Notes under the pieces: generated by a model
What the model was told of the DNA's origin: nothing
Databases searched by the model: none
Seen by the model: the letters and a program-made list of their open reading frames with translations, nothing else
Shown: positions 1 to 64,000 of the stretch, in pieces
How the letters are laid out: each line of letters begins with the position of its first letter
Position numbering within the stretch: the stretch's first letter is position 1
Made by a program: the position numbers and the translations under genes
Origin: Flavobacteriaceae bacterium
GTDB lineage: Bacteria > Bacteroidota > Bacteroidia > Flavobacteriales_C > GCA-002722245
DNA length: 64,000 nucleotides
Direction: 5' to 3'
Assembly: GCA_964230605.1 (NCBI GenBank)
Contig: CAXRIN010000046.1
Location: 11,793 to 75,792, forward strand

Positions 1-527
1 TCCATCAACTTAAACAGAACGACTTAAATGTAATTGTTTACAATTTTGTCGATACACTTTCCCATGCTAGGACAGATTTTAAAGTAATGAGGGAATTAGC
101 TGAGGATGAAAAAGGATACAGAAGTATTACTAAATCATGGTTTGAGAATTCACCTTTGTTAGAAATGTTAAAGCAATTAAAAGGTTCTGGAGCTAAAGTT
201 ATTTTAACAACAGATCATGGAGCTGTTTTAGTTGATAATCCAAGAAAAGTTGTTGGTGATAAAAACATCAGTTCAAACCTTAGGTATAAAGCTGGTAGAA
301 ATATGCAATATAGTTCAAAGGAGGTTTTTGAGGTTGAAAATCCTGATGATGTATTTCTACCGAAACTGAATATTAGCACTAGGTATATTTTTGCAAAGAA
401 TAATGACTTCTTTGCATATCCAAATAATTACAATCACTATGTAAAACATTATCGAAATACACTTCAACATGGAGGTGTAAGTATGGATGAAATGATAGTG
501 CCTATTGTAACTATGAGAAGTAAATAA
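1..527 (+). CDS. PglZ/alkaline-phosphatase-like domain protein, C-terminal part (PorX-like bifunctional response regulator/PglZ protein?); 5' end truncated by window edge
   Basis: Frame of the 87..527 ORF stays open back to nt 3 with no stop, so the gene starts upstream of the window. The sequence TTDHGAVLV...RYKAGRNMQY resembles the C-terminal region of PglZ-domain proteins. Synteny with tsaE immediately downstream (TAATG overlap) is recurrent in Bacteroidota for PorX-type genes. Confidence 0.45.
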   Translation, partial: HQLKQNDLNVIVYNFVDTLSHARTDFKVMRELAEDEKGYRSITKSWFENSPLLEMLKQLKGSGAKVILTTDHGAVLVDNPRKVVGDKNISSNLRYKAGRNMQYSSKEVFEVENPDDVFLPKLNISTRYIFAKNNDFFAYPNNYNHYVKHYRNTLQHGGVSMDEMIVPIVTMRSK

Positions 528-940
528 TGGAAATTAAGGCAAATATTTTAGAGAAGCTAGAAATGGTTGCAGCTCGAATTATTGAGCAAGCCGGAAAACG
601 AAAGATAATTTTGTTAGAAGGAGAAATGGGAGCAGGTAAAACTACTTTAATTAAAGAAATTTGCTTAAAATTAGGAGTTCAAGATATTGTAAGCAGTCCA
701 ACGTTTGGAATTGTTAATGAATATGTCGGTGCTCAAAGCGTTGTTTACCACTTCGATGCCTACAGATTGGAGGATGAGGATGAGGCTTATGATATAGGTG
801 TTGAGGAATACTTAGATTCTGGTAATTGGTGTTTAATTGAATGGCCAGATAAGATTGCAGGGTTATTGCCTTCTGAAGATGAAATGATGAAGGTTGAAAT
901 AAAAGAAGAACAAGGAGTTAGAACTTATACTTTTAATTAG
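527..940 (+). CDS. tsaE: tRNA threonylcarbamoyladenosine biosynthesis ATPase TsaE (YjeE)
   Basis: 137 aa. P-loop GEMGAGKTTL followed by the conserved SPTF motif, at typical TsaE size. Confidence 0.85.
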   Translation: MEIKANILEKLEMVAARIIEQAGKRKIILLEGEMGAGKTTLIKEICLKLGVQDIVSSPTFGIVNEYVGAQSVVYHFDAYRLEDEDEAYDIGVEEYLDSGNWCLIEWPDKIAGLLPSEDEMMKVEIKEEQGVRTYTFN

Positions 941-943
941 AAT

Positions 944-2164
944 ATGAAATCATCTGATTTAATAAAACATTTGACAGAAAGTGGTTTAATGCCTCAAGAA
1001 GAAATGCTAGAGGTAGCCAGAGGTGAACAAAGTTTATTTATTGGTATACCAAAGGAGACCGCTTTACAGGAAAAAAGGGTAGCCTTAGTTCCTGATAGTG
1101 TTGCTTTGCTTGTAAGTAATGGCCATAGAGTTGTTATTGAAAAAGATGCCGGTGCTGCCGCTAATTTTACTGATAAAGATTTTAGTGAGGCAGGTGCTGA
1201 AATTGTATACGATCAGAAGGATGTTTACAAAGCCAATATTATCATAAAGGTAGCGCCTCCTACTTTAGATGAAATAGAGCTTTTTGACCCAATGCAAAAA
1301 CAAGTGCTTTTTTCTGCTCTTCAAATTACCTCTCAACCTAAGGATTGTATGAAAGAGTTAATGAAAAAAAAGGTAACTGGTATTGCATATGATTTCATAA
1401 AGGATAGAGAAAATGTTTATCCAATTGTAAGGAGTATGAGTGAAATTGCAGGTAATACTTCAATTTTAATAGCTTCAGAATTGTTAAGTAATGCAAATGG
1501 TGGTCATGGGGTTATGATGGGAGGTGTTCCTGGTGTAAAACCAACAGAGGTTGTTATTTTAGGTGCTGGAGGAGTTGGGGAGTTCGCAGCTAGAGGAGCT
1601 CTAGGGCTTGGAGCTAATGTTAAAATATTTGATGACGAGTCACATAAATTAAGAAGGGTTTTGAATAATCTTGGACAGCGAGTTTATACTTCAATTATTC
1701 AACCAAAACTTTTAAAGAAGGCTATCCAAAACGCAGATGTTGTTATTGGTGCTTTGAGGCCTAAAAATGGTAGAACTCCTTGTGTTGTTACAGAAGAAAT
1801 GGTGTCCGATATGAAGTTTGGATCGGTGATCATTGATGTAAGTATTGACACTGGAGGTTGTTTTGAAACTTCAGAAGTTCGATCGCATGAAAACCCAATA
1901 TATAAAAAGTATGGAGTAACTCATTATTGTGTTCCAAATATAGCATCAAGGGTAAGTAGAACAGCTTCTTATGCCTTGAGTAATATTTTCACCCCTTTAT
2001 TACTTGATCTTGGAGCTGGAGGTGGACTTGAAAAGATGATGCATACTCAATACGGAATTAAGCATGGAGTTTATATGTATAAAGGAATCTTAACAAGTAA
2101 AGTTCTTGGTGAGACTTTTGGATTGCCATATAAAGACATCGATTTATTAATGGCGGCAATTTAA
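944..2164 (+). CDS. alanine dehydrogenase / NAD(P) transhydrogenase alpha (AlaDH/PNT) family dehydrogenase
   Basis: 406 aa. N-terminal IGIPKE..EKRVALVP substrate domain and a central Rossmann GAGGVGE..A NAD-binding motif. Fold order matches AlaDH/PNT enzymes. Confidence 0.6.
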   Translation: MKSSDLIKHLTESGLMPQEEMLEVARGEQSLFIGIPKETALQEKRVALVPDSVALLVSNGHRVVIEKDAGAAANFTDKDFSEAGAEIVYDQKDVYKANIIIKVAPPTLDEIELFDPMQKQVLFSALQITSQPKDCMKELMKKKVTGIAYDFIKDRENVYPIVRSMSEIAGNTSILIASELLSNANGGHGVMMGGVPGVKPTEVVILGAGGVGEFAARGALGLGANVKIFDDESHKLRRVLNNLGQRVYTSIIQPKLLKKAIQNADVVIGALRPKNGRTPCVVTEEMVSDMKFGSVIIDVSIDTGGCFETSEVRSHENPIYKKYGVTHYCVPNIASRVSRTASYALSNIFTPLLLDLGAGGGLEKMMHTQYGIKHGVYMYKGILTSKVLGETFGLPYKDIDLLMAAI

Positions 2165-2172
2165 AGTTGAAG

Positions 2173-2190
2173 GGGCGAAGTTTTTCGCCC
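2173..2190. terminator. GC-rich hairpin (GGGCGAA-gttt-TTCGCCC) between convergent genes; candidate bidirectional intrinsic terminator
   Basis: Perfect 7-bp GC-rich stem with a 4-nt loop in the 38-bp gap between the convergent ald-family gene and rluD. Flanked by A/T-rich sequence on both sides. Confidence 0.4.
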
Positions 2191-2202
2191 ATCATTCTGA
2201 AA

Positions 2203-3222
2203 TTATTTTAATTCAATCTTTTCGAATTTTTCGATAATCTTTTTAAACCCTTCAGGCAAATCTACTTCAAAAGACATTGTTTTTTTTGAGCTAGGATGTT
2301 CAAATTTAAGACTTCTAGCATGAAGTGCTTGACCAGGGATTAAGTCAAAACAGTTTTGAATAAAACGACTGTAATTTGCAGTATTTTGACCTTTTAAAAT
2401 CTTCTCTCCACCGTATTCAGGATCATTAAATAATGGATGTCCAATTGATTTCATATGAACTCTAATTTGATGCGTCCTCCCAGTTTCAAGTTTGCATTCT
2501 ACTAGTGTTACGTATCCTAATCTTTTTATGACTTTATAATTAGTGATAGCATGCTTTCCGATTTCACCTTCGTATTCGTAGGTGTCCATTATTTTCCTGT
2601 TCTTCAGACTTCTTGCCAAATTTGTTCTAATTGTACCTTCCTCATCTTTGACATCTCCCCAGACCAAAGCATAATATCTGCGATTTATTGTTCTGTCGAA
2701 AAACTGCTTTGCCAAATTTGTCATAGAGGATTCTGTTTTAGCAATAACAAGTAAACCTGAGGTGTTTTTATCAATTCGATGAACTAATCCGGGTCTGTGA
2801 TTTAATTCTGGTGTAGAAGGTAAATTACCAAAATGATAAATCAGGGCGTTAATTAAAGTGCCTTTGTAGTTCCCGTATCCCGGATGAACAACAAGTCCGG
2901 CTTCTTTATTGATGATAATTAAATCATCATCTTCATATATTACCTCAATTGGAATATCTTGTGGTATTAACTCAAGAACTTTGGGTTCTTCTCTAACAAC
3001 CATTTGAATCACGTCGGATGGTTTAACCTTGTAATTTGACTTTACAGGCTTTTCATTAACTAGGATATTACCTTCCTTCGCCGCTTCTTGAATTTTATTT
3101 CTGGAAGTATTTTCAAGTCTATCCAGTAAGAATTTATCCACTCTTAATGGCTTCTGACCTGGATCTGCAGTTACTTTAAAAACTTCAAATAACTCTTCGT
3201 TTTCTTCTAATTCTTCTTGCAT
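2203..3222 (-). CDS. rluD: RluA/RluD-family 23S rRNA pseudouridine synthase with N-terminal S4 domain
   Basis: 339 aa. S4-like N-terminus (RVDKFL..). Catalytic motif HRIDKNTSGLLVIAK with the conserved Asp. Confidence 0.8.
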   Translation of the reverse strand: MQEELEENEELFEVFKVTADPGQKPLRVDKFLLDRLENTSRNKIQEAAKEGNILVNEKPVKSNYKVKPSDVIQMVVREEPKVLELIPQDIPIEVIYEDDDLIIINKEAGLVVHPGYGNYKGTLINALIYHFGNLPSTPELNHRPGLVHRIDKNTSGLLVIAKTESSMTNLAKQFFDRTINRRYYALVWGDVKDEEGTIRTNLARSLKNRKIMDTYEYEGEIGKHAITNYKVIKRLGYVTLVECKLETGRTHQIRVHMKSIGHPLFNDPEYGGEKILKGQNTANYSRFIQNCFDLIPGQALHARSLKFEHPSSKKTMSFEVDLPEGFKKIIEKFEKIELK

Positions 3223-3226
3223 ATGA

Positions 3227-4036
3227 CTAATTACAACGAGAATTAATTTTTAATGTAGTATCACAAGAATAAAAGATGGATACTTCATTTCCGATTTTTA
3301 TATCGTCACCACAGGCAGGGCGCTGCATGTAAATCCGAGCTAAACTAGAATCAAGTCCGTCAACACAGGCACCGTCGCCCTTTTCCATTACAGAGACATT
3401 TAGTAATTGCTTTTTCAGTATCGATACAGCATCTTTTAATCGTAGACCTAAGACTTTTGGTGTGCGAATTTTTTCTCCTCCGTCATGACCAACTACCAAT
3501 CTAATTTTTGAACCAGCTTTTATTTTGTCACCATCTTTTAAATCTTTACCGTTTACATCTTGAAATCCTAGGACAATATCATTAAAGTCGTGTGGAACTA
3601 GAATTGTTGAGTCATGTTCTATATCAATGCTTGAAATGTATTCGATTGCCTCCCTTGTTGTTGAAGTACCATTTATAATACTTCCAATTGAAAGCTTAAT
3701 CATTTTATCCGAACGCGCATTTATGGTTAGATAAATTTTACGACCTTCCTTAACTGAATCGCCAGGCGTAGGTTTTTGGTCTACGATTATACCCTTGGGT
3801 AACTTTCTTTCCCATACAGAATCCATTATTTCATATCTAAATCCTTTTGAAACTAAAGCGGAGTCTAAATCTTTAATTTCTTTTTTAATAACGTTTGGTA
3901 CGGCAACTTTTTGACCATGTTTGGTTATCCCATCTAGATATGAGTCTAGTATAAACAACCCAATTACTAATAGTACTATCGCGATTAAAAGATTTAAGAA
4001 AAATACTTTGCTAAAAAAGAATTTGAAAAATTTCAT
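3227..4036 (-). CDS. membrane-anchored PASTA-domain protein
   Basis: N-terminal TM helix. Two PASTA-like repeats (VPNVIKKEIKDL.., TPKVLGLRLKDA..). Conserved position upstream of rluD in Bacteroidota. Confidence 0.55.
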   Translation of the reverse strand: MKFFKFFFSKVFFLNLLIAIVLLVIGLFILDSYLDGITKHGQKVAVPNVIKKEIKDLDSALVSKGFRYEIMDSVWERKLPKGIIVDQKPTPGDSVKEGRKIYLTINARSDKMIKLSIGSIINGTSTTREAIEYISSIDIEHDSTILVPHDFNDIVLGFQDVNGKDLKDGDKIKAGSKIRLVVGHDGGEKIRTPKVLGLRLKDAVSILKKQLLNVSVMEKGDGACVDGLDSSLARIYMQRPACGDDIKIGNEVSIFYSCDTTLKINSRCN

Positions 4037-4115
4037 GAAACAAATTTAAAAACTAAAAACAAGGAGTAGAAGCTATTTTATTATTTGTTATGAACTAGAA
4101 TTATTTGCATAAAAA

Positions 4116-4133
4116 AGCCCCAAAAATGGGGCT
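4116..4133 (-). terminator. intrinsic terminator of the OMP gene (hairpin AGCCCC-aaaaat-GGGGCT followed by a T-run on the minus strand)
   Basis: On the minus strand, just 3' of the 4153 stop, the sequence reads cttaaGCCCCatttttGGGGCTTTTTTatg. This is a GC stem plus U-tract. Confidence 0.55.
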
Positions 4134-4152
4134 TAAGATAAATTATGTTTTT

Positions 4153-5511
4153 TTACTGCTCGAAGTAATAGTCTATTAGTTTATGAATGTCTCCTAAGTC
4201 AATATCAACTTTACCGTCGAAGTAGTTATCAATGCTTTCATAAATCTCTTTTGAGCTAACTTTTCCATCGCCATTCAAATCACAAACTTTTTTAATTTCT
4301 TCAATTGGCTTTTTACTTGGTTCAACTTTAGATGAAAGTAATGATTTATCGGCTTTACCTGTGTTTAAAAGTTGGAATTCAATATCTGATTCATCTCCTT
4401 GACACATGCTAGGGTAGAACTGACATAGTTCTTCTCTTAATGTTACAACAGTATCTTGCGCTTCTTGAGCAACTAAACTATCTGCAATTCCAACTCCGTT
4501 TGAATCGACTTTAGCAATCTCTGACTTGGTATCAATTTCTTTATCAAGATGATCTGGAATTCCATCATTATCTTTATCTAATGGACATCCATGTCTATCA
4601 ACTTTAATTCCTTCCTCTGTTTCATTACATCTATCATCGATATCTAATACACCATCTGCATCACTATCGGCTTTAAGTAAAGAAACAAAGTCAATTTCAT
4701 CGTATTCTTTAGACTTTTTGTCTTTAGCTGTTAAACCAGCAGGATTAAATATAAAACTGCATGAAGTGTATCCATAAATGTCATTAGCTTGCCCCGCCAC
4801 ATGTCCGTCAAGGAAGTCAGTATTTGTCAAACATAAAGACTGCTTTAGTTGAGCTTTCAAGTATGGTGTAATATAAAAGTTAAAACCTAAAACAACAGGG
4901 AATGCTAGGGCTGTATTAGATTCTCCATCAACTTTTAAGTCGGTTTCGTAATCGTAATCTCTTGTTAAAACAGTTGAAGTAGAAGGCGAATCTTGATCTA
5001 CATCTCTCACTGAGCCATCCAGCCAGTAGTAATATAAATTTCCGCTAGCGTCGTAAAGATCTGTTTTTGGAGTAAAGTTTATTAAATCAATACCAATTCC
5101 AATGATTGGATCTATTGGATAATCTTCCGCTAAAATAAAACCATTGGCAAAGTGAAAAGTTGCATTTAAACCTCCTGATAGTAATGTTGATTTGAAGTTT
5201 CTATTAGAATTACCGTTTTTTTCATTTTTAACCAATGAACCGAAACCTAAGTTTACCCCAAGACCAAATGAACTGTGAATCTTATATTCTGCTCCGGCGT
5301 TAAAACCAATTTGAAAGTTCTCGGTTGTCCCTAAATCTTTTATGTAGCCAACATCCCCTCTGAAGCTATAAAGTCCCATACCTACGTTATAAGTAAGTGG
5401 AACTTTATTCGAACTTTCCGATGTGTCAGTACTATCTGTATCTTCTTGTGCTTGAATACTTTTAACCCCTAGTAAAGCACATAAAAGAAAAGTTAATTGC
5501 AATAATTTCAT
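4153..5511 (-). CDS. secreted outer-membrane beta-barrel-like protein with thrombospondin type-3 (Ca-binding) repeats and a C-terminal canonical EF-hand
   Basis: Signal peptide MKLLQLTFLLCALLGVKSIQAQ. Aromatic/Gly-rich N-terminal half with alternating pattern, typical of an OM barrel. TSP3-like DxDxDGxxDxxD repeats (DSDADGVLDIDD, DKDNDGIPDHLD). EF-hand loop DLNGDGKVSSKE. No OmpA C-terminal domain. Confidence 0.5.
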   Translation of the reverse strand: MKLLQLTFLLCALLGVKSIQAQEDTDSTDTSESSNKVPLTYNVGMGLYSFRGDVGYIKDLGTTENFQIGFNAGAEYKIHSSFGLGVNLGFGSLVKNEKNGNSNRNFKSTLLSGGLNATFHFANGFILAEDYPIDPIIGIGIDLINFTPKTDLYDASGNLYYYWLDGSVRDVDQDSPSTSTVLTRDYDYETDLKVDGESNTALAFPVVLGFNFYITPYLKAQLKQSLCLTNTDFLDGHVAGQANDIYGYTSCSFIFNPAGLTAKDKKSKEYDEIDFVSLLKADSDADGVLDIDDRCNETEEGIKVDRHGCPLDKDNDGIPDHLDKEIDTKSEIAKVDSNGVGIADSLVAQEAQDTVVTLREELCQFYPSMCQGDESDIEFQLLNTGKADKSLLSSKVEPSKKPIEEIKKVCDLNGDGKVSSKEIYESIDNYFDGKVDIDLGDIHKLIDYYFEQ

Positions 5512-5585
5512 TCCCTATGATTTGAAAGTCACTAATTTATACAAAATTAGTCACATTAATGCATGAAAGAATTAACAAATTATAG

Positions 5586-6293
5586 TTAGAAGTTTGGCTT
5601 TAATGTGTATTTACCATAGAATTCGTCTATAATTTTCACAGCTTCGTCAGATGTATCAACTAAGTGGAATAGATCCATATCTTTTGGTGAGATTTTTCCA
5701 TCTGCTAGCAAAGTGTTTTTTATCCATTCAACCATTCCTCCCCAGAATTCTTTACCTACAAGTACAATAGGGAATTTTCCTATTTTTTTAGTTTGGATTA
5801 AGGTAATAGCTTCAAAAAGTTCATCTAGTGTGCCAAAACCTCCTGGAAGAACAATAAATCCTTGAGCGTATTTGACAAACATTACTTTTCGAACGAAGAA
5901 GTAATCAAAATCAATTTTTTTATCTCTATCGATATAAGGGTTAGCGTATTCTTCAAAAGGTAAAGAAATGTTTAGTCCTACTGATTTGCCACCTCCTCGA
6001 TGAGCCCCTTTGTTTGCCGCTTCCATAATACCAGGTCCGCCTCCTGTAATTACTCCATATCCATGTTGAGTAACTTTGTATGCAATATCTTCAGCTAACT
6101 TAAAATACTTGTCATCTTCTTTGGTTCTAGCAGAACCAAAAATTGAAACGCATGGTCCAATACGTCCCATTTTTTCAAAGGCTTCAACAAACTCAGACAT
6201 AACTTTGAATATTGCCCAAGAGTCATTGCTTTTTATTTCATTCCAATCTCTTTCTGAAAATGCTTCTATTATTTTATCATCATGATCACTCAT
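5586..6293 (-). CDS. LOG-family (TIGR00730) cytokinin riboside 5'-monophosphate phosphoribohydrolase-like protein
   Basis: Motifs GGGPGIMEA and PGGFGTLDELFE diagnostic for LOG/lysine-decarboxylase-like family. 235 aa. Confidence 0.8.
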   Translation of the reverse strand: MSDHDDKIIEAFSERDWNEIKSNDSWAIFKVMSEFVEAFEKMGRIGPCVSIFGSARTKEDDKYFKLAEDIAYKVTQHGYGVITGGGPGIMEAANKGAHRGGGKSVGLNISLPFEEYANPYIDRDKKIDFDYFFVRKVMFVKYAQGFIVLPGGFGTLDELFEAITLIQTKKIGKFPIVLVGKEFWGGMVEWIKNTLLADGKISPKDMDLFHLVDTSDEAVKIIDEFYGKYTLKPNF

Positions 6294-6363
6294 AGTCTTT
6301 AAGTTTAATGTGAAATTTGGAGAGATTCCAAAGTAAATGTTCTACTGTTCTCTTTTTAAAAAG

Positions 6364-9186
6364 TTACTTCAACTCCACTTTCAAAAACTGAGCAGTGACA
6401 CTTTTATTGTTCTTGATTAAATTTTCGGGCGTTCCTTGAGCTACAATTTGTCCTCCATTTTTCCCGCCCTCAGGTCCAAGGTCTATAATATAATCGGAAA
6501 CTTTAAGCACATCTAGATTATGTTCGATAACAACAACAGAATTCCCTAAATCAACAATTTTTTGTAAAACACCTAATAGAATATTAATGTCTTCAAAATG
6601 TAAACCAGTTGTTGGTTCATCTAATATATAAATGGTTTTTCCAGTGGCTTTTTTCGAAAGTTCACTAGCCAACTTTATTCTTTGTGCTTCACCTCCCGAT
6701 AAAGTTGTTGATGCTTGTCCTAGTTGAATATACCCTAATCCAACATTATTTAAAGCCTCTATTTTTCTTTTGATTTTCGGTTGACTTTCAAAAAACTCTA
6801 CAGCTTCATTTATTGGTAAATCAAGAATTTGGTTAATGTTTTTGCCCTTGAATTTTACTTGTAACGTCTCTTTGTTATATCGATTACCATTACATGTTTT
6901 GCATTTTACAAAAACATCAGGAAGAAAATTCATTTCAATAGTTTCAACTCCAGCCCCTTTACATTGTTCACATCTTCCTCCTGCTATGTTAAAAGAGAAA
7001 CGCCCTGCCTTAAAGCCATTGATTTTAGCTTGTGGTAATTGAGCAAATAAATTACGAATATCCGTAAAAACTCCAGTGTAGGTTGCGGGGTTGGATCTTG
7101 GTGTTCGTCCAATTGGCGATTGGTCTATTTCAATTACTTTATCAATTAGATCCAATCCTTTCACGGATTTAAATGGTAGGGGAGCGGATTTACTTTTATA
7201 TACTTGATTGTAAAGTAATGGAACAAGAGTTTCATTTATGAGTGTTGATTTTCCACTTCCTGATATACCTGATATACAAGTAAAATTTCCAATGGGAATT
7301 TTAAAATCTACGTCCTTCAAGTTGTTCCCCGAAGCTCCTTTAATTTCAACGAATTCTTTACTTAGTTTTCTTCTTTTTGGTACTTCAATACTCTTTAATC
7401 CTTTCAGATATTGATATGTGGTACTGTTTTTATTTGAAAGTTGCTTTAGTGTTCCTTGATCAATAATTTCCCCACCGTATTTTCCTGCTTTGGGGCCAAT
7501 GTCAATAATATAATCAGCTTCTTCCATAATCTCTTTGTCGTGCTCTACAACTATTACGGAGTTACCATTATCCCTTAGTTTCTTAAGTGCTTTGATCAAC
7601 CTTTTATTGTCTCTTTGATGTAATCCAATACTTGGTTCGTCTAGAATATATAAAACACCAACTAGTTGAGAGCCTATTTGAGTAGCGAGTCTAATTCTTT
7701 GGCTTTCACCTCCAGAAAGTGTTTTGGCTGTTCTATGAAGATTCAAGTAATCCAAGCCTACATCTAATAAAAACGAAACTTTCTTGTTTGTTTCTTTTAA
7801 TATTTCTTCAGCGATTTTCTTTTTGGATGGTTCAAACGAATCGGAAATTTCACTTAGCCAGATTGATAATTCTGATATATCAAGATTTGAAACTTCAGCA
7901 ATAGATTTACCCGCTATTTTAAAATGATTAGCTTCTTTCTTTAATCTTCCTCCTTTACATTCGGTACATGTTGAACTAGTCATGTAACTCCTTAGCCATC
8001 TATTTTCAGCAGCATTGTTAAATTCATTAAGCTGCTGAAGGTAGTTAATTATCCCCTCGAATTTAATATCAGATTCTGTGATGCTATTTTCATTCCCGAA
8101 CATTAAAATTTTTAGAAAATCATCTGAATGTTCAGTAAATGGTTTATTGATATTTTCGCCCATTGATGCAGCTAACTCATCAATGATGTTAAAAATGTAA
8201 TTTTTTTTCTTTTTTCCAAGTGGGAATATGGCTCCTTTTGCAATTGAAATCTTTTTATTAGGAACCACTTTCTCTTCATCAAAAGAGAAGGTTTCACCTA
8301 GTCCATTACATGAAGGACAAGCTCCATAAGGACTGTTAAATGAAAATAAATTGGGTTCAGGAAGTTTATAGGAGATTCCAGTTGTTGGACAGGTTAAATG
8401 TTGGCTGTAAAATTTTATTTTGCCGCTAGGTTCCCCTAAAATCATAATTGCACCTTCACCAATGTTTAGAGCAGTTGAAAGAGATCTTTTAAATCTAGGG
8501 TCGGATGCAGAATCAGAATTTATTTTTAATCGATCAACTACAACTTCAATATCGTGCGTTTTATATCTATCGGCTTGAAGACCTTTTGTGATATCGATTA
8601 TTTCTCCGTCAATTCGAACTTTTGAATACCCCTGTTTTCCTAGTTTTTCAAATAATTCTCTGTAATGCCCTTTTCTTCCTTTAACTAATGGGGCAAGAAT
8701 GTTTATTCCTTCGTCACTATAATTTTTTACAATTAAGTTGGAGATTTGATCAGTGGTATAACTAACCATTAATTCTCCAGTTTCATAACTGTAAGCATCT
8801 GCTACTCTTGCATAAAGTAGTCGCAGGAAATCATATATTTCTGTGATTGTCCCAACTGTTGATCTAGGACTTCTGGATGTTGTTTTTTGTTCAATTGCAA
8901 TTACAGGACTGAGGCCATCTATTTTTTCTACATCGGGCCTTTTCATGTCTCCCATGAATTGACGAGCGTAGGCCGAAAATGATTCCATGTAACGGCGTTG
9001 CCCTTCGGCATAAATCGTGTCGAATGCTAAACTGGATTTACCACTACCACTTAACCCCGTTATTACAACAAGTTTATGCCTTGGGATTCTAAGCGATATG
9101 TTTTTAAGATTGTGCTCTTTTGCACCTTCAATAACAATGAATTCCGATTCGGAAAATTCATTCCATTTATTTAACGATTGTTTCAA
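6364..9186 (-). CDS. uvrA: excinuclease ABC subunit A
   Basis: 940 aa. Two ABC ATPase modules (GLSGSGKSSL and GISGSGKST Walker A; LSGGE signatures). Zn-finger Cys clusters (CPTTG..C..C, CEQCKGAG). Standard UvrA size. Confidence 0.95.
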   Translation of the reverse strand: MKQSLNKWNEFSESEFIVIEGAKEHNLKNISLRIPRHKLVVITGLSGSGKSSLAFDTIYAEGQRRYMESFSAYARQFMGDMKRPDVEKIDGLSPVIAIEQKTTSRSPRSTVGTITEIYDFLRLLYARVADAYSYETGELMVSYTTDQISNLIVKNYSDEGINILAPLVKGRKGHYRELFEKLGKQGYSKVRIDGEIIDITKGLQADRYKTHDIEVVVDRLKINSDSASDPRFKRSLSTALNIGEGAIMILGEPSGKIKFYSQHLTCPTTGISYKLPEPNLFSFNSPYGACPSCNGLGETFSFDEEKVVPNKKISIAKGAIFPLGKKKKNYIFNIIDELAASMGENINKPFTEHSDDFLKILMFGNENSITESDIKFEGIINYLQQLNEFNNAAENRWLRSYMTSSTCTECKGGRLKKEANHFKIAGKSIAEVSNLDISELSIWLSEISDSFEPSKKKIAEEILKETNKKVSFLLDVGLDYLNLHRTAKTLSGGESQRIRLATQIGSQLVGVLYILDEPSIGLHQRDNKRLIKALKKLRDNGNSVIVVEHDKEIMEEADYIIDIGPKAGKYGGEIIDQGTLKQLSNKNSTTYQYLKGLKSIEVPKRRKLSKEFVEIKGASGNNLKDVDFKIPIGNFTCISGISGSGKSTLINETLVPLLYNQVYKSKSAPLPFKSVKGLDLIDKVIEIDQSPIGRTPRSNPATYTGVFTDIRNLFAQLPQAKINGFKAGRFSFNIAGGRCEQCKGAGVETIEMNFLPDVFVKCKTCNGNRYNKETLQVKFKGKNINQILDLPINEAVEFFESQPKIKRKIEALNNVGLGYIQLGQASTTLSGGEAQRIKLASELSKKATGKTIYILDEPTTGLHFEDINILLGVLQKIVDLGNSVVVIEHNLDVLKVSDYIIDLGPEGGKNGGQIVAQGTPENLIKNNKSVTAQFLKVELK

Positions 9187-10267
9187 TTGGAGACGCTTTT
9201 AGTAGACTATCCGAAATAATAGTTTTTGTCTGACTTACTGAGTCTTCTTTTAATTGATTAGTGTTTGTTGAATCATTACACATTATTTTATTAATAGATA
9301 ATTGAACAGAATCTAAAATAGAATCAGGTTCAGCACATTCATATTCAGTGTAGATAGAAAACCCTTCAGTAGGGATTTTGAAGAAATACTTATTCTTGTT
9401 TGCGTTTTTTAAACTTCTTTCCCTCAACCACGGGTTACAAATTCGAAATATTTTATAATTAATACCTTGTTGTAGTGCAAAGTCCGTGTAATTCGAAATA
9501 GAAGAGTCAACTGATACTGTCTTGTATTTAATAGGTTCGTAACGATCTTTTGCTGATAAGTTAAAACCGTAATTTTTAGGGTTTTCTAGAATTTCCTTGA
9601 AAGCAATTATTCTGAATAAATATCTTGAGGTTTCATTATTTAAAAGAAGATCATAATAACTTTTAGCTTTTTGTCTTTCAAGGTTTTTTTCTAATCCATA
9701 CATTCCCATGTTATAAGAAGCTGCAACGAGCGTCCATGATTGAAATTTTTTGTAGGCGTCATTAAAATAGTCGCAAGCAGCTTGAGTTGATTTTTCAAGA
9801 TGGTATCTTTCATCAACTTCTTTATTAATCTCTAAACCGTATTCTTTTCCAGTTCTTTCCATAAATTGCCAAAATCCTCTAGCTCCAGCAGGAGAAACTA
9901 CATTTTGTAATCCACTTTCCGCAATCGCTAAATATTTAAAATCATCAGGAATGTTATTCTCTCTCAGAATAGGTTCGATAATCGGAAAGTATTTCCCTAT
10001 TTTTTTGTAATAAAGTAAAACTGAAGAATGCCAATAGGCCGTTTTAATGATTTCGTTATCAAATCTTTCCTGGATATCCTTACTGTCTAATGGTACCGCT
10101 TCACCACAGAAATGTATATTCTGTGGTAAGCTATGAGATTTTGCCGCGTAAAAAAAAGAGTTGTCAAAATTCAACTCTGATATTTTTTTTGAAAAGGTAA
10201 ATAATTGGAAACAACCAATTATTGCAAGAAATGAAACTAGTATTTGATAAGCCCTCTTATTGTTCAT
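9167..10267 (-). CDS. lytic transglycosylase (SLT) domain protein, N-terminal signal/TM
   Basis: SLT catalytic region ESGLQNVVSPAGARGFWQFM...YNMG with the conserved Glu-Ser. N-terminal hydrophobic segment. Overlaps uvrA by 20 nt and the WecA-like gene by 11 nt, so probably co-transcribed. Confidence 0.6.
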   Translation of the reverse strand: MNNKRAYQILVSFLAIIGCFQLFTFSKKISELNFDNSFFYAAKSHSLPQNIHFCGEAVPLDSKDIQERFDNEIIKTAYWHSSVLLYYKKIGKYFPIIEPILRENNIPDDFKYLAIAESGLQNVVSPAGARGFWQFMERTGKEYGLEINKEVDERYHLEKSTQAACDYFNDAYKKFQSWTLVAASYNMGMYGLEKNLERQKAKSYYDLLLNNETSRYLFRIIAFKEILENPKNYGFNLSAKDRYEPIKYKTVSVDSSISNYTDFALQQGINYKIFRICNPWLRERSLKNANKNKYFFKIPTEGFSIYTEYECAEPDSILDSVQLSINKIMCNDSTNTNQLKEDSVSQTKTIISDSLLKASPIETIVK

Positions 10268-11306
10268 TTAATTTTTTTCTTTTCGTAATCCCAAAAAGGA
10301 AACCAAAGCTAATTAACATGAACATTAAAATACCAATTATTGTTGTGTTAGACCAAGTTTTTATTTCGTAATTGAAGTACAATCCGATTCCTCCACAAAT
10401 GAAAGTAAGACCCAAAAAGAAAATTGCTATGTGGCGATCTTTTAATCCAAGATATGAAAGGTGGTGAGTGGTATGATCTCGTCCTCCAACAAACGGACTT
10501 TGTCCTCTCGCTATTCTATTAATTGTAACTGTTGTTGTGTCAATTATGGAAGGAAAAAATGCTAAGATAGGAGTGATTGCTTTAGGGAAAAATGAATTGT
10601 CTGAAAACCCATAACCATTCCAAAAAAAGTATATACCAACAGCAGCTAAAAGTGCACCAAGAAACTGACTTCCTGTATCTCCCATGTACATTCTTGAAGG
10701 ATTCCAATTGTAGTACAGAAAACCAAACAATGCAGCCACAGTACCTAGCAAAACCCAAAAATAAAGATGATTCAAGTTGTTAGTTAATACCAAAGAAAAA
10801 AGTACCGTTGAAATAACTCCAATAGAGACAGAAGTGGTAATTCCGTCCATATTGTCTAACATATTGATTGAGTTCATCATTCCTGTTACCCAAACAAAAG
10901 TTAAGATATAATTGATGATGTTGTTTTCAAATAGTTGAATATAGTTGTTCGTAGCAATCAAAACAAAAGCACATGCGAATTGTCCTGCGAATTTTAAAAA
11001 TGGTTTAGTGTTATAAGCATCATCGGCCAAACCAATTAAAAAACCAATTGAGCTTGCAATTAAAACTCCAAAAAATTCAGTTGGAATGTCTTTTGATGCA
11101 AAAACAATCGCATAGACAGCAAATGAAAGTAAAAAGACGATATAAAATGATATCCCTCCAAAAGCTGGTTTTGAAGTACTTCCCCATCTAATTTGAGTTT
11201 CCCCTGAATTATTTTTTGTTCCCATAGTCCTTGAGAACTTTAGGAATAAGCCATTTATTAAAAGTGAAAAAGCTGTAGCAGCAATAAAAAATATTAAAAA
11301 TTGCAT
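10257..11306 (-). CDS. glycosyltransferase family 4 polyprenyl-phosphate HexNAc-1-phosphate transferase (WecA/WbpL/MraY-like), glycan-initiating enzyme
   Basis: 349 aa with ~10 TM segments. MraY/WecA-type motifs: NMLDNMDGI (DxxD-like) and MGDTGSQFLG. Sits beside rfbC/wzc/wza. Confidence 0.75.
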   Translation of the reverse strand: MQFLIFFIAATAFSLLINGLFLKFSRTMGTKNNSGETQIRWGSTSKPAFGGISFYIVFLLSFAVYAIVFASKDIPTEFFGVLIASSIGFLIGLADDAYNTKPFLKFAGQFACAFVLIATNNYIQLFENNIINYILTFVWVTGMMNSINMLDNMDGITTSVSIGVISTVLFSLVLTNNLNHLYFWVLLGTVAALFGFLYYNWNPSRMYMGDTGSQFLGALLAAVGIYFFWNGYGFSDNSFFPKAITPILAFFPSIIDTTTVTINRIARGQSPFVGGRDHTTHHLSYLGLKDRHIAIFFLGLTFICGGIGLYFNYEIKTWSNTTIIGILMFMLISFGFLFGITKRKKLNEQ

Positions 11307-11347
11307 TGTGCTGATTTTATGCGTGCAAAAATAAGTTTTACAAATTC

Positions 11348-11890
11348 TTAAAACAAGGATTTGAAGTTTTCAAATAAATCTCCCTCATTGTCTTTAGCCG
11401 AAGTGTTAGGGTTTTTAGTTTCCCACTCAATGTTTAAAGTCGGATCATTCCAAATAATTGAACCTTCTGAATCTTTGTTATAATAATTGGTTACTTTGTA
11501 GGCAAAAATTGTATCATCTTCTAATGTTTCGAATCCATGAGCAAACCCAGGCGGAACCCAAAGCATTTTAAAATTTTCTTCGGTGAGCTTAATTTTAAAA
11601 CTTTTACCATATGTAGGTGAGTCTTTTCTAATATCAACTATTACATCATTAACAGCTCCCTTGATAACTCGTACTAATTTTCCTTGATCAAATGGTGGAT
11701 TTTGAAAATGTAAACCTCTTAACACTCCTTTAGACGACAATGATTGATTGTCTTGAACAAAATTAAATTCTCCAATATAATTAGCTATTTCTTTTTGATT
11801 AAAAGACTCCATGAAGTAGCCTCTGTGATCCCCAAAAACATTTGGAGTAATCACTAAAGCATCTTTTAAAGGTATTTTCTCAATTTTCAT
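11348..11890 (-). CDS. rfbC: dTDP-4-dehydrorhamnose 3,5-epimerase
   Basis: 180 aa. Cupin fold with HRGYF, RGLHFQ and FAHGF motifs characteristic of RmlC. Confidence 0.85.
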   Translation of the reverse strand: MKIEKIPLKDALVITPNVFGDHRGYFMESFNQKEIANYIGEFNFVQDNQSLSSKGVLRGLHFQNPPFDQGKLVRVIKGAVNDVIVDIRKDSPTYGKSFKIKLTEENFKMLWVPPGFAHGFETLEDDTIFAYKVTNYYNKDSEGSIIWNDPTLNIEWETKNPNTSAKDNEGDLFENFKSLF

Positions 11891-14325
11891 TATTTACTAA
11901 AAAGTTTTTTTAGTCCTTTTTTTTCTTTTTCCGGATTCTCTTCGTAGTATCCATGGTTACCTCCGTATCCATACCCGTAACCATATCCATACCCGTACCC
12001 GTACCCGTACCCGTACCCGTATCCATAACCGTATTTACCGTATCCTCCGTATGTTTTACCTCCACCTGCACCATTCAGGATGACAGAAAGGTTTTTAACG
12101 CCTTTTTTATCTCGTAACATTTGTATGTTTTTCAAGAAAACTTTTTTAGAGAAATGAGCACGAACAATGTAAATAGGGTAGTCAACTTTTGAAATAATAG
12201 GTAGAGCATCTGTTACTATACCTACAGGAGGGGTGTCAATAACAATTACATCATACATCTTTTTCAAATCTTCTACAATGTCAGTCATTTTTTGACTGAT
12301 AATTAGTTCTGAAGGGTTTGGGGGGATTGGCCCAGCAGTGATAAAATGTAAGTTTTCTAGGTTACTTTTTTGAATACATTCGTCTAATGAAGTTTTGCCA
12401 ATAAGCAAAGTACTCATACCGACTGTGTTTTGAACATTGAATCCAATATGAGTTTTGGGCTTTCTCATGTCCAAATCCAGAATGATAACTTTTTTTTCTG
12501 AAAAAGCTATTATTCCTCCAAGGTTGATTGCTACAAAAGTTTTTCCCTCACCTGAGATTGTTGATGTTACAGTCAAAACCTTTGAGCCTTCGTTGTGTGC
12601 AATAAACTGTAAATTGGATCTAATAGATCTAAAAGCCTCAGACATTAATGATTTAGGATTCTTATCGACTATTAATTGAGATACGGGAATGACATCTTTA
12701 TAGGATGGTACCATTCCTAGTATTGGGATATTATTAGTGTGCTTGGCAACATCAGATGTTGAAGAGACTGTATTATGTAGAAGGTATTTTATAACAACAA
12801 TAAAAAGTCCAATTGCTAAACCAATTCCTGTGAATAATATATAATTAGTTCTCTTTTGAGGTGAAATTGGAGTAAGATTTGCTTTTCCAGGTTCTATAAT
12901 TTCATTATCTGATACAAATCCTGCTTTTACCATTTCATATTCAGCTTTCTTCGTGAGGAGTTTAGAATAATATTCACTGTTGATATCGTACATCCTTTTG
13001 AGGTGAAGGTAATCTGTATTGTGATCAAAGTTCAGTTCTTTCGATTTTTTGGCTATTTGATAACTAGATAATCTTTCTTCTATTGTTGCAATTTCCTCTT
13101 GTAAGTCTTGAATTAAGTTCCTTGTTACTTCTTTCAGGTCTTCAATTTCTAATTTTATTTCATAATCTATTTCTTTTACCTCGTATGATTCTTCTGTTAG
13201 GCGAAAGATAAGGGATCTTCTTTTTGAAAGTAAACCTTTCAACTTGTTACCTACTGAAGCTATATATTTGTTGCCTGAGTTAAGTAATAAGACTGAATAT
13301 AATTCATCATATGATCTCTTGTTGTTAATTGAGTTGTAGAATTTATGGAGTTGATCAAGATAGTTTTCTAAATCAGATTTTTCTATTTGATCCTTTGATT
13401 TCAAATCTTTTGTCAGTTTACCGAAGTCAAGACCAATATCTGAATTTTCATCTTCCATCTCTTTATATGGTTTCAAAAGTCTTTGGTAATATTCAAGCTT
13501 TTTATTGACCTTTAAAATTTGGTCGTCTGTGAACTGAATCATTTGATTTGCTGATTCTTTTTTCTTGATCAAATTGGAAACTAAAAAAGTTGAAGCTAAA
13601 CTATTAACTATATCAGCACATTTCTTTGGGTGATTCCCCGTATAGTTAATTTTGATTGTTTTTGCTCCAGAATTCTCAATGGCAACTTGTAGTCCTTCAG
13701 AGTATTTGTTAACCATCTCACTTTCATCAACAATTCTTATTAAAAACTTTGAATCTGATTGGGATAATTTATTGATATCTTGATTACTAATTTTAACTTT
13801 AATTTCAGTGTCTTCAAATGAAACCCATTTGTTTAGTGGAATCAATTTAGATATCTTATTATCATTTCTATCACAAGAAATGACACCTATGCCTTGTGTG
13901 AAATACAACTCATAGTCAGAGTTTAAACTACTTCTATTTTTTATTTGGAATGAGATGTCAAATGGATTAGAATCATAGTTTTCGGTATTTAAAAACTTTC
14001 CTTTTGAAAAATAATCCGTTTGAAGATTTAAACTTGATAGTGCCTCACTCAGCATCTTCTTGGAATTTAATCTTCGTAATTCGCCAATTAAATTAGTTTC
14101 ATAGATGTTTTCGAAATTCATCATTTGGTTAACTTCGTTCTTTTCAGAAATCTTAACAATGGTAGATGAAGAGTATTGGGGAATGGTATATCTATTTACA
14201 AAAAAGGCTATTGCTCCACCTAAGAATACAAGTAGAAAAATAATTGGAAGGTTTCTTCTAATTATTAAGATGGCTAAACCTAAATCAAATTCGTCGTTTA
14301 ATATGGATAGTTTTTCTTTTTCCAT
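11890..14325 (-). CDS. polysaccharide co-polymerase/BY-kinase (Wzc-like tyrosine autokinase) with C-terminal (Gly-Tyr)n tail
   Basis: 811 aa. N-terminal Wzz-like domain with a TM segment and long coiled-coil region. C-terminal P-loop kinase (Walker A SGEGKTFVAINLGG, A' VIILDLD, B VIVIDTPP). Ends in a ~26-residue GYGYGY.. tyrosine cluster. Confidence 0.85.
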   Translation of the reverse strand: MEKEKLSILNDEFDLGLAILIIRRNLPIIFLLVFLGGAIAFFVNRYTIPQYSSSTIVKISEKNEVNQMMNFENIYETNLIGELRRLNSKKMLSEALSSLNLQTDYFSKGKFLNTENYDSNPFDISFQIKNRSSLNSDYELYFTQGIGVISCDRNDNKISKLIPLNKWVSFEDTEIKVKISNQDINKLSQSDSKFLIRIVDESEMVNKYSEGLQVAIENSGAKTIKINYTGNHPKKCADIVNSLASTFLVSNLIKKKESANQMIQFTDDQILKVNKKLEYYQRLLKPYKEMEDENSDIGLDFGKLTKDLKSKDQIEKSDLENYLDQLHKFYNSINNKRSYDELYSVLLLNSGNKYIASVGNKLKGLLSKRRSLIFRLTEESYEVKEIDYEIKLEIEDLKEVTRNLIQDLQEEIATIEERLSSYQIAKKSKELNFDHNTDYLHLKRMYDINSEYYSKLLTKKAEYEMVKAGFVSDNEIIEPGKANLTPISPQKRTNYILFTGIGLAIGLFIVVIKYLLHNTVSSTSDVAKHTNNIPILGMVPSYKDVIPVSQLIVDKNPKSLMSEAFRSIRSNLQFIAHNEGSKVLTVTSTISGEGKTFVAINLGGIIAFSEKKVIILDLDMRKPKTHIGFNVQNTVGMSTLLIGKTSLDECIQKSNLENLHFITAGPIPPNPSELIISQKMTDIVEDLKKMYDVIVIDTPPVGIVTDALPIISKVDYPIYIVRAHFSKKVFLKNIQMLRDKKGVKNLSVILNGAGGGKTYGGYGKYGYGYGYGYGYGYGYGYGYGYGYGGNHGYYEENPEKEKKGLKKLFSK
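11951..12040 (-). repeat. hexanucleotide microsatellite (ACCCGT on plus strand, ACGGGT in coding sense) encoding the Wzc (Gly-Tyr)n tail; 5 perfect units at 11991..12020 within a degenerate ~90-nt array
   Basis: Direct reading: acccgt x5 perfect, flanked by near-copies (atacccgtaacc, atatccat, atccataaccgta). The unit is 6 nt, so copy-number changes are in-frame. Confidence 0.7.
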
Positions 14326-14329
14326 AATA

Positions 14330-15112
14330 TTATTGCTGAGTTATGGTATAAACCAGTAAAATAGAGGTGAAAAATCCTAATATAGAACCTATATCGCTTG
14401 AGATTCTTGCTGGATAATTGATGAAAGGATCAATGTAAATAATGTCCCCAGCTTGCATATTAAGATTAGCGTCTTTCATACCATCAATTGTTGAAAGGTC
14501 AACAAGATAAATATCAGGATTATCTAAGTTTCCTCGTATTATTTTAATTCTACTAGCATTTCCTTCTTGAAAAACACCTCCAACTTGGGCAAGCACTTCA
14601 AACAATGTTGTGTTTTCATTTTGTAATTGGAAGACAGAAGCTTGATATCCACCTTGAAATACATATATTCTGCGATTAAAAATCCTTGCTATAACAAATG
14701 GTGAATTCACTTGGTTTTTTAACAAGTATTCCAGTTTTGATTCAATTTCGTTTAATGTTAAACCAACTACATTTACTCGTCCAATTAAAGGTACTTTGAT
14801 TGTGCTATCTGATCTTGCTTTATATCCAAAGCCACTTCGGTTATTCGCTCCATTAGAATTAGAACTTCCAGCTCCCGAACTACCATTCCTTCCGTTTCCT
14901 CCAATGTTAATTAAATTATATCCGTCGTTAGAGTACATTTGAATTGATATCTCGTCATCAATGGCGATTTTATAATCCTCTTTGTAGTTTACAGAATCTA
15001 CAAATTCTTTGAATTTGTAGTTAGTTGGTGTGCGAAGCATTCTGCTTTTATCTAGTGTTGAACAGCTTGAAAGCAATCCAATAGCGAATATAATTAAGAG
15101 TATACTTCTCAT
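14330..15112 (-). CDS. polysaccharide export outer-membrane lipoprotein (Wza/GumB-like; Poly_export + SLBB)
   Basis: Lipoprotein signal ending LLSSC. Poly_export-like region (YKIAIDDEISIQ) and SLBB-like GDIIYI motif. Immediately upstream of wzc with a 4-nt gap. Confidence 0.7.
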   Translation of the reverse strand: MRSILLIIFAIGLLSSCSTLDKSRMLRTPTNYKFKEFVDSVNYKEDYKIAIDDEISIQMYSNDGYNLINIGGNGRNGSSGAGSSNSNGANNRSGFGYKARSDSTIKVPLIGRVNVVGLTLNEIESKLEYLLKNQVNSPFVIARIFNRRIYVFQGGYQASVFQLQNENTTLFEVLAQVGGVFQEGNASRIKIIRGNLDNPDIYLVDLSTIDGMKDANLNMQAGDIIYIDPFINYPARISSDIGSILGFFTSILLVYTITQQ

Positions 15113-16296
15113 TTATTTAATAGTTTTTTGTACAAAGCATCAACATCATTGACTAGTCTTTTATAACTGAATTGATCTTTTACGTGATTCCAACCTTCTT
15201 TTTGCATAGAAAGTCTTTTTTCATCATTCTCCACAAGCTCTAAGAGGTTTTTTCCGAAATTTTCAACGTCTTCTATTTCGCTTAGTAGTCCTGTTTTGTT
15301 TTGTAGAACAACATTTTCAATTCCTCCTACATTTGTAGATATTATTGGGTTATTCGCAGCCTGAGCTTCGATTAAACTAACAGGAGTTCCTTCATTTAAG
15401 CTTGAAAGTGCAATGATATCCATTCCTGCGTTTACTACATCTATATTTTTAATCCAAGAAGTGAATGTTAATGGAGCTTTTTTGAATTCAATATTACTTT
15501 GCGAGAATTCAATATTTAATTCCTTTGCAAAAGCAAGTATTTCATCTCTTGATTCACCGTCACCAACCACAAAAGCCCTAACTTTTTTATTGGTGTTTTC
15601 AAGAACGTATTTTAAACCTTGAAGAAAAAGGCGATGATTTTTTATTGGTACTAATCTACCTATGATTCCAATCGCAATTTCGTTATCCTCAATTTGGTAT
15701 TCAGTTCTGAAAACAGCTCTTTTTTTATCTAAATCTACTTGGAATCTCTGAAGATCAAATCCAAGAGGAATTACTTCAATTTTATCAAGTGGAGCTATTT
15801 TATGAATTTCACCCAATTCTTGTTTTTGAATGTCGGAGATGGCTACAATAGCAGAACTTTTCTCAGCCAGTTTCTTTTCAATACGTTTAAAAATCGTCGT
15901 TTTTGCTTTACTAAAGTAACTATGGAAAACATGGCCATGAAAGGTGTGCACAACTGCAGGGACATTACATGAAAAAGCAGCCATTCTACCTAATGTCCCT
16001 GCTTTAGAGGCATGTGTGTGTACAATATCAGGTTTAAACTCTTCAATGATTTGTTTGATTTTCTTGTAGGCTGCATAATCGTTTCCGAAACGAATTGCTC
16101 TTCTCATTTCAGGAATAATTACAGGGTCAATTCCTAAATCATCCAAGATATGCTGAGAAGAATCTTCACTTTCTTCTTTGTCACCTCCAATTAATAGAGT
16201 TTCATATTCTTCAGGAAGATATTTCGTTAAATAGGCCGCATTGTACGTCGGACCACCCAAATTAAACCTATTAATTATCCTTAAAACCTTTGGCAT
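15109..16296 (-). CDS. glycosyltransferase family 4 (GT-B fold)
   Basis: Probable start MPKVLRIINRF (internal Met). The tracked ORF start at 16407 would overlap asnB by 38 nt. GT4-type C-terminal E..G..xLEA..xG-P motif (EGTPVSLIEAQAANNPIIS). Confidence 0.7.
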   Translation of the reverse strand: MPKVLRIINRFNLGGPTYNAAYLTKYLPEEYETLLIGGDKEESEDSSQHILDDLGIDPVIIPEMRRAIRFGNDYAAYKKIKQIIEEFKPDIVHTHASKAGTLGRMAAFSCNVPAVVHTFHGHVFHSYFSKAKTTIFKRIEKKLAEKSSAIVAISDIQKQELGEIHKIAPLDKIEVIPLGFDLQRFQVDLDKKRAVFRTEYQIEDNEIAIGIIGRLVPIKNHRLFLQGLKYVLENTNKKVRAFVVGDGESRDEILAFAKELNIEFSQSNIEFKKAPLTFTSWIKNIDVVNAGMDIIALSSLNEGTPVSLIEAQAANNPIISTNVGGIENVVLQNKTGLLSEIEDVENFGKNLLELVENDEKRLSMQKEGWNHVKDQFSYKRLVNDVDALYKKLLNK

Positions 16297-16369
16297 TCTA
16301 GCATCAATCAGGCTCAAAAATAAGTAAAATAATGGAGATAAAGCCTTATATTTATCATACTTTGGTGAA

Positions 16370-18253
16370 CTACATAAGCCATTTTTTCCACCAATGTTGA
16401 AAAACAATCAAAGCCCAAATTGTTGCAGCGGAATCTTCAGGGTTTTTTGAGTTTACTTTTTTGAGGATGGTTTCTATTTCGGTCCATTTAAATATTCCTT
16501 GTTCCTCAATTAAATCTTTATTTAAATAATCGCTTTGAATAGTTGAGTTTAAATCTCCTCGGAACCATTTTAATAGGGGGACTTCAAACCCATGTTTTGG
16601 CCGTTTGAACAATTCTTCTGGTAGATCAGGTTTGAAAGTTTCTTGTAAAATTTTCTTTTTTATGCCTGATTGTATTTTGAATTCAGAAGGGATTTGAAAT
16701 GCAAATTCAACAACGTTATGATCAAGGAAAGGAACTCTTACCTCTAAACTATTGTTCATACTATTTAGGTCTACCTTTGTAAGCATATCTCCAACAAGAA
16801 CCTGATGAACATCTTGGTACAGAACACCATTGAAATCAGATGATTCCAATTCATTCAAGAGAACATGTTGTTTTCTTTCGGAAAAAACTTCTAAATCTGC
16901 CTTTTGCAATAGTTGACTAGCTTGATTGTCTTTTAATATTCCAGCCCAATTCCAGTATCTTTCTTTATTACCTAGCTTAATGCCTTCAGCAAATCTAAGT
17001 AACTGACGATTGAGGTTCCCGAATTTAGAATTTCTAGATTTCGGTAGTGTTTTCCAAATTGGTTCACCAGCAGCAACTAACTTATTTTTTATCCCATTTC
17101 CTCTGGCTGTATATTCAGCCATATGTTTATTGTATCCGCTGAAAATTTCGTCAGCGCCATCACCAGATAATGCTACTGTAGCTTTGTTTTTGGTGTGCAT
17201 ACTAAGGATGTTAACAGCTAATCCTGAGCTGTCAGCGAAGGGCTCATCGGTATAGTCTAAAACTTTTCCTAATTGATCAAAAAGATCGTCATTTGTTAAT
17301 TCAAATACAGTGTGGTTTGTTTTGTATTTATCAGCTAATAGTTTAGCGAAATGAGTCTCATCGAATAAAGGTTCATCTTTGTAACCAATCGAAAATGTAT
17401 TTAAGTTATTGGTGTGTTTTGAAGCCAATGCCACAATGACCGAAGAGTCTATTCCTCCACTTAAAAATGATCCGATCGGAACATCGGCAACCATTCTTTT
17501 ACTTATACTTTCTTCTAATAAATCTCGAAGTTGATTTTGAGCTTTTTTATAGTCGTTGAATTTATATTTATTCGGACTGAAAGGCAAATTATAATACTTT
17601 TTGTAAGTTGCTTTGCCGTTTTTCCAAATTAATAATTCACCCGGTGATAATTTTTTGCAGTTTTTTAAAATTGAATATGGTTGTGGAATGTAATTGAATT
17701 TGAAATAAAGTTGTGTTGATGCTAAATCAATTTCTTTTGTAATTTCAAATGCGAAAATTGATTTCATTTCCGAACCAAAAATTAATTGATGCTGATCCTC
17801 ATAAATATGAAGTGGTTTAATACCAAATCGATCTCTAGCAACTATCACTGATTTTTCGGCTTTATCATAAAATGCAAATCCGAAAAAGCCATTTAATTCA
17901 TTTATTCCTGCTTCTCCAAATTCGATTAATTGATAGAGTAAAACTTCGGTGTCTGAGCTTGTTGAAAATGAATATCCTTTATTTTTAAGCTTATTTCTGA
18001 GTTCCTTGAAGTTATAAATTTCACCGTTGAAAACAAGTGTATAACGACCATCAGCTGAAGTGAATGGTTGTGTGGCTGCTTCACTGGTGTCTATAATACT
18101 TAATCTTGCATGACCTAAGCCAATTGCGTCGTCACTAAATATTCCTTTAGCATCTGGGCCTCTGAAATTAAGTGAATCTACGGCGGAATTTAAATTGGAA
18201 AAATTGGCTTTTCCTGTTTCGTCTTTTGCAAATATTCCTACTATTCCACACAT
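16370..18253 (-). CDS. asparagine synthase (glutamine-hydrolysing)-family amidotransferase, copy 1 (likely glycan uronate amidotransferase, WbpS-like, rather than housekeeping AsnB)
   Basis: N-terminal MCGIVGIF (Ntn Cys2). Synthetase domain SGGIDSS PP-loop. 627 aa. Located in the glycan locus. Confidence 0.8.
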   Translation of the reverse strand: MCGIVGIFAKDETGKANFSNLNSAVDSLNFRGPDAKGIFSDDAIGLGHARLSIIDTSEAATQPFTSADGRYTLVFNGEIYNFKELRNKLKNKGYSFSTSSDTEVLLYQLIEFGEAGINELNGFFGFAFYDKAEKSVIVARDRFGIKPLHIYEDQHQLIFGSEMKSIFAFEITKEIDLASTQLYFKFNYIPQPYSILKNCKKLSPGELLIWKNGKATYKKYYNLPFSPNKYKFNDYKKAQNQLRDLLEESISKRMVADVPIGSFLSGGIDSSVIVALASKHTNNLNTFSIGYKDEPLFDETHFAKLLADKYKTNHTVFELTNDDLFDQLGKVLDYTDEPFADSSGLAVNILSMHTKNKATVALSGDGADEIFSGYNKHMAEYTARGNGIKNKLVAAGEPIWKTLPKSRNSKFGNLNRQLLRFAEGIKLGNKERYWNWAGILKDNQASQLLQKADLEVFSERKQHVLLNELESSDFNGVLYQDVHQVLVGDMLTKVDLNSMNNSLEVRVPFLDHNVVEFAFQIPSEFKIQSGIKKKILQETFKPDLPEELFKRPKHGFEVPLLKWFRGDLNSTIQSDYLNKDLIEEQGIFKWTEIETILKKVNSKNPEDSAATIWALIVFQHWWKKWLM

Positions 18254-18297
18254 ATGTTTTAGCTATAATTGTCAAATATAGCTAAGATGCTAGGAAT

Positions 18298-18717
18298 TTA
18301 ATTCCTGACTAAGGAACTTTCGCATTTTGAGAAGATGCTTTTCTTTTTAATTTCTTTGATTGCGTCAGCTAAGTCTTTTTTAAAATCAATCTTATTTAGA
18401 TTGATGCAAGCAAAAACTCCACTTGCATATAAATTGAAATATTTTGTTGAGTTAAACTGATTGTCACTTACAATTATATGCAACTGGGGATGTTTTTTTA
18501 AAATCTCTTTGATAAAAGCATTCATACTGTATGAATCGTTTTCAAAAAAGTTGAAACGCAAAAGCAAAACATCTAAATTTTCGTTAAGTTTTGTTTGAAG
18601 AGGATCTTCATCTTTACATGTTTCAATTTGAATTTCACCTTCACTCAATTCGTAAAGCACATTCTCTAAATAGAATAAGTCTTTTACGTTCCTATCTGCA
18701 ATAAGTACGTTAATCAT
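18298..18717 (-). CDS. stand-alone degenerate receiver (REC)-like domain protein (phospho-acceptor positions substituted)
   Basis: The pattern MINVLIADRN...DVLLLRF...LHIIVSDNQ...IKEIKKK mimics REC beta-strand/loop spacing. However, the DD pocket reads DR and the phospho-Asp position reads Arg. 139 aa. Confidence 0.3.
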   Translation of the reverse strand: MINVLIADRNVKDLFYLENVLYELSEGEIQIETCKDEDPLQTKLNENLDVLLLRFNFFENDSYSMNAFIKEILKKHPQLHIIVSDNQFNSTKYFNLYASGVFACINLNKIDFKKDLADAIKEIKKKSIFSKCESSLVRN

Positions 18718-18809
18718 TTTAGGGTCAGTTAAGTTAGGGTGTAAATATATGCAATATAAAATACCACAAAAGTTAAGTAGTTGACCTTTTCAGAAATTGT
18801 TAAGAGAAG

Positions 18810-19793
18810 TTACTTAAATGTTAAGTATACAGTATAGTCTACAGGAATACGCTTTGATCCTTTGTTCCATGAAGTAAGATTCATAGTGACATCGGTAATG
18901 ATTTGTTCTAGTTCTGGTGTTGTGATTGATTGAACATTTACTTCTTTTACTTTTCCTTTTGGAGTTACAGTGAATTTGAACACAACAGAAGAGTTTCTTT
19001 GTGGTATGTCAGAGTCTTTTACTTTGTCTTTTAATTTTGAAAATAACTCTTTTTCTAATAACTGGTTTCCTCCATCGTAAGCAACTAAACTAGATAAATC
19101 GTAAGTTTCATTTTTATATTTAGGATCAACTGAGCTAAAAGCTTTAATTGCTCTAACTTTTCGGGACTCTCTAGTAGCTACAAATTCAATTTTTTTAGCT
19201 TCTTTGGTTACTGTTTTTTTATCAGTAGTGATTTTAGTTAATGACTCATCCGGTTCTAATTTCGCCTCTTCAATTTTATCAGATGTAGATGTATCATTTT
19301 CAGATTGGTGAATAATCGTTTTCGAATCAGTTTGTGAACTGGTAATATCGGCAGATTGTTCGTTTTCGATTAATTCAGTTTCATTTTGTTTTTCAATCTT
19401 AAACTTATTGTCTTGTTCAGTAACAGAGTTTGATTTAGTCTCCTGCGTTGGAAGTTTTTGAACTTTAATATTTGGTTCGGAATTGTCCTTGAATAAGAAA
19501 ATAGATCCAATAACAAGAATAACAGAGATTAATCCAATTGAAATGTATTTGTTTAAACTTAGGTTATTAGAAGTTGAATATTTATTAGTAATCTCATTTG
19601 CAATACGAGAAACTGCAGATAAATCATCATTACTGATTAATTCAATTGCAGATTTAGATAAATCACAATTATTTAATTTATCAGCGTATTGCTCAAAGAG
19701 TTCTTGATTATCAGAGTTATTAACTAATAATTCAAGCTCCTCTTTAGATAAGCCAAGATGAATATGTTGATCTTTATTTTTCATTATTGTCAA
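18810..19793 (-). CDS. anti-sigma factor-like single-pass membrane protein with Ser/Thr/Glu-rich linker and C-terminal TonB-C-like domain
   Basis: Start overlaps the ECF sigma gene by 20 nt. Central TM ISIGLISVILVIGSIFLF, then a low-complexity linker. C-terminus (VVFKFTVTPKGKVKEVNV...YTVYLTF) resembles the TonB C-terminal fold. Confidence 0.45.
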   Translation of the reverse strand: MTIMKNKDQHIHLGLSKEELELLVNNSDNQELFEQYADKLNNCDLSKSAIELISNDDLSAVSRIANEITNKYSTSNNLSLNKYISIGLISVILVIGSIFLFKDNSEPNIKVQKLPTQETKSNSVTEQDNKFKIEKQNETELIENEQSADITSSQTDSKTIIHQSENDTSTSDKIEEAKLEPDESLTKITTDKKTVTKEAKKIEFVATRESRKVRAIKAFSSVDPKYKNETYDLSSLVAYDGGNQLLEKELFSKLKDKVKDSDIPQRNSSVVFKFTVTPKGKVKEVNVQSITTPELEQIITDVTMNLTSWNKGSKRIPVDYTVYLTFK

Positions 19794-20337
19794 TCAACAA
19801 TTTTAAGTTTCTTTTACCATTTTGAATATGACTTTTTACTTCATTTAACGAGTAGCCAGTCACATCAGCAACTTCTTTATAACTCTGCCCTTTGAAATAG
19901 AAAAGCTCAACACATTTTTGCTGGTCTGGCTTAATCTTTTCAAGCGACTTTTTTAGAATGTCAATTCTTTTCTGTAGCAATAATTCTTGTTCTAAAACTT
20001 CTTCAAAGTCATCATTTGATTCAATTTCTACTTTATTATCGCCGTAACTAACAACTTTCTTTATTTTAAAACAGTGAAATTTAGTTACACTATAAATCCA
20101 TGCGTTAAAGTTTTTTACATCATGATTTTGTAGATCCTTAACAACAACTTCAAATATTTCCTGAACAGTATCTTTTGCTTTTTGTTCATCTTTCAGAATT
20201 CCAAGAGCAATCGAAGCTACTAAATGAGCATACCTGCTAAATAATTCACCAAGGGCATCCATGTCTTTTTCAGACTTGTAAAAGCCAATCAACTCTCTGT
20301 CCAAGAGTTTATTGTATTTCTTTTTCCTTCCAAACAC
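19774..20337 (-). CDS. ECF-subfamily RNA polymerase sigma-70 factor
   Basis: 187 aa. Region 2 (ELFSRYAHLVASIALGIL..DTVQEIF) and region 4 HTH (SYKEVADVTGYSLNEVKSHIQNGKRNL). Confidence 0.8.
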   Translation of the reverse strand: MFGRKKKYNKLLDRELIGFYKSEKDMDALGELFSRYAHLVASIALGILKDEQKAKDTVQEIFEVVVKDLQNHDVKNFNAWIYSVTKFHCFKIKKVVSYGDNKVEIESNDDFEEVLEQELLLQKRIDILKKSLEKIKPDQQKCVELFYFKGQSYKEVADVTGYSLNEVKSHIQNGKRNLKLLIDNNEK

Positions 20338-20506
20338 TATAGATGACCTATTTATTAAGGGAAGTTAAGTTAATAATTCCATAATGTTTTTGAAATTTTT
20401 TCATCGTTTATCAGATGGTTGTTAGTGGAAATAAAATTTTTTCATTTTTTTTTATGGAAAATGAAATTTTGCCACCCTATTATATGAACTACCTTAAAAT
20501 AAGCAC

Positions 20507-20671
20507 ATGAAAAGAATTGTAACACTAAGCTTCGTACCTGTTGTTTTTTTATTAACTAGTTGTAAAACAGCTGCTCATGTTTGTGATGCTTACACTATGA
20601 AATTAAAAAAAGAGAAAATTGAGCAATTAAGAAATACGGCTTCGCTTAGCATTGAAATTGTACATAACTAA
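20507..20671 (+). CDS. small (54 aa) putative lipoprotein, not in supplied ORF track (below length cutoff)
   Basis: ATG at 20507. Translation MKRIVTLSFVPVVFLLTSCKTAAHVCDAYTMKLKKEKIEQLRNTASLSIEIVHN*. Signal peptide plus lipobox LTSC. Lies in the 367-bp divergent intergenic region. Confidence 0.3.
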   Translation: MKRIVTLSFVPVVFLLTSCKTAAHVCDAYTMKLKKEKIEQLRNTASLSIEIVHN

Positions 20672-20704
20672 ACATCCTTCCTATAGATTGCCCAATGAAA
20701 AGCA

Positions 20705-23182
20705 ATGACTCTCAGTCATTGCTTTTTTGTTTATTTTTGGCAGTCTGTGAGATTAGTACTTTTAATCATATTATTAACCAATACGCTTCTTTCTTACTCC
20801 CAAGAAATTAGAGGGAAAGTTATAGACGCTGATTCTAAAGAGTCTATACCTTTTGCTAATGCTTTTTGGGTTAAAAATCAAGTTGGTGCCATAGCAGATT
20901 TTAATGGCGTTTTTCAAATTGGATTTTACGAAAATGATACGCTTATAATTTCCTCTGTAGGATTGTCTGATTTAAGAGTTCCGAGTAAGGAGGCAAAAAC
21001 AAAAAAGGAATACTATTTATCTGCCTCAGCTCAAGTATTGGCTGATGTTCAAATTAAAGTAAAGCGTCGAAAACGACGAAAAAGAAAAGAAGACCCAGCC
21101 TATCTTTTGCATAAAGCAATTGCAGAAAATCGTGATAGGAATAATTTGAAAGAAAAACCACATTACGAATGTGATATATATAATAAAGTAGAAATTGACT
21201 TAAATAACGTCGATTCGAACACAAAAGATTTATTGCTGTTTAAGCCCATTTCTTTCGTTTTTGATAATCCTGATACCACTGGTTTGAAGAAGCCGTTTGC
21301 ACCAATTTTTTTGAGTGAAGGATTTTCAAATTATTATTTCAAGAACCCGAATAAAGAAAAGGAAGTTATACTCGCGTCCAAAAATGCGGGAATTAGCGTT
21401 CCATCCTTGGCTCAATATACAGGGAATGTTTATACAGATTTTAATATATACGCCAACTATATCAGAATCTTTCAAATGCAATTTATTTCTCCCTTGGCAA
21501 AAACAAGTTGGTTATCATATAAATATTATATCACCGATTCTATTATTAAAGGTGATACTACATTCTATCGTCTAGATTTTAAACCCAGACGAGAACAAGA
21601 CTTGGCTTTTGAAGGCTACTTAATTACAGATAATGTATCCCATGGAGTTAGTTCGATTCAATACAAAATCCCCAAGAGGTGTAATATTAACTATGTTGAA
21701 GAGTTTGTTATCGAACAAAAATATACTTTGCTAGATTCTTCTTGGGTTTTAAGCCATGAGAAGCTAGTGATTGATGTAAACCCGATGAAAAAAGTTTACG
21801 GTTTTTACATCCAGAAGAATACTGATTGGCTGAATTATGAATTTAACAAAGAAAGGGGGGATGATTTTTTCAGCACAGCACAGAAAACATTTGTTACGGA
21901 CTCTGCTTACAAATATGGTGATCAACTGCTTAAAAGGTATCGTCCTGTTGAGCTTGATACTGCCGAAAAGAATACCTACACAAAAGTAGATAGCGCAATG
22001 AATACAAGGTATTTAAAGGTTATTCAAAACCTATCTCAAATGGTTTATACAGGTTATTATCCTTTTAAATACTGGGAATACGGACCATATTACACTACGT
22101 ACAGTTTTAATAGTTTAGAAGGACAGAGGTTGCGATTAGGTTTTCAAACAACTCAATCTTTGTTTGAAAATTGGAGGTTGAGAGGATATGCGGCTCATGG
22201 TTTTGATGATGAAGTAACGAAGTACAGCGGGGTTGTTACCAAGTTTTATGGGTTCAAAAAATGGCGATATTTTGAATTTGAGCATTTGAACGATTACAAA
22301 ATTTTAAGCGCTAGTGATAACGCCTTTCAAGAAGACAATATACTAGCCTCATTAACCAGAAGAGTTGATCCAAAATATACTCATACAATCCGCTCCCGAT
22401 TTACATGGTCGCACGAATGGTATATTGGAATAAATAACTCCTTAGAATTAAAAACAGAAAAGTTAATACCAATAGGCTCCTTAACTTACAAAACACCCCT
22501 TGGAGAAGATGTAAATGAATTAAATGTTCATACAGTTAAAGTTGGAGGTCGGTTTGCATTGAATGAAAAGTTTGTCCGATATGGATTCAGAAGATTAAGT
22601 TTACTAACAACAAAGCCGCGTTTTGATTATGGCTATACTTATGGATTAAAAATCCAAAATGAAGGATTTGAGTTTCATAAACTCGAACTTCAAATGGCAG
22701 ATCGATATTATTTTGGATTCTTTGGATTCCTTGATGTAAGAATGTTTGCTGGTAAAATTTGGGGCGATTTACCATATCCTTTATTATTAAATCACCAAGG
22801 GAATGACTCCTATTATTTTGATAGTGAAGCGTTCAATTTAATGAATCCTTTTGAGTTTGTATCTGATCAGCAAGTAAGCTTAATGGCGAAGTATAATTTC
22901 AATGGATTGTTATTAAATAGAGTCCCGCTTTTAAAAAGAATGCACTTAAGATCATTTGTGTTCGCCAATAGTGTTTACGGAACATTAAACGACGGACATG
23001 AAAATTTAATTGAGCTACCAGAAGGTTTATCGGCTTTAAGTGAACCATACCTTGAAACAGGTTTTGGAATCGAAAATATTTTCAAGTTAATCCGATTAGA
23101 TTTCATTTGGCGATTAACCAATTCATCATCCCCAGAAGTTCAACAATTCGGTATTACGTTCGATATTGTTCCTGCTTTCTAG
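20705..23182 (+). CDS. DUF5686 / carboxypeptidase-regulatory-like (CarbD_reg) domain outer-membrane-associated protein
   Basis: N-terminal signal-like segment. CarbD_reg motif [30 protein letters not shown]. 825 aa with a beta-rich C-terminal body, as in Bacteroidota DUF5686 proteins. Confidence 0.5.
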
Positions 23183-23229
23183 TTTTAATCAAGATTTTAC
23201 ATAGATTTGCACTTAAACTAAAAGTCTTT

Positions 23230-23958
23230 ATGTCTGAAATTAAGGTTCTTTCTATAGTCATACCAGCTTATAATGAAGCGGAAACAATCCATTTAATACT
23301 TGATAAAGTAAAAGATGTTGATTTATTGAATGGTATTGAAAAGGAAATTTTGATAGTAAATGATTGCAGTAAAGATGATACCGAAGGAGCAGTTAATCGT
23401 TATATAGATCTCAATCAAGATTTAAATATTAAGTACTTTATTCAACCTAAAAATATGGGTAAAGGTGCTGCATTGCATCGAGGAATAAAAGAAGCTACAG
23501 GAGATGTTGTATTAATTCAAGATGCAGACTTAGAGTATGATCCACGAGAGTACAATGATTTGCTAAAGCCAATGGTTGAAGGCTTCGCTGATGTGGTTTA
23601 CGGTTCTCGATTTATGGGGTCTAACCCGCATAGGATATTGTTTTTTTGGCATACTTTGGGTAATAAATTTCTAACATTTTTGTCTAACATGTTTACAAAC
23701 TTAAATCTAACAGATATGGAGACGTGTTACAAAATGTTTAAGGCTAAGCATATTAAAAGTTTAGATCTTAAGGAGAACAGATTTGGATTTGAGCCTGAGG
23801 TTACCGCTAAAATTAGTAGAATTCCTAAAATTTCAATTTATGAAGTTGGGATTTCCTATTATGGAAGAACTTACGATGAAGGGAAAAAAATTGGAGCAAA
23901 GGATGGATTTAGAGCAATATACTGTATCCTAAAATATGGTCTTTTCAAGTTGAAATAA
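23230..23958 (+). CDS. glycosyltransferase family 2 (DPM1/polyprenyl-phosphate sugar synthase-like, soluble form)
   Basis: Start at [18 protein letters not shown] (upstream part of the tracked ORF overlaps DUF5686). GT2 motifs [10 protein letters not shown] and QDADLEYDP (DxD). Confidence 0.7.
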
Positions 23959-23961
23959 CGG

Positions 23962-25254
23962 CTAACTTCTCAAACTTCTTAAATCTCCCCCTGAAGGTGT
24001 TTGAAAAACTTTAAGTTCAAATTCTGGCAGTATAGCAATAACATGGTCAAATATGTCTGCTTGAATTGCTTCGTAATAAGCCCATCTTTGTTCAGAACTG
24101 AAAACATAAATTTCGATTGGTATTCCAGTTTCGTTTGGTTCAAGTTGTCTTACCAAAAAAGTCATGTTTTTAGTAATCAATGGGTGGTTTTGCAAATACT
24201 TTTCAAGATAAGCTCTAAAACTTCCAAGGTTTGTTAGTTTTCTGATATTAGCTAGGTGCTTTTGATTTTTTCCAGAATTGAATTTTTCAAGATCAGCTTT
24301 TTTTTTGGCGAAGTAATCTTTTAACAAGTCAATTTCTTCCAATTTAGTCAAAAGTGCTTCATCACAGAATTTTACAGAATTCATGTCTATTTTGATTGCG
24401 CGCTTGATTCTTCTTCCGCCACTTTCTTCCATTCCCCGCCAGTTTTTAAAAGCTTCGGAAACAAAGGAGTAAGTTGGAATTGTGGTAATTGTTTTATCCC
24501 AGTTTTGAATTTTTACCGTTTGAAGTTTAATCTCAATCACATTTCCGTCGGCACCATATTTTGGGAATTCAACCCAATCGCCAATTTTAAGCATGTTATT
24601 AGCCGCAATTTGAATACTTCCTACAAAACCAAGGATGGTGTCTTTAAAGACCAACATCAATATTACCGACATTGCACCCAATGCGGAAAAAATACCCATA
24701 GGGGATTTTTCAACCAGAATAGAGGTGATGTAAATAGAACCAAGTATGTAAACAATTAACCTTATGAGCTGCATATAGCTTTCCAAAGGTTTGTCTTTCA
24801 AGAAAGGTCTGGATTCTAAGTAAAATTGAAATGCTCTAAAAAATGCAACAATAGTGAGCATGAAAGCAAATGTCAAATAAATGTCCGATGCTTTTTCCGC
24901 CGCCATTATCCAGCCAGGATGACCTTTGTAAAAAATAGGTGCTAATACCCCAATTAATACTGCTGGTAATATGTGAGCAACGTGTTTAAAAACCCTTTTT
25001 TCAAGTAATACATCATCCCAAGTGTTTTTTGTTTTTCGGATGATTCTTTCAATAATTACAAGTATTATTTTTCGAGCAATAAAATCGGCTATGATGCTTA
25101 GGGCAATTAAGCTAATTGTGATTATGGTTATTGAAATTAGATGTGAAAATTGACCTGTGATTCCAATGCTTGATAAAAAATTATCAAGTATTTCTGGGAA
25201 TGATTTTCCGAGATTATGAGTTAACTTACTATTATTTACTTGGAGTAATTTCAT
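23962..25254 (-). CDS. mechanosensitive ion channel (MscS) family protein
   Basis: N-terminal TM helices. MscS beta-domain signature ..IGDWVEF...G.VIEI.L..T.I...D...I.IPN-like (IGDWVEFPKYGADGNVIEIKLQTVKIQNWDKTITTIPTYSF). Confidence 0.75.
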   Translation of the reverse strand: MKLLQVNNSKLTHNLGKSFPEILDNFLSSIGITGQFSHLISITIITISLIALSIIADFIARKIILVIIERIIRKTKNTWDDVLLEKRVFKHVAHILPAVLIGVLAPIFYKGHPGWIMAAEKASDIYLTFAFMLTIVAFFRAFQFYLESRPFLKDKPLESYMQLIRLIVYILGSIYITSILVEKSPMGIFSALGAMSVILMLVFKDTILGFVGSIQIAANNMLKIGDWVEFPKYGADGNVIEIKLQTVKIQNWDKTITTIPTYSFVSEAFKNWRGMEESGGRRIKRAIKIDMNSVKFCDEALLTKLEEIDLLKDYFAKKKADLEKFNSGKNQKHLANIRKLTNLGSFRAYLEKYLQNHPLITKNMTFLVRQLEPNETGIPIEIYVFSSEQRWAYYEAIQADIFDHVIAILPEFELKVFQTPSGGDLRSLRS

Positions 25255-25955
25255 TTTTGAAAAACAAACTTGTATCCAATTCCTCTAACAGAATGAAAAT
25301 ATTCTGGAGATTTTGGATCGTGTTCAAAATATTTTCTAAAGTTTAATAAGTAATTATCAATTGTTCTGGTGCTTGGGTAAACGTCAACTCCCCAAATTAA
25401 TTCCAGAATAGTGTCTCGGGAAACCACTTCGTTCTTACGTTCGATTAATAATTTAAGTAACTGAATTTCTCTTGCGGTGAGCTGCCCTTCTTGATTTTTA
25501 ACTCCGATGAATTTATAAGTTGAGAAGTCAATTGTGTTTTCTCCAAATAGAAACTGATTAGAAATTTCGGGTCTTACTTTTTTTAGCTTTTCTCCTTTTT
25601 TAATTAAGATTTGAATCCTCAATAAAAGCTCTTCCAAATTAAAAGGCTTGAGTAAATAATCATCTGCACCAGCTTTTAAACCGTGAATTCGATCGGTACT
25701 GCTGCCTTTGGCAGATAGTATTAAAATAGGGATTTCACTGTCTTTTATTCTAATAGTTTCGCAAACGGTTAAACCATCTACATTTGGGAGCATAACATCG
25801 AGTAAAATCAAATCGAAACGCTGGCTTTCCCACATTTCAATGGCTTTTTTACCGTCATCAGCCACTTTTACAGTGTATCCTTCTAATTCAAGATTTAACT
25901 TGATAGCATCTATAAGATGTTCCTCATCTTCAACTAAAAGGATTCTTTTTTCCAT
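25251..25955 (-). CDS. OmpR/PhoB-family response regulator (REC + winged-helix); no adjacent histidine kinase
   Basis: REC motifs LLVEDEE, DLILLDVMLP, LILSAKG. C-terminal wHTH (TAREIQLLKLL...RGIGYKF). 4-nt overlap with the MscS gene downstream. Confidence 0.85.
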   Translation of the reverse strand: MEKRILLVEDEEHLIDAIKLNLELEGYTVKVADDGKKAIEMWESQRFDLILLDVMLPNVDGLTVCETIRIKDSEIPILILSAKGSSTDRIHGLKAGADDYLLKPFNLEELLLRIQILIKKGEKLKKVRPEISNQFLFGENTIDFSTYKFIGVKNQEGQLTAREIQLLKLLIERKNEVVSRDTILELIWGVDVYPSTRTIDNYLLNFRKYFEHDPKSPEYFHSVRGIGYKFVFQK

Positions 25956-26061
25956 AGCGCAAAGTTACTCAACCTTGTTAAATTATAGAAAAATAAAGCA
26001 GATATGGGTTTATTTGATGTAATTTAAACAACCCAATATCATAAACTTCGTTAGTTAAGTA

Positions 26062-27567
26062 ATGCGAAATTTTATTCTGTCATTATTACTTTTTGTTGCT
26101 TCTGGATTAAAAGCTCAGATTGTTTTGACGGCTCCAAGTCAGGAAGAAATTAATAGCTCAAGTTCAAACACAGCTGCTCTATTAATTGATACCACGATTG
26201 ATGTTTTAAATCAACTTGATAGTCGCGGTCGCCTAATTTTGGAAGTCCCTTCTTCGGAGGCTTTGAATTTATATTTTAGTGATTTCCATTTGTCTAGGGG
26301 CTCAGTTTTGCGCATTCGAAATTCAATTGGGAGAATTATTTATTCTTTCAATTATTCTGATAATCCACATTCTCGCTTTTTTGCAATTCCTCCGGTTGAA
26401 GGTCATCAGATTGAATTAGAGGTAGAAGGGGATGTGAAGGATTCCAAGATGATGATAAGTGAGGTAGGTTATTTTTTTAAATCAGAGGAAGATATAAAAA
26501 CATCCGGCTTTTGTGAAGTTGATGTAAATTGTAGTGAAGGCGATGAATGGCAGGATCAAAAAAAAGGTGTTGTCCGATTGCTATTAAAAACTAATGCTAG
26601 CTCTGTATATTGTTCAGGGACTTTACTGAATAATACGGCTAGAAACTGCAGACCATTTATTTATTCTGCCGATCATTGTTTAGATGGTGTTTCGGCTAAT
26701 AATCTGAATCAATCCTTTGCTTATTTTAATTATGAGAATTCTACATGTGGTTCTGATGATGGTGCCTCATCGGAATTTGTTTTAGGCATGAAATTAAGAG
26801 CTTCACAAACTTTTGATGATGGTGCAGACTTCATATTACTTGAATTAAATAGTGATGTTCCGCTAGAATACAGTCCTTATTTTAATGGTTGGAACCGAAC
26901 AGATGGTAATTTTTCAAACGGCGTTTCTATTCATCATCCAAATGGGGATGTTAAGAAAATCTCTACTTATAATTCATTCCTTTCAACTTCTAATTCAAGT
27001 CAATTAACGACCAATGCTTTTTGGCAAGTGAATTGGGTTGAAACCAATAACGGCCATGGTGTAACTGAAGCAGGTAGTTCAGGATCGCCTCTGTTTAATC
27101 AAGAAAAATTGGTAGTAGGAGCTTTGTCAGTAGGTTCTTCATTTTGTTCAAAGCCTAACGATCCAGATTTTTACGGCAAAGTTCATTACGGTTGGGATCA
27201 GGGAATAGATTCGACTCAACGTTTAGATTATTGGTTAGATCCAATCCAATCAGGAGAAGAAAAAATCCCAGGAAGTTATTTCCCATGTAATGATACAGCA
27301 ATTCAATACCTGCCAATAGATAGTATAGTGATTTTGGGAAATCTTGTTCAAGATGCATTGACTTTATATATTGAGCAAAAAGAGTCAAGTAAAGTTGATA
27401 TCGAAATATATTCAACTAGTGGGCAACTAGTTTTCATAAGAGAGTTTGATGCATCTAATATCATCAATGAAACGATGAATGTTGGCACATTAAGAGATGG
27501 CGCCTATTTCGTGAAGGTTGTTACTGGTGCCGAGACAAAAATTCTTCGATTTATAGTCGTTAATTAA
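26062..27567 (+). CDS. secreted trypsin-fold serine endopeptidase (lysyl/glutamyl-endopeptidase-like) with T9SS C-terminal sorting domain
   Basis: Signal peptide. Catalytic His context SADHC. Ser context GSSGSPLF. C-terminal ~80 aa (LTLYIE..KVDIEIYSTSGQLVF..KILRFIVVN) matches the Por-secretion CTD pattern. Confidence 0.6.
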   Translation: MRNFILSLLLFVASGLKAQIVLTAPSQEEINSSSSNTAALLIDTTIDVLNQLDSRGRLILEVPSSEALNLYFSDFHLSRGSVLRIRNSIGRIIYSFNYSDNPHSRFFAIPPVEGHQIELEVEGDVKDSKMMISEVGYFFKSEEDIKTSGFCEVDVNCSEGDEWQDQKKGVVRLLLKTNASSVYCSGTLLNNTARNCRPFIYSADHCLDGVSANNLNQSFAYFNYENSTCGSDDGASSEFVLGMKLRASQTFDDGADFILLELNSDVPLEYSPYFNGWNRTDGNFSNGVSIHHPNGDVKKISTYNSFLSTSNSSQLTTNAFWQVNWVETNNGHGVTEAGSSGSPLFNQEKLVVGALSVGSSFCSKPNDPDFYGKVHYGWDQGIDSTQRLDYWLDPIQSGEEKIPGSYFPCNDTAIQYLPIDSIVILGNLVQDALTLYIEQKESSKVDIEIYSTSGQLVFIREFDASNIINETMNVGTLRDGAYFVKVVTGAETKILRFIVVN

Positions 27568-27626
27568 CTCCGTTTAACACAGTTTATTCAGTCATTTCGT
27601 TAAGTAAGTAGTATTTTTGTGCTCTC

Positions 27627-28595
27627 ATGGGAAAAAATCTGCGTGCATTATATCGTTTAGCAAATTCATCGGAGATTAATTTTATAGAAGGTTTCGAAGA
27701 AGCAGGGATATCTGAAGGTTTTGTTTTTGCTGATTTTTCAAGAGAAAAGACATTTACGATTAAACCCAATCTTCAAAAAACAATTTCGAGAAATGAAGTT
27801 GCCTTGTTAGATTTTTCTTCCTCTAAAAAAACTGATTGGGAAAGTACACCTAAAGATGATTATGATTTTGGATTTACGATCCTTCAAAACGAAATAGAAC
27901 AGAAGCATATTCACAAAGCAATTTTATCGCGAAAAAAAGTAATCGATAAAAAAGTCAATGCGGTACAAATATTCTTGGATTTAGAAGAGAATTATAAAGA
28001 GTCGCATGTTTTTCTAATTGAGACACCTGACAATGAGTTATGGATTGGCGCCACACCAGAAACATTATTGACAGAATTTAATGGTGATTTTGAAACCATG
28101 TCGCTAGCAGGAACCAAAAAAGATTTGGTTACAGATTGGACATCGAAAGAATATGAAGAGCAAAGAATTGTAACAAATACAATTGTAGGAGAATTGTTTA
28201 AGCTGGGGATCGATCCAGTGATTTCTGATTTAGAAACCGCAAAAGCAGGTATGGTTTATCATTTAAGAAATAAAATAAATTTCAGCAGTAATAAATCTGT
28301 TTTAGAGATAGCAGAAGCTCTGCATCCAACTCCTGCAATATCTGGAAGTCCAAAAATACAAGCAGTTTCAACCATAAAAATTGCCGAAAATCATAGTCGT
28401 GAGTTCTATTGCGGAATAGGAGGCCCTTATAGCGTAGGAGGTAAAACTCATTTGTTTGTAAATCTGCGTTGCGCATCGATTTCTGAAAATCAAATATGTT
28501 TATTTGTAGGTGGAGGTATTACAAAAGACTCAGTTTTAGATAAAGAATGGGAAGAATGCGAACGTAAAGCGCTTTCCTTATTAAGTTATTTGTGA
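27627..28595 (+). CDS. menF: isochorismate synthase (menaquinone-specific, MenF-like chorismate-binding enzyme)
   Basis: Chorismate-binding motifs (ATPETLL, PTPAISGSPK, GGPYSV..., RCASI). Directly followed by menD and menA. Confidence 0.65.
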   Translation: MGKNLRALYRLANSSEINFIEGFEEAGISEGFVFADFSREKTFTIKPNLQKTISRNEVALLDFSSSKKTDWESTPKDDYDFGFTILQNEIEQKHIHKAILSRKKVIDKKVNAVQIFLDLEENYKESHVFLIETPDNELWIGATPETLLTEFNGDFETMSLAGTKKDLVTDWTSKEYEEQRIVTNTIVGELFKLGIDPVISDLETAKAGMVYHLRNKINFSSNKSVLEIAEALHPTPAISGSPKIQAVSTIKIAENHSREFYCGIGGPYSVGGKTHLFVNLRCASISENQICLFVGGGITKDSVLDKEWEECERKALSLLSYL

Positions 28596-28599
28596 TTTT

Positions 28600-30321
28600 T
28601 TGCGCAACTTTATATCATTAGAATTTGCAGTGGAGTTATCAAGTAAAGTAGCGGTAAGAGATTTAGTAGAGATTTGTGCTCAAAAAGGCATTAGGCATGT
28701 TGTGATTTCTCCAGGTTCCCGAAATGCTCCATTAACAATATCCTTTAACAGACATCCGAATTTCGAATGTCACACAGTTATAGATGAGCGCTGCGCCGCT
28801 TTTTTTGCAATGGGAATGGCTCAGCAACTTAAAGAACCTGTTGCAATTTGTTGTACATCAGGATCAGCGGCATTGAACTATGCACCAGCTATTGTTGAAG
28901 CATATTATCAAAAAATACCGCTTTTAGTTTTAACCGCCGACCGTCCGAAAGAATGGGTGGATCAAATGGATGGACAAACAATTCGTCAGTCTAATATTTA
29001 CGCTAATTATATAAAAGGTTCTTTCGATTTTCCAGTTGAAGTGGAAAGTGATTCAGATCGATGGTATGCGCAAAGAATAGCCAATGAGGCAATTGAATTA
29101 ACTCAATTTCCCGAAGCAGGCCCAGTTCATATCAATCTTCCTTTCAGTGAGCCATTGTATGAGGTTAAAGATTATTCTGGAGAAGAAGCTCCAAAAATTT
29201 TCTCAACAACAAAAACCAAGTTGGAGTTACCTGAGGTTGAAATTGAACAACTTCAAAAAGATTGGTCTTCTTTTGATAAAATATTAGTTATAACAGGATT
29301 GCTTCATCCGAATGAAGAATTAAATGTAGCCCTGAATCAATTATCAAATCAGGAAAATGTTGCCCTCCTTACCGAAACTACATCGAATGTGTTTGGTGAG
29401 AAATTTAACAGAAGTATTGATCGTTTGATTGTTGGAATAGAAGGAGAGGAAGAAAAATATAAACCAGATTTATTAGTTACTCTAGGAGGTCCTGTGGTTA
29501 GTAAAAAAGTGAAGAGTTTTTTAAGAGAGCATAAGCCTCTGGAGCATTGGCATATTAATGCTTCAAACGATTCAGTTGATACATATCAGGCTCTAACAAA
29601 AATTATCCCTTTATCACCAGAGAAAATTCTACCTTTTTTAAAAGGAAGTAAGCATTCAAACTACAGAGATAATTGGCTTGAAAAAGATGCTGTTTTGCAA
29701 AAAGTTTATAATGACTTCTTAGTTGATATTGAGTTTTGTGATTTAAAGGCTTTTGAAATTATTTTCAATGCAATACCGGAAAAAAGTCAAGTTCAGTTAG
29801 CCAACTCAACTGTTGTTCGATACAGTAATCTTTTTGATCAACCATCGTTAAAGCGACTCAAGTGTTTTAGCAATCGAGGAACAAGTGGAATTGATGGTAC
29901 AATAAGCACAGCCGTTGGAGCCGCAAAAGCAAATCCTAATGAAATAGTTACCGTAATCACAGGTGATTTATCCTTTTTCTATGATTCAAATTCTTTATGG
30001 ATTTCTCCGTTCCCGAACAATTTGAAAATTATTCTAATCAACAATAAAGGAGGGAGCATATTCAGAATTATTGATGGCCCCTCTAAAATCAATGAATTAG
30101 AAAAATTCTTTGAGGTACAACACAATCTAAATGCGGAATTTATAGCTAAAACTTTTAGTTTAGAATATCTATCAGTTAACTCAGGTTCGGCCTTATTAAA
30201 ATGTCTGGATGATGATTTTGTATTCTCTAAAAAGAGTTCTGTTTTAATAGAGGTTTTTACAGACAATGAATTAAATCCTGAGGTGTTGAAAAGCTATTTC
30301 AAAAAGCTAAGGTTAATTTAA
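28600..30321 (+). CDS. menD: 2-succinyl-5-enolpyruvyl-6-hydroxy-3-cyclohexene-1-carboxylate synthase (ThDP enzyme)
   Basis: 573 aa. MenD signature ISPGSRNAPLT and ThDP-binding GDLSFFYDSN. Sits between menF and menA. Confidence 0.85.
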   Translation: MRNFISLEFAVELSSKVAVRDLVEICAQKGIRHVVISPGSRNAPLTISFNRHPNFECHTVIDERCAAFFAMGMAQQLKEPVAICCTSGSAALNYAPAIVEAYYQKIPLLVLTADRPKEWVDQMDGQTIRQSNIYANYIKGSFDFPVEVESDSDRWYAQRIANEAIELTQFPEAGPVHINLPFSEPLYEVKDYSGEEAPKIFSTTKTKLELPEVEIEQLQKDWSSFDKILVITGLLHPNEELNVALNQLSNQENVALLTETTSNVFGEKFNRSIDRLIVGIEGEEEKYKPDLLVTLGGPVVSKKVKSFLREHKPLEHWHINASNDSVDTYQALTKIIPLSPEKILPFLKGSKHSNYRDNWLEKDAVLQKVYNDFLVDIEFCDLKAFEIIFNAIPEKSQVQLANSTVVRYSNLFDQPSLKRLKCFSNRGTSGIDGTISTAVGAAKANPNEIVTVITGDLSFFYDSNSLWISPFPNNLKIILINNKGGSIFRIIDGPSKINELEKFFEVQHNLNAEFIAKTFSLEYLSVNSGSALLKCLDDDFVFSKKSSVLIEVFTDNELNPEVLKSYFKKLRLI

Positions 30322-30336
30322 TGAGATCAAAAAAGT

Positions 30337-31230
30337 ATGATTAAAAAATGGTTGTCGGCTTTCAGGTTAAGAACACTTCCTCTTGCTTTTTCATGTATTA
30401 TAACCGGTAGTGCATTGGCAGATAAAAGAGGTGCTTTCGATTTACAGATTTTTATTTTAGCGATCATCACAACATTGTTTTTACAAATCCTGTCTAATTT
30501 GGCTAATGATTACGGAGATGCGCAAAAGGGGACTGATAATGAAAATAGAGTAGGCCCTACTAGAGCAATTCAATCAGGAGCAATTACAAAAAATCAAATG
30601 AAAAAGGCAATAGTTTTTTTTGTTATTTTGAGTCTAATAAGCGGTCTTTTCTTGGTTTTTTCTGCTTTTGACACAAGTTCATTACCGCAAGTTTTTTTAT
30701 TCATAGGTTTAGGGATTTTGTCAATTTTTGCTGCAATTAAATATACAGCAGGAAAGGGAGCTTATGGTTATAAAGGATTAGGTGATTTGTTTGTGTTTGT
30801 GTTTTTTGGAATAGTAGGAGTGGTAGGTACTTATTTGTTGTATGCACACCAATTAAGATTAAATGTATTCTTGCCAGCAATAACTGTAGGATTATTTTCC
30901 AGTGCTGTTTTGAATTTGAATAACATGCGTGATTGGGAGAATGATTCGGCTTCAGGTAAAAATACCGTAGTGGTGAAAATTGGACTTATAAAAGCTAAGT
31001 TGTACCATCAAATTATTATATGGATAGGAATGCTAAGTTCAGTGTCGTATGTTGTTCAAAGTCCATTTAAAATTATAAACTTAACTTTTGTAATAGCATT
31101 TATTCCTCTTGTAATGCATTTATTCAGAGTGAAAAAAATAGAGCATCCTAAAGATTTTGATCCAGAACTCAAAAAAGTAGCTCTTAGCACATTCCTGTTC
31201 TCTTTGTTATTTTGGGCTTCCAATTTATGA
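30337..31230 (+). CDS. menA: 1,4-dihydroxy-2-naphthoate polyprenyltransferase (UbiA family)
   Basis: UbiA-type motif NLANDYGDAQKGTD and a second Asp-rich region (NNMRDWENDSASGK). 297 aa with ~8 TM segments. Confidence 0.8.
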   Translation: MIKKWLSAFRLRTLPLAFSCIITGSALADKRGAFDLQIFILAIITTLFLQILSNLANDYGDAQKGTDNENRVGPTRAIQSGAITKNQMKKAIVFFVILSLISGLFLVFSAFDTSSLPQVFLFIGLGILSIFAAIKYTAGKGAYGYKGLGDLFVFVFFGIVGVVGTYLLYAHQLRLNVFLPAITVGLFSSAVLNLNNMRDWENDSASGKNTVVVKIGLIKAKLYHQIIIWIGMLSSVSYVVQSPFKIINLTFVIAFIPLVMHLFRVKKIEHPKDFDPELKKVALSTFLFSLLFWASNL

Positions 31231-31378
31231 TAACATCTATTAGTATGATACTTAAAACAAAGAATAAAAACTTTTAGAATCTACAATTAAGTTTTTTTTA
31301 AAAAAAACTATATTTACACTCTTCGAGTTAAACTTATTTAGTGCCTATTTAGCGGGGGCTGAATTCTTACAATCGAGC

Positions 31379-32326
31379 ATGAAAGAGCAAGAAATTCAAG
31401 AGGAGGTAGAATATTCTATTATAAGTCCAGTGTACGGCGCTGAAAAAATAGTTGGTGAGCTTGTTACACAGATTGAAAAATATATATCGCGTATTTCTGA
31501 TAGTTATGAAATCATTTTAGTGGAAGATAACTCTCCCGATGATTCTTGGAAAGAAATACAAAAGGTATGTCAAGAAAACACAAGAGTAAGAGGTGTTCGC
31601 TTGAGTAAAAATTTTGGACAGCATAAAGCTATATCTTGCGGTTTAGATTTATCTAAAGGGAAATATGTTTTTGTAATGGATTGTGATCTTCAGCATCACC
31701 CTAAGGATTTCAAACTTTTTGTTGATGCAATGAAGAGTAATGATATTGTTTATGGAATCCATTCAAAAAGGAAGCATTCATTTTTGAAAAATCTAACAGC
31801 TGGTATTTTTTATTATTTCTATAATCTGTTGTCAGATGTTAAACACGATTCTTTTGGCGGAGAGTTAAGCAATTTTGTGTTAATGAAGCGGAAGGTTGTA
31901 AATTCTCTTTGTCAAATAAGAGAAGAGAATTCCCATTTTTTATTGAATCTAAGATTAATAGGTTTTAATTATTCTATAGTAGAAATAGAGCATTTAGTGC
32001 GGTACGAAGGGAAAAGTTCCTACAAGTTAAAAAAGTTAATTACGCATGCGGTTGATGGGTTGACGGCTCACTCAGCAAAGATTTTATACCAATCCATATA
32101 TCTGGGATTAATATTGTTTTTAATAAGTATAATTTTCGGATCATATGTTTTGTTAAAGTTTTTTATAAATGGGTCTATACCAGGATATACTTCAATCATT
32201 TCGATTATGATATTTCTTGCAGGTATAATTTTATTTATGCTTGGAATAACAGGTTTGTATATTGGTAAAATTTTCACTCAAGTAAAAAACAGACCTCTTT
32301 ATCATATTAATGAAATTTTAAATTAA
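31379..32326 (+). CDS. GT2 polyprenyl-phosphate glycosyltransferase (GtrB/ArnC/DPM1-like, catalytic domain + two C-terminal TM helices)
   Basis: GT2 motifs (SIISPVYG, VEDNSPDDS, VMDCDLQH DxD-like). Two C-terminal TM helices, as in GtrB/ArnC enzymes that make Und-P-sugars. First gene of the long plus-strand operon. Confidence 0.65.
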   Translation: MKEQEIQEEVEYSIISPVYGAEKIVGELVTQIEKYISRISDSYEIILVEDNSPDDSWKEIQKVCQENTRVRGVRLSKNFGQHKAISCGLDLSKGKYVFVMDCDLQHHPKDFKLFVDAMKSNDIVYGIHSKRKHSFLKNLTAGIFYYFYNLLSDVKHDSFGGELSNFVLMKRKVVNSLCQIREENSHFLLNLRLIGFNYSIVEIEHLVRYEGKSSYKLKKLITHAVDGLTAHSAKILYQSIYLGLILFLISIIFGSYVLLKFFINGSIPGYTSIISIMIFLAGIILFMLGITGLYIGKIFTQVKNRPLYHINEILN

Positions 32327-32332
32327 AAGATT

Positions 32333-33139
32333 ATGGCTTCGTACGGATTTGATAAACAAAACTCTGACTCTGATATTATTAAGGAAAGTCTTAAGTTAAA
32401 TGGTTTTTACCTTTTAAAGGGGGTTTTAAATGATCAAGAGATTAAAACTATACGTGAAAAATTAGATTATTATTTAACAGTACAGGAATCAGAGTTTAGT
32501 CAGGATGAATTAAAGTCGATTAAAGAAGGAAATCAGTTGAGAGCTCCTTTACAATATGACGAAGTATTTCTGGATATGATTATGAAGCCTCAAATAGTTG
32601 ACTATGTTAAAAGTCAACTAGGAGATTATTACATACTTCATCAACAAAACTCAATTATTAATAAGCCTTCAACTGAGCATCATCAATCTGCATGGCATAG
32701 AGATTTACCGTATCAGAATTTAGTGATTTCCAGGCCTTTAGCTGTTAATGCTTATTATTGTATTGATGATTTTACACCAGAAACAGGCTCTACAATTTTT
32801 GTTCCACATACGCATAATGTTGAGTTTTACCCAAGTGAGGAATATCTTAAAGAAAACTCGGCTCAGTTAACTGCTGCTCCTGGAGATGTGATATTATTTG
32901 ATACTATGATTATTCATAAGGCCGGTTATAATAGTTCTAATCAAATAAGGAGAGGTATTAACAATATTTTCGCCAGACCAATTTTAAGACAACAATTGGA
33001 TTACAATGTGTTGTTAAAAGAAAAATATGCTAATCATTCTCCTGAGATAAAAAGAATGTTAGGTTTTGATTGTTCTGCTCCTTATTCGGTAAAAGAGTTT
33101 AGAGACAGACAGTTAGATAGACAAAAAAATAAAAAATGA
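32333..33139 (+). CDS. phytanoyl-CoA dioxygenase (PhyH)-family Fe(II)/2-oxoglutarate oxygenase
   Basis: AWHRDLPY (HxD), distal His in IIHKAG, and Arg near the C-terminus (IRRG). 268 aa. Confidence 0.65.
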   Translation: MASYGFDKQNSDSDIIKESLKLNGFYLLKGVLNDQEIKTIREKLDYYLTVQESEFSQDELKSIKEGNQLRAPLQYDEVFLDMIMKPQIVDYVKSQLGDYYILHQQNSIINKPSTEHHQSAWHRDLPYQNLVISRPLAVNAYYCIDDFTPETGSTIFVPHTHNVEFYPSEEYLKENSAQLTAAPGDVILFDTMIIHKAGYNSSNQIRRGINNIFARPILRQQLDYNVLLKEKYANHSPEIKRMLGFDCSAPYSVKEFRDRQLDRQKNKK

Positions 33140-33909
33140 AGGAGATACATATTGTTAAGGATATTGATGAACTTTTGAATGATTCGGCAAAGCTAGAGTC
33201 GTTAAAAGAGAAAATAGTTGATGACGATTTAGTAGTAATAAAAAACGTGATTGATAAAAGTTTAATTGCTGAACTAAAGAGTTATTTAGTGAATGTTGGA
33301 AGATCTTCTTTTCCTAATTATGAAAAAATAGAATTAGGAGCAAAAGATTTTCATAGGATTAATAATAATGATCCAAGAGCATATGTTAAAGGAACTTTTC
33401 ATCAGTTTGTGTTTTATCCTTGGAATCAGAATTATTTTAACCTTTTTGATCAATTTAAGAAAGCATACAGGGTGAAAAATTTATTAAGTAACATTGGTGA
33501 AGAGGAATTTCTTGATCCAAAGGAAGGTGATGATTTTACTGCAAGAATTGCTTTTCAGTTTTATCCTAAAGGAAATGGATTTTTAAATGAACACAGAGAT
33601 CCAGTAGATAGACACCAAATAGTTGTGCCAATATTAATCATGTCTGAAAAAGGAGATGAGTTTAATGAAGGTGGAGTGTATTTCAGATATGAAGATGACG
33701 AAAAAGTTTATGTAGAAGATTATACTCAAATTGGTGATGTAGCTTTCTTTAAAGCTTCTTTAAGACATGGAGTTGAGGATATTGATCCGGGAACTGATTC
33801 TAATTGGTTAGACTTTAAGGGTAGATGGATGGGCTTACTCGCTGTGAATAAATTTTTCAATGTAACATCTGTAGCTAATGCTGTTGATTTGAATTCCGAA
33901 AAAAAATGA
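33136..33909 (+). CDS. hypothetical protein, possible second Fe(II)/2OG-oxygenase (cupin) family member
   Basis: NEHRDPVD (HxD-like) and ...LRHGVEDI distal His with a spacing reminiscent of 2OG oxygenases. No other recognisable motif. 4-nt overlap with neighbours. Confidence 0.3.
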   Translation: MKEIHIVKDIDELLNDSAKLESLKEKIVDDDLVVIKNVIDKSLIAELKSYLVNVGRSSFPNYEKIELGAKDFHRINNNDPRAYVKGTFHQFVFYPWNQNYFNLFDQFKKAYRVKNLLSNIGEEEFLDPKEGDDFTARIAFQFYPKGNGFLNEHRDPVDRHQIVVPILIMSEKGDEFNEGGVYFRYEDDEKVYVEDYTQIGDVAFFKASLRHGVEDIDPGTDSNWLDFKGRWMGLLAVNKFFNVTSVANAVDLNSEKK

Positions 33910-34826
33910 GTGTTCTTTCGTGGGAAAAATTAGGGTTGGTTTTAGCTCCTTCTCAGGAAGTTAAATGGATGACAACATTTGCTAGTAGTACAGCTGTAAA
34001 AGTAGTGGATGAAAAGGAAGGACTTATTGATATTTTTGTTACTGGAAGGGATGATATGAATCGGAGTCTTATTGGCTGTGTGAAGTTTAATGTTTTTAAG
34101 CATGAGGTTATCGAAATCTCTAAGGAAGAGGTCCTTAATTTAGGTCCATTAGGAACTTTTGATGAAAACGGACAATCTTACCCTTCGTATTTATTTGATG
34201 GGGATAAAGAGTGTTTGTACTACACAGGTTGGTCTCCAAGTGTACTTACTCCTTTTCAGAATTTTGTAGGTTTAGGAGTAAGAAAAAAAGGAGAGGAAAA
34301 GTTTTGCAGATATTCAAACGCTCCTGTTTTAGATAGAAATAATGAAGATTATTCATCTATTGGTTCCTGTTATGTTTTAAAAAGTCAGGATCATTTTAAG
34401 ATGTGGTATACTGCATTTAGAAATTGGGAAAAAACAGAAAATGGTACAAGGCACTATTATCGAATAAAATATGCTCATTCAAAGGATGGCGTGAATTGGG
34501 AAAGAGATAATGCTGTATGTATTGATTTTGAAAGTGAAAATGAGTACGCAATAGCCAGACCAACTGTTTTTGAGTTGAATGGAGAATATAATATGATGTA
34601 TTGTTACCGTGGTGATAAATACAGATTAGGTTATGCTACTTCAAAGGATGGTATTAACTGGACAAGGAGGGATAATGATCTTATGTTTGTAGGGGATGAT
34701 TTAGAATTTGATTCATATGAAAGGAATTATCCAACTGTGTTTAGCTTAAACGGAGATCATTATTTACTTTATTCCGGAAATAATTATGGCGAAGCTGGCT
34801 TTGGAATAGCAAAACTTATAAAATGA
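33906..34826 (+). CDS. five-bladed beta-propeller protein of the GH43/GH32/GH130 superfamily (glycosidase/phosphorylase-like)
   Basis: Repeated blade motifs SKDGVNWER, SKDGINWTR and W-Y-T... patterns typical of this propeller clan. 306 aa, no signal peptide. Confidence 0.35.
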   Translation: MSVLSWEKLGLVLAPSQEVKWMTTFASSTAVKVVDEKEGLIDIFVTGRDDMNRSLIGCVKFNVFKHEVIEISKEEVLNLGPLGTFDENGQSYPSYLFDGDKECLYYTGWSPSVLTPFQNFVGLGVRKKGEEKFCRYSNAPVLDRNNEDYSSIGSCYVLKSQDHFKMWYTAFRNWEKTENGTRHYYRIKYAHSKDGVNWERDNAVCIDFESENEYAIARPTVFELNGEYNMMYCYRGDKYRLGYATSKDGINWTRRDNDLMFVGDDLEFDSYERNYPTVFSLNGDHYLLYSGNNYGEAGFGIAKLIK

Positions 34827-35602
34827 TACCATTATTTGACAGTCTTACACATCCTACTTTACAAGGAAATTGGCTTGATAGAGATACCGTAGCTACTTTT
34901 GAAGATTTGAAAAATCAAATGGATAAGAGTAATGTTTCTTTTGCTATAGCATGTGGCATAAATGGAAATGCTTACTCTCATGAAAGGTATTATTTAGAAT
35001 CAACTAAAATTAAGGGGCTCGTTCCAATTGCAAGATTAGATATGTCTGTTAAAGACATTGAGAAAGAAATTGAACGAATTTCCGAAATAGGTTTTAAAGG
35101 AATAAAAATTCATCCTAGGTTTGAAAATTTTGATTATTCAGAAGATATATTAGCAAGAGTCTTTATAAAATGTCAGGATTTAGGGATTGTTGTTCATTGG
35201 TGTTCTTTCTATTATTCTAAAATAGAGAATTACCCAAGTTTTGATCCTTATTTTTCTATAATAAGAACATTGAAAAAAGCTCCAAAAACTACATTAGTAA
35301 TTGTACACGGTGGGGTTCATGATATTATGAAATATGCTGAATTAGCAAGGTTTAATGATAATATTTTAATTGATTTATCTCTTACGCTTTTTCAGTATCG
35401 AAATACAACTCATTACCAAAATATTATCTTTCTTCTATCTAAAATTGACCGGAGACTTTGTCTGGGGTCAGATCATCCAGAAGTAAGTTTAATGCAATTA
35501 AGAGAGCAGTTTGATGAGTTTTGTGCTATGGATATACCAGTAGAAAAACTTTGGAACATTGGTATTCGAAATATTTCCAAAAAATATAATATTGAAATAT
35601 GA
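34823..35602 (+). CDS. amidohydrolase-2 (TIM-barrel metal-dependent hydrolase) family protein
   Basis: N-terminal FDSLTHPT (FDxHxH-like, degenerate) and C-terminal GSDHP motif typical of the Amidohydro_2 family. 259 aa. Confidence 0.45.
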   Translation: MIPLFDSLTHPTLQGNWLDRDTVATFEDLKNQMDKSNVSFAIACGINGNAYSHERYYLESTKIKGLVPIARLDMSVKDIEKEIERISEIGFKGIKIHPRFENFDYSEDILARVFIKCQDLGIVVHWCSFYYSKIENYPSFDPYFSIIRTLKKAPKTTLVIVHGGVHDIMKYAELARFNDNILIDLSLTLFQYRNTTHYQNIIFLLSKIDRRLCLGSDHPEVSLMQLREQFDEFCAMDIPVEKLWNIGIRNISKKYNIEI

Positions 35603-36801
35603 AAATTGCATTTTTAGGTGCTTCGGGAACTCAGTTATCGCCAATACAATATGCAGTTAGTAAAGGGTATGAAACAATAACTATTGATAATATTCCTTCT
35701 AATCCAGGACATCAACTTTCGGATAAGTATTTTAATGTTAGCATTACAGATAAGGAGAAGGTTTTAGAGATTTGCAGAACTGAAAATATTGATGGTGTTG
35801 TAGGATATGCTTCTGATTTAGCAAGTATAACCCAGGCATTTATAGCTAAAAAATTATTTTTAGTTGGTTCGGGAATTGAAACAAATTCAATTTTAGTAAA
35901 TAAAGATAAGTTTAGAGAATACTTAAAACAAGAAGAGCTTCAGGATATCTTTTTTCAAAAGATACATTTAAATGAGTTTGATAATTTGTTTGATATTGTA
36001 AAGTCGTTTCCAGAATCACATAAATTAATTATTAAGCCAACAGATTCGGCAGGGTCAAAAGGTGTTTATATTTTTAATGCTGGTGATTTTGATCAGGCTA
36101 TAGCAAAGGAAGCGTTTAACTTTTCAATATCGAAAACAATTATTATCGAAAGCTTTTTGGAAAAGCTTAAACCTCAGGTTTGTGGAGATGGATTTATGTA
36201 TGATAATAAATTGGCTTTTATAGATTATGGAGATGGTTATTTTCATGATTTTGAAAAATCTCCTGTTCCCTATGGAGAAACTTTTCCAGGGACACACTCA
36301 CCAGTGATTTATCAAAAAATAGGAGAAAAACTGGAAGAGATATTATGCAAATTGAATTATCAGGGACCGTTTAATTTTGATGTTTTTGTTTTAGCAAACG
36401 GAGAGATTTTTATTAATGAAATAGGACCAAGAAGCGGAGGGAATTTTATACCTGATATAATTGGATTGAAAAATGGATTTGACTTTGTAGGAGAAGTAGT
36501 TGAGTTCTTTTTGGGTAGGAAACCTAGCTTTCCTGAAGTTAATAACACTAGAGGTGTAGGCTCTTATATGATTCATAGTCATAATGAAGGTATTTATAAA
36601 GGAGTAATCCTACCGGACTCTTTAATGGTAAATGTGGTGAAAAAAAGGTTATTTATTAATCCTAATGATAAGGTTACTATGTTTCATTCGGGAAATCATT
36701 CTATAGGTAATTTAATATTGGAATTTACTTCTGTTAAGGACTTACCAGAGGTATTTAAAAATTTTTATGAAAGGATAGAAGTTCAGCTGTTAGATATTTA
36801 A
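35599..36801 (+). CDS. ATP-grasp domain ligase (carboxylate–amine ligase-like)
   Basis: 400 aa. Pre-ATP-grasp Rossmann-like N-terminus (KIAFLGASG). Central ATP-grasp features (IIKPTDSAGSKGV, E..I..EIGPRSGG). Confidence 0.5.
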   Translation: MKIAFLGASGTQLSPIQYAVSKGYETITIDNIPSNPGHQLSDKYFNVSITDKEKVLEICRTENIDGVVGYASDLASITQAFIAKKLFLVGSGIETNSILVNKDKFREYLKQEELQDIFFQKIHLNEFDNLFDIVKSFPESHKLIIKPTDSAGSKGVYIFNAGDFDQAIAKEAFNFSISKTIIIESFLEKLKPQVCGDGFMYDNKLAFIDYGDGYFHDFEKSPVPYGETFPGTHSPVIYQKIGEKLEEILCKLNYQGPFNFDVFVLANGEIFINEIGPRSGGNFIPDIIGLKNGFDFVGEVVEFFLGRKPSFPEVNNTRGVGSYMIHSHNEGIYKGVILPDSLMVNVVKKRLFINPNDKVTMFHSGNHSIGNLILEFTSVKDLPEVFKNFYERIEVQLLDI

Positions 36802-36825
36802 AACAGATTTGATTTGAACTAATAT

Positions 36826-36833
36826 TACTTTTG
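36826..36833 (+). promoter_or_regulatory. candidate Bacteroidota sigma-A -7 box (TACTTTTG = TAnnTTTG) ~93 nt upstream of wzm
   Basis: Exact match to the TAnnTTTG consensus in the 124-bp gap upstream of wzm. A TTTG is present ~12-17 nt upstream. Position-only evidence. Confidence 0.2.
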
Positions 36834-36925
36834 GGTTGAAAATTACCCTCAAAACCTCCTGTTATTAAAAAATATAAGGTAGTTTCCTTATTTCTTTTTA
36901 GTTTAGTCGAGCTAAAAGTTCTAAT

Positions 36926-37789
36926 ATGTCGGAATCCAAGTGGACTGAAATTATTTTCCCAAAGAGGTCTTTAGGAGCACTAAATTTAAAAGAGTTATTT
37001 AAGTATAAGGATCTTATTTTACTTTTTGTAAAGAGGGATTTTGTAGCTTATTATAAACAAACAATTTTAGGTCCATTTTGGTATTTACTTCAACCAATAA
37101 TTCAAACAGTTATATATGCTTTAACTTTTGGAGCTGTATTTAATGTTAAAGAAGGTACGAGTATACCTTCGTTTTTATTTTTCTTGTCGGGAAATGTTAT
37201 GTGGTGGTATTTTGCTCAAAGTTTAGTGAAAACATCGAATACTTTTACTGAAAATGCTCATATATTCGGTAAGGTTTATTTTCCTAGGTTAACAGTTCCT
37301 GTGTCTGTTTTGATATCTAATATGATAGGGTTTGGAATCCAGTTTTCATTATTTATTGTAGCGTATCTGTTCTTTATTTTTGGAAAAGGAATGGATTTTT
37401 ATCCAAGTATTAAAGGGTTGTTATTTTTTCCCATAATTATTCTTAATATGGCAATATTAGGACTTGGATTAGGTTTGATAATATCTTCGTTAACAACAAA
37501 GTATAAGGATTTTAAACATTTTGTAGGATTTGGAGTACAGTTATTGATGTTTGCGTCTCCTGTAATATTTCCTTTACAAGTAGCTGAAAGTAAGTTTGGA
37601 GCGTTTGCTAAATTGATCCAATATAATCCGATGACACCAATTATTAGAAGTTTCAGAGCTTCGTTTTTTCCTGATTTTGTATTTAATTACGAGGATTTAC
37701 TGTACAGTGGAATATGTGCGGTAGTATTTTTCTTATTTGGCGCCTTTTTGTTCAATAAGACGGAGCAAAACTTTATGGATACGGTATAA
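36926..37789 (+). CDS. ABC-2 type polysaccharide export permease (Wzm/KpsM/NodJ-like)
   Basis: 287 aa. 6 TM segments with the ABC-2 arrangement. Immediately followed by the Wzt ATPase. Confidence 0.8.
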   Translation: MSESKWTEIIFPKRSLGALNLKELFKYKDLILLFVKRDFVAYYKQTILGPFWYLLQPIIQTVIYALTFGAVFNVKEGTSIPSFLFFLSGNVMWWYFAQSLVKTSNTFTENAHIFGKVYFPRLTVPVSVLISNMIGFGIQFSLFIVAYLFFIFGKGMDFYPSIKGLLFFPIIILNMAILGLGLGLIISSLTTKYKDFKHFVGFGVQLLMFASPVIFPLQVAESKFGAFAKLIQYNPMTPIIRSFRASFFPDFVFNYEDLLYSGICAVVFFLFGAFLFNKTEQNFMDTV

Positions 37790-37790
37790 T

Positions 37791-39083
37791 ATGAGTAATG
37801 ATATAGCAATAAAAGTAGAAGGATTATACAAACAATACCGTCTTGGAGTTATTGGAGCGGATACTCTAAAAGATGATTTAAAACTTTTATGGGGAAAAAT
37901 TCGAGGAAAGTCAATATCTGATTTGTATAATATTGATTCCAACGATAGAATGGTTGGTAATTCCGAATATGTATGGGCTCTTCAGGATATAAATTTTGAA
38001 GTAAAAAAAGGAGAGATTTTAGGGATTATAGGGAAGAATGGAGCCGGGAAATCAACACTGTTAAAGGTTTTGTCAAAAGTTACTGGTCCAACTAAAGGAT
38101 CAATCAAGGTAAATGGAAGGATAGCATCATTATTAGAAGTCGGTACCGGATTTCATCCAGAATTAACGGGGCGTGAAAATATTTTTCTTAATGGCGCCAT
38201 TTTGGGAATGAAAAGAGCTGAAATCAAATTGAAATTGGATGAAATTGTTGATTTCAGTGGAATAGGAAAATATTTAGATACACCAGTAAAAAGATACTCC
38301 TCTGGTATGAAGGTGAGATTAGGGTTTGCTGTTGCAGCGCATCTTGAACCTGAGATTTTAATTGTTGATGAGGTACTTGCTGTTGGTGATGCTGAATTTC
38401 AGAAGCGTTGTATCGGTAAAATGAATGACGTTTCAAAAAATCAGGGGAGAACCGTATTGTTTGTCAGTCATAATATGAGTTCTGTTATGGAACTATGTGA
38501 TAGAGGTTTGTTGATGAAGAACGGAACAGTAGCTCAAACAGGAGCCATTTCTGATATAATTCCAGCGTATTTGAATTCTTTTAAAAGTGAATTTAAAACG
38601 AAAGATTTATATCAGGTTCAAACTCGAACAGGAAATGGGAATATTGTGTTTTATCAATATGATTTATTGGATATTGATGGGAACTCAATTGATTTTGCTC
38701 TTAGTGGACAAAAATTAAGGTTTCATTTACGGCTGAAGGTTAATAAACAGGAAGATTATAAAAGGATTCATTTATCAATGAAATTTGTTGATGAAAATGA
38801 TGTGTCTCTTTTCCATGTATCAAATTCTGTTTCAAATGGTAAAGAATTTGAAGTAGTTCAAGGGAAGGAATTTCTAGATGTATTTTGTGAAATTGAAAAA
38901 CTACCGCTTCAGCCAGGAATTTATAGTTTTCATTTATTTTGTAGTGATTTGCAGAAGGTCTTTGACGAAATCAATTTTGCAGGTGAATTGAAAGTTGAGG
39001 GGGGGAATTTCTTTTCAAGCGGGAAACTTCCTGCTAAGGATTTAGGAACCTTTTTAGTTGAAAATAATTGGATAATTAAATGA
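37791..39083 (+). CDS. ABC transporter ATP-binding protein (Wzt/KpsT/NodI-like) with C-terminal carbohydrate-binding (Wzt-C-like) beta-sandwich extension
   Basis: Start MSNDIAIKVEGLY (internal Met of the tracked ORF; 1 nt after the wzm stop). Walker A GKNGAGKST, signature YSSGMKVRL, Walker B ILIVDE. ~190 aa beyond the NBD, as in Wzt proteins that recognise a terminal glycan modification. Confidence 0.85.
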   Translation: MSNDIAIKVEGLYKQYRLGVIGADTLKDDLKLLWGKIRGKSISDLYNIDSNDRMVGNSEYVWALQDINFEVKKGEILGIIGKNGAGKSTLLKVLSKVTGPTKGSIKVNGRIASLLEVGTGFHPELTGRENIFLNGAILGMKRAEIKLKLDEIVDFSGIGKYLDTPVKRYSSGMKVRLGFAVAAHLEPEILIVDEVLAVGDAEFQKRCIGKMNDVSKNQGRTVLFVSHNMSSVMELCDRGLLMKNGTVAQTGAISDIIPAYLNSFKSEFKTKDLYQVQTRTGNGNIVFYQYDLLDIDGNSIDFALSGQKLRFHLRLKVNKQEDYKRIHLSMKFVDENDVSLFHVSNSVSNGKEFEVVQGKEFLDVFCEIEKLPLQPGIYSFHLFCSDLQKVFDEINFAGELKVEGGNFFSSGKLPAKDLGTFLVENNWIIK

Positions 39084-40213
39084 TTATGAAAGGAAAAAAT
39101 GTTATTATTTTAACAACCTCTTTCACACATGGTGGCGCCGAAAAACATGGGCTATTATTAGCCGATTATTTTAAAAATTCTCTTAATCTTAATGTAGAGT
39201 TTTGGGCCTTTAGGGCCGGAACTAAGGTTTTGAGTGATCAAGCTGAAGGTTTAGGTATTCCAACAAAAGTTATTGGTGCCCCGCCAAGAGTTGGGAGATA
39301 CTTGGGAAAAATTCATAAAGCAAAAGCGGTTAAGGTATTTAAGGATTTTAATCCTGACGTAATTATCGCTTTAAACAGAGAGGCGAATTTATATATAGCA
39401 AATATTGGAAAGCTTACAGGAGCTAAAAGTTTAGTTTGGTCAATTCAAACAGCGTTTGATTGTGAGGACCTTAATGAATCTGAAATTAGATCATTAAATA
39501 ATATTGATCTATTCTTATCAAACTCACAACATGGAATTAAATACATGAGAGATAAGTTCGCTTTGCCCTCTGATAAATTTCATTTTATTAAAAATGGATT
39601 TAGCATGGAAATAATTGAGAATAGTAAGGTTGATTACAGGGCTTTAGTAGGAGCGAATGAAAATGATTTTCTTATCACCATGGTAGGCCATATAGAGGAT
39701 AGAAAAGACCATCTTTCACTTATAAGATCTATTAAACCTTTGAAATCTAAACTATCTTCAAAAGGAATAAATCCTGTTCTTATTTTAGCTGGTAAGTTAG
39801 GAACAGATATTGAAAAGTTAATTGCAGAGACTATAGAATTAGGAGTTTATAGAAATGTTAAGTTTTTGGGGCCCATCAAGAATGTGCCTGATCTGTTGAG
39901 AAATGTTGATTTATACGTTATGTCATCAGTTGTTGAGGGTATGCCAAATGCTGTGATAGAAGCAATGCATTATGGATTACCTATTGTTGCGAATGACGAG
40001 GCAGGTAATATGGAGGCGTTAGATTATAATAACAGAGATTTTATAGCTGAAAGTAATAATCCTGAAAGCTTAGCCGAAAAAATGTCATTTTTAATTTTAA
40101 ATAGAGATAAAGCAATAGAACTAGGGAAAAGGAATGAAGAATATGCCCGAAAGAATTATACGAGTGATAAACTAGGTTCTGATACTTGGAAGGTAATTTC
40201 AAAAAGTATATAA
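39080..40213 (+). CDS. glycosyltransferase family 4 (GT-B)
   Basis: 377 aa. C-terminal GT4 motif EGMPNAVIEAMHYGLPIVAND. Confidence 0.7.
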   Translation: MIMKGKNVIILTTSFTHGGAEKHGLLLADYFKNSLNLNVEFWAFRAGTKVLSDQAEGLGIPTKVIGAPPRVGRYLGKIHKAKAVKVFKDFNPDVIIALNREANLYIANIGKLTGAKSLVWSIQTAFDCEDLNESEIRSLNNIDLFLSNSQHGIKYMRDKFALPSDKFHFIKNGFSMEIIENSKVDYRALVGANENDFLITMVGHIEDRKDHLSLIRSIKPLKSKLSSKGINPVLILAGKLGTDIEKLIAETIELGVYRNVKFLGPIKNVPDLLRNVDLYVMSSVVEGMPNAVIEAMHYGLPIVANDEAGNMEALDYNNRDFIAESNNPESLAEKMSFLILNRDKAIELGKRNEEYARKNYTSDKLGSDTWKVISKSI

Positions 40214-40219
40214 TTTGAT

Positions 40220-42091
40220 ATGTGCGGAATTGCAGGGGTAATTGCTGGTGATGGAGAGAAAGTTTCAAGAGACTTTTTAACCGAATTGGCGAAAACATTA
40301 AATCATAGAGGTCCGGATTCTTTTGGAATTGTAAATAAAGAAAATGTAGGTTTAGTTCATACGAGGCTTGCAATAATTGATTTACATAATGGTCAACAAC
40401 CAATATTCGACGAGTCAGGGAGATACGGTTTGGTTTATAATGGGGAGCTCTATAATTACAAAATCCTTAGAAAGGAATTAATTGGTAAAGGTTATAAGTT
40501 CGACACTAACTCGGATTCTGAGGTTATTTTAATATCATTTATTCATTGGGGGAAAAAATGTGTTGAAAGATTCCGCGGTATGTTTGCTTTTGCTGTGTTT
40601 GATTTTGGAAAAAAGAGTGTTTTTCTTTCAAGGGATCATATAGGAATTAAACCTCTTTGCTATTATAATAAAGATGGTAAGTTTGTTTTTAGTTCAGAAT
40701 TACAAACATTCAATAAGCTATCTTCAATAAAAAAGTCGCTAAATTTAGGTGCATTAGATAATTACCTATGGTTATCTTATATTCCAGCTCCTAAATCTAT
40801 TTATAATGAGGTTCAAAAGTTACCTCCAGCCCATAGAATGGAAGTTTCTTTTGAGGGAGAGATTAAATACGTAGAGCGATATTGGGACGTGAAATATGAA
40901 CCTGATAATTCTCTTACTTTTAATGATTGGATAGATTTTACGCATGAGAAAATAACTGAAAGTATTAAGATGCATCTCGTCTCAGATGTTGGGTTTGGAG
41001 CCTTTCTTTCTGGAGGTATTGATTCGACACTTGTTGCATCGTATATGTCCGAATTGGCTTCAGAACAGGTTAAAACTTTTTCAATTGCGTTTGATGAGGC
41101 AGCTTTTAATGAAATTGATTACGCAAAAGAAGCGAGTGAAGTTTTAGGGTTGGATCATACTTTTAAAATAGTAAAGGCGGATGTTATTGAAATGCTACCG
41201 AAAATAGTTGAATTATATGGAGAACCATATGGGGATAGTTCTGCTATGCCAACATTTTATGTTTCGGAATTGGCTAGAAAAGATGTTAAAATGGTGCTCT
41301 CTGGAGATGGTGGAGATGAGGCTTTTTTGGGCTATAATAGATATAAAGTTTGGGATAAGAAACTAAGGACTAGATTAGGTGTGTCCAAACTTAAGGGTAT
41401 GTTTTTACCTATTGCACACAAATTAAACCCTGATAGATATAGTTCTTTATACCCTAAGGCAACTGCAAAGTCATTTCTCTCAACAATTGACTACATTGCT
41501 GAGGATAGAAGATATTTACTTTGGAAAGACGATTATCATGAATATATTTCCAATCATTGGAAAGATATCGAAGAAAAAATAAAGGTTAAAAAGAGATTAA
41601 ATAATTATAATAAAGGACAATATATAGATTTGCACAGCTATTTACCTTATGACATTTTAAATAAGGTTGATATTGCTAGTATGGCAAATAGTTTGGAAGT
41701 AAGAACTCCACTGGTAGACAAAGATATTTTTGAATTTGCAGGAAAAATACCTCCTAATTTTAATTTACAGAAAAAAAATGGAGTTTTAGAACCTAAGTTT
41801 CTGTTAAAGAAACTACTTGAGAAAAAATTTAGCGATAAGTTTATTTATCGACCGAAATCTGGTTTTAGTTTACCCTTCGATATTTGGTTTAATCCAAATA
41901 ACGGAAAGCTATCTAGCTATATTAGAGAGAGGTTGCTAGATCCTAATGCGAAAATAAATTTGTTTTTTAATTCAAAAGCAATTACTAATATGGTTAATTC
42001 TACTTCAAATAGTGGAGGTACTTCATATAGTGGATCTATTTGGTTACTTTTATTTTTGGAAGAGTGGTTGGAACAAAATAGGATTGATTAA
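40220..42091 (+). CDS. asparagine synthase (glutamine-hydrolysing)-family amidotransferase, copy 2
   Basis: MCGIAGVIAG N-terminus. SGGIDST PP-loop. 623 aa. Divergent paralogue of 16370..18253. Confidence 0.8.
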   Translation: MCGIAGVIAGDGEKVSRDFLTELAKTLNHRGPDSFGIVNKENVGLVHTRLAIIDLHNGQQPIFDESGRYGLVYNGELYNYKILRKELIGKGYKFDTNSDSEVILISFIHWGKKCVERFRGMFAFAVFDFGKKSVFLSRDHIGIKPLCYYNKDGKFVFSSELQTFNKLSSIKKSLNLGALDNYLWLSYIPAPKSIYNEVQKLPPAHRMEVSFEGEIKYVERYWDVKYEPDNSLTFNDWIDFTHEKITESIKMHLVSDVGFGAFLSGGIDSTLVASYMSELASEQVKTFSIAFDEAAFNEIDYAKEASEVLGLDHTFKIVKADVIEMLPKIVELYGEPYGDSSAMPTFYVSELARKDVKMVLSGDGGDEAFLGYNRYKVWDKKLRTRLGVSKLKGMFLPIAHKLNPDRYSSLYPKATAKSFLSTIDYIAEDRRYLLWKDDYHEYISNHWKDIEEKIKVKKRLNNYNKGQYIDLHSYLPYDILNKVDIASMANSLEVRTPLVDKDIFEFAGKIPPNFNLQKKNGVLEPKFLLKKLLEKKFSDKFIYRPKSGFSLPFDIWFNPNNGKLSSYIRERLLDPNAKINLFFNSKAITNMVNSTSNSGGTSYSGSIWLLLFLEEWLEQNRID

Positions 42092-42140
42092 TTTTAAATT
42101 CACTAAACATTCTCTTTGAGGAAGCATAAAAGATAAAAAT

Positions 42141-43052
42141 ATGAAGTCATTATTTATTATAGGATGCCCGAGGAGTGGAACAACATACCTTTTAAGGTTG
42201 TTGGCTTCAAATCAAGAGTTTGCCTGGATAACAAATGAATTAAATAACAATCCTAAAGAATACAATCTATCTAGTCGATTAAATAAATATTCGGGGTCTT
42301 TTTGGAGAAAAAAGCGCTATTTAAACCATGGACAAGGCTCTGGAAAATATCCTTTTTCAGTTGAGCCATGGAAATTTTGGAATACTCATTTTGAGTATTT
42401 TCAATGGAATAAAGGTTTTTCTGATGTACCTGTAAATGCTTTGCCAGAGCATAATTCCCCGAAAGTTATACAAGATGTTCGTAACGGTGTTGAAGAGATA
42501 TTAAAGCACTCAGGAAGACATGCCTTTCTAAGTAAATATACTGATTTCCCAAGGGTTAAATTACTTTTGGAAGCCTTTCCAGAAGCAAAGTTTATCCATC
42601 TGGTAAGAGACGGTAGAGCTGTAGCGAATTCATATTATAAAAAAATTAAATCAGGTGAATTTAATACTTCAAAAGAAGAGTCTAATTGGGTTTCTGCTTG
42701 GCCGAAAGATTGGCAAGAAGAGTATCAAAGCATTGATAATAAGCTTTTAGCTTTTACTTTATATCAATGGAAGTTTTTTGTGGATCAGATTATAGAGGAG
42801 TTAAAAGAAGTAGAGCAGGAAAGAGTATTAGAAGTAAGATATTCAGATTTAGTAAGTGGTACGAGAAAAACTGTGGAGAGGATCATGGACTTCATAGATT
42901 TACCAATTGATAAGTCGATGGATTTCTTTATAGATCATCTTCCTGGGCATGATATGAATTATAAATGGAAAGAGAAATTGTCTGAGGATGAAAAATCTCT
43001 TTATAACTTTATACTTAGAGAAGAAAGATTTATACAATTTTTGGACAATTAA
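42141..43052 (+). CDS. sulfotransferase-family protein (PAPS-dependent, P-loop 5'-PSB + 3'-PB motifs)
   Basis: 5'-PSB-like GCPRSGTTYL. 3'-PB-like HLVRDGRAVANS. 303 aa, cytoplasmic. Confidence 0.6.
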   Translation: MKSLFIIGCPRSGTTYLLRLLASNQEFAWITNELNNNPKEYNLSSRLNKYSGSFWRKKRYLNHGQGSGKYPFSVEPWKFWNTHFEYFQWNKGFSDVPVNALPEHNSPKVIQDVRNGVEEILKHSGRHAFLSKYTDFPRVKLLLEAFPEAKFIHLVRDGRAVANSYYKKIKSGEFNTSKEESNWVSAWPKDWQEEYQSIDNKLLAFTLYQWKFFVDQIIEELKEVEQERVLEVRYSDLVSGTRKTVERIMDFIDLPIDKSMDFFIDHLPGHDMNYKWKEKLSEDEKSLYNFILREERFIQFLDN

Positions 43053-43056
43053 GCTA

Positions 43057-44178
43057 ATGTCTGTTTCCGATAAACATATTGTATTAGTAGTTCCATTTTT
43101 TTCTTTAGGAGGTGCAGAAACTCAAGCTTTCTATATTACTAAAGGCTTTATTGATAAAGGCTTTAAGGTTACCGTATTAGCATTTTCGGAAAAAAGTGGA
43201 TTGCTTAGAGAAAAGCTTTGTAGTGTAGGTGCAAATTGTGATTTGATTCCATTTGATTTAAATTGGATACATATGGGGGGTGTTAAGAAATTTATTGCTT
43301 TATTTAAGTTGATTTTTTTCTTTAGGCGGCTTAAACCTGATTATTTTTTTCCATTTACTTATTATCCTAATATTGTATGTGGTTCAGTTTGGAGATTTAC
43401 ACAAGCAAAAAAATGTTTTTGGAATCAAAGAGGGATAGAGATGAATGAATTTAATTTTATTGAGAAGATAGCTAAGTTTATGAAGCCTAGGTATTTGTCA
43501 AACTCTTATGTGTGTTCTGATTATATTTCACAACGTCATGGTTTAAATGAAAATCCTATGGTAATTAATAATGGAGTAATTGCTAATCCCGTGAAAAACA
43601 ATGCATTAGTTTGGAATCAAAGAATTGGAAAGAAACCAAATGAGATTGTCTTTTCAATGATTGCTAATTTTTACCCAGAAAAAAACCATGAGTATTTAAT
43701 TTCAAACTGGTCTAAGTTTTGTCAAAGAAATGAAGCGGAGAGTTATAAACTAGTTCTTGCGGGATATTCTCCACAAGCTAAACTTTTATGGTTCATAAAA
43801 AGTTTGGTTTACGATGCCAAGCTAAATAATGTTGTTTTTTTGGATAGTACCAATGATGTTTCTGGGTTACTGGCTGTAACTGATTATGCTATTTTAACCT
43901 CTAAGAGTGAGGGGTGTTCCAATTTTGTTTTAGAATCAATGCTTAATAAAGTACCAATTATTGTTTCCAATATTCCTGCAAATAGAGAAATATTTGACGA
44001 AACTTATCCCTATATTTTTTCAATTGAAAAAGGTTTTGAATTAGCTGATCAAATGGAAGCGATTTTAGTTGATGTTAAAAAGGAAGAGTTGGCTGAAAAT
44101 AATTTAAATTTAATTAAGTCTAAATACTCAATTTCAGTTTTACAGAAAAACTATTTTAATATTATTGTTAATGCCTAG
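43057..44178 (+). CDS. glycosyltransferase family 4 (GT-B)
   Basis: Start MSVSDKHIVLVVPF (ATG 43057). GT-B N-terminal pattern. C-terminal E(x7)E-like SEGCSNFVLESMLNKVPI. Confidence 0.6.
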   Translation: MSVSDKHIVLVVPFFSLGGAETQAFYITKGFIDKGFKVTVLAFSEKSGLLREKLCSVGANCDLIPFDLNWIHMGGVKKFIALFKLIFFFRRLKPDYFFPFTYYPNIVCGSVWRFTQAKKCFWNQRGIEMNEFNFIEKIAKFMKPRYLSNSYVCSDYISQRHGLNENPMVINNGVIANPVKNNALVWNQRIGKKPNEIVFSMIANFYPEKNHEYLISNWSKFCQRNEAESYKLVLAGYSPQAKLLWFIKSLVYDAKLNNVVFLDSTNDVSGLLAVTDYAILTSKSEGCSNFVLESMLNKVPIIVSNIPANREIFDETYPYIFSIEKGFELADQMEAILVDVKKEELAENNLNLIKSKYSISVLQKNYFNIIVNA

Positions 44179-45019
44179 CTTAGTGTCCATTGTCATACCG
44201 TTTTTTAATCATGGCCGGTATATTCAAAATAGTATTGAATCAGCCCTTAATCAAACATATAATAATATTGAAGTTATTGTTGTTAATGATGGCTCAAACG
44301 AGGAGCATTCTAGTGTTCTGAAAAAAATAGTGACTAAGTACGATAATGTAAGAATTGTTTTTCAAGAAAATCAAGGGCCTTGTTCAGCAAAAAACAATGG
44401 TGTGGGGGAGGCAAATGGTGACTATATACTTTTCCTGGATTCTGATAATGAGTTATTACCACATTATGTTAAAAGTGGTATGGAATTGTTGTTGTCAAAC
44501 GAAAATGCAAAATGGGCCTTTGGAGATTTTGAATTTTTTGGAGATAAAATGGGGGTGAAAAATCAAGGGTTTGATGATAAAAGAAAAATTATTTTCTCTA
44601 GTCAAATTGACAACTGCATTTTAATTGAAAAGGAAACATTCTATAGCATAGGAAAATTTGATACTCATTTAAATAGGCTTGGGTTAGAGGATTGGGATAT
44701 GATAATCTCTCTTTGCTCGAAAGGTGTACCGTTTGTGAAAATTAACAGTGTAACATTTAAGTATAGAGTAGTTGATGATTCAAGAACAAATATAGAAGCA
44801 AATAAAAATTTAGTAGAAATAAAAGCCTATTTAGCTAAAAAACACTGTAATTTCATTTTGAATAATTATGAGGATTTATTTTATGAAAAAAATAGATTGA
44901 TATCTTCCGTAGATAAAAAAATAGGAAGCTTAATTTTAGCACCGTACCGATTAATCAAGAAGCTTTTTGGAGTCAGTAAGGAAGCGCTGAGAAAAATTGA
45001 TGAGTTAAATAAAGGTTAA
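44165..45019 (+). CDS. glycosyltransferase family 2
   Basis: VSIVIPFFNHGRYIQNSIESALNQTY, VVNDGS and FLDSDN (DxD) motifs. Confidence 0.75.
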   Translation: MLMPSLVSIVIPFFNHGRYIQNSIESALNQTYNNIEVIVVNDGSNEEHSSVLKKIVTKYDNVRIVFQENQGPCSAKNNGVGEANGDYILFLDSDNELLPHYVKSGMELLLSNENAKWAFGDFEFFGDKMGVKNQGFDDKRKIIFSSQIDNCILIEKETFYSIGKFDTHLNRLGLEDWDMIISLCSKGVPFVKINSVTFKYRVVDDSRTNIEANKNLVEIKAYLAKKHCNFILNNYEDLFYEKNRLISSVDKKIGSLILAPYRLIKKLFGVSKEALRKIDELNKG

Positions 45020-45070
45020 CCACTCTTCTTGATGTGAAATCGTTTGAGCTATTAATTTTTTCAATGTACA

Positions 45071-46105
45071 TCAAATAAACAAAAAATCAGCGACTTGATT
45101 GTTGTTCAATTTATGAGGAATATTAGTGCCGGACAACAACTGGTCTTTGTTTTTTAGGGTTTGTTTGATTTTTTGGCAGATTTCAAAAGGGTTATCATAT
45201 GCAGAAACCATGAACTCGCTACTGATAAATTCACTTAATCCAGAGTTATTAGAGTAAAGACAGGGCACTCCAAGGCTTAAGCTTTCCAATACAACCTGTC
45301 CCCAACTTTCAGAATAAGAGCAATACAGGTTGATGTCCATACTACCCAGTAAGGCTAAAAACGCGTTTCTACTCAAACTCTCGTGTACCACAATGCTTTC
45401 ATTTGGTAAAGCGTACTCAAATTCATTTGGTGCTAAAACGTGTACTATACTATTTTCAACCATAGAAGCGGCAACTACTTGAGTATGTCTGTTCTTATTG
45501 TAGGAGGAGTTTCCAAAAACGCCAATATGAATTTTCCCGTCGTTTCGTTTTTGAATTTTTAAATCCTTTGGTAAGGAGAGTTGAGGCAAAACCCTAAAAA
45601 TCTTAGTCTTTGTTTGTTGTTTAAACCAATGATCCAACCCGTCCTTTACAACACCTATTTTCGATATTATACCTGAATTTGCCAATACAATTATGTTTTT
45701 CATTTGTAATTGTCTGTTTATATTTCCTGTCAACTCTGCTAAACCTCCATGGTAGATGACCCCAATTTTGATGTTGTAGTAAACCTTTAATCGGTTGATC
45801 CAGTTGAGACTGTATTGGGGTAAACCAGAAAAAATAATTGATTGGACCTGATTTTTTTTAATTGTATCGAAAAATAAATGAACTTGGTTTTCATCAAGTA
45901 AAGTTCTACTGAATTCCTGAGGCAGTATTACGGATTGTTGTGGAAACATTCCTAATGTGGCGTTTTTAATGCCCAACCAATTTTCTCCAGTGTTCTGTGG
46001 CACGAAAACTAGGGTTGGATACTTTTTCGATAGTGCTCTAACGTTATCCAAAAATTGATCAAACTCAACTTTTGAGAATGTTGATTTTCGCCATCTTTTT
46101 AACAT
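45071..46105 (-). CDS. glycosyltransferase family 1/4-like (GT-B), only minus-strand gene inside the plus-strand locus
   Basis: C-terminal ESWGQVVLESLSLGVPCLYSN motif (E..G..xLE...G.P). 344 aa. Confidence 0.55.
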   Translation of the reverse strand: MLKRWRKSTFSKVEFDQFLDNVRALSKKYPTLVFVPQNTGENWLGIKNATLGMFPQQSVILPQEFSRTLLDENQVHLFFDTIKKNQVQSIIFSGLPQYSLNWINRLKVYYNIKIGVIYHGGLAELTGNINRQLQMKNIIVLANSGIISKIGVVKDGLDHWFKQQTKTKIFRVLPQLSLPKDLKIQKRNDGKIHIGVFGNSSYNKNRHTQVVAASMVENSIVHVLAPNEFEYALPNESIVVHESLSRNAFLALLGSMDINLYCSYSESWGQVVLESLSLGVPCLYSNNSGLSEFISSEFMVSAYDNPFEICQKIKQTLKNKDQLLSGTNIPHKLNNNQVADFLFI

Positions 46106-46147
46106 AGTTCGTCTTTAAGTTTTAAATTTACAACAAATTGTAAACAA

Positions 46148-47095
46148 ATGGAGGTATATGTTGAATTCCCGGAAACTACATTAACCAATGCTATTTTGGA
46201 AGAATGCTACGCTGAAATAGATTTCAAAAGAATAGAAAAAAAATTGGGAATTATTTCAAGAAGAGTAGTGAAGGATGAAACGGCCCTAGATTTAGCTTTG
46301 GAAGCTTGTAGGGAGATAGATAGAGCCGATCTTGGTGAAATAGATTTTGTAATTTATTGTACTCAGTCGCCAGAATACTTTTTGCCATCAACGGCTTGTA
46401 TAATACAAACAAAATTAGGTTTGAAGGATAGTTGTGGTGCTTTCGATTATAATTTAGGATGTTCAGGTTATATATATGGTTTAGCGATGGCTAAGTCGTT
46501 TATTATAAGCGGAGTTGCTTCTAAGGTACTTTTGGTTACTGCAGAGACATATACTAAATATATTCATCCTTCAGATTGGTCAAATCGAGCTATTTTTGGA
46601 GATGCTGCAACTGCATCTGTAATAGGGAAAGATGATATTGATAAAATAGGGGAATTTGATTTAGGAACAGATGGAAAAGGTGCAGAGAACCTAATTATTA
46701 AAGGGGGAGCAGGAAAAGCCAATTTTCATCAGAATTTTGAAAGAGAAAATTGCTTTTATATGAATGGTTCTGAAGTATTTAAATTTACTTTGGAGAATGT
46801 ACCTATAACAGTGAATGAATGTTTAAAGAAAAATAACAAATCAATAGATGATATTGATTTTGTGATTTTTCATCAGGCAAATGCTTACATGCTGAAGAAT
46901 TTAAGAAAGAAAATAAGTGTCCCAGAGGACAAATTTTATGTAAATGTTGAAACAGTAGGAAATACTGTATCTAACACCATTCCTGTAGCTTTGAAGGATT
47001 CACAGGATAGAGGTTTGATAAAGTCTGGCGATTGTGTACTTTTGTGTGGATTTGGAGTAGGTTACTCTTGGGGGACAACAATAATTACAATATAA
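46148..47095 (+). CDS. 3-oxoacyl-ACP synthase III (FabH-like KAS III), dedicated copy
   Basis: Active-site Cys in YNLGCSGYIYGL, His in VIFHQAN, Asn in VGNTVSNT. 315 aa. Confidence 0.8.
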   Translation: MEVYVEFPETTLTNAILEECYAEIDFKRIEKKLGIISRRVVKDETALDLALEACREIDRADLGEIDFVIYCTQSPEYFLPSTACIIQTKLGLKDSCGAFDYNLGCSGYIYGLAMAKSFIISGVASKVLLVTAETYTKYIHPSDWSNRAIFGDAATASVIGKDDIDKIGEFDLGTDGKGAENLIIKGGAGKANFHQNFERENCFYMNGSEVFKFTLENVPITVNECLKKNNKSIDDIDFVIFHQANAYMLKNLRKKISVPEDKFYVNVETVGNTVSNTIPVALKDSQDRGLIKSGDCVLLCGFGVGYSWGTTIITI

Positions 47096-47098
47096 CAC

Positions 47099-47335
47099 AT
47101 GAATAAAGAATCATTTTTCAAGGAGATAGAAGAACTATTAGAGTTAGAAGGTGAATTAGAAACAAACGCTGATACTAGTATTGAAGATATACTAGAAATT
47201 GATTCTTTAGCACATATTACACTTATTTCCTTTGTTAAGGATGAAATAGGAGTGGAGCTAAAAGCTGAAGACTTTTCTGAATTTGAAACTCTTGCTGATT
47301 TGGTAAGCAAAATAGGTGAGGATAAATTCAATTAA
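47099..47335 (+). CDS. acyl carrier protein
   Basis: 78 aa, acidic. Phosphopantetheine-attachment motif EIDSLAHI. Confidence 0.8.
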   Translation: MNKESFFKEIEELLELEGELETNADTSIEDILEIDSLAHITLISFVKDEIGVELKAEDFSEFETLADLVSKIGEDKFN

Positions 47336-48090
47336 TGCTCAGTTTTACAAATCATAAAATTTTAATAACCGGAGCTTCATCGGGCTTAGGTAAAGCTGTG
47401 GCTGAATTATTAAATTCTTTAGGTGTTTATACCGTTTTATGCGGTAGAAATGAGGAGAAATTAAATAATATAAAAAACTTACTAAGTGCCCCTGAAAAAG
47501 CTAATGTTTTAGTGGTTGATTTTAATGATAACGTTTCGATTAAATCATTCTTAAAAGTTAGTGTTGAAAATTCTGGTAAGTTCACAGGGTTTGTTCATTG
47601 TGCTGGAGTTGATATTACTAAGCCATATAAATTACTTAAGGAGACCGATTTTAACTTATTATATAAATTAAATATTACAACCCCGTTTCAGTTATCTAAA
47701 GAGTTAGTGAATAAATCTTTTTTTAGTGAAAATGGAGGGAGCTTAATTTGGATGAGTTCGGTGATGGGGACTTTGGGACAGAAAGGGAAAATAGCATACA
47801 CAACAAATAAAGCAGCAGTTGAAGGATTAATTAAATCTTATGCTTTAGAGTTAGCTCCCAGAAAAATAAGAGTTAATAGTGTTGCTCCTGGAATTGTAGA
47901 AACACCATTAACAAAAGATTTATTTTCTAAGTTATCTCTTGAGAGAGTTCAGGAAATTAAAAATATGCACCCTTTAGGGTTTGGAGCACCAGGTGATGTA
48001 GCGAATTTAGTTGCTTTTCTTTTAAGTGATCAATCCAAATGGATCACAGGAACTACTCATTTTATCGATGGAGGATATCATATTCAATAA
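47335..48090 (+). CDS. SDR-family oxidoreductase (FabG-like 3-oxoacyl-ACP reductase)
   Basis: TGASSGLGKAVA cofactor motif. Catalytic YTTNK (YxxxK). TAATG overlaps with both neighbours. Confidence 0.8.
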   Translation: MLSFTNHKILITGASSGLGKAVAELLNSLGVYTVLCGRNEEKLNNIKNLLSAPEKANVLVVDFNDNVSIKSFLKVSVENSGKFTGFVHCAGVDITKPYKLLKETDFNLLYKLNITTPFQLSKELVNKSFFSENGGSLIWMSSVMGTLGQKGKIAYTTNKAAVEGLIKSYALELAPRKIRVNSVAPGIVETPLTKDLFSKLSLERVQEIKNMHPLGFGAPGDVANLVAFLLSDQSKWITGTTHFIDGGYHIQ

Positions 48091-49034
48091 TGGAGGGGTT
48101 TGATATTGTAAAACTTTCGGATGAACATTTTAAGTTGCTATTGCCTCTTTACAGCAAAGCGTTTGGTCAATCTATGGATGAACATGAACTGAGAACGAAG
48201 TTTGATACCTTAAAGATTTGTGGAGAAAAAAATGTAGGTTTTATAGCACTGAATGAAAAAGGTGAAGCTGCAGCTTTTTATGGTGTATTTCCTTGTTACG
48301 CTATTAAAGGTGATAATCAGGTTTTAATAGCACAGTCTGGTGATACTATGGTTGACGCAAAATACAGACGAAAGAAATTGTTTGTAAAGTTGGCGGAAAC
48401 AACTTTTGAGTATTGTAGAGCTAAAAATATTAAGGCTGTTTTCGGATTTCCGAATATATATTCATTTCCAAGTTTTGTTAAAAAGTTAAAGTGGACTCAT
48501 ATTCATAACATTGTTAGTTATCAGTTAAGAGTTAAGTGTTTACCTTTTATTCGTATTAGAAAACTTTTTAAGTTGAAAGAAGACTTTTTTCTTAACTATC
48601 AATTAAGGTATTTAAGGAGGCAGAGTAAAAAGGTTAAAGAATACCATTCCATAAATCAAAATATTTCGAATTATACTATTAATAAAAACAAACAATTTAT
48701 TGAGTATAAGGCCTACTTTGAGAAATACTTTCTGAATCTTTCCGGTGTAAATGTTTGGGTAAAACCTAATGCTATGTTTTTGCTGGTTGGGGATGTTGAA
48801 GATTGTGACGAAGTTACTTTTGTTGGCGTACTTGATGAGTTAAAAAAGATAGCTTTCAGATTAGGAATTCCGCATATTAGGATCCAAATGTCACCTGAGA
48901 CAAAGTTGGAGACTATGGCTAAGAAGTATTTATATAAAATGGATAATGAATACCCTGCAGGTGGAATCTCCTTTGATAGTAACTTTAATATTCATGATTT
49001 ACGTTTTGTTTTAGCTGATTACGATACTTTCTAA
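48090..49034 (+). CDS. hypothetical protein, possibly GNAT/FemAB-like acyltransferase
   Basis: Start MEGFDIVKL (TAATG-coupled to the SDR stop). ~315 aa, consistent in size with Acetyltransf_6/FemAB-like folds. No unambiguous motif seen by eye. Assignment rests on context (ACP module upstream, NodB-type deacetylase downstream). Confidence 0.25.
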   Translation: MEGFDIVKLSDEHFKLLLPLYSKAFGQSMDEHELRTKFDTLKICGEKNVGFIALNEKGEAAAFYGVFPCYAIKGDNQVLIAQSGDTMVDAKYRRKKLFVKLAETTFEYCRAKNIKAVFGFPNIYSFPSFVKKLKWTHIHNIVSYQLRVKCLPFIRIRKLFKLKEDFFLNYQLRYLRRQSKKVKEYHSINQNISNYTINKNKQFIEYKAYFEKYFLNLSGVNVWVKPNAMFLLVGDVEDCDEVTFVGVLDELKKIAFRLGIPHIRIQMSPETKLETMAKKYLYKMDNEYPAGGISFDSNFNIHDLRFVLADYDTF

Positions 49035-50053
49035 TGTTACATAAAATCTTAATATCCCTTTTTTATCGTTTCCCTTTTCTAACTAAAAAAATTTTAAGAG
49101 GGAAAGGTTTTGTGTTTATGTTGCACCGAGTGCTACCTGCTGAAGAAAGGGGTTACGAATGGAATAAAAGTTTGGCGATTTCACCTGAAGCTTTAGAAAA
49201 ATGGGTGAGCTTTTTCAAACAAAAAGGGTTTGATGTTGTCTCTATGGATGAAGTTTACAGGCGAGTGAGGAGTAAGAAATCCAAGCCTTTTGTGGCATTT
49301 ACAATGGATGATGGGTACAAGGATAATTTGACTTATGGTTTGCCAATCCTTGAGAAGTTGAATATTCCTTGCACGATTTATGTTGCCAATTGCTTTCCCA
49401 ATAATCAAGCGATTTATTGGTGGTATTTTTTAGAAGAGTACATCAATGAGAATTCTAAAATAGACTTGACCCCACTTGGGATTAGTTATTCTTCCCACAT
49501 TAGTGATGAGAACAAAAAAAGCGTTTACGATGAGGTGAGAGAGTTATTGAGAAAGTCCACCTACGCGGTACATAAAAAATTTGCCCTTGAAATTTGTGGT
49601 ATCCAAGACCTCAATGCTTTGAACAATCGATTCAATTTGACTTGGGAGGAAGTACAGCAACTTTCGGAACACTCATTGATTACCATTGGTGGACATACTA
49701 AAAGTCATGTTAGTTTGGCAAATCAAACCAAAGAAAGCGCTAATACCGAAATCCAATTGGGAACAGAAGAATTGGAAAAAAAACTCAGTCAATCTATTCG
49801 CCACTTTGCTTATCCTTATGGTTCTTTAGATGATGTTAGTAATTCACTTTTCGACCCATTGGCGCAATCAGGCTACCAAACAGCTGTTTTAAACCATCCT
49901 GGAAGTATATTTTATGATGGCTCAAATCATCTTTTTCAAATTCCAAGAATGGGTTTATCGGATGAAACCTCTAGGGAAAGATTGAGTGAATTGATGGAAG
50001 GAAAACTTCATCTTAATTTCAATGGGGTTAAGAAGAGAATTATAAGTGGTTAA
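49034..50053 (+). CDS. polysaccharide deacetylase (NodB-homology, CE4) family protein
   Basis: Motif 1 FTMDDGYKDN (TFDDG-like), His motif GGHTKSH and further CE4-like spacing. 339 aa. Confidence 0.75.
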   Translation: MLHKILISLFYRFPFLTKKILRGKGFVFMLHRVLPAEERGYEWNKSLAISPEALEKWVSFFKQKGFDVVSMDEVYRRVRSKKSKPFVAFTMDDGYKDNLTYGLPILEKLNIPCTIYVANCFPNNQAIYWWYFLEEYINENSKIDLTPLGISYSSHISDENKKSVYDEVRELLRKSTYAVHKKFALEICGIQDLNALNNRFNLTWEEVQQLSEHSLITIGGHTKSHVSLANQTKESANTEIQLGTEELEKKLSQSIRHFAYPYGSLDDVSNSLFDPLAQSGYQTAVLNHPGSIFYDGSNHLFQIPRMGLSDETSRERLSELMEGKLHLNFNGVKKRIISG

Positions 50054-50110
50054 ATGCAACATTTTATTAATAAGCATATTTGATATAACTTCGCAGTCAA
50101 TTTCACAAAC

Positions 50111-51070
50111 ATGGCGGAAATAGAATTATCTATTATAATAGTAAATTATAAAACACCAGAGTTAACCTCAAAATGCATTCAATCCATTTTTGAAAATACT
50201 AGAGATCTAACTTTTGAAATTATTCTAGTAGATAACAATTCACAGGATGGGTCAAAAGATTTCATTCTCAGTGATTGTCCCAATATCTCATGGGTTCAAA
50301 TGGATGATAATGCGGGGACTTCAAGAGGTTACAATGCAGGCGTTAAAAGTGCTAAAGGGAAGTATGTTTTAATTCTTAATTCCGATACAGAATTAAGGGA
50401 TAATGCCATAAAGAATTCATTGGATTTTCATAAAAAGAAAGAGTCTGAATGTAAAGTAGGTTTAACCAGTTGTCAAATAAAAGGTTTTGATGGGGTCATT
50501 CAATATAATTCTAATCCTAACTTCCCTTCTGTTAAAAAATATCTAGCTAAGCATCCAGTATTGTATAAGTTTGGTGCAAGGGCGCCAAAGAATTTATCAA
50601 ATGAAGAGAAATTAACCTTGCACAAATCCAATCATGAGACATCTTGGATTGGTATTGCTTTTGGTATTATAAATAAGGAAATATTTGATAAAGAGGGATT
50701 GTATTTTGATGAAGATATTTTTATGTACTCTGATGAAGTGGAGTGGTGCTACCGTTTAAAGCAATTAGGGTATAGACATTTCTTTACAGCTGATTACACA
50801 ATTTACCATGTTAACTCTGGAAGTTCTGTAACCAATGAGTGGAGGTATGGTCAAATATTCCTCTCTGAATTAATTTACTTCTATAAAGTTAAAGGTAAGT
50901 TTTACTATAACCTGATTCTTCGGTCATTGAAATATTTTTTTAAGAAGGACAAAACAACAGCTAATCAAATCGAAATAGATGTTGTAAAACGTTATGGGAA
51001 CAGAATTAAAGAAGAATATCAACCAAAAGTGAGTTCAGGTAAGACATACTTAAAATATGAGCTAAAATGA
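50111..51070 (+). CDS. glycosyltransferase family 2
   Basis: LSIIIVNYKTPELTSKCIQSI, LVDNNSQDGS and NSDTE (DxD-like) motifs. Confidence 0.75.
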   Translation: MAEIELSIIIVNYKTPELTSKCIQSIFENTRDLTFEIILVDNNSQDGSKDFILSDCPNISWVQMDDNAGTSRGYNAGVKSAKGKYVLILNSDTELRDNAIKNSLDFHKKKESECKVGLTSCQIKGFDGVIQYNSNPNFPSVKKYLAKHPVLYKFGARAPKNLSNEEKLTLHKSNHETSWIGIAFGIINKEIFDKEGLYFDEDIFMYSDEVEWCYRLKQLGYRHFFTADYTIYHVNSGSSVTNEWRYGQIFLSELIYFYKVKGKFYYNLILRSLKYFFKKDKTTANQIEIDVVKRYGNRIKEEYQPKVSSGKTYLKYELK

Positions 51071-52197
51071 AAAAAGTTTTAATTACAGGAGGTGCAGGGT
51101 TTATTGGGTCACATTTGGTGAACAAGATTCATAATGATTATGATATAGTTGTTTTGGATAATTTAAATCCGCAAATTCATGGAAAGGATAAAGATTCATA
51201 TACCTACAATTCAATAAAAGGCAAATGCGAGTTTTTTGAAGGTGATGTAAGGGATGAGTCTACCTTAAAAAGCCTCTTGAAGAACACTGATGTTTTGATT
51301 CATTTAGCTGCAGAAACAGGTACTGGTCAATCAATGTATGAGAATGCAAGATATGTTGAAGCAAATTGCTTAAGTACTTCCTATATTGCAGATTTTTTAG
51401 GGTCAAAAGAAAGCAAAATAAAGAAGGTAATTGTAGCTTCTTCGAGATCAATTTATGGCGAGGGAAAGTACAGGAGCAAAGAATTAGGAATAGTGTATCC
51501 AGACTCTCGTGAGGAAAAAGATATGGCTAATGGGGTGTTCGACTGTTTATGTCCGGTAAGCAGGGAGCCATTAGAGGTTTTGCCAACATCCGAGGACTCA
51601 AGAATTCACCCTATTTCAACCTATGGACTAACCAAGTTTTTTCAAGAGAATATTTTAGAGTCTACTTGTAACGCTTTGGGTGTAGATTTTGTAGGTTTAA
51701 GATTTCAAAATGTTTATGGTGTAGGTCAGTCTTTATCGAATCCTTATACTGGAATAATCTCAATTTTCTCAACAAGATTCAGAAAAGGGAAAGGAGTAAA
51801 TATTTTTGAAGATGGAAAAGAATCACGTGATTTTGTTTACATTGATGATGTAATTTCTTCTCTTGTAAGTTCAATAGAATATAAAGGAAAAAGTAGTCTT
51901 ATTTTAAATGTAGGAAGTGGTGAAATGACTACTGTCCTTCAGATTGCAGAAATATTAAAAGATAATATAAATCCTAACGTTTCTATTGAAATATCCGGAG
52001 CTTTTAGAAAAGGGGATATTCGTCATAACTATGCAGACCTTACTTTAATTAAGAAGGAATTTGGTTTTAAACCAACAGTTTCGATTAAAGATGGGCTTCG
52101 TAGGTTCTGTGATTGGATGTTGAATGAAGAGGAAGGAGAGGACAAATACGAAAAATCATTAAAAGAGTTAAAAGAAAAGAACTTGTTAAGTAAATAG
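51067..52197 (+). CDS. NAD-dependent sugar-nucleotide epimerase/dehydratase (extended SDR)
   Basis: VLITGGAGFIGSHL Rossmann motif. Catalytic YGLTK (YxxxK). 376 aa with insertions. Confidence 0.8.
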   Translation: MKKVLITGGAGFIGSHLVNKIHNDYDIVVLDNLNPQIHGKDKDSYTYNSIKGKCEFFEGDVRDESTLKSLLKNTDVLIHLAAETGTGQSMYENARYVEANCLSTSYIADFLGSKESKIKKVIVASSRSIYGEGKYRSKELGIVYPDSREEKDMANGVFDCLCPVSREPLEVLPTSEDSRIHPISTYGLTKFFQENILESTCNALGVDFVGLRFQNVYGVGQSLSNPYTGIISIFSTRFRKGKGVNIFEDGKESRDFVYIDDVISSLVSSIEYKGKSSLILNVGSGEMTTVLQIAEILKDNINPNVSIEISGAFRKGDIRHNYADLTLIKKEFGFKPTVSIKDGLRRFCDWMLNEEEGEDKYEKSLKELKEKNLLSK

Positions 52198-52203
52198 TGC
52201 TTT

Positions 52204-53724
52204 ATGCTATTTAACTCTTTAAATTTTCTTGTGTTTTTCCCGGTGGTATTTTTGTTATACTGCTTGGTGAAACAAAAATATCGTTCGATTTTACTACTTA
52301 TCGCGAGTTATGGTTTTTACATGGCTTGGAATCCTGTTTTTATCTTTTTAATAGTATTCTCTACAATTGTTGATTATTTCACAGGAATTAAAATTTCAAG
52401 AGCTGAGACTAACAATAAAAAGAGAGTTTTTTTGGCGGTCAGTTTGATCTCTAATTTAGGTTTATTATTCTATTTTAAGTATTGGAATTTCTTTTTAGAT
52501 AATGTATACGAAATTTTAAATTTTTTTGAGATTTCCCACACAAAAGATCATTGGGAAATTATGCTTCCAGTTGGAATTTCATTTTATACGTTTCAGACCC
52601 TATCATATACAATTGATATTTACAAGGGGAATCTTAATCCTCAAAAACACTTTGGGAAATTTGCTTTATTTGTTTCCTTTTTTCCACAATTGGTGGCTGG
52701 TCCTATTGAGAGGGCAACAAACTTAATTCCTCAACTAGAAAAGCTAACAATCATAAAAAAGGCTGATGTTGAGTTAGCAGTTTTCCAAATTGTATGGGGA
52801 TTCTTTTTAAAAATAGTTGTGGCTGATAACATAGGTATGTATGTTGATATTGCTTATGATAATTATGAGCATCTGTTTGGAGTGAAAATGTTATTACCTG
52901 TAATTCTATTTTCTTTTCAGATTTTCGCGGATTTTGCAGGTTATTCTTGTATCGCAATTGGAATTGCAATGTTTTTTGGGGTGAGATTAATGGATAATTT
53001 TAAATCTCCATATTTTTCCCGTTCAATTTCTGAGTTTTGGTCCAGGTGGCATATATCTTTAAGTACTTGGTTTAAAGATTACTTATATATTCCATTGGGA
53101 GGGAATAAAAGAGGTTCTTATCGTACTTTGCTAAATCTATTTGTTGTATTTATTGTTAGTGGAGTATGGCACGGGAGCAATTGGACTTTTGTAATATGGG
53201 GAGCAATTCATGGTGTTGTAATATGTCTCGAAAGGGTTTTGCCATTGAAAATAGATCCAAAAATTGATATTTTTCATAAGTTTTATAAATCTATTAAGAC
53301 CATTTGGGTATTTGCTCTCGTAACCCTTTCATGGTTATTTTTTAGGGCTGACTCTGTCGAACAAGCTTTAGCAATATTCATTAGTATTAAGAAAAATTTT
53401 GTTTTGACAATAAAGGACTTCGCCTGGATTGTTAAATCTAGTTTTACAACTGAAGATTATAGGGTTTTAAGTGTTTTCGAATGGCTGGTTAAAGATTTTG
53501 AAAAAGGTGAAATAACCAATTCTAATTTTGTCTTATTCAGTATTACAATTGGCGTTTTTTTAACTAACATTATGGAATTTATTAATAGAAACAAAGGGGC
53601 CGTTTATTTTGTAGAGAAAGTGGGGCGAATTAAAAAGGTTGCTTGGGTTTCTGTATTGATAATGGCTATTTTTTATTTAGGTCAGTATTCAGGGAATGAT
53701 CAATTTATTTATTTTCAATTCTGA
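52204..53724 (+). CDS. MBOAT-family membrane-bound O-acyltransferase (AlgI/DltB/PatA-like)
   Basis: 506 aa polytopic. Conserved MBOAT region FWSRWHISLSTWFKDYLYIPLGGNKRG with the catalytic His. Confidence 0.85.
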   Translation: MLFNSLNFLVFFPVVFLLYCLVKQKYRSILLLIASYGFYMAWNPVFIFLIVFSTIVDYFTGIKISRAETNNKKRVFLAVSLISNLGLLFYFKYWNFFLDNVYEILNFFEISHTKDHWEIMLPVGISFYTFQTLSYTIDIYKGNLNPQKHFGKFALFVSFFPQLVAGPIERATNLIPQLEKLTIIKKADVELAVFQIVWGFFLKIVVADNIGMYVDIAYDNYEHLFGVKMLLPVILFSFQIFADFAGYSCIAIGIAMFFGVRLMDNFKSPYFSRSISEFWSRWHISLSTWFKDYLYIPLGGNKRGSYRTLLNLFVVFIVSGVWHGSNWTFVIWGAIHGVVICLERVLPLKIDPKIDIFHKFYKSIKTIWVFALVTLSWLFFRADSVEQALAIFISIKKNFVLTIKDFAWIVKSSFTTEDYRVLSVFEWLVKDFEKGEITNSNFVLFSITIGVFLTNIMEFINRNKGAVYFVEKVGRIKKVAWVSVLIMAIFYLGQYSGNDQFIYFQF

Positions 53725-54662
53725 TGAAAAAGATAATTGTCACATACCTCATACTTCCAATTGTTTCTCTATTGATTTTCTCTTTGGTGCTCACCAGGTT
53801 TGATTCTCCTTCTAATGACTTTCTAAAAGGGATTGAGTTAAAGGAGAAAATTGCAGAAAAAGCTATTGGGCCTAAGATTATTTTAGCGGGTGGGTCCAAC
53901 TTAGCTTTTGGAATTAAATCATCAATAATTAAAGAAACTACTAATAAAGAGGTTGTAAATCTTGGAATAATGGCTGGATTGGGGGTTTCTTTTATGTCCA
54001 ATCAATTTATGGAATATGTTTCCCCAGGAGATTTAGTTGTTTTTGTCCCTGAATACACATTGTACTTTGCACCAAAGATTGAAGGTTTAAATCCTGTTAT
54101 TTTAAGTGCGGTTTATTCCTACCCTCCATCTGCCAGACATGTTGATGATTTGAATTTCATTAAACATGAACACTTTAAATTCCAATCTAGGTTTCAAAGA
54201 TTGATACAGAGTTTTTCAACTGTTCCATCTAGTAAAATTTATAGATATGAGTCCTTCGATGAAAACGGGGAAGTTAAAATAAATCATAAATCAAAAGTTT
54301 CTTTAGAGGATTTTAAAAATTATAATTTCCCAATTGATTCAAATAAAATTAATAATGAAAATTTTGAAGACTTTATTAATTACATGAAAAAGGTTAAGTC
54401 TAGGGTTGAAAATAAGGGGGCATCTTTAGTACTTAGTTATCCTCCAGGAAAAAAGGATTTTAATTTTCAAAAATCTGTTTTATTACTTAAGGAAGTTTTA
54501 AACAATAATGGATTTGAGTATTTAGGTAAACCAAGTGAGTTTGCCTTTGGTCATGACATGTTTTTTGATGATATTCCCCATTTAACTCAAAAGGGTGCAG
54601 AATTGAGAACTATAAAACTAGCCAATATTTTAAAAAAATATTTCAATGGAAAAGTTGATTAG
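53724..54662 (+). CDS. membrane-anchored extracytoplasmic partner of the MBOAT enzyme (AlgJ/DltD/PatB-like, SGNH-type?)
   Basis: Start overlaps the MBOAT stop by 1 nt. Single N-terminal TM. LAGGSNLAFG resembles an SGNH block-I region. Inference mainly from the conserved MBOAT+partner gene pairing. Confidence 0.35.
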   Translation: MKKIIVTYLILPIVSLLIFSLVLTRFDSPSNDFLKGIELKEKIAEKAIGPKIILAGGSNLAFGIKSSIIKETTNKEVVNLGIMAGLGVSFMSNQFMEYVSPGDLVVFVPEYTLYFAPKIEGLNPVILSAVYSYPPSARHVDDLNFIKHEHFKFQSRFQRLIQSFSTVPSSKIYRYESFDENGEVKINHKSKVSLEDFKNYNFPIDSNKINNENFEDFINYMKKVKSRVENKGASLVLSYPPGKKDFNFQKSVLLLKEVLNNNGFEYLGKPSEFAFGHDMFFDDIPHLTQKGAELRTIKLANILKKYFNGKVD

Positions 54663-55689
54663 TCTAAATAGACATCAGAATAATTTTGATCTGATTCGTT
54701 TTATCGCGGCAACCTTTGTCATTTTTAAGCATTCTAATGCAATTTTAGGAGTTGATGAGTATTGGTTTTTAGATTATAATTTGCCGTTTTTAGGAGTTCC
54801 TATTTTTTTTACGATTAGTGGTTACTTAATATTAACTAGTGCTATTTATTCCAAGTCATCAATAAATTACTTTTGGAAGAGATCGTTACGGATTTTTCCA
54901 GGATTAATAATCGCTTTAATATTCACTGTATTAGTAATAGGCTTGTTAGATACAAAGTTAAATTGGTTAGATTACCTTGCTAATCCACAATCTTGGAAAC
55001 ATCTAATATCAGCATCATTATATAAACTAGAATTGAATTTACCTGGTGTTTTTGTAGATAATAAAGTAACAGAAGTAAATGGATCCTTATGGACGTTAAA
55101 GTATGAATTTAGCTGCTATGTTATAATTTTTTTATTGTTTAAGGTTTTAAATAAAAAACTGTTAAAATATGGCGTTTTATTTGTTTGGATAGCCTTATTA
55201 GGAGTTAGGTTTTATTTGGGAGATAAGATAAATTATTATAACTATTCATTTCCTTTATTGCTTAATCATAATTTCAAATTTGTTATTGAATGGGGAATTT
55301 ACTTTTTCTCAGGAGGAGTGTTTTTTTATTTAAAAGATTTTTTAAACTTAAACTTTAAGTTGTTTGCATTAGCAACAATTATATATCTCATTTTATATGT
55401 ATTTCTTTTAGATTACGTTAAATATTACCAGTATTTCTATATTCCTTTAATGGTTTTTTATTTGGGGCTTTTAAAAGGAAAAACGAACTCTTTCGGGAAA
55501 TATGGAGATTTCTCATATGGACTTTATATTTATGCTTTTCCAGTACAGCAGCTTTTATGTTCATTTTTTGACTCAAAAATGGAAGGGGCAATTCTTAGTT
55601 TATTAACGCTGTTAATTGTTTTGCCTTTATCTTTTTTATCATGGAGGTTAATTGAAAAACCTGCTTTAGCTTTTAAAAATAAACTATAA
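54646..55689 (+). CDS. acyltransferase family 3 (OafA/NolL-like integral membrane O-acyltransferase)
   Basis: N-terminal NFDLIRFIAATFVIFKHS motif (conserved His). ~10 TM segments. 347 aa. Confidence 0.8.
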   Translation: MEKLISLNRHQNNFDLIRFIAATFVIFKHSNAILGVDEYWFLDYNLPFLGVPIFFTISGYLILTSAIYSKSSINYFWKRSLRIFPGLIIALIFTVLVIGLLDTKLNWLDYLANPQSWKHLISASLYKLELNLPGVFVDNKVTEVNGSLWTLKYEFSCYVIIFLLFKVLNKKLLKYGVLFVWIALLGVRFYLGDKINYYNYSFPLLLNHNFKFVIEWGIYFFSGGVFFYLKDFLNLNFKLFALATIIYLILYVFLLDYVKYYQYFYIPLMVFYLGLLKGKTNSFGKYGDFSYGLYIYAFPVQQLLCSFFDSKMEGAILSLLTLLIVLPLSFLSWRLIEKPALAFKNKL

Positions 55690-55764
55690 GCTTTTTGTTA
55701 TAAAAAGTGTAAGTCTTCAAACAAATTTGAACTTTTAGGTTAAAAAAATAAGATAGACTTTGTT

Positions 55765-56769
55765 CTAATTTAAAGCTAATTTTCGATTCATTTTTCTCCT
55801 TGCTTCCAAGGTTTTGTATTTAGCTGATTTTCTTTTGTTTAAAATCTTCTTGTCGTTTCCATAAAAAACATCTGCTGGTGTTAAATTTCTAATGGATTCG
55901 TGGTATCGTTCATTGTTGTAATAATTCACAAACTCTTCCATTTTGGCTTCTAACTGACCGGGAGAAAAGTAATTATCGAGCTTTACTACATTTTTCATCG
56001 ACCTGTGATAACGTTCTATTTTACCCTGTGTTTGCGGATGTAATGGTCGACCTCTAACATGTTTTATTTCCATTTCGGATAAATACTTTTCAAGGTCTTT
56101 AGAGATGTAACAAGAACCGTTATCTGACAGTAATTTTGGACGATTTTCAGTAAGTCCAGTTTTAGCTAAAGCTTCATCGATTGTGTCCTGAACATCGCCA
56201 GCCTTCATAGTTGAGCATAACTTCCAGTTCACGATATACCTGCTGTAATCATCTAAAATAGTTGACAAGTAATACCAGCCCCAACCAAAGATTTTGAAGT
56301 AGGTAAAATCGGTTTGCCACATTTGGTTTGGACCTGAAGTTTTATCATAAAACTGATCCGAAGCACTCATCACCATAAAGAAAGGTGTTGTGATTAAACC
56401 ATTCTCTTTCAGGATTCTGTAAACGCTTGATTCACTGATGTAATAATTATACTTATCAGTAATATTCTAAGCCAGTTCCCGAGGAGATAACTCAGGGTTT
56501 TCTAGTGATATTTCAACTACTTTATCTCGATCAGCTTGAGCTATTTTATTCCAAGCTGGTTTCTTGTTGGATTTCTTTCGAGCAAGCCCTTCATAACCAT
56601 TTTCGGAGTATGCTTTGTACCAGTTGTAGAACGTGGTTTTATTTACCTTCAGCTGCTTTAAAGTTCTGCTTACTCCTAAGTCTGAACCCTCTACCAATCG
56701 AATGATTTCCATTTTTTGTGATTGAGAATAATGCATATACTTCTTTCTTTTTAAGCATCCCCATTCCAC
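55765..56769 (-). pseudogene. IS3-family transposase OrfB (DDE integrase core) interrupted by an in-frame TAG at 56467..56469
   Basis: The ORFs 56467..56769 and 55765..56376 are in the same frame. Translation reads ...PELSPRELA-[TAG]-NITDKYNYYISESSVYRILKENGLITTPFFMVMSASDQ... DDE residues are present downstream (WQTDFTY, LSDNGSCY, NERYHESI). Confidence 0.7.
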
Positions 56770-57098
56770 TTTTTTTTAAGTTGCCTTACTTCTAGAAACA
56801 ACTCAGCTACCGTGGATTTTAAATCGTGATTCTCGTTCTTTAAGTCCTGAACTTCTGATGTGTTAGCCTCCCGAAGCGTATCGCCCTTTAATCGAGCTTT
56901 ACCTGCTTCCATAAAGTCTTTGGTCCACTTGTAGTAATTAGCCTGAGAGATGCCTTCTCTTCGGCATAGTTCGGCTACAGTTGTTTCTCCACGCATACCT
57001 TCAATGATGATGCGGATCTTTTCTTCTGAAGAATACGTTTTTCTTGTTTTTCGCTTCAACTCACTGATCAGTGAGTTTGTACTTTGTTTTTTACTCAT
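56751..57098 (-). CDS. IS3-family transposase OrfA (HTH)
   Basis: 115 aa. HTH region LCRREGISQANYYKWTKDF. Leucine-zipper-like C-terminus. Ends 3' of the A-AAA-AAG slippery site. Confidence 0.8.
   Translation of the reverse strand: MSKKQSTNSLISELKRKTRKTYSSEEKIRIIIEGMRGETTVAELCRREGISQANYYKWTKDFMEAGKARLKGDTLREANTSEVQDLKNENHDLKSTVAELFLEVRQLKKKWNGDA
56769..56777 (-). other. programmed -1 ribosomal frameshift site (A AAA AAG heptamer within an A8G run) joining orfA to orfB
   Basis: Minus-strand sequence CTT AAA AAA AAG TGG in the orfA frame. The orfB frame is -1 relative to orfA and open from this run. Canonical IS3-family motif. Confidence 0.6.
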
Positions 57099-57269
57099 AA
57101 TAGAGATATTTAAGTGTTAAAATAATTAATAATCTCTATCTTAATTTCCTAAGTAAAAAAGTTCACTTTATGCTGACGGTTTACAATAAAAAGCAAGATT
57201 ACTTGATTCAAAGAAGTTAGAGAGATACTAATAATAATTAGTTCCTTCCTTACGGAGAATGTGAAATTA

Positions 57270-58880
57270 TCACAGTTTATTAGTAGTTTTTTGTTTCGAT
57301 AATAAGAAGCCTAATTTAAAGGGAATCCTTTTTATTACTAGACTTAATAATAATGTACTTATAAAAAAGAAACTATAATATACAGATAGGTTGTATCTGT
57401 ATTCTGCTGTTCTAAGAATAATAATATATAATCCAATGTGGTATAAAGTAGAGATAGTGAGGAAAAAGAACACCGAATTTTTCTTTTTAAATAAACTTCT
57501 AATGAGCTCAAAAAGGTAATAAACCGAACCTAATAATCCCAATATGATAATTATTTGATAAGTAAGAAAAGATATAATTTTAATACCAATTTGTGGTAAT
57601 GTTGCATTCTCTAAAGAGAATGGAAGCTGGTAGGTTCCACTGTTAAATAGCCAAGCTTTAAAAGTTTTAATTCTACCGATAATTTGATAATAAAACCAGT
57701 GATGTTGAGTTAAGTTTTTATAAAACTTATCAGTTATTTTTAAGGCTACTTCTAAGCTTTTTTTTCTTTCGGATAAATCAATGTTTTTATTCCTTGCTAT
57801 CTTAGAATTTCTTTGACATTCAACAAGTAATTCTGGCGTTAACCCTTTTTCATTGTCGTAAATTATTTCAGGAAATAAAGATGATTGATTTTGTGGCTTA
57901 AAGCCTAATTCATGTTGGTAATCATCATCCATAAACCAATACATTTGCCCTTCTGGGTCCCACTTGTTTGATCTTCCTCCAAATCCTTTAATGAGTTTTT
58001 TTTGTTTTTCGAAAAGGGGAACAGTTGTAAAATTTGCTTCATGAATTACTCCAACTTTACCTGTTTTATGCTCACTGGAACCTATTTGTTGAATTAAAAT
58101 TATTTTGCCATCTGATGCAAAGTAATTTCTAGTAACCCATATGCTTTCAAAAACTGCACTGGTAAGTAAAAAAAATAAAAGCGCTTTAATCGCTGTTTTT
58201 CTTTCTTTGATAAATATCCATCCTGCAAAAAGAAATAGCAGAGGTAAAAAAACTATTCGGGCAAAAATGGCAAGAGCAAGAAATAGTCCTCCGAAAAAGA
58301 TACTCTTAATATGTTTGTGTTCTATATATTCATAAATGTGAACTAATGTTAGAGAGAAAAATGAGAAAGAAAGGCTTTCTGCGAGTTCAGGATGATTATT
58401 CCATATCGAGATATAGTTATCTGCTAAAAAGAGTAGTATTCCTATATAAAAAAAGCTAGGTCCAAATTTTTTGCTGAGGGTTTTCAATAATTTAAAAATG
58501 GAATAAGACATAAAAATGGATAATCCAATCATGTAAAAATTTAGCGCCCATTGATAGCTAAAAAACAGTCTGAAAAATAAATATCCAATTCCAACAATAG
58601 GAACTCTTGGGGCAACCATTTTTCCTTTAGCAAAGTACCAATCTCCGTTAGTATAAAAATTTTCAGCACATGTAATATAGCCTTCATCTCCCCATCCCTC
58701 TGATGGTAATTCAAAGAGTATTCCTTCTGAGAATTTTTCCGGGTTGTGAGAATAAGAAAAATATAAAAGTAATGAGACTTTTATTATAATAACTAGTGGA
58801 AGAATCCACCATTGTATTTTTAGATTTTTAAACATTTTTTGTACGGTTTCGCTGGAGGAAATACTTTTCGACTGTTTCAA
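57270..58880 (-). CDS. large polytopic membrane protein, possible GT-C-type (ArnT/PMT-like) glycosyltransferase
   Basis: 536 aa. N-terminal TM followed by a loop containing EGWGDEGY (a DE-type motif occupies the equivalent first loop in GT-C enzymes). ~9 TM helices, a ~250-aa hydrophilic domain, and 3 C-terminal TM helices. An alternative start at MFKNLKIQ (58835) would reduce the overlap with the upstream AT3 gene. Confidence 0.25.
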   Translation of the reverse strand: MKQSKSISSSETVQKMFKNLKIQWWILPLVIIIKVSLLLYFSYSHNPEKFSEGILFELPSEGWGDEGYITCAENFYTNGDWYFAKGKMVAPRVPIVGIGYLFFRLFFSYQWALNFYMIGLSIFMSYSIFKLLKTLSKKFGPSFFYIGILLFLADNYISIWNNHPELAESLSFSFFSLTLVHIYEYIEHKHIKSIFFGGLFLALAIFARIVFLPLLFLFAGWIFIKERKTAIKALLFFLLTSAVFESIWVTRNYFASDGKIILIQQIGSSEHKTGKVGVIHEANFTTVPLFEKQKKLIKGFGGRSNKWDPEGQMYWFMDDDYQHELGFKPQNQSSLFPEIIYDNEKGLTPELLVECQRNSKIARNKNIDLSERKKSLEVALKITDKFYKNLTQHHWFYYQIIGRIKTFKAWLFNSGTYQLPFSLENATLPQIGIKIISFLTYQIIIILGLLGSVYYLFELIRSLFKKKNSVFFFLTISTLYHIGLYIIILRTAEYRYNLSVYYSFFFISTLLLSLVIKRIPFKLGFLLSKQKTTNKL

Positions 58881-59910
58881 ATGAAATAGATGATAATATT
58901 AAAGTTCCTGCTAATATTAAAAAGTACTGTAGTGGGATATTTTTAATGTTTAATCCATGAATAACTAAAACAATAATTATAGAATGGTACATATACAAAC
59001 CATATGATATTTTCCCTAAATATTTAAGCCATTGGAACTCTAGTTTGATAATATTGTTAGAGTTAAAAGCTAAGTTGAAAATTAAGGGTCCTGTAAGTAA
59101 TGCATAAATTTCATTGTTAACGAATGGAATTTCAATTCCAAAAGCAATTAACAGAAAAAGAGTTGTAAAAGTAGTTAATTCAATTATAGGGTGAATTAAT
59201 TTTTTACCTAAGGAGTGATCCGTGAATTTTAGCCATGCAAATATTCCACCTATAGCAAAGCAATCCATATTAAGACCTGATATAAAGCTGTAAAGGATAT
59301 CAGATTTTAAAAATCCCATTTTCATAATTATATAAATCCCATATTTTACTCCAAAAAATATAATAGCTGCTAAAATTATATTCCTACTGGTATTCTTTAT
59401 TTTTTTAAAAATAAAGGGCCAAATAAGGTAAAATTGAGTTTCAACACCAATAGACCATAATTTTGAGGCATAAGGAAGTCCGTAATATAAAATGAGTGAA
59501 AGGTTAGGAAGAAAAAAAGTGAATAAACTAAGCTGTTTACCATATTCGTTAATTTGGTAATTGTTATAGTTAAAAATACTTAGGTATGGAAGTACAAAAA
59601 AGGAAAGGGTAATAATAATAAAATATAGAGGCCAAATTCGATTTATTCTTTTTTGAAAGAAACGCTTTAAGTTTATTCTTTCTTGTTTTTGTAGTTCAGC
59701 TAAGAGTAAGTAACTAATTAAAAAGCCACTTAAAACAAAAAAGATAACAACACCTGTTTTTCCACATCTTTTAAAAAATCCTAAATCATAGAAGTTATCA
59801 ATCCCCATATTGTATTTAATGTTTTCTGTATGGTGGACTATAACTAGATATGCTGCAATAAACCTTAAGCCATCAAGATTAGGGAAGTGTAATTTTTGTT
59901 TCTGAGGCAT
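58828..59910 (-). CDS. acyltransferase family 3 (integral membrane O-acyltransferase), second copy
   Basis: N-terminal FPNLDGLRFIAAYLVIVHHT motif. 360 aa polytopic. Confidence 0.75.
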   Translation of the reverse strand: MPQKQKLHFPNLDGLRFIAAYLVIVHHTENIKYNMGIDNFYDLGFFKRCGKTGVVIFFVLSGFLISYLLLAELQKQERINLKRFFQKRINRIWPLYFIIITLSFFVLPYLSIFNYNNYQINEYGKQLSLFTFFLPNLSLILYYGLPYASKLWSIGVETQFYLIWPFIFKKIKNTSRNIILAAIIFFGVKYGIYIIMKMGFLKSDILYSFISGLNMDCFAIGGIFAWLKFTDHSLGKKLIHPIIELTTFTTLFLLIAFGIEIPFVNNEIYALLTGPLIFNLAFNSNNIIKLEFQWLKYLGKISYGLYMYHSIIIVLVIHGLNIKNIPLQYFLILAGTLILSSISFETVEKYFLQRNRTKNV

Positions 59911-61062
59911 TTATTTCTGTTCCGCTTTGTTGTTAAAGAAGTAGTTAACATTTGTTACAACATATTCTATTTCTTCCTGCGTCATAGATGGAAATAGTGG
60001 TAGTCTTACTAAACAATCAGAAAATTCATCTGCTATTTTTAATTCTTCTACTTCATTATTCATGGAAAAGAACTCGCTTTTATGTAAGGATAAATAGTGG
60101 AATACAGCTATAATAGATTTTTCTTTTAAAAATTGTAGTAATATGTCTCTTTGATGTATATCCTTACAACAAAAATAGAAAATATGGTAATTATTAGTAG
60201 AGTGTTCAGGGATTTCCATGAAATTCACTCCGGCCTTTTGCATTGCCTTTTTGTCAATGTTTTGGTCATAATATTCCCATATATTTTTTCTTTTTCCTAG
60301 AATGTCTTCAATATGGCGTAATTGTGCGTATAAAAATGCTGATGTTAATTCAGAAGGTAAAAAAGAACTTCCTATATCTACCCATCCATATTTATTTACT
60401 TCTCCTCTGTAAAAAGCCGCTCTATTTGTCCCTTTTTCCCAAATAATTTCAGCTCTTTTCATCATTTCTTTATTATTAATAACTAGTAGTCCTCCTTCTC
60501 CTGAGATGATGTTTTTCGTTTCGTGAAAGGAAAAAGTAGATAAGTCGCCAAAAGATCCAAGAGGTTTGTCTTTAAAATAAGTATTAATGGATTGAGCTGC
60601 GTCTTCAACCAAGTATATATTATTCTCTTTACAATAATCCGCTATTTTATCAATTTCATATCCTAGCCCGGCATAATGAACGACAACAATAACTTTTGTT
60701 TTAGATGTTTTTAATCTTTTTATTTCTTTCAGTGAAATATTAGGGAATTGTTTGTCAGAGTCTGCAAAAACAATTTTTGCTCCTCTTAAAACAAAAGGAT
60801 TAGCAGAACTAACAAATGTGAAAGATGGTATAATGATTTCATCGCCTGGACCAACATTAGTAAGGATACTAGCCATTTCCAGAGCATCGGTACAACTTGA
60901 TGTTAAAAGACAATGTTTAAACCCGTACTTTGTTTTTAAAAAATTATGACATTCTTTGGTGAAAAAACCATTCCCTGAAAGCTGTTTTTTTACATTAACA
61001 GCTTCTTCTATAAATTTTGTTTCTTCTCCAGTTAAATAAGGTCTGTTAAATGCGACATGCAT
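59911..61062 (-). CDS. DegT/DnrJ/EryC1/StrS-family PLP-dependent sugar aminotransferase (WecE/ArnB-like)
   Basis: N-terminal FNRPYLTGEE. 383 aa. Family-typical Lys region (..SFHETKNII..). Confidence 0.85.
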   Translation of the reverse strand: MHVAFNRPYLTGEETKFIEEAVNVKKQLSGNGFFTKECHNFLKTKYGFKHCLLTSSCTDALEMASILTNVGPGDEIIIPSFTFVSSANPFVLRGAKIVFADSDKQFPNISLKEIKRLKTSKTKVIVVVHYAGLGYEIDKIADYCKENNIYLVEDAAQSINTYFKDKPLGSFGDLSTFSFHETKNIISGEGGLLVINNKEMMKRAEIIWEKGTNRAAFYRGEVNKYGWVDIGSSFLPSELTSAFLYAQLRHIEDILGKRKNIWEYYDQNIDKKAMQKAGVNFMEIPEHSTNNYHIFYFCCKDIHQRDILLQFLKEKSIIAVFHYLSLHKSEFFSMNNEVEELKIADEFSDCLVRLPLFPSMTQEEIEYVVTNVNYFFNNKAEQK

Positions 61063-61197
61063 ATTGAATGATATTAATGGCGAGTGAATTTAATTCCTTC
61101 AAGTTCAACACTAAATTAAAAACTAAAGTAAGGTTAATTTTTTACTATACATTACTAGTTTTAGATTATTTAGTGAAGTTTTTAGGCGTGAATTTAA

Positions 61198-61539
61198 CTA
61201 TAAAGTCATTGTTATAATTCCAAGTATTATTAAAGTAAGCCCTATGAGTTGCTTCTTATTTAATTTCTCTTTCAAAAAGAAATAACTTCCTATAACTACA
61301 AAAAGATTACTAAGAGAGTTAAAAGAGAATGCTATTCCTAACGGTAGTTGAGTAAGAGCATATGTATATAGTAATATACCTATGATTGTTACTGTGATTA
61401 CAAGTATAAAAGAAGGTTTTTTTAAGGTGTTAAATATTGCTTTTATTGAAGAGAAATCTAATTCTTGAGAAATACTCTTAAGTAAAATTTGACCAAAGGA
61501 AACTAATACAGACATTAATATAAGTGATATATATGCCAT
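61198..61539 (-). CDS. small 4-TM DMT/SMR-like protein (ArnE-like undecaprenyl-phosphate-aminosugar flippase subunit?)
   Basis: 113 aa with four hydrophobic helices. 1-nt overlap with the upstream paralogue. Pairing and size match ArnE/ArnF. Confidence 0.5.
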   Translation of the reverse strand: MAYISLILMSVLVSFGQILLKSISQELDFSSIKAIFNTLKKPSFILVITVTIIGILLYTYALTQLPLGIAFSFNSLSNLFVVIGSYFFLKEKLNKKQLIGLTLIILGIITMTL

Positions 61540-61865
61540 TATTTTTTTGCTAAAAATAAAACTCCAATACCTATAAGTAAACCTCCTGTAACTTTAGTGA
61601 AAGTTAAGGTTTCATCAAAAAGTATACTGGACAATATAAGAATTAAAACAAAATTTAAACTCAGAAAAGGGTATGCAATTGAAAGGGATACTTTTTTTAA
61701 TACGTTTGCCCATATTAAAGTCCTTATACCAAAAAGGCCAATAGCGGATATTGTGAATATATTAAAAAGGTTTCCTTCTTTTACTTCAAATGAGCCAAAT
61801 TTAGATATTACTTGAGTTAAGGCCATTAAGCCAATGGTGAAAAGTAATAATTTAAACCCTTTCAT
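61539..61865 (-). CDS. small 4-TM DMT/SMR-like protein (ArnF-like partner subunit?)
   Basis: 108 aa with four hydrophobic helices. Tandem with 61198..61539. Confidence 0.5.
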   Translation of the reverse strand: MKGFKLLLFTIGLMALTQVISKFGSFEVKEGNLFNIFTISAIGLFGIRTLIWANVLKKVSLSIAYPFLSLNFVLILILSSILFDETLTFTKVTGGLLIGIGVLFLAKK

Positions 61866-62739
61866 TTTCTTTTTTACTAGGATTTAGAATCGTTGAAGAA
61901 TTTTTGAAAAGGTTGTTAATGTAATTATAGTCTCTTTGGTAATAACTCTTAATTTCATCAAATTCATTTACTTTATGAGAGACAGGTTCATTGTTTTTTA
62001 TGTTTTTAGCTGATAAATAATCAAACTTTTTTCTTGCCCAAACTACAAAATTACGAGGAAGTAATTGGAGTAGTTTTATTAACCACATTTGCCTTAATAT
62101 CCTGTTTAAGAAGTTGTTTTTCTTTCTTAAACTTGAATTTATCTTTGATTTAATAATGTTTTCTTCATTAAAATAAATAGGGACTTCCAAAAAACGTTCA
62201 ATTTCATTTAAACTATGAAGGATGTTATGATGAAAGTCTTCGTACTTCATAAGTAGAAGATTGTATCCGAAAAGGTCTATTATTTCCTGAATTCTTTTTT
62301 CAAAGTCACCAGGTTGAAAATGAAAGCTTACTTCCACAGAATCTTCTATAAATGTATAACCGTTTTTATAATAACTATTTAATGTAGGCATTGCAATATC
62401 GTAACCAGACAATTGTTTATAAAGGGAAATTGTCCAATCTGCTGGTTCCCTGATGACTAGGATTATTTTTTGTCCGGCATAATTACTTTTGAAAGCTTCA
62501 AAAGATTCATCATCAACAAAAGAAATTGTATCGGTGTCAACGCAAACTTGTTCATCAGTAGCATTGTTAAAATGATCGAGAAACCATTGATCTCCTTTTG
62601 ATAAGTGCGCTTTAAAATAATTGGTTTTTCTTCTGAATGGTACAAAGATATTCGGATGTTTATCAAAGGAATGATACAAATAGGTCGTTGCTGCTCTTGG
62701 CATACCGAGCAAAAAATGAATTTCTGACTTTGTTTTCAT
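61852..62739 (-). CDS. sulfotransferase-like protein (second copy in window)
   Basis: 5'-PSB-like LGMPRAATTYLY and 3'-PB-like VIREPADW motifs. 295 aa. Confidence 0.4.
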   Translation of the reverse strand: MKTKSEIHFLLGMPRAATTYLYHSFDKHPNIFVPFRRKTNYFKAHLSKGDQWFLDHFNNATDEQVCVDTDTISFVDDESFEAFKSNYAGQKIILVIREPADWTISLYKQLSGYDIAMPTLNSYYKNGYTFIEDSVEVSFHFQPGDFEKRIQEIIDLFGYNLLLMKYEDFHHNILHSLNEIERFLEVPIYFNEENIIKSKINSSLRKKNNFLNRILRQMWLIKLLQLLPRNFVVWARKKFDYLSAKNIKNNEPVSHKVNEFDEIKSYYQRDYNYINNLFKNSSTILNPSKKENERV

Positions 62740-62787
62740 AAGATAAATCGAAGGGGCAAATATCGGATTTATATATTAAGGACAAAA

Positions 62788-64000
62788 TTAGGAGTCAGGA
62801 TTTTTTTTAAATGTTAGAGATAATAATAGGAAAGTGAAAAATGGCAGATAAGGAATTTTGTACCTAACAAGAGCTCCGAAATTGGAAGTGCTTAACCCAA
62901 CTCCAAATCCGAGAATAATAGTAAATAGGAAACAAAAAATAAAGAAAGGATCTTGCCTTATGGATTTTATAAGGCTTAGAGATTTTGATAAGATAACCCA
63001 TATTGCAATAAGAAGAAGAAGTAGATTTTCAATACCCGAAACCCACATTGTTGGTGAGCCAGACTCCCAAACATATGGCCTGAAAAGAGCAGCGTTAACT
63101 GCTGGGAAAAATTTTGATAAAGCTCCTTGCATCGTAGGTTCAAAAGCTCCAATGTCAAATGAATTGGATCCGTAAACATCTCTTTTTAAATCGGCATTTT
63201 GAACAGCTGCTTCTTCAAATAGGTTATCTGCTGAATATTTTCCAAAAATCTCATCAAAGTCAAAAAATAAGGTGTTTCCTATGAAAAAAATCACGAAGGT
63301 CGATATAGGTAAAATAGTGATTCTAACAATGGTGGATTTAATTTTCTTTAATCGTTCGAAGTTCGCAAATATTAATAGCCCGGGAAGTAGGGCAAACATG
63401 ATATAAGCTTTAATTGTTATAATTAAGTAAAAAGCAAAAGTTAGTTGTAATGTTGTTTTTAATATTCTTTTCCGATCAATAAAGAATTGATGTAAACCAT
63501 AAACAGCATAGCAGGTTGCCCCAAAAGCAAAGGTATCTTTCATAATTCCACTTCCCCAAAATATTGTAGACGGCAGGTATAGTATGGCTATATTAATGGC
63601 TTTTTCTAAGTCTGGATAACGCTCTATTAGAAAGGAGTATAATTTCCATACCCAGCTGTATATAAAGGTTGTAAGTAAAATAGTAGTTGATAAGAAACCT
63701 CCAAGTGCAGGTAATGCAAAAACAGAACTAATTTTAATTACGGTATAGGTTCGTTCATCTCTTAGCATGTAGTTTGGAGGAGAGTTTCCTACATTGTAAT
63801 AAGCAGCTCTTGTAACTGTATCATTATCGTGAAATAAGAGTTCAAAATACTTAAAAGGGTTGTCTTTAAATACATCCATCATAGCATCAACCCCCCGATA
63901 ATAATTAACGGTATCTCCTCCTCCGTAATAAAGTGCGTAAATCAAACAAAAAATAACTCCTCCAAATATTTTGATTATAAGTCCTTTTCCAAAGTTTTTG
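62788..64000 (-). CDS. polytopic membrane protein, possible glycan polymerase (Wzy/EpsG-like); N-terminus beyond window edge
   Basis: The tracked ORF begins at a TTG. The frame remains open with no stop to nt 63999 (..KNFGKGLIIKIFGGVIFCL-IYALYY..), so the gene continues past the window. ~10 TM helices with a large loop. Confidence 0.3.
   Translation of the reverse strand, partial: KNFGKGLIIKIFGGVIFCLIYALYYGGGDTVNYYRGVDAMMDVFKDNPFKYFELLFHDNDTVTRAAYYNVGNSPPNYMLRDERTYTVIKISSVFALPALGGFLSTTILLTTFIYSWVWKLYSFLIERYPDLEKAINIAILYLPSTIFWGSGIMKDTFAFGATCYAVYGLHQFFIDRKRILKTTLQLTFAFYLIITIKAYIMFALLPGLLIFANFERLKKIKSTIVRITILPISTFVIFFIGNTLFFDFDEIFGKYSADNLFEEAAVQNADLKRDVYGSNSFDIGAFEPTMQGALSKFFPAVNAALFRPYVWESGSPTMWVSGIENLLLLLIAIWVILSKSLSLIKSIRQDPFFIFCFLFTIILGFGVGLSTSNFGALVRYKIPYLPFFTFLLLSLTFKKNPDS

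Follow-up and report, generated by a model that had tools for sequence, protein, structure and literature searches.

Does a tightly packed run of glycan genes in a marine Flavobacteriaceae genome encode one pathway with one product, or several pathways lying side by side? We addressed this question in a 64-kb window (64,000 nucleotides of contig CAXRIN010000046.1), in which a first-pass annotation had read positions 31379 to 55689 as one operon for a single decorated heteropolymer. The region is a real, intact surface-polysaccharide locus. Rather than a single unusual operon, it is a mosaic in which three or more gene blocks, every one of an already known kind, were inherited separately. The locus's one uncharacterized element is a cassette containing a GH130-like protein.

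Architecture of the gene array

The array spans about 24 kb and contains 25 intact open reading frames (ORFs), in each of which the only stop codon is the terminal one, in line with the roughly 25 genes counted originally. The ORF check revealed no pseudogenes, so decay of the accessory genes, named in the first-pass annotation as a route to its own refutation, does not apply. The description of one plus-strand array held for all genes except that for GT4 glycosyltransferase c (GT4c; 45071 to 46105, minus strand), which is convergent with the preceding gene and divergent from the next, 42 nt away. (Coordinates below refer to the plus strand unless stated otherwise.) All 12 start/stop overlaps initially listed were genuine: six are 4-nt ATGA overlaps (33136, 33906, 34823, 35599, 39080, and 51067), four are 1-nt overlaps (47335, 48090, 49034, and 53724), and two are longer (44165/44171 and 54646). 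They had been said to occur at almost every junction but are found at 12 of 23 (12 of the 21 same-strand junctions). Six further junctions do not overlap but are separated by no more than 7 nt (18 of 23 within this distance in all), and the larger gaps measure 124, 57, 51, 49, and 42 nt. Overlaps were similarly frequent in a comparison stretch (8 of 16 same-strand junctions at 0 to 20 kb of the window), and they therefore reflect the genome baseline rather than a special property of the array. GC content was uniform over 31379 to 55689.

The 124-nt gap (36802 to 36925) separates module A from wzm and carries a Bacteroidota -7-like motif, TACTTTTG, at 36826. The pattern TAnnTTTG had 29 matches between 31 and 56 kb, and the sole intergenic one was in this gap, weakly suggesting a promoter. 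Promoter and terminator scans gave hits at chance level only.

An ABC transporter with chain-building enzymes

Pfam and NCBIfam agreed with nearly all of the original gene assignments (GtrB-like GT2, PhyH, Amidohydro_2, ATP-grasp, Wzm, and Wzt, as well as AsnB, sulfotransferase, KASIII/ACP/KR, CE4, SDR, MBOAT, and AT3). The ABC-2 permease Wzm (36926 to 37789; PF01061, 63.5 bits) is 61% identical to its ortholog in locus L001, which contains the nearest Wzt relative (75% identity). Wzt itself (37791 to 39083) combines a nucleotide-binding domain (PF00005) with a C-terminal carbohydrate-binding domain (Wzt_C, PF14524; 47.4 bits against a cut-off of 30.4). Its top PDB match was full-length Aquifex aeolicus Wzt (8dku/7k2t; E value of 5.5e-67; query residues 59 to 380); searched alone, the carbohydrate-binding domain had no PDB relative detectable by sequence. 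These matches bear out both the ABC-transporter-dependent glycan locus and the C-terminal extension of Wzt. In characterized systems, this domain ties export to a terminal cap (PMC9445017).

Instead of the six or more further glycosyltransferases proposed earlier, we found five: GT4a (39080 to 40213; PF00534, 98 bits), GT4b (43057 to 44178; PF00534, 63.8 bits; 45% identity to the L001 ortholog), GT2b (44171 to 45019; PF00535, 103.8 bits), GT2c (50111 to 51070; PF00535, 68 bits), and the minus-strand GT4c that interrupts the array (PF00534, 39 bits). GT2c is followed by an SDR epimerase/dehydratase (51067 to 52197; PF01370, 149.5 bits).

The locus shares the Wzm permease, the two-domain layout of Wzt, and the clustering of cytoplasmic GT4/GT2 genes with the transporter with carbohydrate-binding-domain-type ABC O-antigen systems (Escherichia coli O9a, Klebsiella pneumoniae O12, and A. 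aeolicus WzmWzt; 7k2t/8dku; PMC9445017). It differs from them in lacking any recognizable terminator enzyme of the known types, whether a WbdD-like kinase/methyltransferase or a WbbB-like Kdo transferase. The sole initiating enzyme is encoded by a WecA-like gene 20 kb upstream, within a different Wza/Wzc locus. No WaaL ligase was found in the 64-kb window, and the choice between O-antigen and another lipid- or protein-linked glycan is therefore not established.

Enzymes for amidation, sulfation, and acylation

As claimed, enzymes for all three types of modification are present and intact. The AsnB-type glutamine amidotransferase (40220 to 42091; PF00733, 275 bits; TIGR01536 passed) had the EPS-type TIGR03108 as its top NCBIfam match, and the array holds no uronic-acid dehydrogenase that would provide its substrate. 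The PAPS-type sulfotransferase (42141 to 43052; PF13469, 91.5 bits) carries PRSGTT and RDGR motifs. An R-group module follows, consisting of KASIII (46148 to 47095; NF006829 FabH subfamily passed with 263 bits, cut-off 249), an acyl carrier protein (ACP; 47099 to 47335; PP-binding match, DSL motif), and a 3-oxoacyl-ACP reductase (KR; 47335 to 48090; adh_short_C2, 168 bits), with 58 to 78% identity to L001. Next to it lie a GNAT acyltransferase (48090 to 49034; PF13527, 38.8 bits), which had gone unnamed, and a cytoplasmic CE4 deacetylase (49034 to 50053; PF01522, 62 bits; no transmembrane helix), a conserved pair kept in L001 and L018.

A comparable synthase-ACP-ketoreductase set lies inside another Flavobacteriia glycan locus, the Flavobacterium psychrophilum O-polysaccharide genes wfpC to wfpG, where a fatty acid synthase-like R-group module is predicted to make a hydroxyacyl group for the N-acylation of an amino sugar (PMC6519341). 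That locus is Wzx/Wzy dependent, in contrast to the Wzm/Wzt system here, and has two synthases (3,5-dihydroxyhexanoyl) and a PglD-type acyltransferase (PMC6519341), whereas in ours a single KASIII is accompanied by a GNAT and a CE4 deacetylase in tight linkage. Sulfated polysaccharides are likewise made by marine bacteria (PMC11641403, PMC11766843). Every modification type has precedent. It is not established that the product exceeds typical O-antigens by far in its decoration.

The array ends with O-acyltransferases. An MBOAT protein (52204 to 53724; Pfam) overlaps by 1 nt with its membrane-anchored SGNH partner (53724 to 54662), which had no match in Pfam or NCBIfam but has an SGNH fold with conserved Ser and His. 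The order of an MBOAT followed by an N-terminally anchored SGNH protein is that of PatA/PatB, DltB/DltD, and AlgI/AlgJ, and the Ser...DxxH residue order is the same as in DltD; the difference is that SGNH block I reads GGSN rather than GDS. The last gene encodes an AT3 acyltransferase (54646 to 55689; PF01757, 82.6 bits; 50% identity to an L001 homolog).

Module A is a recurring cassette

Module A (31379 to 36801) opens with a GtrB/ArnC/PgfS-like polyprenyl-phosphate GT2 (31379 to 32326; PF00535, 91 bits) that aligned at full length with the NCBIfam models PgfS (175 bits) and ArnC (110 bits), both below cut-off, and has two C-terminal transmembrane helices (residues 240 to 258 and 273 to 291). 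Two Fe/2OG enzymes had been proposed. One is a PhyH-family Fe(II)/2OG oxygenase (32333 to 33139; PF05721, 91 bits), whose PDB relatives are small-molecule 2OG oxygenases; the other (33136 to 33909) had only a match below the Pfam threshold (PF13640, 18 bits), yet its HxD...H triad (H153-x-D155 and H211) and R230 are invariant across four orthologs. The next product, overlooked previously, is a GH130-like five-bladed beta-propeller (33906 to 34826; partial PF04041, 41.8 bits) with 138 homologs. Its predicted model (pLDDT of 96.6) retrieved GH137, GH43, and GH130 phosphorylases in Foldseek (TM scores of 0.72 to 0.75). The remaining members are an Amidohydro_2 metal-dependent hydrolase (34823 to 35602; PF04909, 39.5 bits), for which the PDB sequence search gave no relative, and a PylC/L-amino-acid-ligase-like ATP-grasp ligase (35599 to 36801; PF21360 plus weak ATP-grasp matches; PDB matches 4dim, E value of 1e-21, and L-amino-acid ligase 4wd3).

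Judged by its gene neighborhoods, module A is an autonomous cassette. In four loci of other marine Flavobacteriales (L081 to L084), it has the same gene order and the same overlaps at 43 to 69% identity and is bordered by a TonB receptor gene and DUF2306; neither Wzm/Wzt or other glycan genes nor DegT, flippase, or GT-C genes were found within 10 kb. In a closer relative (L087), it adjoins menA, as in our window, without Wzm/Wzt. Next to Wzm/Wzt, variants of module A genes nevertheless occur, directly upstream in L089 and downstream in L091, which makes cooperation with blocks B and C (36926 to 55689) conceivable. The GH130-like family recurs across phyla and is the marker of a recurring uncharacterized gene set: its five further contexts all include DegT (L085, L086, L090, L091, and L092), four a GtrB-like GT2 (all but L091), and two a PMT_2 GT-C (L090 and L092).

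The locus continues beyond an IS3 remnant

Position 55689 had been taken as the end of the array, but the glycan locus continues past an IS3-family remnant (55733 to 57159, minus strand; rve and HTH domains). The remnant has 32-nt terminal inverted repeats (72% complementary) and is decayed, with an in-frame stop in orfB. Beyond it, outside the span reported originally, lies module D (57270 to at least 63945), all on the minus strand: a 536-amino-acid (aa) membrane protein (57270 to 58880), an AT3 protein (58828 to 59910), a WecE aminotransferase (59911 to 61062; NF008687, 498.6 bits, cut-off 375), an ArnE/F-like pair (61198 to 61865; EamA/SMR in Pfam; top NCBIfam matches ArnE/ArnF, below cut-off), a sulfotransferase-like protein (61852 to 62739), and a 385-aa multi-transmembrane protein (62788 to 63945). 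The 536-aa protein had no Pfam match of its own, and its profile retrieved nothing from the PDB; PMT_2 matches in 11 of 30 relatives indirectly suggest that it may be of the GT-C class.

Mosaic inheritance and alternative explanations

The identities of the domains, the order of the genes, and their modular inheritance could be observed directly. L001 keeps the core order Wzm-Wzt-GT4-GT4-GT2-KASIII-ACP-KR-GNAT-CE4-GT2 with MBOAT adjacent, mostly at 37 to 78% identity (just 29 to 30% for GT4a and GT2b); its MBOAT gene is followed by an unannotated 290-aa ORF with no detectable sequence similarity to our MBOAT partner. AsnB, the sulfotransferase, GT4c, and module A are missing from L001. Each accessory gene was common to 0 to 9 of 80 related Wzt loci (AsnB in 8, GT2c in 9, the sulfotransferase in at most 1, and GT4c in 0). 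Whole-array conservation had been proposed as a comparative check; this modular distribution amounts to a mosaic, an outcome that the first-pass annotation had itself named as refuting.

That the array is one co-transcribed operon whose products all work on one and the same heavily decorated heteropolymer is quite unlikely. The common strand of all genes but one, the close spacing at 18 of 23 junctions, the intact ORFs, the uniform GC content, and the module A variants flanking Wzm/Wzt in L089 and L091 would suit such an operon, but module A stands alone in other genomes, wzm is preceded by the gap with the promoter-like motif, GT4c runs against its neighbors, overlaps are at baseline frequency, the four parts named above are missing from L001, and the accessory genes are scarce among the 80 loci. 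We regard as unlikely, too, that the product of blocks B and C is a capsule-like or protein-linked glycan (for example, on type IX secretion cargo or another lipid anchor) rather than a lipopolysaccharide O-antigen. The window's lack of WaaL, the type IX secretion cargo of the organism (Por_Secre_tail), the Wza and Wzc export genes 20 kb upstream, and a Wzm that scores against KpsM too all point that way; however, KpsC, KpsS, KpsE, and KpsD-type genes are all absent, Wza/Wzc with their own glycosyltransferase and WecA genes look like a separate locus, and the Wzt_C domains characterized so far belong to O-antigen-type systems (PMC9445017).

A Nod factor-like lipo-oligosaccharide pathway would match class for class (KAS/ACP/KR as NodE/F/G, CE4 as NodB, the N-acyltransferase as NodA, GT2 as NodC, the sulfotransferase as NodH, and the ABC-2 exporter as NodIJ). 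It is nonetheless highly improbable: GT2c and GT2b scored just 19 to 29 bits against NodC (cut-off 550) and have no transmembrane helices, the acyltransferase is a GNAT rather than NodA, Wzt reached 81 to 84 bits against NodI models (cut-offs 424 to 549) and carries Wzt_C, and one KASIII with one KR suggests a short hydroxyacyl group, as in the F. psychrophilum O-polysaccharide.

Proposed pathway

We favor, with some confidence, a composite locus of separately inherited blocks, in which B and C serve an ABC-transporter glycan and A and D an Arn/Gtr-like second route. The best reading of the product is a glycan with N-hydroxyacyl and O-acyl groups, exported by the ABC transporter, plus a lipid-linked sugar decoration; amide and sulfate groups are probably also present on the glycan. 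We infer the substrates, the order of steps, and the acceptor as follows. Blocks B and C would produce an O-antigen-type polysaccharide, its lipid-linked chain assembled at the cytoplasmic face by the five GT4/GT2 enzymes. KASIII, ACP, and KR would yield a short 3-hydroxyacyl-ACP, from which GNAT may move the acyl group onto a sugar amine, either exposed by the CE4 deacetylase or supplied by WecE as a 4-amino-4,6-dideoxyhexose. A uronic acid is the probable target of amidation by the AsnB-type enzyme, and the sulfotransferase probably attaches sulfate. The C-terminal domain of Wzt would bind the finished chain end for export by Wzm/Wzt, and O-acylation of the chain at the outer face would fall to the MBOAT-SGNH pair and to the AT3 protein.

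The Arn (ArnB/C/E/F/T) and Gtr/GacI-L systems use polyprenyl-phosphate sugars for decoration, including that of streptococcal rhamnan after ABC export. Modules A and D resemble them in the GT2 with two C-terminal transmembrane helices (top models PgfS and ArnC), the DegT-family aminotransferase, the ArnE/F-like four-transmembrane pair, the multi-transmembrane protein with PMT_2-matching relatives, and a position adjoining an ABC-exported glycan locus. They differ in several respects: 19 kb and the IS element separate the parts, no match reaches an equivalog cut-off, WecE (dTDP-4-amino-4,6-dideoxyhexose) rather than ArnB is the aminotransferase, and five enzymes without counterparts (GH130-like, two 2OG oxygenases, Amidohydro_2, and ATP-grasp) sit beside the GT2. 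In this periplasmic decoration route, the GT2 would load a modified sugar, possibly WecE derived, onto polyprenyl phosphate; the GH130-like, Fe/2OG, amidohydrolase, and ATP-grasp enzymes would tailor it; the ArnE/F-like pair would flip it; and the GT-C-like protein would transfer it in the periplasm to an acceptor that may be the exported chain. The co-occurrence of their gene types in other loci is our basis for provisionally linking modules A and D. In L040, a GtrB-like GT2, AT3, WecE, and a 541-aa multi-transmembrane protein are contiguous, beside Wzm/Wzt.

Layout and gene content of the array

The first-pass annotation described positions 31379 to 55689 as one plus-strand, translationally coupled operon for a sulfated, amidated, and acylated heteropolymer. 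The region contains 25 intact open reading frames (ORFs), all but one of which lie on the plus strand. The exception, a minus-strand GT4 gene (45071 to 46105), means that the genes do not form one continuous plus-strand series. When ORF coordinates were checked, all the junctions initially listed proved to be real start/stop overlaps: six ATGA overlaps (33136, 33906, 34823, 35599, 39080, and 51067), four 1-base overlaps (47335, 48090, 49034, and 53724), and two longer ones (44165/44171 and 54646). These account for only 12 of the 21 same-strand junctions and not for almost all of them. Another six array junctions have gaps of at most 7 nt, and the other gaps are 124, 57, 51, 49, and 42 nt long. 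Since the rate of same-strand overlaps is similar in the first 20 kb of the window (8 of 16), compact overlapping genes are the norm in this genome rather than a peculiarity of the array. The sole intergenic match in the region to the TAnnTTTG-type Bacteroidota -7 motif falls in the 124-nt gap before wzm and hints at a separate start at this point. Scans for sigma-70 promoters and terminators gave counts no higher than the shuffled expectation and were set aside as uninformative. The GC content is approximately 32% and gave no sign of a recent foreign origin of any block. This value, a protein with a type IX secretion tail, and the identity of the best relatives indicate a marine Flavobacteriales source.

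Nearly all of the original domain calls were borne out by Pfam and NCBIfam, which confirmed PhyH, Amidohydro_2, an ATP-grasp ligase, an AsnB-type amidotransferase, a sulfotransferase, a CE4 deacetylase, an SDR epimerase/dehydratase, and AT3. We found five glycosyltransferases besides the GtrB-like GT2, one short of the minimum of six claimed, and two previously unnamed proteins, a GNAT and a GH130-like beta-propeller. PDB sequence searches with the Amidohydro_2 protein and with the GNAT returned no relatives. Both defining parts of a two-component MBOAT-SGNH O-acyltransferase are present: the MBOAT protein (PF03062, 91.2 bits) and, encoded next to it, an extracytoplasmic partner that has an SGNH fold and the catalytic Ser and His. 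The SDR epimerase/dehydratase (51067 to 52197) aligns to Pfam models in two stretches, an indication that this Rossmann-fold enzyme carries a central insertion of about 40 residues.

Modular inheritance

To what extent the array is conserved as a whole was addressed by comparative genomics. The locus of the nearest Wzt relative (75% identity), in a Flavobacteriales metagenome-assembled genome (MAG) and here called L001, retains the core in the order Wzm-Wzt, epimerase, two GT4, GT2, and KASIII-ACP-KR-GNAT-CE4-GT2, with MBOAT and a subsequent unannotated ORF adjacent. This ORF has no detectable sequence similarity to the MBOAT partner in the window. Identity to the array is 37 to 78% for most genes and only 27 to 30% for the epimerase, the first GT4 (GT4a), and the second GT2 (GT2b). 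The accessory genes vary: L001 lacks AsnB, the sulfotransferase, the minus-strand GT4, and all six genes of the cassette that opens the array (31379 to 36801; GtrB-like GT2, PhyH, a second 2OG-oxygenase-like protein, GH130-like, Amidohydro_2, and ATP-grasp). Among 80 loci encoding a related Wzt, each accessory gene of the array was present in 0 to 9. Exact-sequence look-ups with Wzt, AsnB, and the GH130-like protein matched no contig, and six proteins of the window that were clustered at 90% identity were all singletons.

The six-gene cassette occurs elsewhere on its own. Four loci from other marine Flavobacteriales (L081 to L084) carry it in the same order and with the same overlaps, at 43 to 69% identity, flanked by a TonB receptor gene and a DUF2306 gene and with no Wzm/Wzt within 10 kb. 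A closer relative (L087) has five of the six genes (no PhyH) about 7 kb downstream of menA, also without Wzm/Wzt. The idea of one operon making one product is not supported: relatives' loci split the array into portable blocks, and so its tight packing on one strand does not equate to one pathway. We regard the array as a mosaic glycan locus that is rich in content but of a conventional sort. The first-pass observation is thus confirmed in part, and the interpretation given to it is supported in part.

Export and chain termination

The wzm and wzt genes lie 1 nt apart and encode proteins matching PF01061 (63.5 bits) and PF00005 (83.8 bits), respectively. The carbohydrate-binding C-terminal extension attributed to Wzt is present, with residues 278 to 404 matching PF14524 (Wzt_C) at 47.4 bits (cut-off, 30.4). 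The best PDB match of Wzt is the full-length Aquifex aeolicus protein, and the alignment to 8dku reaches residue 380; the C-terminal domain searched alone against PDB sequences gave nothing meaningful. In CBD-type systems, the C-terminal Wzt domain is established to recognize the chain end (PMC9445017). A CBD-type ABC-transporter-dependent glycan is the best model for the predicted product of the stretch from Wzm/Wzt through AT3 (36926 to 55689), which would add one more example of such exported glycans in Bacteroidota.

Pfam and NCBIfam searches of the 25 array proteins revealed no kinase, methyltransferase, or Kdo-transferase domain that would point to a chain-terminating or capping enzyme, and no WaaL-type ligase was recognized within the 64-kb window. 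To our knowledge, neither caps nor terminators are known for CBD-type ABC-exported glycans of Bacteroidota. We considered sulfate as the cap recognized by Wzt but did not adopt it, because the locus of the closest Wzt has no sulfotransferase within 10 kb. That Wzt is 75% identical overall but, as estimated by eye, about 58% identical in its C-terminal domain.

Predicted acyl, amide, and sulfate modifications

KASIII, ACP (78 aa), and KR form a dedicated set inside the glycan locus, as in the wfpC-G type module of Flavobacterium psychrophilum, whose equivalent genes are predicted to make a hydroxyacyl group for the N-acylation of an amino sugar (PMC6519341). This FAS-like R-group module is a direct precedent for the KASIII-ACP-KR set of the array. 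The two systems differ in the N-acyltransferase, which in F. psychrophilum is a PglD-type left-handed beta-helix protein, whereas the array has a GNAT (PF13527) instead and no Hexapep protein. The GNAT and CE4 genes are tightly linked and have been kept together in two relatives (L001 and L018), which suggests deacetylation followed by re-acylation. The CE4 deacetylase has no transmembrane (TM) helix and appears to be cytoplasmic. The hydroxyacyl group made by KASIII-ACP-KR would then be transferred by the GNAT to an amino sugar previously deacetylated by CE4. A Nod-factor-like pathway was rejected, as NodC scores were 19 to 29 bits against a cut-off of 550 and no NodA-like protein was found.

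Amidation by AsnB and sulfation are predicted from family membership. Marine bacteria are known to make sulfated polysaccharides from gene clusters that include sulfotransferase genes (PMC11641403, PMC11766843).

The GH130-like cassette and the genes beyond the IS3 remnant

The glycan locus runs past position 55689. A decayed IS3-family element (55733 to 57159), recognized by Pfam domains and 32-nt imperfect terminal inverted repeats, is probably inactive given the in-frame stop in its orfB. The element lies exactly where the plus-strand array meets convergent minus-strand glycan genes (57270 to 63945), which encode a 536-aa multi-TM protein, AT3, WecE, two small proteins, a sulfotransferase-like protein, and a multi-TM protein. 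WecE scores above its NCBIfam equivalog cut-off. The two small proteins (108 to 113 aa) match EamA/SMR, with ArnE/ArnF as their best NCBIfam models (33 to 42 bits; cut-offs, 92 to 99). The 536-aa protein (57270 to 58880, minus strand) has no Pfam match, and among 5.8 billion proteins a word-based search recovered nothing but the protein itself. A full HMMER scan yielded 241 distant relatives, and 11 of the 30 sampled match the GT-C family PMT_2 (best E value, 4.9e-7). Neither the protein nor its family profile found anything among PDB sequences. Nor is the protein detectably similar to the 541-aa membrane protein that occupies the corresponding place in L040, a Wzm/Wzt locus of Psychroserpens luteolus. 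The sulfotransferase-like gene (61852 to 62739, minus strand) gives weak Sulfotransfer_1/3 matches, and BLASTP returned no significant match (E ≤ 1e-3) between its product and the array sulfotransferase.

The six-gene cassette, and above all its GH130-like member, is the sole element without a characterized counterpart. Searches of Pfam, NCBIfam, and PDB found no characterized relative of the GH130-like protein, and database names for its family are only "hypothetical" or predicted GH43/DUF377 hydrolase. Its Pfam score exceeds the cut-off, but the best stretch aligns only profile positions 66 to 122 of 320. The structural model (pLDDT, 96.6) matches GH137, GH43, and GH130 folds about equally, at 15 to 17% identity. 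The best full-length models of the cassette GT2, in which two C-terminal TM helices follow the catalytic domain, are PgfS and ArnC.

Loci with the GH130-like gene occur across several phyla and in an archaeon (L081 to L084 [e.g., PBLA01000030.1], L085, L086, L087, L089, L090, L091, and L092). Apart from the stand-alone cassettes (L081 to L084), the gene adjoins a DegT aminotransferase gene in all of them; a GtrB-like GT2 is usual nearby, WbqC and methyltransferases are frequent, and PMT_2 occurs in two. In five of these loci (L085, L086, L090, L091, and L092, which come from one MAG each of Phycisphaerae, Obscuribacterales, and a methanogen and from two metagenome contigs), the family was accompanied by DegT in all five, by the GtrB-like GT2 in four, and by PMT_2 in two. 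Immediately upstream of Wzm/Wzt, L040 has consecutive genes for a GtrB-like GT2, AT3, WecE, and a large multi-TM protein. On the basis of these co-occurrences and the L040 gene row, we read the cassette and the minus-strand genes as parts of an Arn/Gtr-like route; in the window, the Wzm/Wzt block and the IS remnant would separate the two parts. A tailored sugar would be loaded onto polyprenyl phosphate, flipped, and transferred in the periplasm. The stand-alone cassettes have no other parts of such a route within 10 kb.

It is conceivable, but in our estimation rather unlikely, that the GH130-like protein, seen in Bacteroidota, Planctomycetota, Obscuribacterales, and a methanogen, marks a widespread, uncharacterized Arn-like pathway in which an enzyme of the phosphorylase fold has a sugar-1-phosphate or a polyprenyl-phosphate sugar as its substrate. 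The window version would add two Fe/2OG oxygenases, an amidohydrolase, and an ATP-grasp ligase, giving an oxidized, amide-conjugated lipid-linked sugar to be grafted onto the ABC-exported chain. If so, the lipid-linked sugar would be of a kind not yet described. The cassette is the part worth following, as its GH130-like protein recurs across distant phyla beside genes for amino sugars and lipid-linked glycosylation. The reaction of this protein, once worked out, may represent a step new to lipid-linked sugar decoration.

Neighboring loci

No initiating enzyme was found in the array. The only WecA-like (PF00953) gene in the window (10257 to 11306) lies inside a separate minus-strand polysaccharide locus (9167 to 20337), together with genes for an SLT transglycosylase, RmlC, Wzc (11890 to 14325), Wza, a GT4, and AsnB. 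This second AsnB paralogue (16370 to 18253) is 32% identical to that of the array, and an ECF sigma factor is encoded at the upstream end of the locus. On the border of the glycan locus are menF, menD, and menA, and just upstream of these is a gene (26062 to 27567) for a trypsin-like serine protease with a C-terminal sorting domain of the type IX secretion system.

Follow-up and report, generated by a model that had tools for sequence, protein, structure and literature searches.

Gene content of the cassette

The 64-kb stretch of DNA analysed here (the window) carries a run of five open reading frames, all on the forward strand and all starting with ATG. In the ORF listing of the window they lie exactly where the original prediction had placed them, and its assignment of domain types to the five products was upheld. 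These genes (1–5), together with the other features that enter the analysis, are as follows.

31379–32326, + strand: GtrB/ArnC-type polyprenyl-phosphate glycosyltransferase of family GT2, first gene of the cassette (Pfam, NCBIfam, PDB alignment)
32333–33139, + strand: gene 1, PhyH-family 2OG/Fe(II) dioxygenase, accessory (PF05721, 1.3e-25)
33136–33909, + strand: gene 2, predicted 2OG/Fe(II) oxygenase of a new family (sub-threshold Pfam match, conserved residues, AF2 and Foldseek)
33906–34826, + strand: gene 3, cytoplasmic five-bladed beta-propeller, distantly GH130/GH43/GH137-like (PF04041, AF2, Foldseek)
34823–35602, + strand: gene 4, divergent Amidohydro_2 TIM-barrel enzyme (PF04909, 7.3e-10)
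35599–36801, + strand: gene 5, ATP-grasp carboxylate-amine ligase (weak Pfam matches, PDB alignment)
36926–39083, + strand: wzm and wzt, ABC exporter with a Wzt_C domain, downstream context (Pfam ABC2_membrane, ABC_tran, Wzt_C)
57270–58880, − strand: 536-aa polytopic membrane protein, by position only a candidate periplasmic transferase
59911–61062, − strand: WecE-type dTDP-4-amino-4,6-dideoxyhexose transaminase (NCBIfam NF008687)
61198–61865, − strand: two half-size EamA proteins of 113 and 108 aa, ArnE/ArnF-like candidate flippase subunits (Pfam EamA, NCBIfam)

The four internal junctions of the five-gene block all consist of an ATGA overlap, and a search for terminator-like sites within the block found none. 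The claim that all five genes overlap their neighbours holds at these junctions but not at the outer edges, where the stop codon of the GT2 gene lies 6 nt 5′ of the PhyH gene and a 124-nt spacer, containing a Bacteroidetes-type −7-like box (TACTTTTG at 36826), separates gene 5 from the start of wzm. The overlaps point to translational coupling only, and not to the stoichiometric expression that had been read from them. The limits of the unit were also drawn too narrowly: it starts one gene earlier, at the previously omitted GT2, and comprises a six-gene cassette at 31379–36801.

The GT2 protein matches Pfam Glycos_transf_2 (8e-26), has PgfS and ArnC as its top NCBIfam matches and aligns over its full length with Synechocystis GtrB (5EKP, 4e-49) and ArnC (9HWJ, 1.6e-26). 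Two C-terminal transmembrane helices are predicted (residues 240–258 and 273–291), and a DCD sequence at residues 101–103 is aligned with the DAD motif (DxD) of GtrB.

Both oxygenases retain the HxD...H triad on alignment. In the PhyH protein, H122, D124, H195 and R206/R207 align with the triad of solved homologs. The sole Pfam match of gene 2, to 2OG-FeII_Oxy_3, is sub-threshold (18 bits; cutoff 27), and a sequence search of the PDB returned no match. Four of its residues (H153, D155, H211 and R230) are invariant among 26 homologs, and a Foldseek search with its AF2 model (pLDDT 93.9) showed resemblance to the 2OG dioxygenases AndA, PrhA, EasH and P4H, with TM-scores of only 0.4–0.54. Judged from these residues and the modelled fold, gene 2 is a genuine 2OG/Fe(II) oxygenase, in agreement with its earlier description as a second oxygenase, and belongs to a family that has no Pfam model. 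The family has 936 representatives in 1.84 billion proteins, and in one lineage it is joined to a WecE-type transaminase in a single fusion protein.

The propeller matches PF04041 (GH130) only locally (8.7e-11). Its AF2 model shows five blades (pLDDT 96.2), with Foldseek TM-scores of 0.72–0.76 against BT_0996 and the GH130 enzyme Teth514_1788. The profile alignment with GH130 is rotated by two blades, and the one sequence alignment that reaches significance puts Arg218 opposite the catalytic Asp of the GH130 EDPR motif. The phosphorylase role that the original prediction suggested for the propeller is a conjecture. No transmembrane or signal segment was predicted in the protein, and residues 4–13 form a propeller strand in the model, which bears out the proposal that it is cytoplasmic and lacks a signal peptide.

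For the amidohydrolase, a single-sequence search of the PDB gave no match; the top profile match is the uncharacterised BB4693 (3IRS, 1e-9), and D6, H10, K95, H97, R99, H162, D184 and D217 are invariant. The gene 5 product has several weak matches to Pfam ATP-grasp families, with PylC-like_N right at the cutoff. It aligns over its full length with the uncharacterised ATP-grasp protein 4DIM (1e-21) and weakly with the L-amino-acid ligase 4WD3.

Elsewhere in the window, the WecE-type transaminase (NF008687, 498.6 bits; cutoff 375) lies 23 kb from the cassette, on the opposite strand and beyond an IS element, and probably supplies the amino sugar. Adjoining it are the two EamA proteins (Pfam EamA, 3.5e-12 and 6e-8), whose top NCBIfam matches are ArnE (6e-8) and ArnF (1e-10), both under the curated cutoffs. 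The 536-aa protein has at least six predicted transmembrane segments and a large loop; Pfam, PDB and homolog searches gave no match for it. A search of the window for a GT-C transferase identified none, and neither rmlA nor rmlB was found in its 64 kb.

Recurrence across genomes

With the gene 2 oxygenase as marker, 31 related loci were collected, which together with the window make a set of 32 spanning more than 10 bacterial phyla; the cassette is rare yet widely spread. Besides the marker itself (32/32 loci), the core consists of the GT2 (27/32), the amidohydrolase (27/32), the ATP-grasp ligase (26/32, in at least two subtypes) and the propeller (25/32). All five core genes are present, in shuffled order, in 16 of the 31 related loci. 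Since the gene set recurs jointly in many unrelated genomes, the grouping is not due to chance. The PhyH gene, found in only 10 of the 32 loci, is an accessory member and not part of the core. A literature search found no account of the cassette.

The most frequent non-core partner is a WecE-type transaminase (22/32 loci); RmlB-like genes lie near the cassette in 11 loci, RmlA-like genes in 8, and ArnF-like genes adjoin it in three (L019, L025 and L026). In a census of the 129 nearest genes at 21 related loci, the 25 commonest neighbour families were biosynthetic, among them methyltransferases, NAD-dependent sugar dehydratases/epimerases, glycosyltransferases and nucleotidyltransferases, and none was catabolic. 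This accords with the view of the block as a glycan-tailoring set. That the set is instead catabolic or serves salvage, with a GH130 phosphorylase and an amidohydrolase degrading a glycan or amino sugar, is suggested by Pfam names only (GH130, Amidohydro_2) and is highly improbable: every context is biosynthetic, the recurrent families at the 21 loci include no utilisation-type transporters, kinases, SusC/D or regulators, and the genes are translationally coupled to the GT2 inside a polysaccharide synthesis locus.

The GT2 gene is the commonest direct neighbour of the oxygenase gene (9 loci). In three full-length loci (L024, L027 and L035) no GT2 lies within 10 kb, and transfer to a lipid carrier may accordingly be dispensable.

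What varies between loci is the subtype of the ATP-grasp ligase and the presence of PhyH, of an HMGL-type aldolase together with a 347-aa protein, or of a 720-aa protein, as would be expected if a constant scaffold carried an acyl group that differs from locus to locus. Distant homologs of the propeller also travel with DegT and GtrB-like GT2 genes. One such locus (L036) has the order DegT, WbqC, propeller, GNAT, methyltransferase and GT2 and adjoins a PMT_2 GT-C transferase, and an archaeal locus (L037) holds DegT, acyl-carrier genes, propeller, WbqC and GT2. In these two and in the distant locus L006, WbqC takes the place of the ATP-grasp ligase.

Proposed pathway and alternative readings

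Most likely, the product of the cassette is a decorated amino sugar, assembled on a lipid carrier in the membrane and destined for a surface glycan. In the more specific form of this reading, which we favour with middling confidence, the sugar would be a 4-amino-4,6-dideoxyhexose that is N-acylated, hydroxylated and linked to polyprenyl phosphate, made by a logic parallel to that of the Arn and Gtr systems. The WecE-type transaminase, assigned with confidence to its family, would convert dTDP-4-keto-6-deoxyhexose to the dTDP-4-amino sugar, and the ATP-grasp ligase would acylate its 4-amine with a carboxylic acid or an amino acid. The sugar or the acyl group could then be hydroxylated by the new oxygenase and here also by PhyH, both of which carry active-site triads. 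The GT2, whose family and topology are clear, would transfer the finished sugar to undecaprenyl phosphate. ArnE/F-like proteins may flip the lipid-linked sugar, and a membrane transferase would add it to an exported glycan, here probably the polysaccharide exported by Wzm/Wzt. The propeller and the Amidohydro_2 protein are conserved core members that stand outside these five proposed steps.

The original prediction had the ATP-grasp ligase form an amide between a hydroxylated amino acid or amine and the carboxyl group of a glycan uronic acid, in the manner of Cj1438 in the Campylobacter HS:2 capsule. The ligase and two hydroxylases that this needs are present, and so is a weak TupA-like (Cj1438-type) ATP-grasp match, but the latter, at 17 bits, falls short of the cutoff of 25. 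The locus in the window also holds AsnB-type amidotransferases, which amidate uronic acids in other bacteria. No UDP-glucose dehydrogenase or other uronic-acid enzyme was found among the recurrent neighbours of the cassette; the partner that does recur is a sugar 4-aminotransferase, in one lineage even fused to the oxygenase. On these grounds, as far as gene content and sequence can tell, the amide is more probably formed with the amine of a sugar than with a uronic acid. The uronic-acid reading, which in addition leaves the constant GtrB-like GT2 unexplained, appears unlikely.

A different role is suggested by the position of the block, which is followed directly by wzm and by a wzt gene encoding a Wzt_C domain, an adjacency that is repeated at L023. 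The cassette might make the cap at the non-reducing end of the O-polysaccharide, to be recognised by the C-terminal domain of Wzt, so that chain termination is coupled to export. A clear wzm–wzt pair, however, adjoins the cassette at just two loci, the window and L023, and is missing from the closest relative (L007). The location directly upstream of wzm/wzt, although correctly described, is therefore incidental, and these genes are not part of the conserved cassette. In Gtr and Arn systems the lipid-linked sugar is used at the external face of the membrane, after export; a GtrB-type enzyme implies such use and not cytoplasmic capping. We regard the cap as decidedly improbable.

The same degree of doubt applies to a scheme in which the GT2 is merely a neighbour serving another sugar. 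Here the propeller would cleave dTDP from the amino sugar, C1 oxidation by the oxygenase would yield a lactone, and opening of this lactone by the Amidohydro_2 enzyme would give a free amino-polyhydroxy acid, which the ATP-grasp enzyme would ligate to another amine. For three of the four enzymes the proposed step is of a reaction type known in their superfamily (glycoside-hydrolase fold, Amidohydro_2, carboxylate-amine ligase), Amidohydro_2 includes 6-deoxy-sugar lactonases, and three loci carry the set without GT2. The exception is the oxygenase: C1 oxidation lies outside the known reactions of 2OG oxygenases, and we know of none that acts as a sugar C1 oxidase. The scheme is purely inferential, the GT2 gene is the one most often found next to that of the oxygenase, and the propeller has no demonstrable catalytic acid in its only significant alignment.

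Comparison with known systems

The lipid-linked amino sugar that we favour has its nearest parallel in the Arn system (PmrHFIJKLM; ArnB, ArnA, ArnC, ArnD, ArnE/F, ArnT), which adds aminoarabinose to lipid A. Both have a DegT-family 4-aminotransferase, an ArnC-family GT2, which in the cassette aligns with ArnC structures over its full length, and small EamA proteins, the pair in the window matching ArnE/ArnF best. In Arn, acylation of the amine precedes the loading of the sugar onto undecaprenyl phosphate, as may also be the case here. The sugars differ, UDP-Ara4N in Arn and probably a dTDP-6-deoxyhexose of the WecE type here, and the ArnA formyltransferase/decarboxylase is absent from the cassette, where the ATP-grasp ligase would carry out acylation. 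The window yielded no ArnT-like GT-C protein, and the two oxygenases, the GH130-like propeller and the Amidohydro_2 enzyme have no Arn counterpart.

Among three-component Gtr systems (GtrA/GtrB/GtrC, Klebsiella GmlABC, streptococcal GacI/GacL), GtrB is the closest relative of the cassette GT2, and the related locus L036 likewise pairs a GT2 with its PMT_2 transferase. Gtr systems load unmodified Glc, Gal or GlcNAc, whereas the GT2 here is coupled to five or six soluble tailoring enzymes, and no GtrA-family flippase was seen.

N-acylated dTDP-4-amino-4,6-dideoxyhexoses are made in E. coli O121 (Qui4N(N-acetylglycyl), VioA/WbqC) and in Bacillus anthracis (anthrose, antABCD). A WecE/VioA-type transaminase followed by N-acylation of the 4-amine is what we propose for the cassette; unlike it, these pathways acylate with acyl-CoA/ACP transferases or WbqC and rely on ordinary glycosyltransferases that act from the nucleotide sugar. 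To our knowledge, none of them contains the trio of oxygenase, propeller and amidohydrolase.

The C-terminal ATP-grasp amidoligase of Campylobacter jejuni Cj1438 (HS:2 glucuronamide) shares with the cassette ATP-dependent amide formation in a surface-polysaccharide locus. The TupA-like match is below threshold and uronic-acid supply genes do not recur, and the amine partner in the cassette is most likely the sugar.

Finally, the GH130 beta-mannoside phosphorylases and hydrolases (Teth514_1788/1789, BT3780) have the five-bladed fold in common with the cytoplasmic propeller (TM-scores 0.72–0.75), which passes their Pfam model locally. The similarity appears only with the two-blade rotation, and the EDPR aspartate falls on Arg218 in the alignment. 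The propeller stands in a biosynthetic context, where its links are to a GtrB-like GT2 and an amino-sugar transaminase and not to mannan metabolism.

Gene layout and conservation of the cassette

The five open reading frames predicted between 32333 and 36801 were recovered at exactly those coordinates, all on the + strand and all beginning with ATG. The unit to which they belong is longer than originally proposed and includes the glycosyltransferase gene immediately upstream. Its members, together termed the cassette, are:

31379-32326 (+), upstream gene: GtrB/ArnC-type GT2, homologous end to end, with DxD and a C-terminal pair of TM helices
32333-33139 (+): gene 1, PhyH oxygenase
33136-33909 (+): gene 2, new oxygenase
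33906-34826 (+): gene 3, GH130-like propeller
34823-35602 (+): gene 4, Amidohydro_2 protein
35599-36801 (+): gene 5, ATP-grasp protein

The original prediction that every gene overlaps its neighbours by 4 nt (ATGA) holds at all four internal junctions and fails at both ends of the block. The stop codon of the GT2 gene lies 6 nt before gene 1, and gene 5 is separated from wzm by 124 nt (36802-36925). At 36826 in this spacer lies a -7-like box of the Bacteroidetes type, TACTTTTG, preceded by TTG motifs at a distance of only 9-14 nt; it is a possible internal promoter dividing the cassette from the exporter genes. No terminator-like site was found within the five-gene block. A sigma-70 scan returned promoter-like sites more rarely than in shuffled sequence and a single terminator-like site, equal to the shuffle expectation; such scans are thus uninformative for a Bacteroidota genome. 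Further downstream, wzt as called starts at a TTG and overlaps wzm by 53 nt (37737-37789). The ABC domain of its product does not start before residue 82, and the real start is probably further downstream.

Using gene 2 as the probe, we collected 28 loci from representative genomes together with metagenome and plasmid loci (other-genome loci carry L numbers below). They come from Flavobacteriales, Sphingobacteriia, Melainabacteria and Obscuribacterales, Bdellovibrionota, Omnitrophota, Verrucomicrobiota, Polyangiaceae, a cyanobacterium (Hyella), Nitrospira, Halomonas, Legionella, Dongiaceae, Eremiobacterota and Planctomycetota. Families were counted by unbiased clustering of all open reading frames in 32 non-duplicate loci, including the window.

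Table. Occurrence of gene families at the 32 loci
New oxygenase (the probe gene itself): 32/32
GtrB-like GT2: 27/32
Amidohydro_2: 27/32
ATP-grasp: 26/32
Propeller: 25/32
WecE-type transaminase: 22/32
Methyltransferase: 13/32
RmlB-like: 11/32
PhyH: 10/32
HMGL-type aldolase: 9/32
RmlA: 8/32

All five core genes (GT2, new oxygenase, propeller, Amidohydro_2 and ATP-grasp) are present in 16 of the 31 related loci, in shuffled order, which argues for selection on co-function and not for inherited synteny. A GT2 is missing nearby in three loci, and apart from the window only L023 has a clear wzm-wzt pair beside the cassette. The window has the look of Flavobacteriia DNA: its GC content is 31-34%, it encodes a T9SS sorting domain at 26062-27567, and the nearest relative of its cassette is a Flavobacteriales MAG locus. 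On the cultured Pseudoroseomonas cervicalis plasmid pL11-D, RefSeq labels the products 'hypothetical protein', 'amidohydrolase family protein' and 'ATP-grasp domain-containing protein'. Full-text literature searches returned no account of the combination of oxygenase, propeller, amidohydrolase and ATP-grasp.

Across the loci a constant set (GT2, new oxygenase, propeller, amidohydrolase and usually the WecE-type transaminase) is accompanied by a variable one, consisting of the ATP-grasp subtype and one of three additions: PhyH (window, L007-L010), an HMGL-type aldolase with a 347-aa protein, or a 720-aa protein. Such variation agrees with a sugar scaffold that stays the same and an acyl substituent, fed to the ligase, that changes. 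The 347-aa protein is family-less and adjoins the aldolase in six loci. The gene for the protein of about 720 aa separates the ATP-grasp gene from the propeller gene in L001 (12164-14317), L003, L014, L017, L020 and L021; neither Pfam nor NCBIfam places the protein in a family, and none of its segments exceeds the KD threshold for TM helices (≥6 segments).

Enzyme families of the cassette

On alignment, both genes 1 and 2 keep the HxD...H triad on which their original reading as oxygenases depended. Gene 1 matches PhyH (PF05721) over profile positions 3-213 of 213 (91.4 bits, cutoff 22; E = 1.3e-25), and its H122, D124 and H195, together with R206/R207, align with the iron triad and the 2OG-binding Arg of DhiD (8ZYB). 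Gene 2 falls in no curated family: its top Pfam match, 2OG-FeII_Oxy_3, reaches 18.1 bits (cutoff 27), and neither NCBIfam nor PDB sequence searches gave a match. For this oxygenase and for the amidohydrolase, single-sequence PDB searches returned nothing, and profiles and structure prediction alone were informative. Residues H153, D155, H211 and R230 of gene 2 are invariant in 26 homologous sequences. Its AF2 model is confident (pLDDT 93.9), and the best Foldseek matches are all 2OG dioxygenases (probability 1.0), at TM-scores of just 0.40-0.54. Because the triad and Arg are invariant and the model matches 2OG dioxygenases only, gene 2 represents a divergent 2OG/Fe(II) oxygenase family that has no Pfam model. 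A clustered set of 1.84 billion proteins contains about 936 representatives of it. In seven loci (L003, L024, L025, L026, L027, L029 and L031) the new oxygenase has a divergent second copy in place of PhyH (E-values 1e-11 to 1e-17; 2e-74 in L026), so that two oxygenases per cassette are a recurrent arrangement.

The product of gene 3 is a five-bladed beta-propeller (AF2 pLDDT 96.2). As originally noted, it has no signal peptide, and no TM segment is predicted either. It scores 41.8 bits against PF04041 (cutoff 26), the best stretch covering only residues 184-239 and profile positions 66-122 of 320. Foldseek placed it as close to GH137 BT_0996 as to GH130 Teth514_1788 (TM-scores 0.72-0.76 overall, 0.72-0.75 for the latter), and the sequence similarity to GH130 becomes visible only after a two-blade rotation. 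In the sole significant, blade-rotated profile alignment, the catalytic Asp of the GH130 EDPR motif corresponds to R218, and the gene 3 family has no conserved acid at this position. We therefore reject a canonical GH130 phosphorylase, which lacks its catalytic Asp here. A glutaminyl-cyclase-type propeller, also five-bladed, was dropped as none appeared in the top 50 structural matches.

Distant homologs of the propeller keep the same company, which ties it to the pair of sugar 4-aminotransferase and GtrB-like GT2, from Bacteroidota to methanogenic archaea. L036, on a JGI 3300056811 contig, encodes DegT, WbqC, the propeller, a second propeller, GNAT, a methyltransferase and a GtrB-like GT2, with a PMT_2 GT-C (the membrane transferase class of ArnT) adjoining. 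The collection lists its propeller protein in 71 blocks, and the locus is a common variant with the clearest three-component layout. The archaeal L037 encodes a nucleotidyltransferase, WecE-like transaminase, radical SAM, FkbH, ACP, KR, methyltransferase, hexapeptide acyltransferase, propeller, WbqC and GT2. Both share these partners and lack the oxygenase, amidohydrolase and ATP-grasp genes; WbqC, for which we found no published biochemistry, appears to stand in for the ligase.

Gene 4 passes Amidohydro_2 (PF04909; 39.5 bits, cutoff 26.4). The metal or active-site ligands expected of this family are HxH at strand 1, His at strands 5/6 and Asp at strand 8; here the N-terminal motif is D6-x3-H10, and H97, H162 and D217 are invariant. 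Its solved relatives are all uncharacterised proteins, the best being BB4693 (1e-9). Gene 5 is an ATP-grasp ligase: it aligns over its full length (residues 3-377) with an uncharacterised ATP-grasp protein, 4DIM (1e-21), and weakly matches an L-amino-acid ligase. Its Pfam matches are at or under the cutoffs, and the TupA/Cj1438-type model PF14305 was not passed (17 bits, cutoff 25; E = 0.0044).

Residues 9-313 of the upstream GT2 align with residues 25-329 of Synechocystis GtrB (5EKP; 4e-49), and ArnC (9HWJ) is matched at 1.6e-26. Its DCD at 101-103 aligns with DAD, and TM helices 240-258 and 273-291 form the typical C-terminal pair of polyprenyl-phosphate glycosyltransferases. It falls short of the curated PgfS and ArnC equivalog cutoffs, and is thus a family member, not an ortholog.

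Putative amino-sugar and delivery genes in the window

The following features of the window lie outside the cassette:

10257-18253 (-): Wzc-type locus (GNVR/AAA_31 tyrosine-kinase-like), WecA-type GT4-family initiating transferase, GT4, AsnB-like
16370-18253 (-) and 40220-42091 (+): AsnB-like amidotransferase genes
42141-43052 (+) and 61852-62739 (-): sulfotransferase-family genes in the glycan locus
46148-50053 (+): FabH-like KAS III, SDR ketoreductase, GNAT and polysaccharide deacetylase in a row
52204-55689 (+): MBOAT, then a 312-aa family-less protein (one N-terminal TM helix), then Acyl_transf_3
55765-57098 (-): apparently frameshifted IS3-type insertion sequence, with HTH_Tnp_1 and HTH ORFs followed by an rve integrase core
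57270-58880 (-): 536-aa polytopic membrane protein
59911-61062 (-): window copy of the WecE-type transaminase, 499 bits (cutoff 375)

The transaminase accompanying the cassette elsewhere scores 597 bits (cutoff 375) against the NCBI curated dTDP-4-amino-4,6-dideoxygalactose transaminase model, the same model that the window copy passes. The window gene lies 23 kb from the cassette, past the IS3-type element. In one lineage a WecE-like domain and the new oxygenase are fused in a single 777-aa protein (P0171), a Rosetta stone indicating that both act in one pathway. The linkers of this fusion, seen in P0171 and in P0169 (505 aa), are low-complexity, Ser/Pro-rich and eukaryote-like in look; judging by this composition, the pathway may have passed into a eukaryote. 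Neither rmlA nor rmlB was seen in the window.

The WecE gene belongs to a second, divergent gene set on the - strand (57270-63945), which resembles one half of an Arn-like system, the delivery half. It also encodes a 385-aa family-less polytopic protein, the sulfotransferase-like protein, two ArnE/F-like half-EamA proteins, Acyl_transf_3 and the family-less 536-aa protein. The two half-size EamA proteins adjoin WecE, and their best NCBIfam models are ArnE and ArnF (33-42 bits, cutoffs 92-99); ArnF-like genes, likewise below the curated cutoffs, adjoin the cassette in L019, L025 and L026. The window yielded no identifiable GT-C, and the 536-aa protein is a candidate by position only: Pfam to E 1, BLASTP against a PMT_2 protein, and searches for homologs and in the PDB were all empty. 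Near the cassette, PMT_2 was found in L022 and L036 only. Ten large polytopic proteins near the cassette in other loci comprise one PMT_2, one weak DUF2298, one DUF4153 and seven without a credible family, so that they do not establish a universal GT-C partner.

The Wzm/Wzt polysaccharide locus (36926-55689) encodes many further modifying enzymes. The row at 46148-50053 looks like a means of making and attaching a short hydroxyacyl group on an amino sugar, and the genes at 52204-55689 resemble AlgI/AlgJ-type or DltB/DltD-type O-acylation pairs; Hyella (L019), too, has an MBOAT homolog (7e-77) close to its cassette. The two sulfotransferase genes suggest a sulfated surface polysaccharide, and a homolog of the one at 61852-62739 stands beside the GT2 in L006 (5e-48). 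The IS3-type element separates the polysaccharide operon of the + strand from the Arn-like set of the - strand, a position that suggests recent rearrangement of the locus. With its separate Wzc-type locus at 10257-18253, the window carries two surface-glycan systems.

A candidate pathway and its relation to known systems

A census of the 129 nearest neighbour genes in 21 loci bears out the biosynthetic setting that had been expected: the 25 commonest families are biosynthetic and include methyltransferases, NAD-dependent sugar dehydratases/epimerases, GT4, nucleotidyltransferases and aldolases. Neither UDP-glucose dehydrogenase nor any catabolic family is among them. The original prediction proposed a hydroxylated amino acid or amine, amide-linked to a uronic acid, as in Campylobacter capsule; such a uronamide is not favoured by the recurrent gene partners. 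A nonulosonic-acid-like route, in which an aldolase condenses with a freed sugar, was weighed on account of the HMGL-type aldolases and dropped, as these occur in nine loci only and no CMP-activating enzyme recurs. In view of this biosynthetic neighbourhood, a catabolic reading was rejected.

We propose instead that the cassette modifies and delivers a 4-amino-6-deoxy sugar, a scheme to which, taken as a whole, we assign even chances and for which we infer the substrates, the order of the steps and the acceptor. The WecE-type enzyme would form a dTDP-4-amino-4,6-dideoxyhexose, which the ATP-grasp ligase would N-acylate with an amino or hydroxy acid donor and the 2OG oxygenases would hydroxylate. 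The GtrB/ArnC-type GT2 would then load the sugar on undecaprenyl phosphate, ArnE/F-like proteins would flip it, and a membrane transferase would add it to a glycan outside the cytoplasm, here probably the Wzm/Wzt-exported polysaccharide. The analysis establishes the enzyme families, their active-site residues, the co-occurrence, the fusion and the membrane topology. Weighing against the scheme are the failure to find a GT-C, rmlA or rmlB in the window, the three loci with no GT2 nearby, and the 23 kb and IS3-type element that separate the WecE gene of the window from the cassette.

More speculatively, and in our judgement improbably, the propeller could be a new kind of enzyme whose target is the glycosyl-phosphate bond in a polyprenyl-phosphate sugar or dTDP-sugar, for example a phosphorylase-like transferase using the lipid phosphate as its 'phosphate', and with the oxygenase and amidohydrolase could yield an undescribed class of modified 4-amino-6-deoxy sugar. 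If so, the metabolism of lipid-linked sugars would include a soluble step in the cytoplasm, and this would be new enzymology. To our knowledge, such a step has no precedent.

The cassette joins a Pfam-less 2OG oxygenase, a cytoplasmic GH130-like propeller and a divergent Amidohydro_2 protein to a well-understood delivery chassis of sugar transaminase, GtrB/ArnC-type enzyme and ArnE/F-like proteins. The functions of the three families are directly testable, with dTDP-4-amino-4,6-dideoxyhexose as the predicted entry, an undecaprenyl-phosphate sugar as the probable exit, and at least three cultured carriers: Hyella patelloides LEGE 07179 (L019), which has the full set and an ArnF-like gene, Halomonas denitrificans DSM 18045 (L024), and Pseudoroseomonas cervicalis PL22-11A with plasmid pL11-D (L035). 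If the proposed pathway holds, it would be a widespread, horizontally mobile route for placing a complex N-acyl amino sugar on surface glycans in many phyla, with a bearing on serotype diversity, phage and immune recognition, and cationic-peptide resistance.

The chassis of the cassette is Arn/Gtr-like. As in the Arn system, a DegT-family sugar 4-aminotransferase is present, here of the WecE type (in the window and in 22 of the 32 loci), although its sugar class differs from that of ArnB. In further contrast to Arn, a formyltransferase is absent from the window (one adjoins the cassette in L003), and as regards ArnD, the polysaccharide deacetylase of the window (49034-50053) shows no link with the cassette at the other loci. 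The sugar chemistry resembles that of the known N-acyl Qui4N/Fuc4N pathways.

Follow-up and report, generated by a model that had tools for sequence, protein, structure and literature searches.

The stretch of DNA analysed here (the window, 64,000 nucleotides) comes from a marine member of the Bacteroidota, Crocinitomicaceae-like within the Flavobacteriales, and contains two genes, here called ST1 and ST2, which had been proposed to encode cytoplasmic sulfotransferases within glycan loci. The two open reading frames were found exactly where they had been placed, are intact and ATG-started, and encode proteins of 303 and 295 aa, respectively. ST1 lies within a large polysaccharide cluster (locus B) and ST2 in a module of its own, with an IS3 element between the two. 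That both surroundings are glycan loci is borne out by their gene content in the Pfam and NCBIfam searches:

31379-32326, plus strand: ArnC/PgfS-like GT2, head of locus B
33906-34826, plus strand: GH130-like protein, head of locus B
within 31379..36801, plus strand: PhyH dioxygenase, 257-aa protein of no named family, amidohydrolase and ATP-grasp protein, head of locus B
36926..37789, plus strand: Wzm, ABC-2 permease of a glycan exporter (ABC2_membrane, 63.5 bits)
37737..39083, plus strand: Wzt, ABC ATPase (ABC_tran, 83.7 bits)
39080-40213, plus strand: GT4 glycosyltransferase upstream of ST1
40220-42091, plus strand: AsnB-type amidotransferase immediately upstream of ST1
42141..43052, plus strand: sulfotransferase ST1
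42988-44178: open reading frame of a GT4 downstream of ST1, likely ATG at 43057
44165-45019: GT2 downstream of ST1
45071-46105, minus strand: GT4
46148..55689, plus strand: locus B tail, with FabH, ACP, SDR, GNAT, polysaccharide deacetylase, GT2, epimerase/dehydratase, MBOAT and AT3 acyltransferase, and also a 312-aa protein of no named family
47099-47335, plus strand: the 78-aa ACP of the locus B tail
55733..57159, minus strand: IS3-family insertion sequence with 32-nt imperfect inverted repeats, its transposase split into three open reading frames
57270-58880, minus strand: orphan multi-TM protein of 536 aa
58828-59910, minus strand: AT3 acyltransferase, ST2 module
59911..61062, minus strand: dTDP-4-amino-4,6-dideoxygalactose transaminase (WecE equivalog, 498.6 bits against an NCBIfam cut-off of 375)
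61198..61865, minus strand: two small 4-TM proteins of EamA/SMR type (113 and 108 aa), with ArnE and ArnF as best NCBIfam matches
61852..62739, minus strand: sulfotransferase-fold protein ST2
62788..64000, minus strand: multi-TM protein of no known family, its open reading frame running past the window end

The assignment of both products to the sulfotransferase family was confirmed, both proteins being above the gathering thresholds of Sulfotransfer_1 (PF00685, cut-off 22) and of Sulfotransfer_3 (PF13469, cut-off 27) and their models matching only sulfotransferases. ST1 matches Sulfotransfer_3 with E=1.2e-25 (91.5 bits) and Sulfotransfer_1 with E=2.2e-14 (53.9 bits); for ST2 the values are E=2.1e-7 (31.8 bits) and E=1.7e-8 (34.6 bits). 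NCBIfam holds no model specific to either protein, and only the P-loop region was matched, far below threshold, by the NoeE equivalog (10.2 bits for ST1 and 20.9 bits for ST2, cut-off 500). Chance motifs or pseudogenes were ruled out because neither gene is truncated, both are conserved and their motif residues do not vary. The predicted cytoplasmic location also held: a sequence scan found no hydrophobic or transmembrane segment and no signal peptide in either protein, and as the P-loop begins at residue 8 in ST1 and at residue 12 in ST2 there is no room for a signal peptide. The motifs proposed to bind PAPS are present in both proteins, align residue for residue with those of solved sulfotransferases and are invariant in the family alignments.

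ST1 is, by its sequence, a predicted cytoplasmic Sulfotransfer_3 enzyme of the TPST/Stf/CurM type. Its 5'-PSB loop (G8-C-P-R11-S-G-T14-T15) is unchanged across 21 family members, and its 3'-PB site (L-V-R156-D-G-R159-A-V-A-N-S164) carries an invariant R156 followed eight residues on by an equally invariant S164. In the alignment with solved structures GCPRSGTT falls on GVPRSGTT of TPST, and VRDGRA is in register with VRDGRA of TPST. TPST1/2 are the best solved-structure matches of the ST1 family profile (E=2e-12) and, like the bacterial RaxST, share with ST1 the Arg-type 5'-PSB (G-x-P-R-S-G-T-T), the V-R-D-G-R-A strand-loop and the overall fold. However, TPST is only about 17% identical to ST1 and has peptide tyrosine as acceptor, whereas ST1 lies among glycosyltransferases and a glycan ABC exporter and not beside a peptide substrate or its exporter. 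The family also has an invariant E-P-W motif, which includes E75, as well as an invariant K132. E75 is a good candidate for the catalytic base, and none of the tools used gave an alignment of this residue with the catalytic Glu of TPST. The AF2 model of ST1 is confident (pLDDT 91.3, pTM 0.90) and its top 50 Foldseek neighbours in the PDB are all sulfotransferases. Its structural subgroup includes mycobacterial Stf1/Stf9 and the CurM/OLS polyketide domains (Foldseek E about 1e-6, TM 0.48-0.55), which are likewise bacterial, cytoplasmic and PAPS-dependent but have other acceptors and no gene context in common with ST1. At least 580 relatives of ST1 can be detected, and the best match in the genome collection is a Crocinitomicaceae MAG protein with 63% identity.

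ST2 is a cytoplasmic sulfotransferase-fold protein of the heparan sulfate 3-OST/NDST/3rnl type, with about 2,500 detectable relatives. Its 5'-PSB loop is G12-M-P-R15-A-A-T18-T19 and its 3'-PB region V-I-R97-E-P-A-D-W-T-I-S105, the former and the residues R97 and S105 of the latter being invariant or nearly so family-wide. The 3'-PB site that had been proposed for ST2 thus exists, although it is defined by R97 and S105 and not by the string REPxD as such. GMPRAATT aligns with GVKKGGTR of 3-OST-3, and VIREPADWTIS with VVRDPVTRAIS. The family profile recovers HS 3-OST, the N-sulfotransferase domain of NDST and the Alicyclobacillus protein 3rnl with E=1e-17 to 1e-23 (1.5e-23 for 3rnl and 2e-21 for HS3ST), and all three sites (5'-PSB, E-P-H-F-F-type base motif and 3'-PB) align in register. 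The AF2 model, built from a 7-sequence alignment, reached a pLDDT of 73.9; its top 50 PDB neighbours are all sulfotransferases, the best being these same heparan-type enzymes and 3rnl (TM up to 0.59/0.67 to 3-OST). Unlike the heparan-type enzymes, ST2 is a soluble bacterial protein, and it is coupled to small membrane transporters. Moreover, ST2 and its 15 closest representatives have Arg in place of Lys in the 5'-PSB and Lys in place of the catalytic Glu. The PAPS-site residues are kept in ST1 and ST2; in ST2, Lys38 stands at the position of the catalytic Glu.

In the window the genes around ST1 follow the order Wzm-Wzt(Wzt_C)-GT4-AsnB-ST1-GT4-GT2, the likely start of the second GT4 (43057) being only 4 nt past the ST1 stop. 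The Wzt protein carries a C-terminal carbohydrate-binding Wzt_C domain (residues 295-421, 47.3 bits, cut-off 30.4). This gene set recurs, with a sulfotransferase of 33-63% identity, in the Crocinitomicaceae MAG (L001/L007), in a Bacteroidetes MAG (L013) and on six metagenome contigs (L087, L089, L093, L094, L102 and L112). The GT4 genes at 42988-44178 and 45071-46105 and the GT2 gene at 44165-45019 are co-conserved with ST1, and Wzm/Wzt genes lie within 10 kb of the ST1-family gene in 9 of the 11 informative loci. ST1 belongs to the core of this glycan cluster, which depends on a Wzm/Wzt ABC transporter and is found again on related contigs of marine Flavobacteriales.

The ST2 gene is translationally coupled, by an overlap of 14 nt, to the ArnE/ArnF-like pair of small EamA/SMR-type genes, and these two are coupled to each other by TAATG. 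The context downstream of ST2 was compared in six loci (the window and L002 to L006): the EamA pair follows the ST2 ortholog in the window, L003 and L004, an LPG_synthase_TM membrane protein follows it in L002, and in L005 and L006 a second sulfotransferase and then LPG_synthase_TM are found. Co-conserved with the ST2 orthologs are DegT/WecE, AT3, GH130-like, PhyH and ArnC-like GT2 genes. The GT2, PhyH and GH130-like genes, which in the window stand at the head of locus B, adjoin the ST2 orthologs in other genomes.

Judged by its proteins, the ST2 module resembles the Arn pathway (ArnB/C/E/F/T) without being a member of it. The likeness consists of a sugar 4-aminotransferase, a full-length ArnC-like GT2, which stands elsewhere in the window but adjoins ST2 orthologs in other genomes, and a pair of 4-TM proteins of about 110 aa. 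In contrast to the Arn pathway, the transaminase is WecE (of the dTDP-Fuc4N type) and not ArnB, no ArnA, ArnD or ArnT was identified, and the Arn pathway itself has no sulfotransferase. The small pair scores 33-42 bits against ArnE/ArnF (NCBIfam cut-offs 92-99), the GT2 matches ArnC over its full length with 110 bits (cut-off 529) and the transaminase reaches 188 bits against ArnB (cut-off 631). The ArnC and ArnE/F matches far under the NCBIfam cut-offs, together with the lack of an ArnT-like periplasmic GT-C among the Pfam and NCBIfam matches of the ST2 module, count against an Arn-like reading.

Taken with these gene contexts, ST1 and ST2 are probably soluble, cytoplasmic, PAPS-dependent sulfotransferase-fold enzymes of surface-glycan operons, acting in two separate pathways, and both genes are best read as pointing to a sulfated surface glycan. 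Their most likely substrates are lipid- or nucleotide-linked sugars, sulfated while still on the cytoplasmic side, prior to export. In the case of ST1, the neighbouring GT4 and GT2 enzymes would assemble a glycan at the cytoplasmic face, on undecaprenyl diphosphate. ST1 would transfer sulfate from PAPS onto this glycan, either within the chain or at its non-reducing end, and export of the sulfated product would fall to the Wzt/Wzm transporter with its carbohydrate-binding module. ST2 would belong to a separate, Arn-pathway-like accessory module beside the IS3 element. In this module the WecE-type transaminase may form a dTDP-4-amino-4,6-dideoxyhexose, the ArnC-like GT2 is predicted to load a sugar on polyprenyl phosphate and the ArnE/F-like pair to act as its flippase. 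ST2 would most likely add sulfate to the sugar unit before it leaves the cytoplasmic side. What the analysis shows is the family membership, the conservation of the PAPS sites, the folds and the gene contexts with their conservation; donor use, acceptors, the order of these steps and catalysis by ST2 are inferred.

No cysD, cysN or cysC gene was found in the 64-kb window (Pfam scan of open reading frames of at least 100 aa, and a CysC probe), nor at any close ST1 or ST2 locus; a cysC gene within 10 kb was seen only beside a distant relative in Tenacibaculum (L044). Co-located cysDNC and sulfotransferase genes have been described as a hallmark of sulfated-polysaccharide clusters (PMC11641403), and by this hallmark the ST1 and ST2 loci speak against a sulfated glycan. 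It can also be held against a glycan acceptor that the nearest solved relatives of ST1 act on peptides (TPST), polyketides (CurM) and mycobacterial substrates and not on polysaccharides.

ST1 could also be a chain terminator: once the polymer is complete, it would cap the non-reducing end with sulfate, and the C-terminal carbohydrate-binding domain of Wzt would take this cap as the signal for export. This reading refines the sulfated-glycan pathway without contradicting it, and we regard it as rather unlikely. In characterised systems a carbohydrate-binding module on Wzt goes with a terminal cap (PMC11231755). The known caps, those of E. coli O8/O9a and of K. pneumoniae O12, O4 and O7, are methyl, methyl-phosphate or Kdo. 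The Wzt of the window has such a domain above the cut-off, a C-terminal extension of about 150 aa is present on every intact Wzt beside an ST1-family gene, across Bacteroidota, Cyanobacteria and one archaeal-labelled contig, and 6 of 9 such proteins pass the Wzt_C threshold (window, L001/L007, L013, L047, L056 and L087), the L064 Wzt matching below it; nevertheless these figures are a count of co-occurrence and not an enrichment over Wzt proteins generally. The Pfam scan found no methyltransferase and no kinase in locus B of the window, which favours the capping reading; against it, the related loci L001 and L088 also encode methyltransferases as possible terminators. The wb(salmo) cluster of Aeromonas salmonicida, an ABC-transporter-dependent O-antigen cluster, has a 216-aa sulfotransferase-domain open reading frame between wzt and wbbB, yet sulfate was not seen in its repeat unit (PMC4483657), which would fit a substoichiometric terminal sulfate; its product is shorter than ST1 and gammaproteobacterial, and is likened to it by domain and gene position. 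The terminators of E. coli O9a (WbdD), K. pneumoniae O12 (WbbB) and O4/O7 are likewise non-glycosyltransferase modifiers beside genes for the same Wzm and module-bearing Wzt, but characterised terminators carry a coiled-coil ruler (PMC11231755). ST1, in contrast, is a bare 303-aa catalytic domain, and a crude heptad scan, a rough method giving a weak negative, found no coiled-coil-like segment in it or in any other locus B protein. Sulfate is not a documented cap, and in the literature we found no paper tying a sulfotransferase to chain termination or to a sulfate cap. It is far less probable still that ST1 acts on a non-glycan, either tyrosine, as RaxST/TPST do, or a lipid or quinone, as does mycobacterial Stf3, and that it stands in a glycan cluster only incidentally. 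The TPST1/2 matches of its profile would agree with this, as would MenF-like, MenD and MenA/UbiA menaquinone genes 11-14 kb upstream of ST1, a UbiA gene about 4 kb from the sulfotransferase in L089, and two relatives of 35-36% identity named omega-hydroxy-beta-dihydromenaquinone-9 sulfotransferase by JGI, although such source names are automatic. However, glycosyltransferase genes flank ST1 and are tightly coupled to it, the GT4/GT2/Wzm/Wzt set accompanies it over 33-63% identity in at least nine loci, and neither a RaxX-like peptide gene nor a peptidase-type ABC exporter was found near it.

For ST2 it is the active site that has to be weighed. In the alignment with 3-OST-3 and 3rnl, K38 (R-R-K-T-N-Y-F) stands in the catalytic-Glu column of the E-P-H-F-F motif, the corresponding residue of 3-OST-3 being Glu184. 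Among 86 scorable family members this column reads R-K-E in 69, R-K-D in 1 and R-R-K in 16, the last being ST2 and its 15 closest cluster representatives without exception (16/16). Because Lys sits where the relatives have their catalytic-base Glu, catalysis by ST2 is less certain than had been assumed, and the protein may work differently or not at all. A decayed enzyme was rejected as the leading view, since the change from Glu to Lys is fixed throughout the subclade and the PAPS site is intact; moreover the subclade has invariant residues of its own (R37, K38, H45, T69, T71, E132, D133 and R216), which argue for selection of a remodelled site and not for decay. These same residues would suit a protein that is no ordinary O-sulfotransferase, either a partner or regulator that binds PAP(S) without catalysis, or an enzyme whose base is relocated, perhaps to the clade-specific H45/H56 or E132/D133, for another acceptor chemistry such as N-sulfation of the WecE-made 4-amino sugar. 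The transaminase does constantly accompany the ST2 orthologs, and in L005 and L006 Lys-type and Glu-type paralogs stand in tandem with only 32% identity, so that their roles are presumably non-redundant. Nevertheless we think such a departure doubtful, as R15, T18, T19, R97 and S105 stay invariant in the family and argue that donor binding, and probably catalysis too, is kept. The N-sulfotransferase domain of NDST, which is also matched by the ST2 family profile, keeps its catalytic Glu, and therefore loss of the Glu is no signature of N-sulfation; in addition, hexapeptide-repeat acetyltransferases encoded in other ST2-ortholog loci would normally take up the amine. A combined version, in which a sulfate cap made by ST1 is read by the carbohydrate-binding module of Wzt while the Lys-type ST2 in parallel sulfates a polyprenyl-phosphate-linked 4-amino-6-deoxyhexose for flipping by the ArnE/F-like pair, seems to us improbable as well. 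If true, it would mean a new chain-termination chemistry for ABC-transporter-dependent glycans, brought about by a stand-alone enzyme without coiled-coil ruler, and the polymerase-terminator-CBM paradigm would be extended accordingly; ST2, for its part, would provide a sulfated lipid-linked sugar donor, the first of its kind in a bacterial system for periplasmic glycan modification.

The sulfated-glycan reading places ST1 and ST2 beside systems that are already known. Cyanobacteria, Vibrio, Cobetia and rhizobia all provide documented cases of sulfotransferase genes within polysaccharide clusters (PMC8205485, PMC11641403, PMC11766843), and ABC-type clusters with sulfotransferases have been noted in cyanobacteria (PMC8205485, PMC11641403). 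Synechan XssA/XssE of Synechocystis, the capsular polysaccharides of Vibrio sp. KMM 8419 and Cobetia and rhizobial LpsS/NodH follow the same logic of a PAPS-dependent sulfotransferase inside a polysaccharide cluster, and are likened here by role and not by sequence. They differ in phylum, the host of ST1 and ST2 belonging to the Bacteroidota, and the Vibrio cluster has its own cysDNC whereas the window has none. The rarity that had been claimed for such enzymes is consequently only relative, given these clusters and the numbers of relatives reported above. What is unusual here is the active site of ST2 together with its gene partners.

Sulfate esters alter the charge, hydration and cation binding of surface glycans and their recognition by phages, grazers and hosts, and bacterial sulfated polysaccharides are sought as glycosaminoglycan-like biomaterials. 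Very few of the sulfotransferases that act on bacterial polysaccharides have been assigned to a defined pathway, and we know of none in Bacteroidota. ST1, being well conserved, with a confident model (pLDDT 91) and a compact Wzm/Wzt cluster suited to heterologous reconstitution, is a tractable candidate. ST2 is another; it represents a clade whose active site has been remodelled and which is coupled to a putative flippase for lipid-linked sugars.

For the two large membrane proteins of the ST2 region neither Pfam nor NCBIfam gave a match, even at E<=1. For the 536-aa protein (57270-58880) no homolog but itself was found among 5.8 billion proteins, and it shows no detectable kinship to the large membrane proteins that accompany DegT in L002-L004. 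The protein at 62788..64000 shares 71-73% identity with a protein that flanks the same type of cluster in L087, L093 and L095.

The predicted coordinates of the two sulfotransferase genes were confirmed (ST1, 42141..43052, plus strand, ATG start, 303 aa; ST2, 61852..62739, minus strand, ATG start, 295 aa), and both genes lie, as had been claimed, inside glycan loci, ST1 in locus B and ST2 in locus C. Three glycan regions were found when all ORFs of 100 aa or more in the window were scanned by Pfam/NCBIfam, and they are listed here with an IS3-family element:

10257-18253, minus strand: locus A, with WecA-type initiating transferase, RmlC, Wzc, Wza, GT4 and AsnB-type amidotransferase
31379-55689, plus strand: locus B, in the order ArnC/PgfS-like GT2, PhyH, 257-aa unknown protein, GH130-like, amidohydrolase, ATP-grasp; Wzm (permease), Wzt (ATPase) with Wzt_C domain, GT4, AsnB, ST1, GT4, GT2, GT4 (minus strand); FabH, 78-aa ACP, SDR, GNAT, polysaccharide deacetylase, GT2, epimerase/dehydratase, MBOAT, unknown protein, AT3
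55733-57159: IS3-family element between locus B and the ST2 module, with 32-nt imperfect (72%) terminal inverted repeats
57270-64000, minus strand: locus C, in the gene order multi-TM protein (runs off the window), ST2, two small EamA proteins, DegT-family transaminase, AT3 and orphan 536-aa membrane protein

Locus A is a separate Wza/Wzc-type (Wzy-dependent) polysaccharide export locus, and its AsnB-type amidotransferase has a paralog at 40220-42091, adjoining ST1.

Against Pfam, ST1 scored 91.5 bits with Sulfotransfer_3 (E=1.2e-25) and 53.9 bits with Sulfotransfer_1, and ST2 scored 34.6 bits with Sulfotransfer_1 and 31.8 bits with Sulfotransfer_3, all four above the gathering thresholds (27 for Sulfotransfer_3 and 22 for Sulfotransfer_1). 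The motifs pointed out in the original prediction proved to be true PAPS-binding loops: G8-C-P-R-S-G-T-T15 and V-R156-D-G-R-A of ST1 align with GVPRSGTT and VRDGRA of human TPST1/2, and G12-M-P-R-A-A-T-T19 and V-I-R97-E-P-A-D-W-T-I-S105 of ST2 with GVKKGGTR and VVRDPVTRAIS of heparan sulfate 3-OST-3. The family alignments (21 sequences for ST1 and 36 for ST2) show the residues of these motifs to be invariant or almost so. ST1 gave a confident AF2 model (pLDDT 91.3, pTM 0.90), its best PDB neighbours being TPST2/1, the CurM and OLS sulfotransferase domains and mycobacterial Stf9 and Stf1. The ST2 model reaches moderate quality (pLDDT 73.9) from an input of just 7 sequences; its 50 best PDB neighbours are without exception sulfotransferases, led by bacterial 3rnl and the 3-OSTs. 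The cytoplasmic location proposed for both proteins holds, since neither has a hydrophobic segment and both P-loops begin within 12 residues of the N-terminus. By every structural and donor-site criterion ST1 and ST2 are members of the sulfotransferase superfamily. ST2 lacks the catalytic Glu of its nearest characterised subfamily (3-OST). The original interpretation is supported with caveats.

A sulfotransferase inside a bacterial polysaccharide cluster is of an already documented kind, and the family call is ordinary. Rhizobial and mycobacterial sulfotransferases are also documented. Further examples are xssA and xssE of synechan, the cyanobacterial clusters with sulfotransferases being both of Wzx/Wzy- and of ABC-type (PMC8205485), the capsule cluster of Vibrio KMM 8419 with three sulfotransferases and cysDNC (PMC11641403), and that of Cobetia, which likewise carries a sulfotransferase (PMC11766843). 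Worth following up are the conserved association of ST1 with Wzm and a Wzt carrying a carbohydrate-binding domain, the Glu-to-Lys clade of ST2 and the coupling of ST2 to an ArnE/F-like pair.

When 5.8 billion proteins were searched by word index, at least 580 relatives of ST1 came up, almost all of metagenomic origin; no more than about 20 clusters exceed 48% identity. Their contexts were drawn from exact-protein look-ups, a one-genome-per-species scan and a metagenome scan. Wzm/Wzt genes lie within 10 kb of the sulfotransferase in the window, in a Crocinitomicaceae MAG (L001/L007, 63% identical to ST1), in a Bacteroidetes MAG (L013, 36%) and in L087, L089 (fragmented), L093, L094, L102 and L112, and not within that distance in L088 or in L108 (short downstream flank); four further contigs were too short to judge. 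The gene order Wzm-Wzt-AsnB-GT4-ST-GT4-GT2 of L013 and L112 is nearly identical to that of the window, and in L093, L094, L095 and L098 nearly the entire locus B set accompanies ST1 (three GT4s, GT2, FabH-SDR-GNAT, deacetylase, GT2 and MBOAT). These recurrences mark ST1 as a core gene, not a passenger, of a polysaccharide type that is conserved. The next GT4 gene has a likely ATG 4 nt past the ST1 stop.

All known Wzm/Wzt systems assemble their polymer on undecaprenyl diphosphate in the cytoplasm. By the simplest mechanism the glycan of ST1 would be assembled in the same way, sulfated by ST1 in the cytoplasm with PAPS as donor and then exported. A rather unlikely refinement of this role is that ST1 is a capping enzyme, whose terminal sulfate would be the signal for the carbohydrate-binding domain of Wzt. 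In characterised systems this domain recognises a cap at the non-reducing end (methyl, methyl-phosphate or Kdo), and the cap both halts chain growth and clears the polymer for export (PMC11231755). The Wzt of the window carries a Wzt_C domain while locus B has no methyltransferase or kinase, although methyltransferases are also encoded in related loci. Moreover, a C-terminal extension of about 150 aa is present in every intact Wzt protein detected alongside an ST1-family gene, and distant cases from actinomycetes, a cyanobacterium, a Cyclobacteriaceae MAG and an archaeal-labelled contig are among them. Of nine such proteins six exceed the Wzt_C threshold, and a seventh gives a sub-threshold match. 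However, no coiled-coil ruler was found in ST1 or, by a crude scan, in the locus, and a literature search on sulfate caps found no precedent. The O-antigen cluster of A. salmonicida does have a sulfotransferase-domain ORF directly after wzt, the role of which was left open because the repeat unit shows no sulfate (PMC4483657). For ST1 as an enzyme that sulfates the polymer before export, the donor site is complete (R11, T14/T15, R156 and S164), and the invariant E75-P-W is a plausible candidate for the catalytic base.

Neither ATP sulfurylase nor APS kinase was found in the 64-kb window, and any PAPS supply for ST1 and ST2 would have to come from genes in another part of the genome. A CysC probe that served only to give leads was combined with a motif scan, covering the window and all 169 retrieved loci (2.1 Mb). 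The sole match was a cysC (APS kinase) homolog of Tenacibaculum aquimarinum (L044, 835-1359), which lies some 8.6 kb away from a distantly related ST1-family gene; this shows that the probe can detect the gene and that cysC does occur in some sulfotransferase loci of flavobacteria.

For ST2 the word-indexed search returned only 7 relatives. Exhaustive search gave 2,532 at E<=1e-3 against 55 at E<=1e-30, so the family is sizeable and the branch of ST2 small. Past the P-loop the family consensus is P-x-R-K-E-x-N-Y-F, and in a profile search against solved structures its Glu aligns with that of 'K-K-E-A-H-F-F' in 3rnl and of 'E-P-H-F-F' in 3-OST-3, the catalytic base of the 3-OSTs. ST2 and its 15 closest cluster representatives have R-R-K-T-N-Y-F instead. 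Across 86 scorable sequences this column holds Lys in 16, Glu in 69 and Asp in 1, with no indel. The Lys clade retains the donor-site residues R15, T18, T19, R97 and S105, and R37, K38, H45, T69, T71, E132, D133 and R216 are invariant in it and variable in the Glu clade. Judged from these alignments, the active site of ST2 looks remodelled rather than decayed. In addition, L005 (5086-6862) and L006 (769-2545) carry Lys-type (R-R-K) and Glu-type (R-K-E) paralogs in tandem, 32% identical, which implies distinct roles.

A small-transporter or flippase-like gene follows the ST2 ortholog in all six loci, directly or past a second sulfotransferase. In the window, L003 and L004 it is a pair of 4-TM EamA proteins of about 110 aa, orthologous across loci; in L002 it is an LPG_synthase_TM membrane protein, as it is after the second sulfotransferase of L005 and L006. 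A 14-nt overlap joins ST2 to the first EamA gene of the window, and TAATG is the overlap between the first and the second. In NCBIfam the pair comes closest to ArnE and ArnF, the subunits of the undecaprenyl-phosphate-aminoarabinose flippase, with scores far under cut-off. The adjoining DegT protein is a WecE equivalog (dTDP-4-amino-4,6-dideoxygalactose transaminase) above the NCBIfam cut-off, co-conserved with ST2 orthologs at 41-55% identity. An Arn-like side branch can be proposed, in which a 4-amino-6-deoxyhexose would be made, loaded on polyprenyl phosphate and flipped, and ST2 would act on the sugar at the cytoplasmic face, with O or N as possible acceptor atom. No ArnT-like transferase was identified in the ST2 module by Pfam, NCBIfam or homolog search.

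ST2-ortholog loci also contain the ArnC/PgfS-like GT2, PhyH dioxygenase, GH130-like and AT3 acyltransferase genes. The first three are contiguous with ST2 there, whereas in the window they lie at 31379-34826, about 23-27 kb from ST2 and on the opposite strand, which implies that the module was rearranged around the Wzm/Wzt cluster. The ST2 module is absent from the related metagenome loci sharing locus B, where the window-edge membrane protein directly adjoins the GT2-deacetylase-GNAT block. This places the module and the IS3 element in a variable segment, of lower GC (0.28-0.29; window about 32%), and the module looks like an accessory insertion.

Convergent genes flank the IS3 element, which lies where locus B meets the lower-GC ST2 module. 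The transposase is broken up over three ORFs (HTH 56751-57098, HTH 56467-56769 and rve 55765-56376), so the element is possibly degenerate. At the end of the ST2 operon, the 536-aa multi-TM protein (57270-58880, minus strand) is an orphan: its one hit among 5.8 billion proteins is itself, and neither Pfam nor NCBIfam gives a match.

The organism is a member of the Bacteroidota near Crocinitomicaceae (Flavobacteriales), as judged from a T9SS sorting-domain protease and the nearest relatives. Menaquinone genes (isochorismate synthase-like, MenD-like and UbiA/MenA-like prenyltransferase) lie at 27627-31230, directly upstream of locus B, and a UbiA gene precedes the related cluster in L089 too, which suggests that the place of the glycan locus in the chromosome is conserved in the lineage. 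The FabH, ACP (47099-47335, DSL motif), SDR and GNAT block at 46148-49034 is kept with ST1 in L089, L093-L095 and L098 and looks like a module that makes a short 3-hydroxyacyl group with which an amino sugar is N-acylated. The multi-TM protein at 62788-64000 (minus strand), without known family and running off the window end, is 71-73% identical to a 464-aa protein flanking the same cluster type in L087 (1856-3250), L093 and L095. It is far more conserved there than ST1 (51-54%) and may be a conserved component resembling a ligase, a polymerase or a GT-C enzyme.
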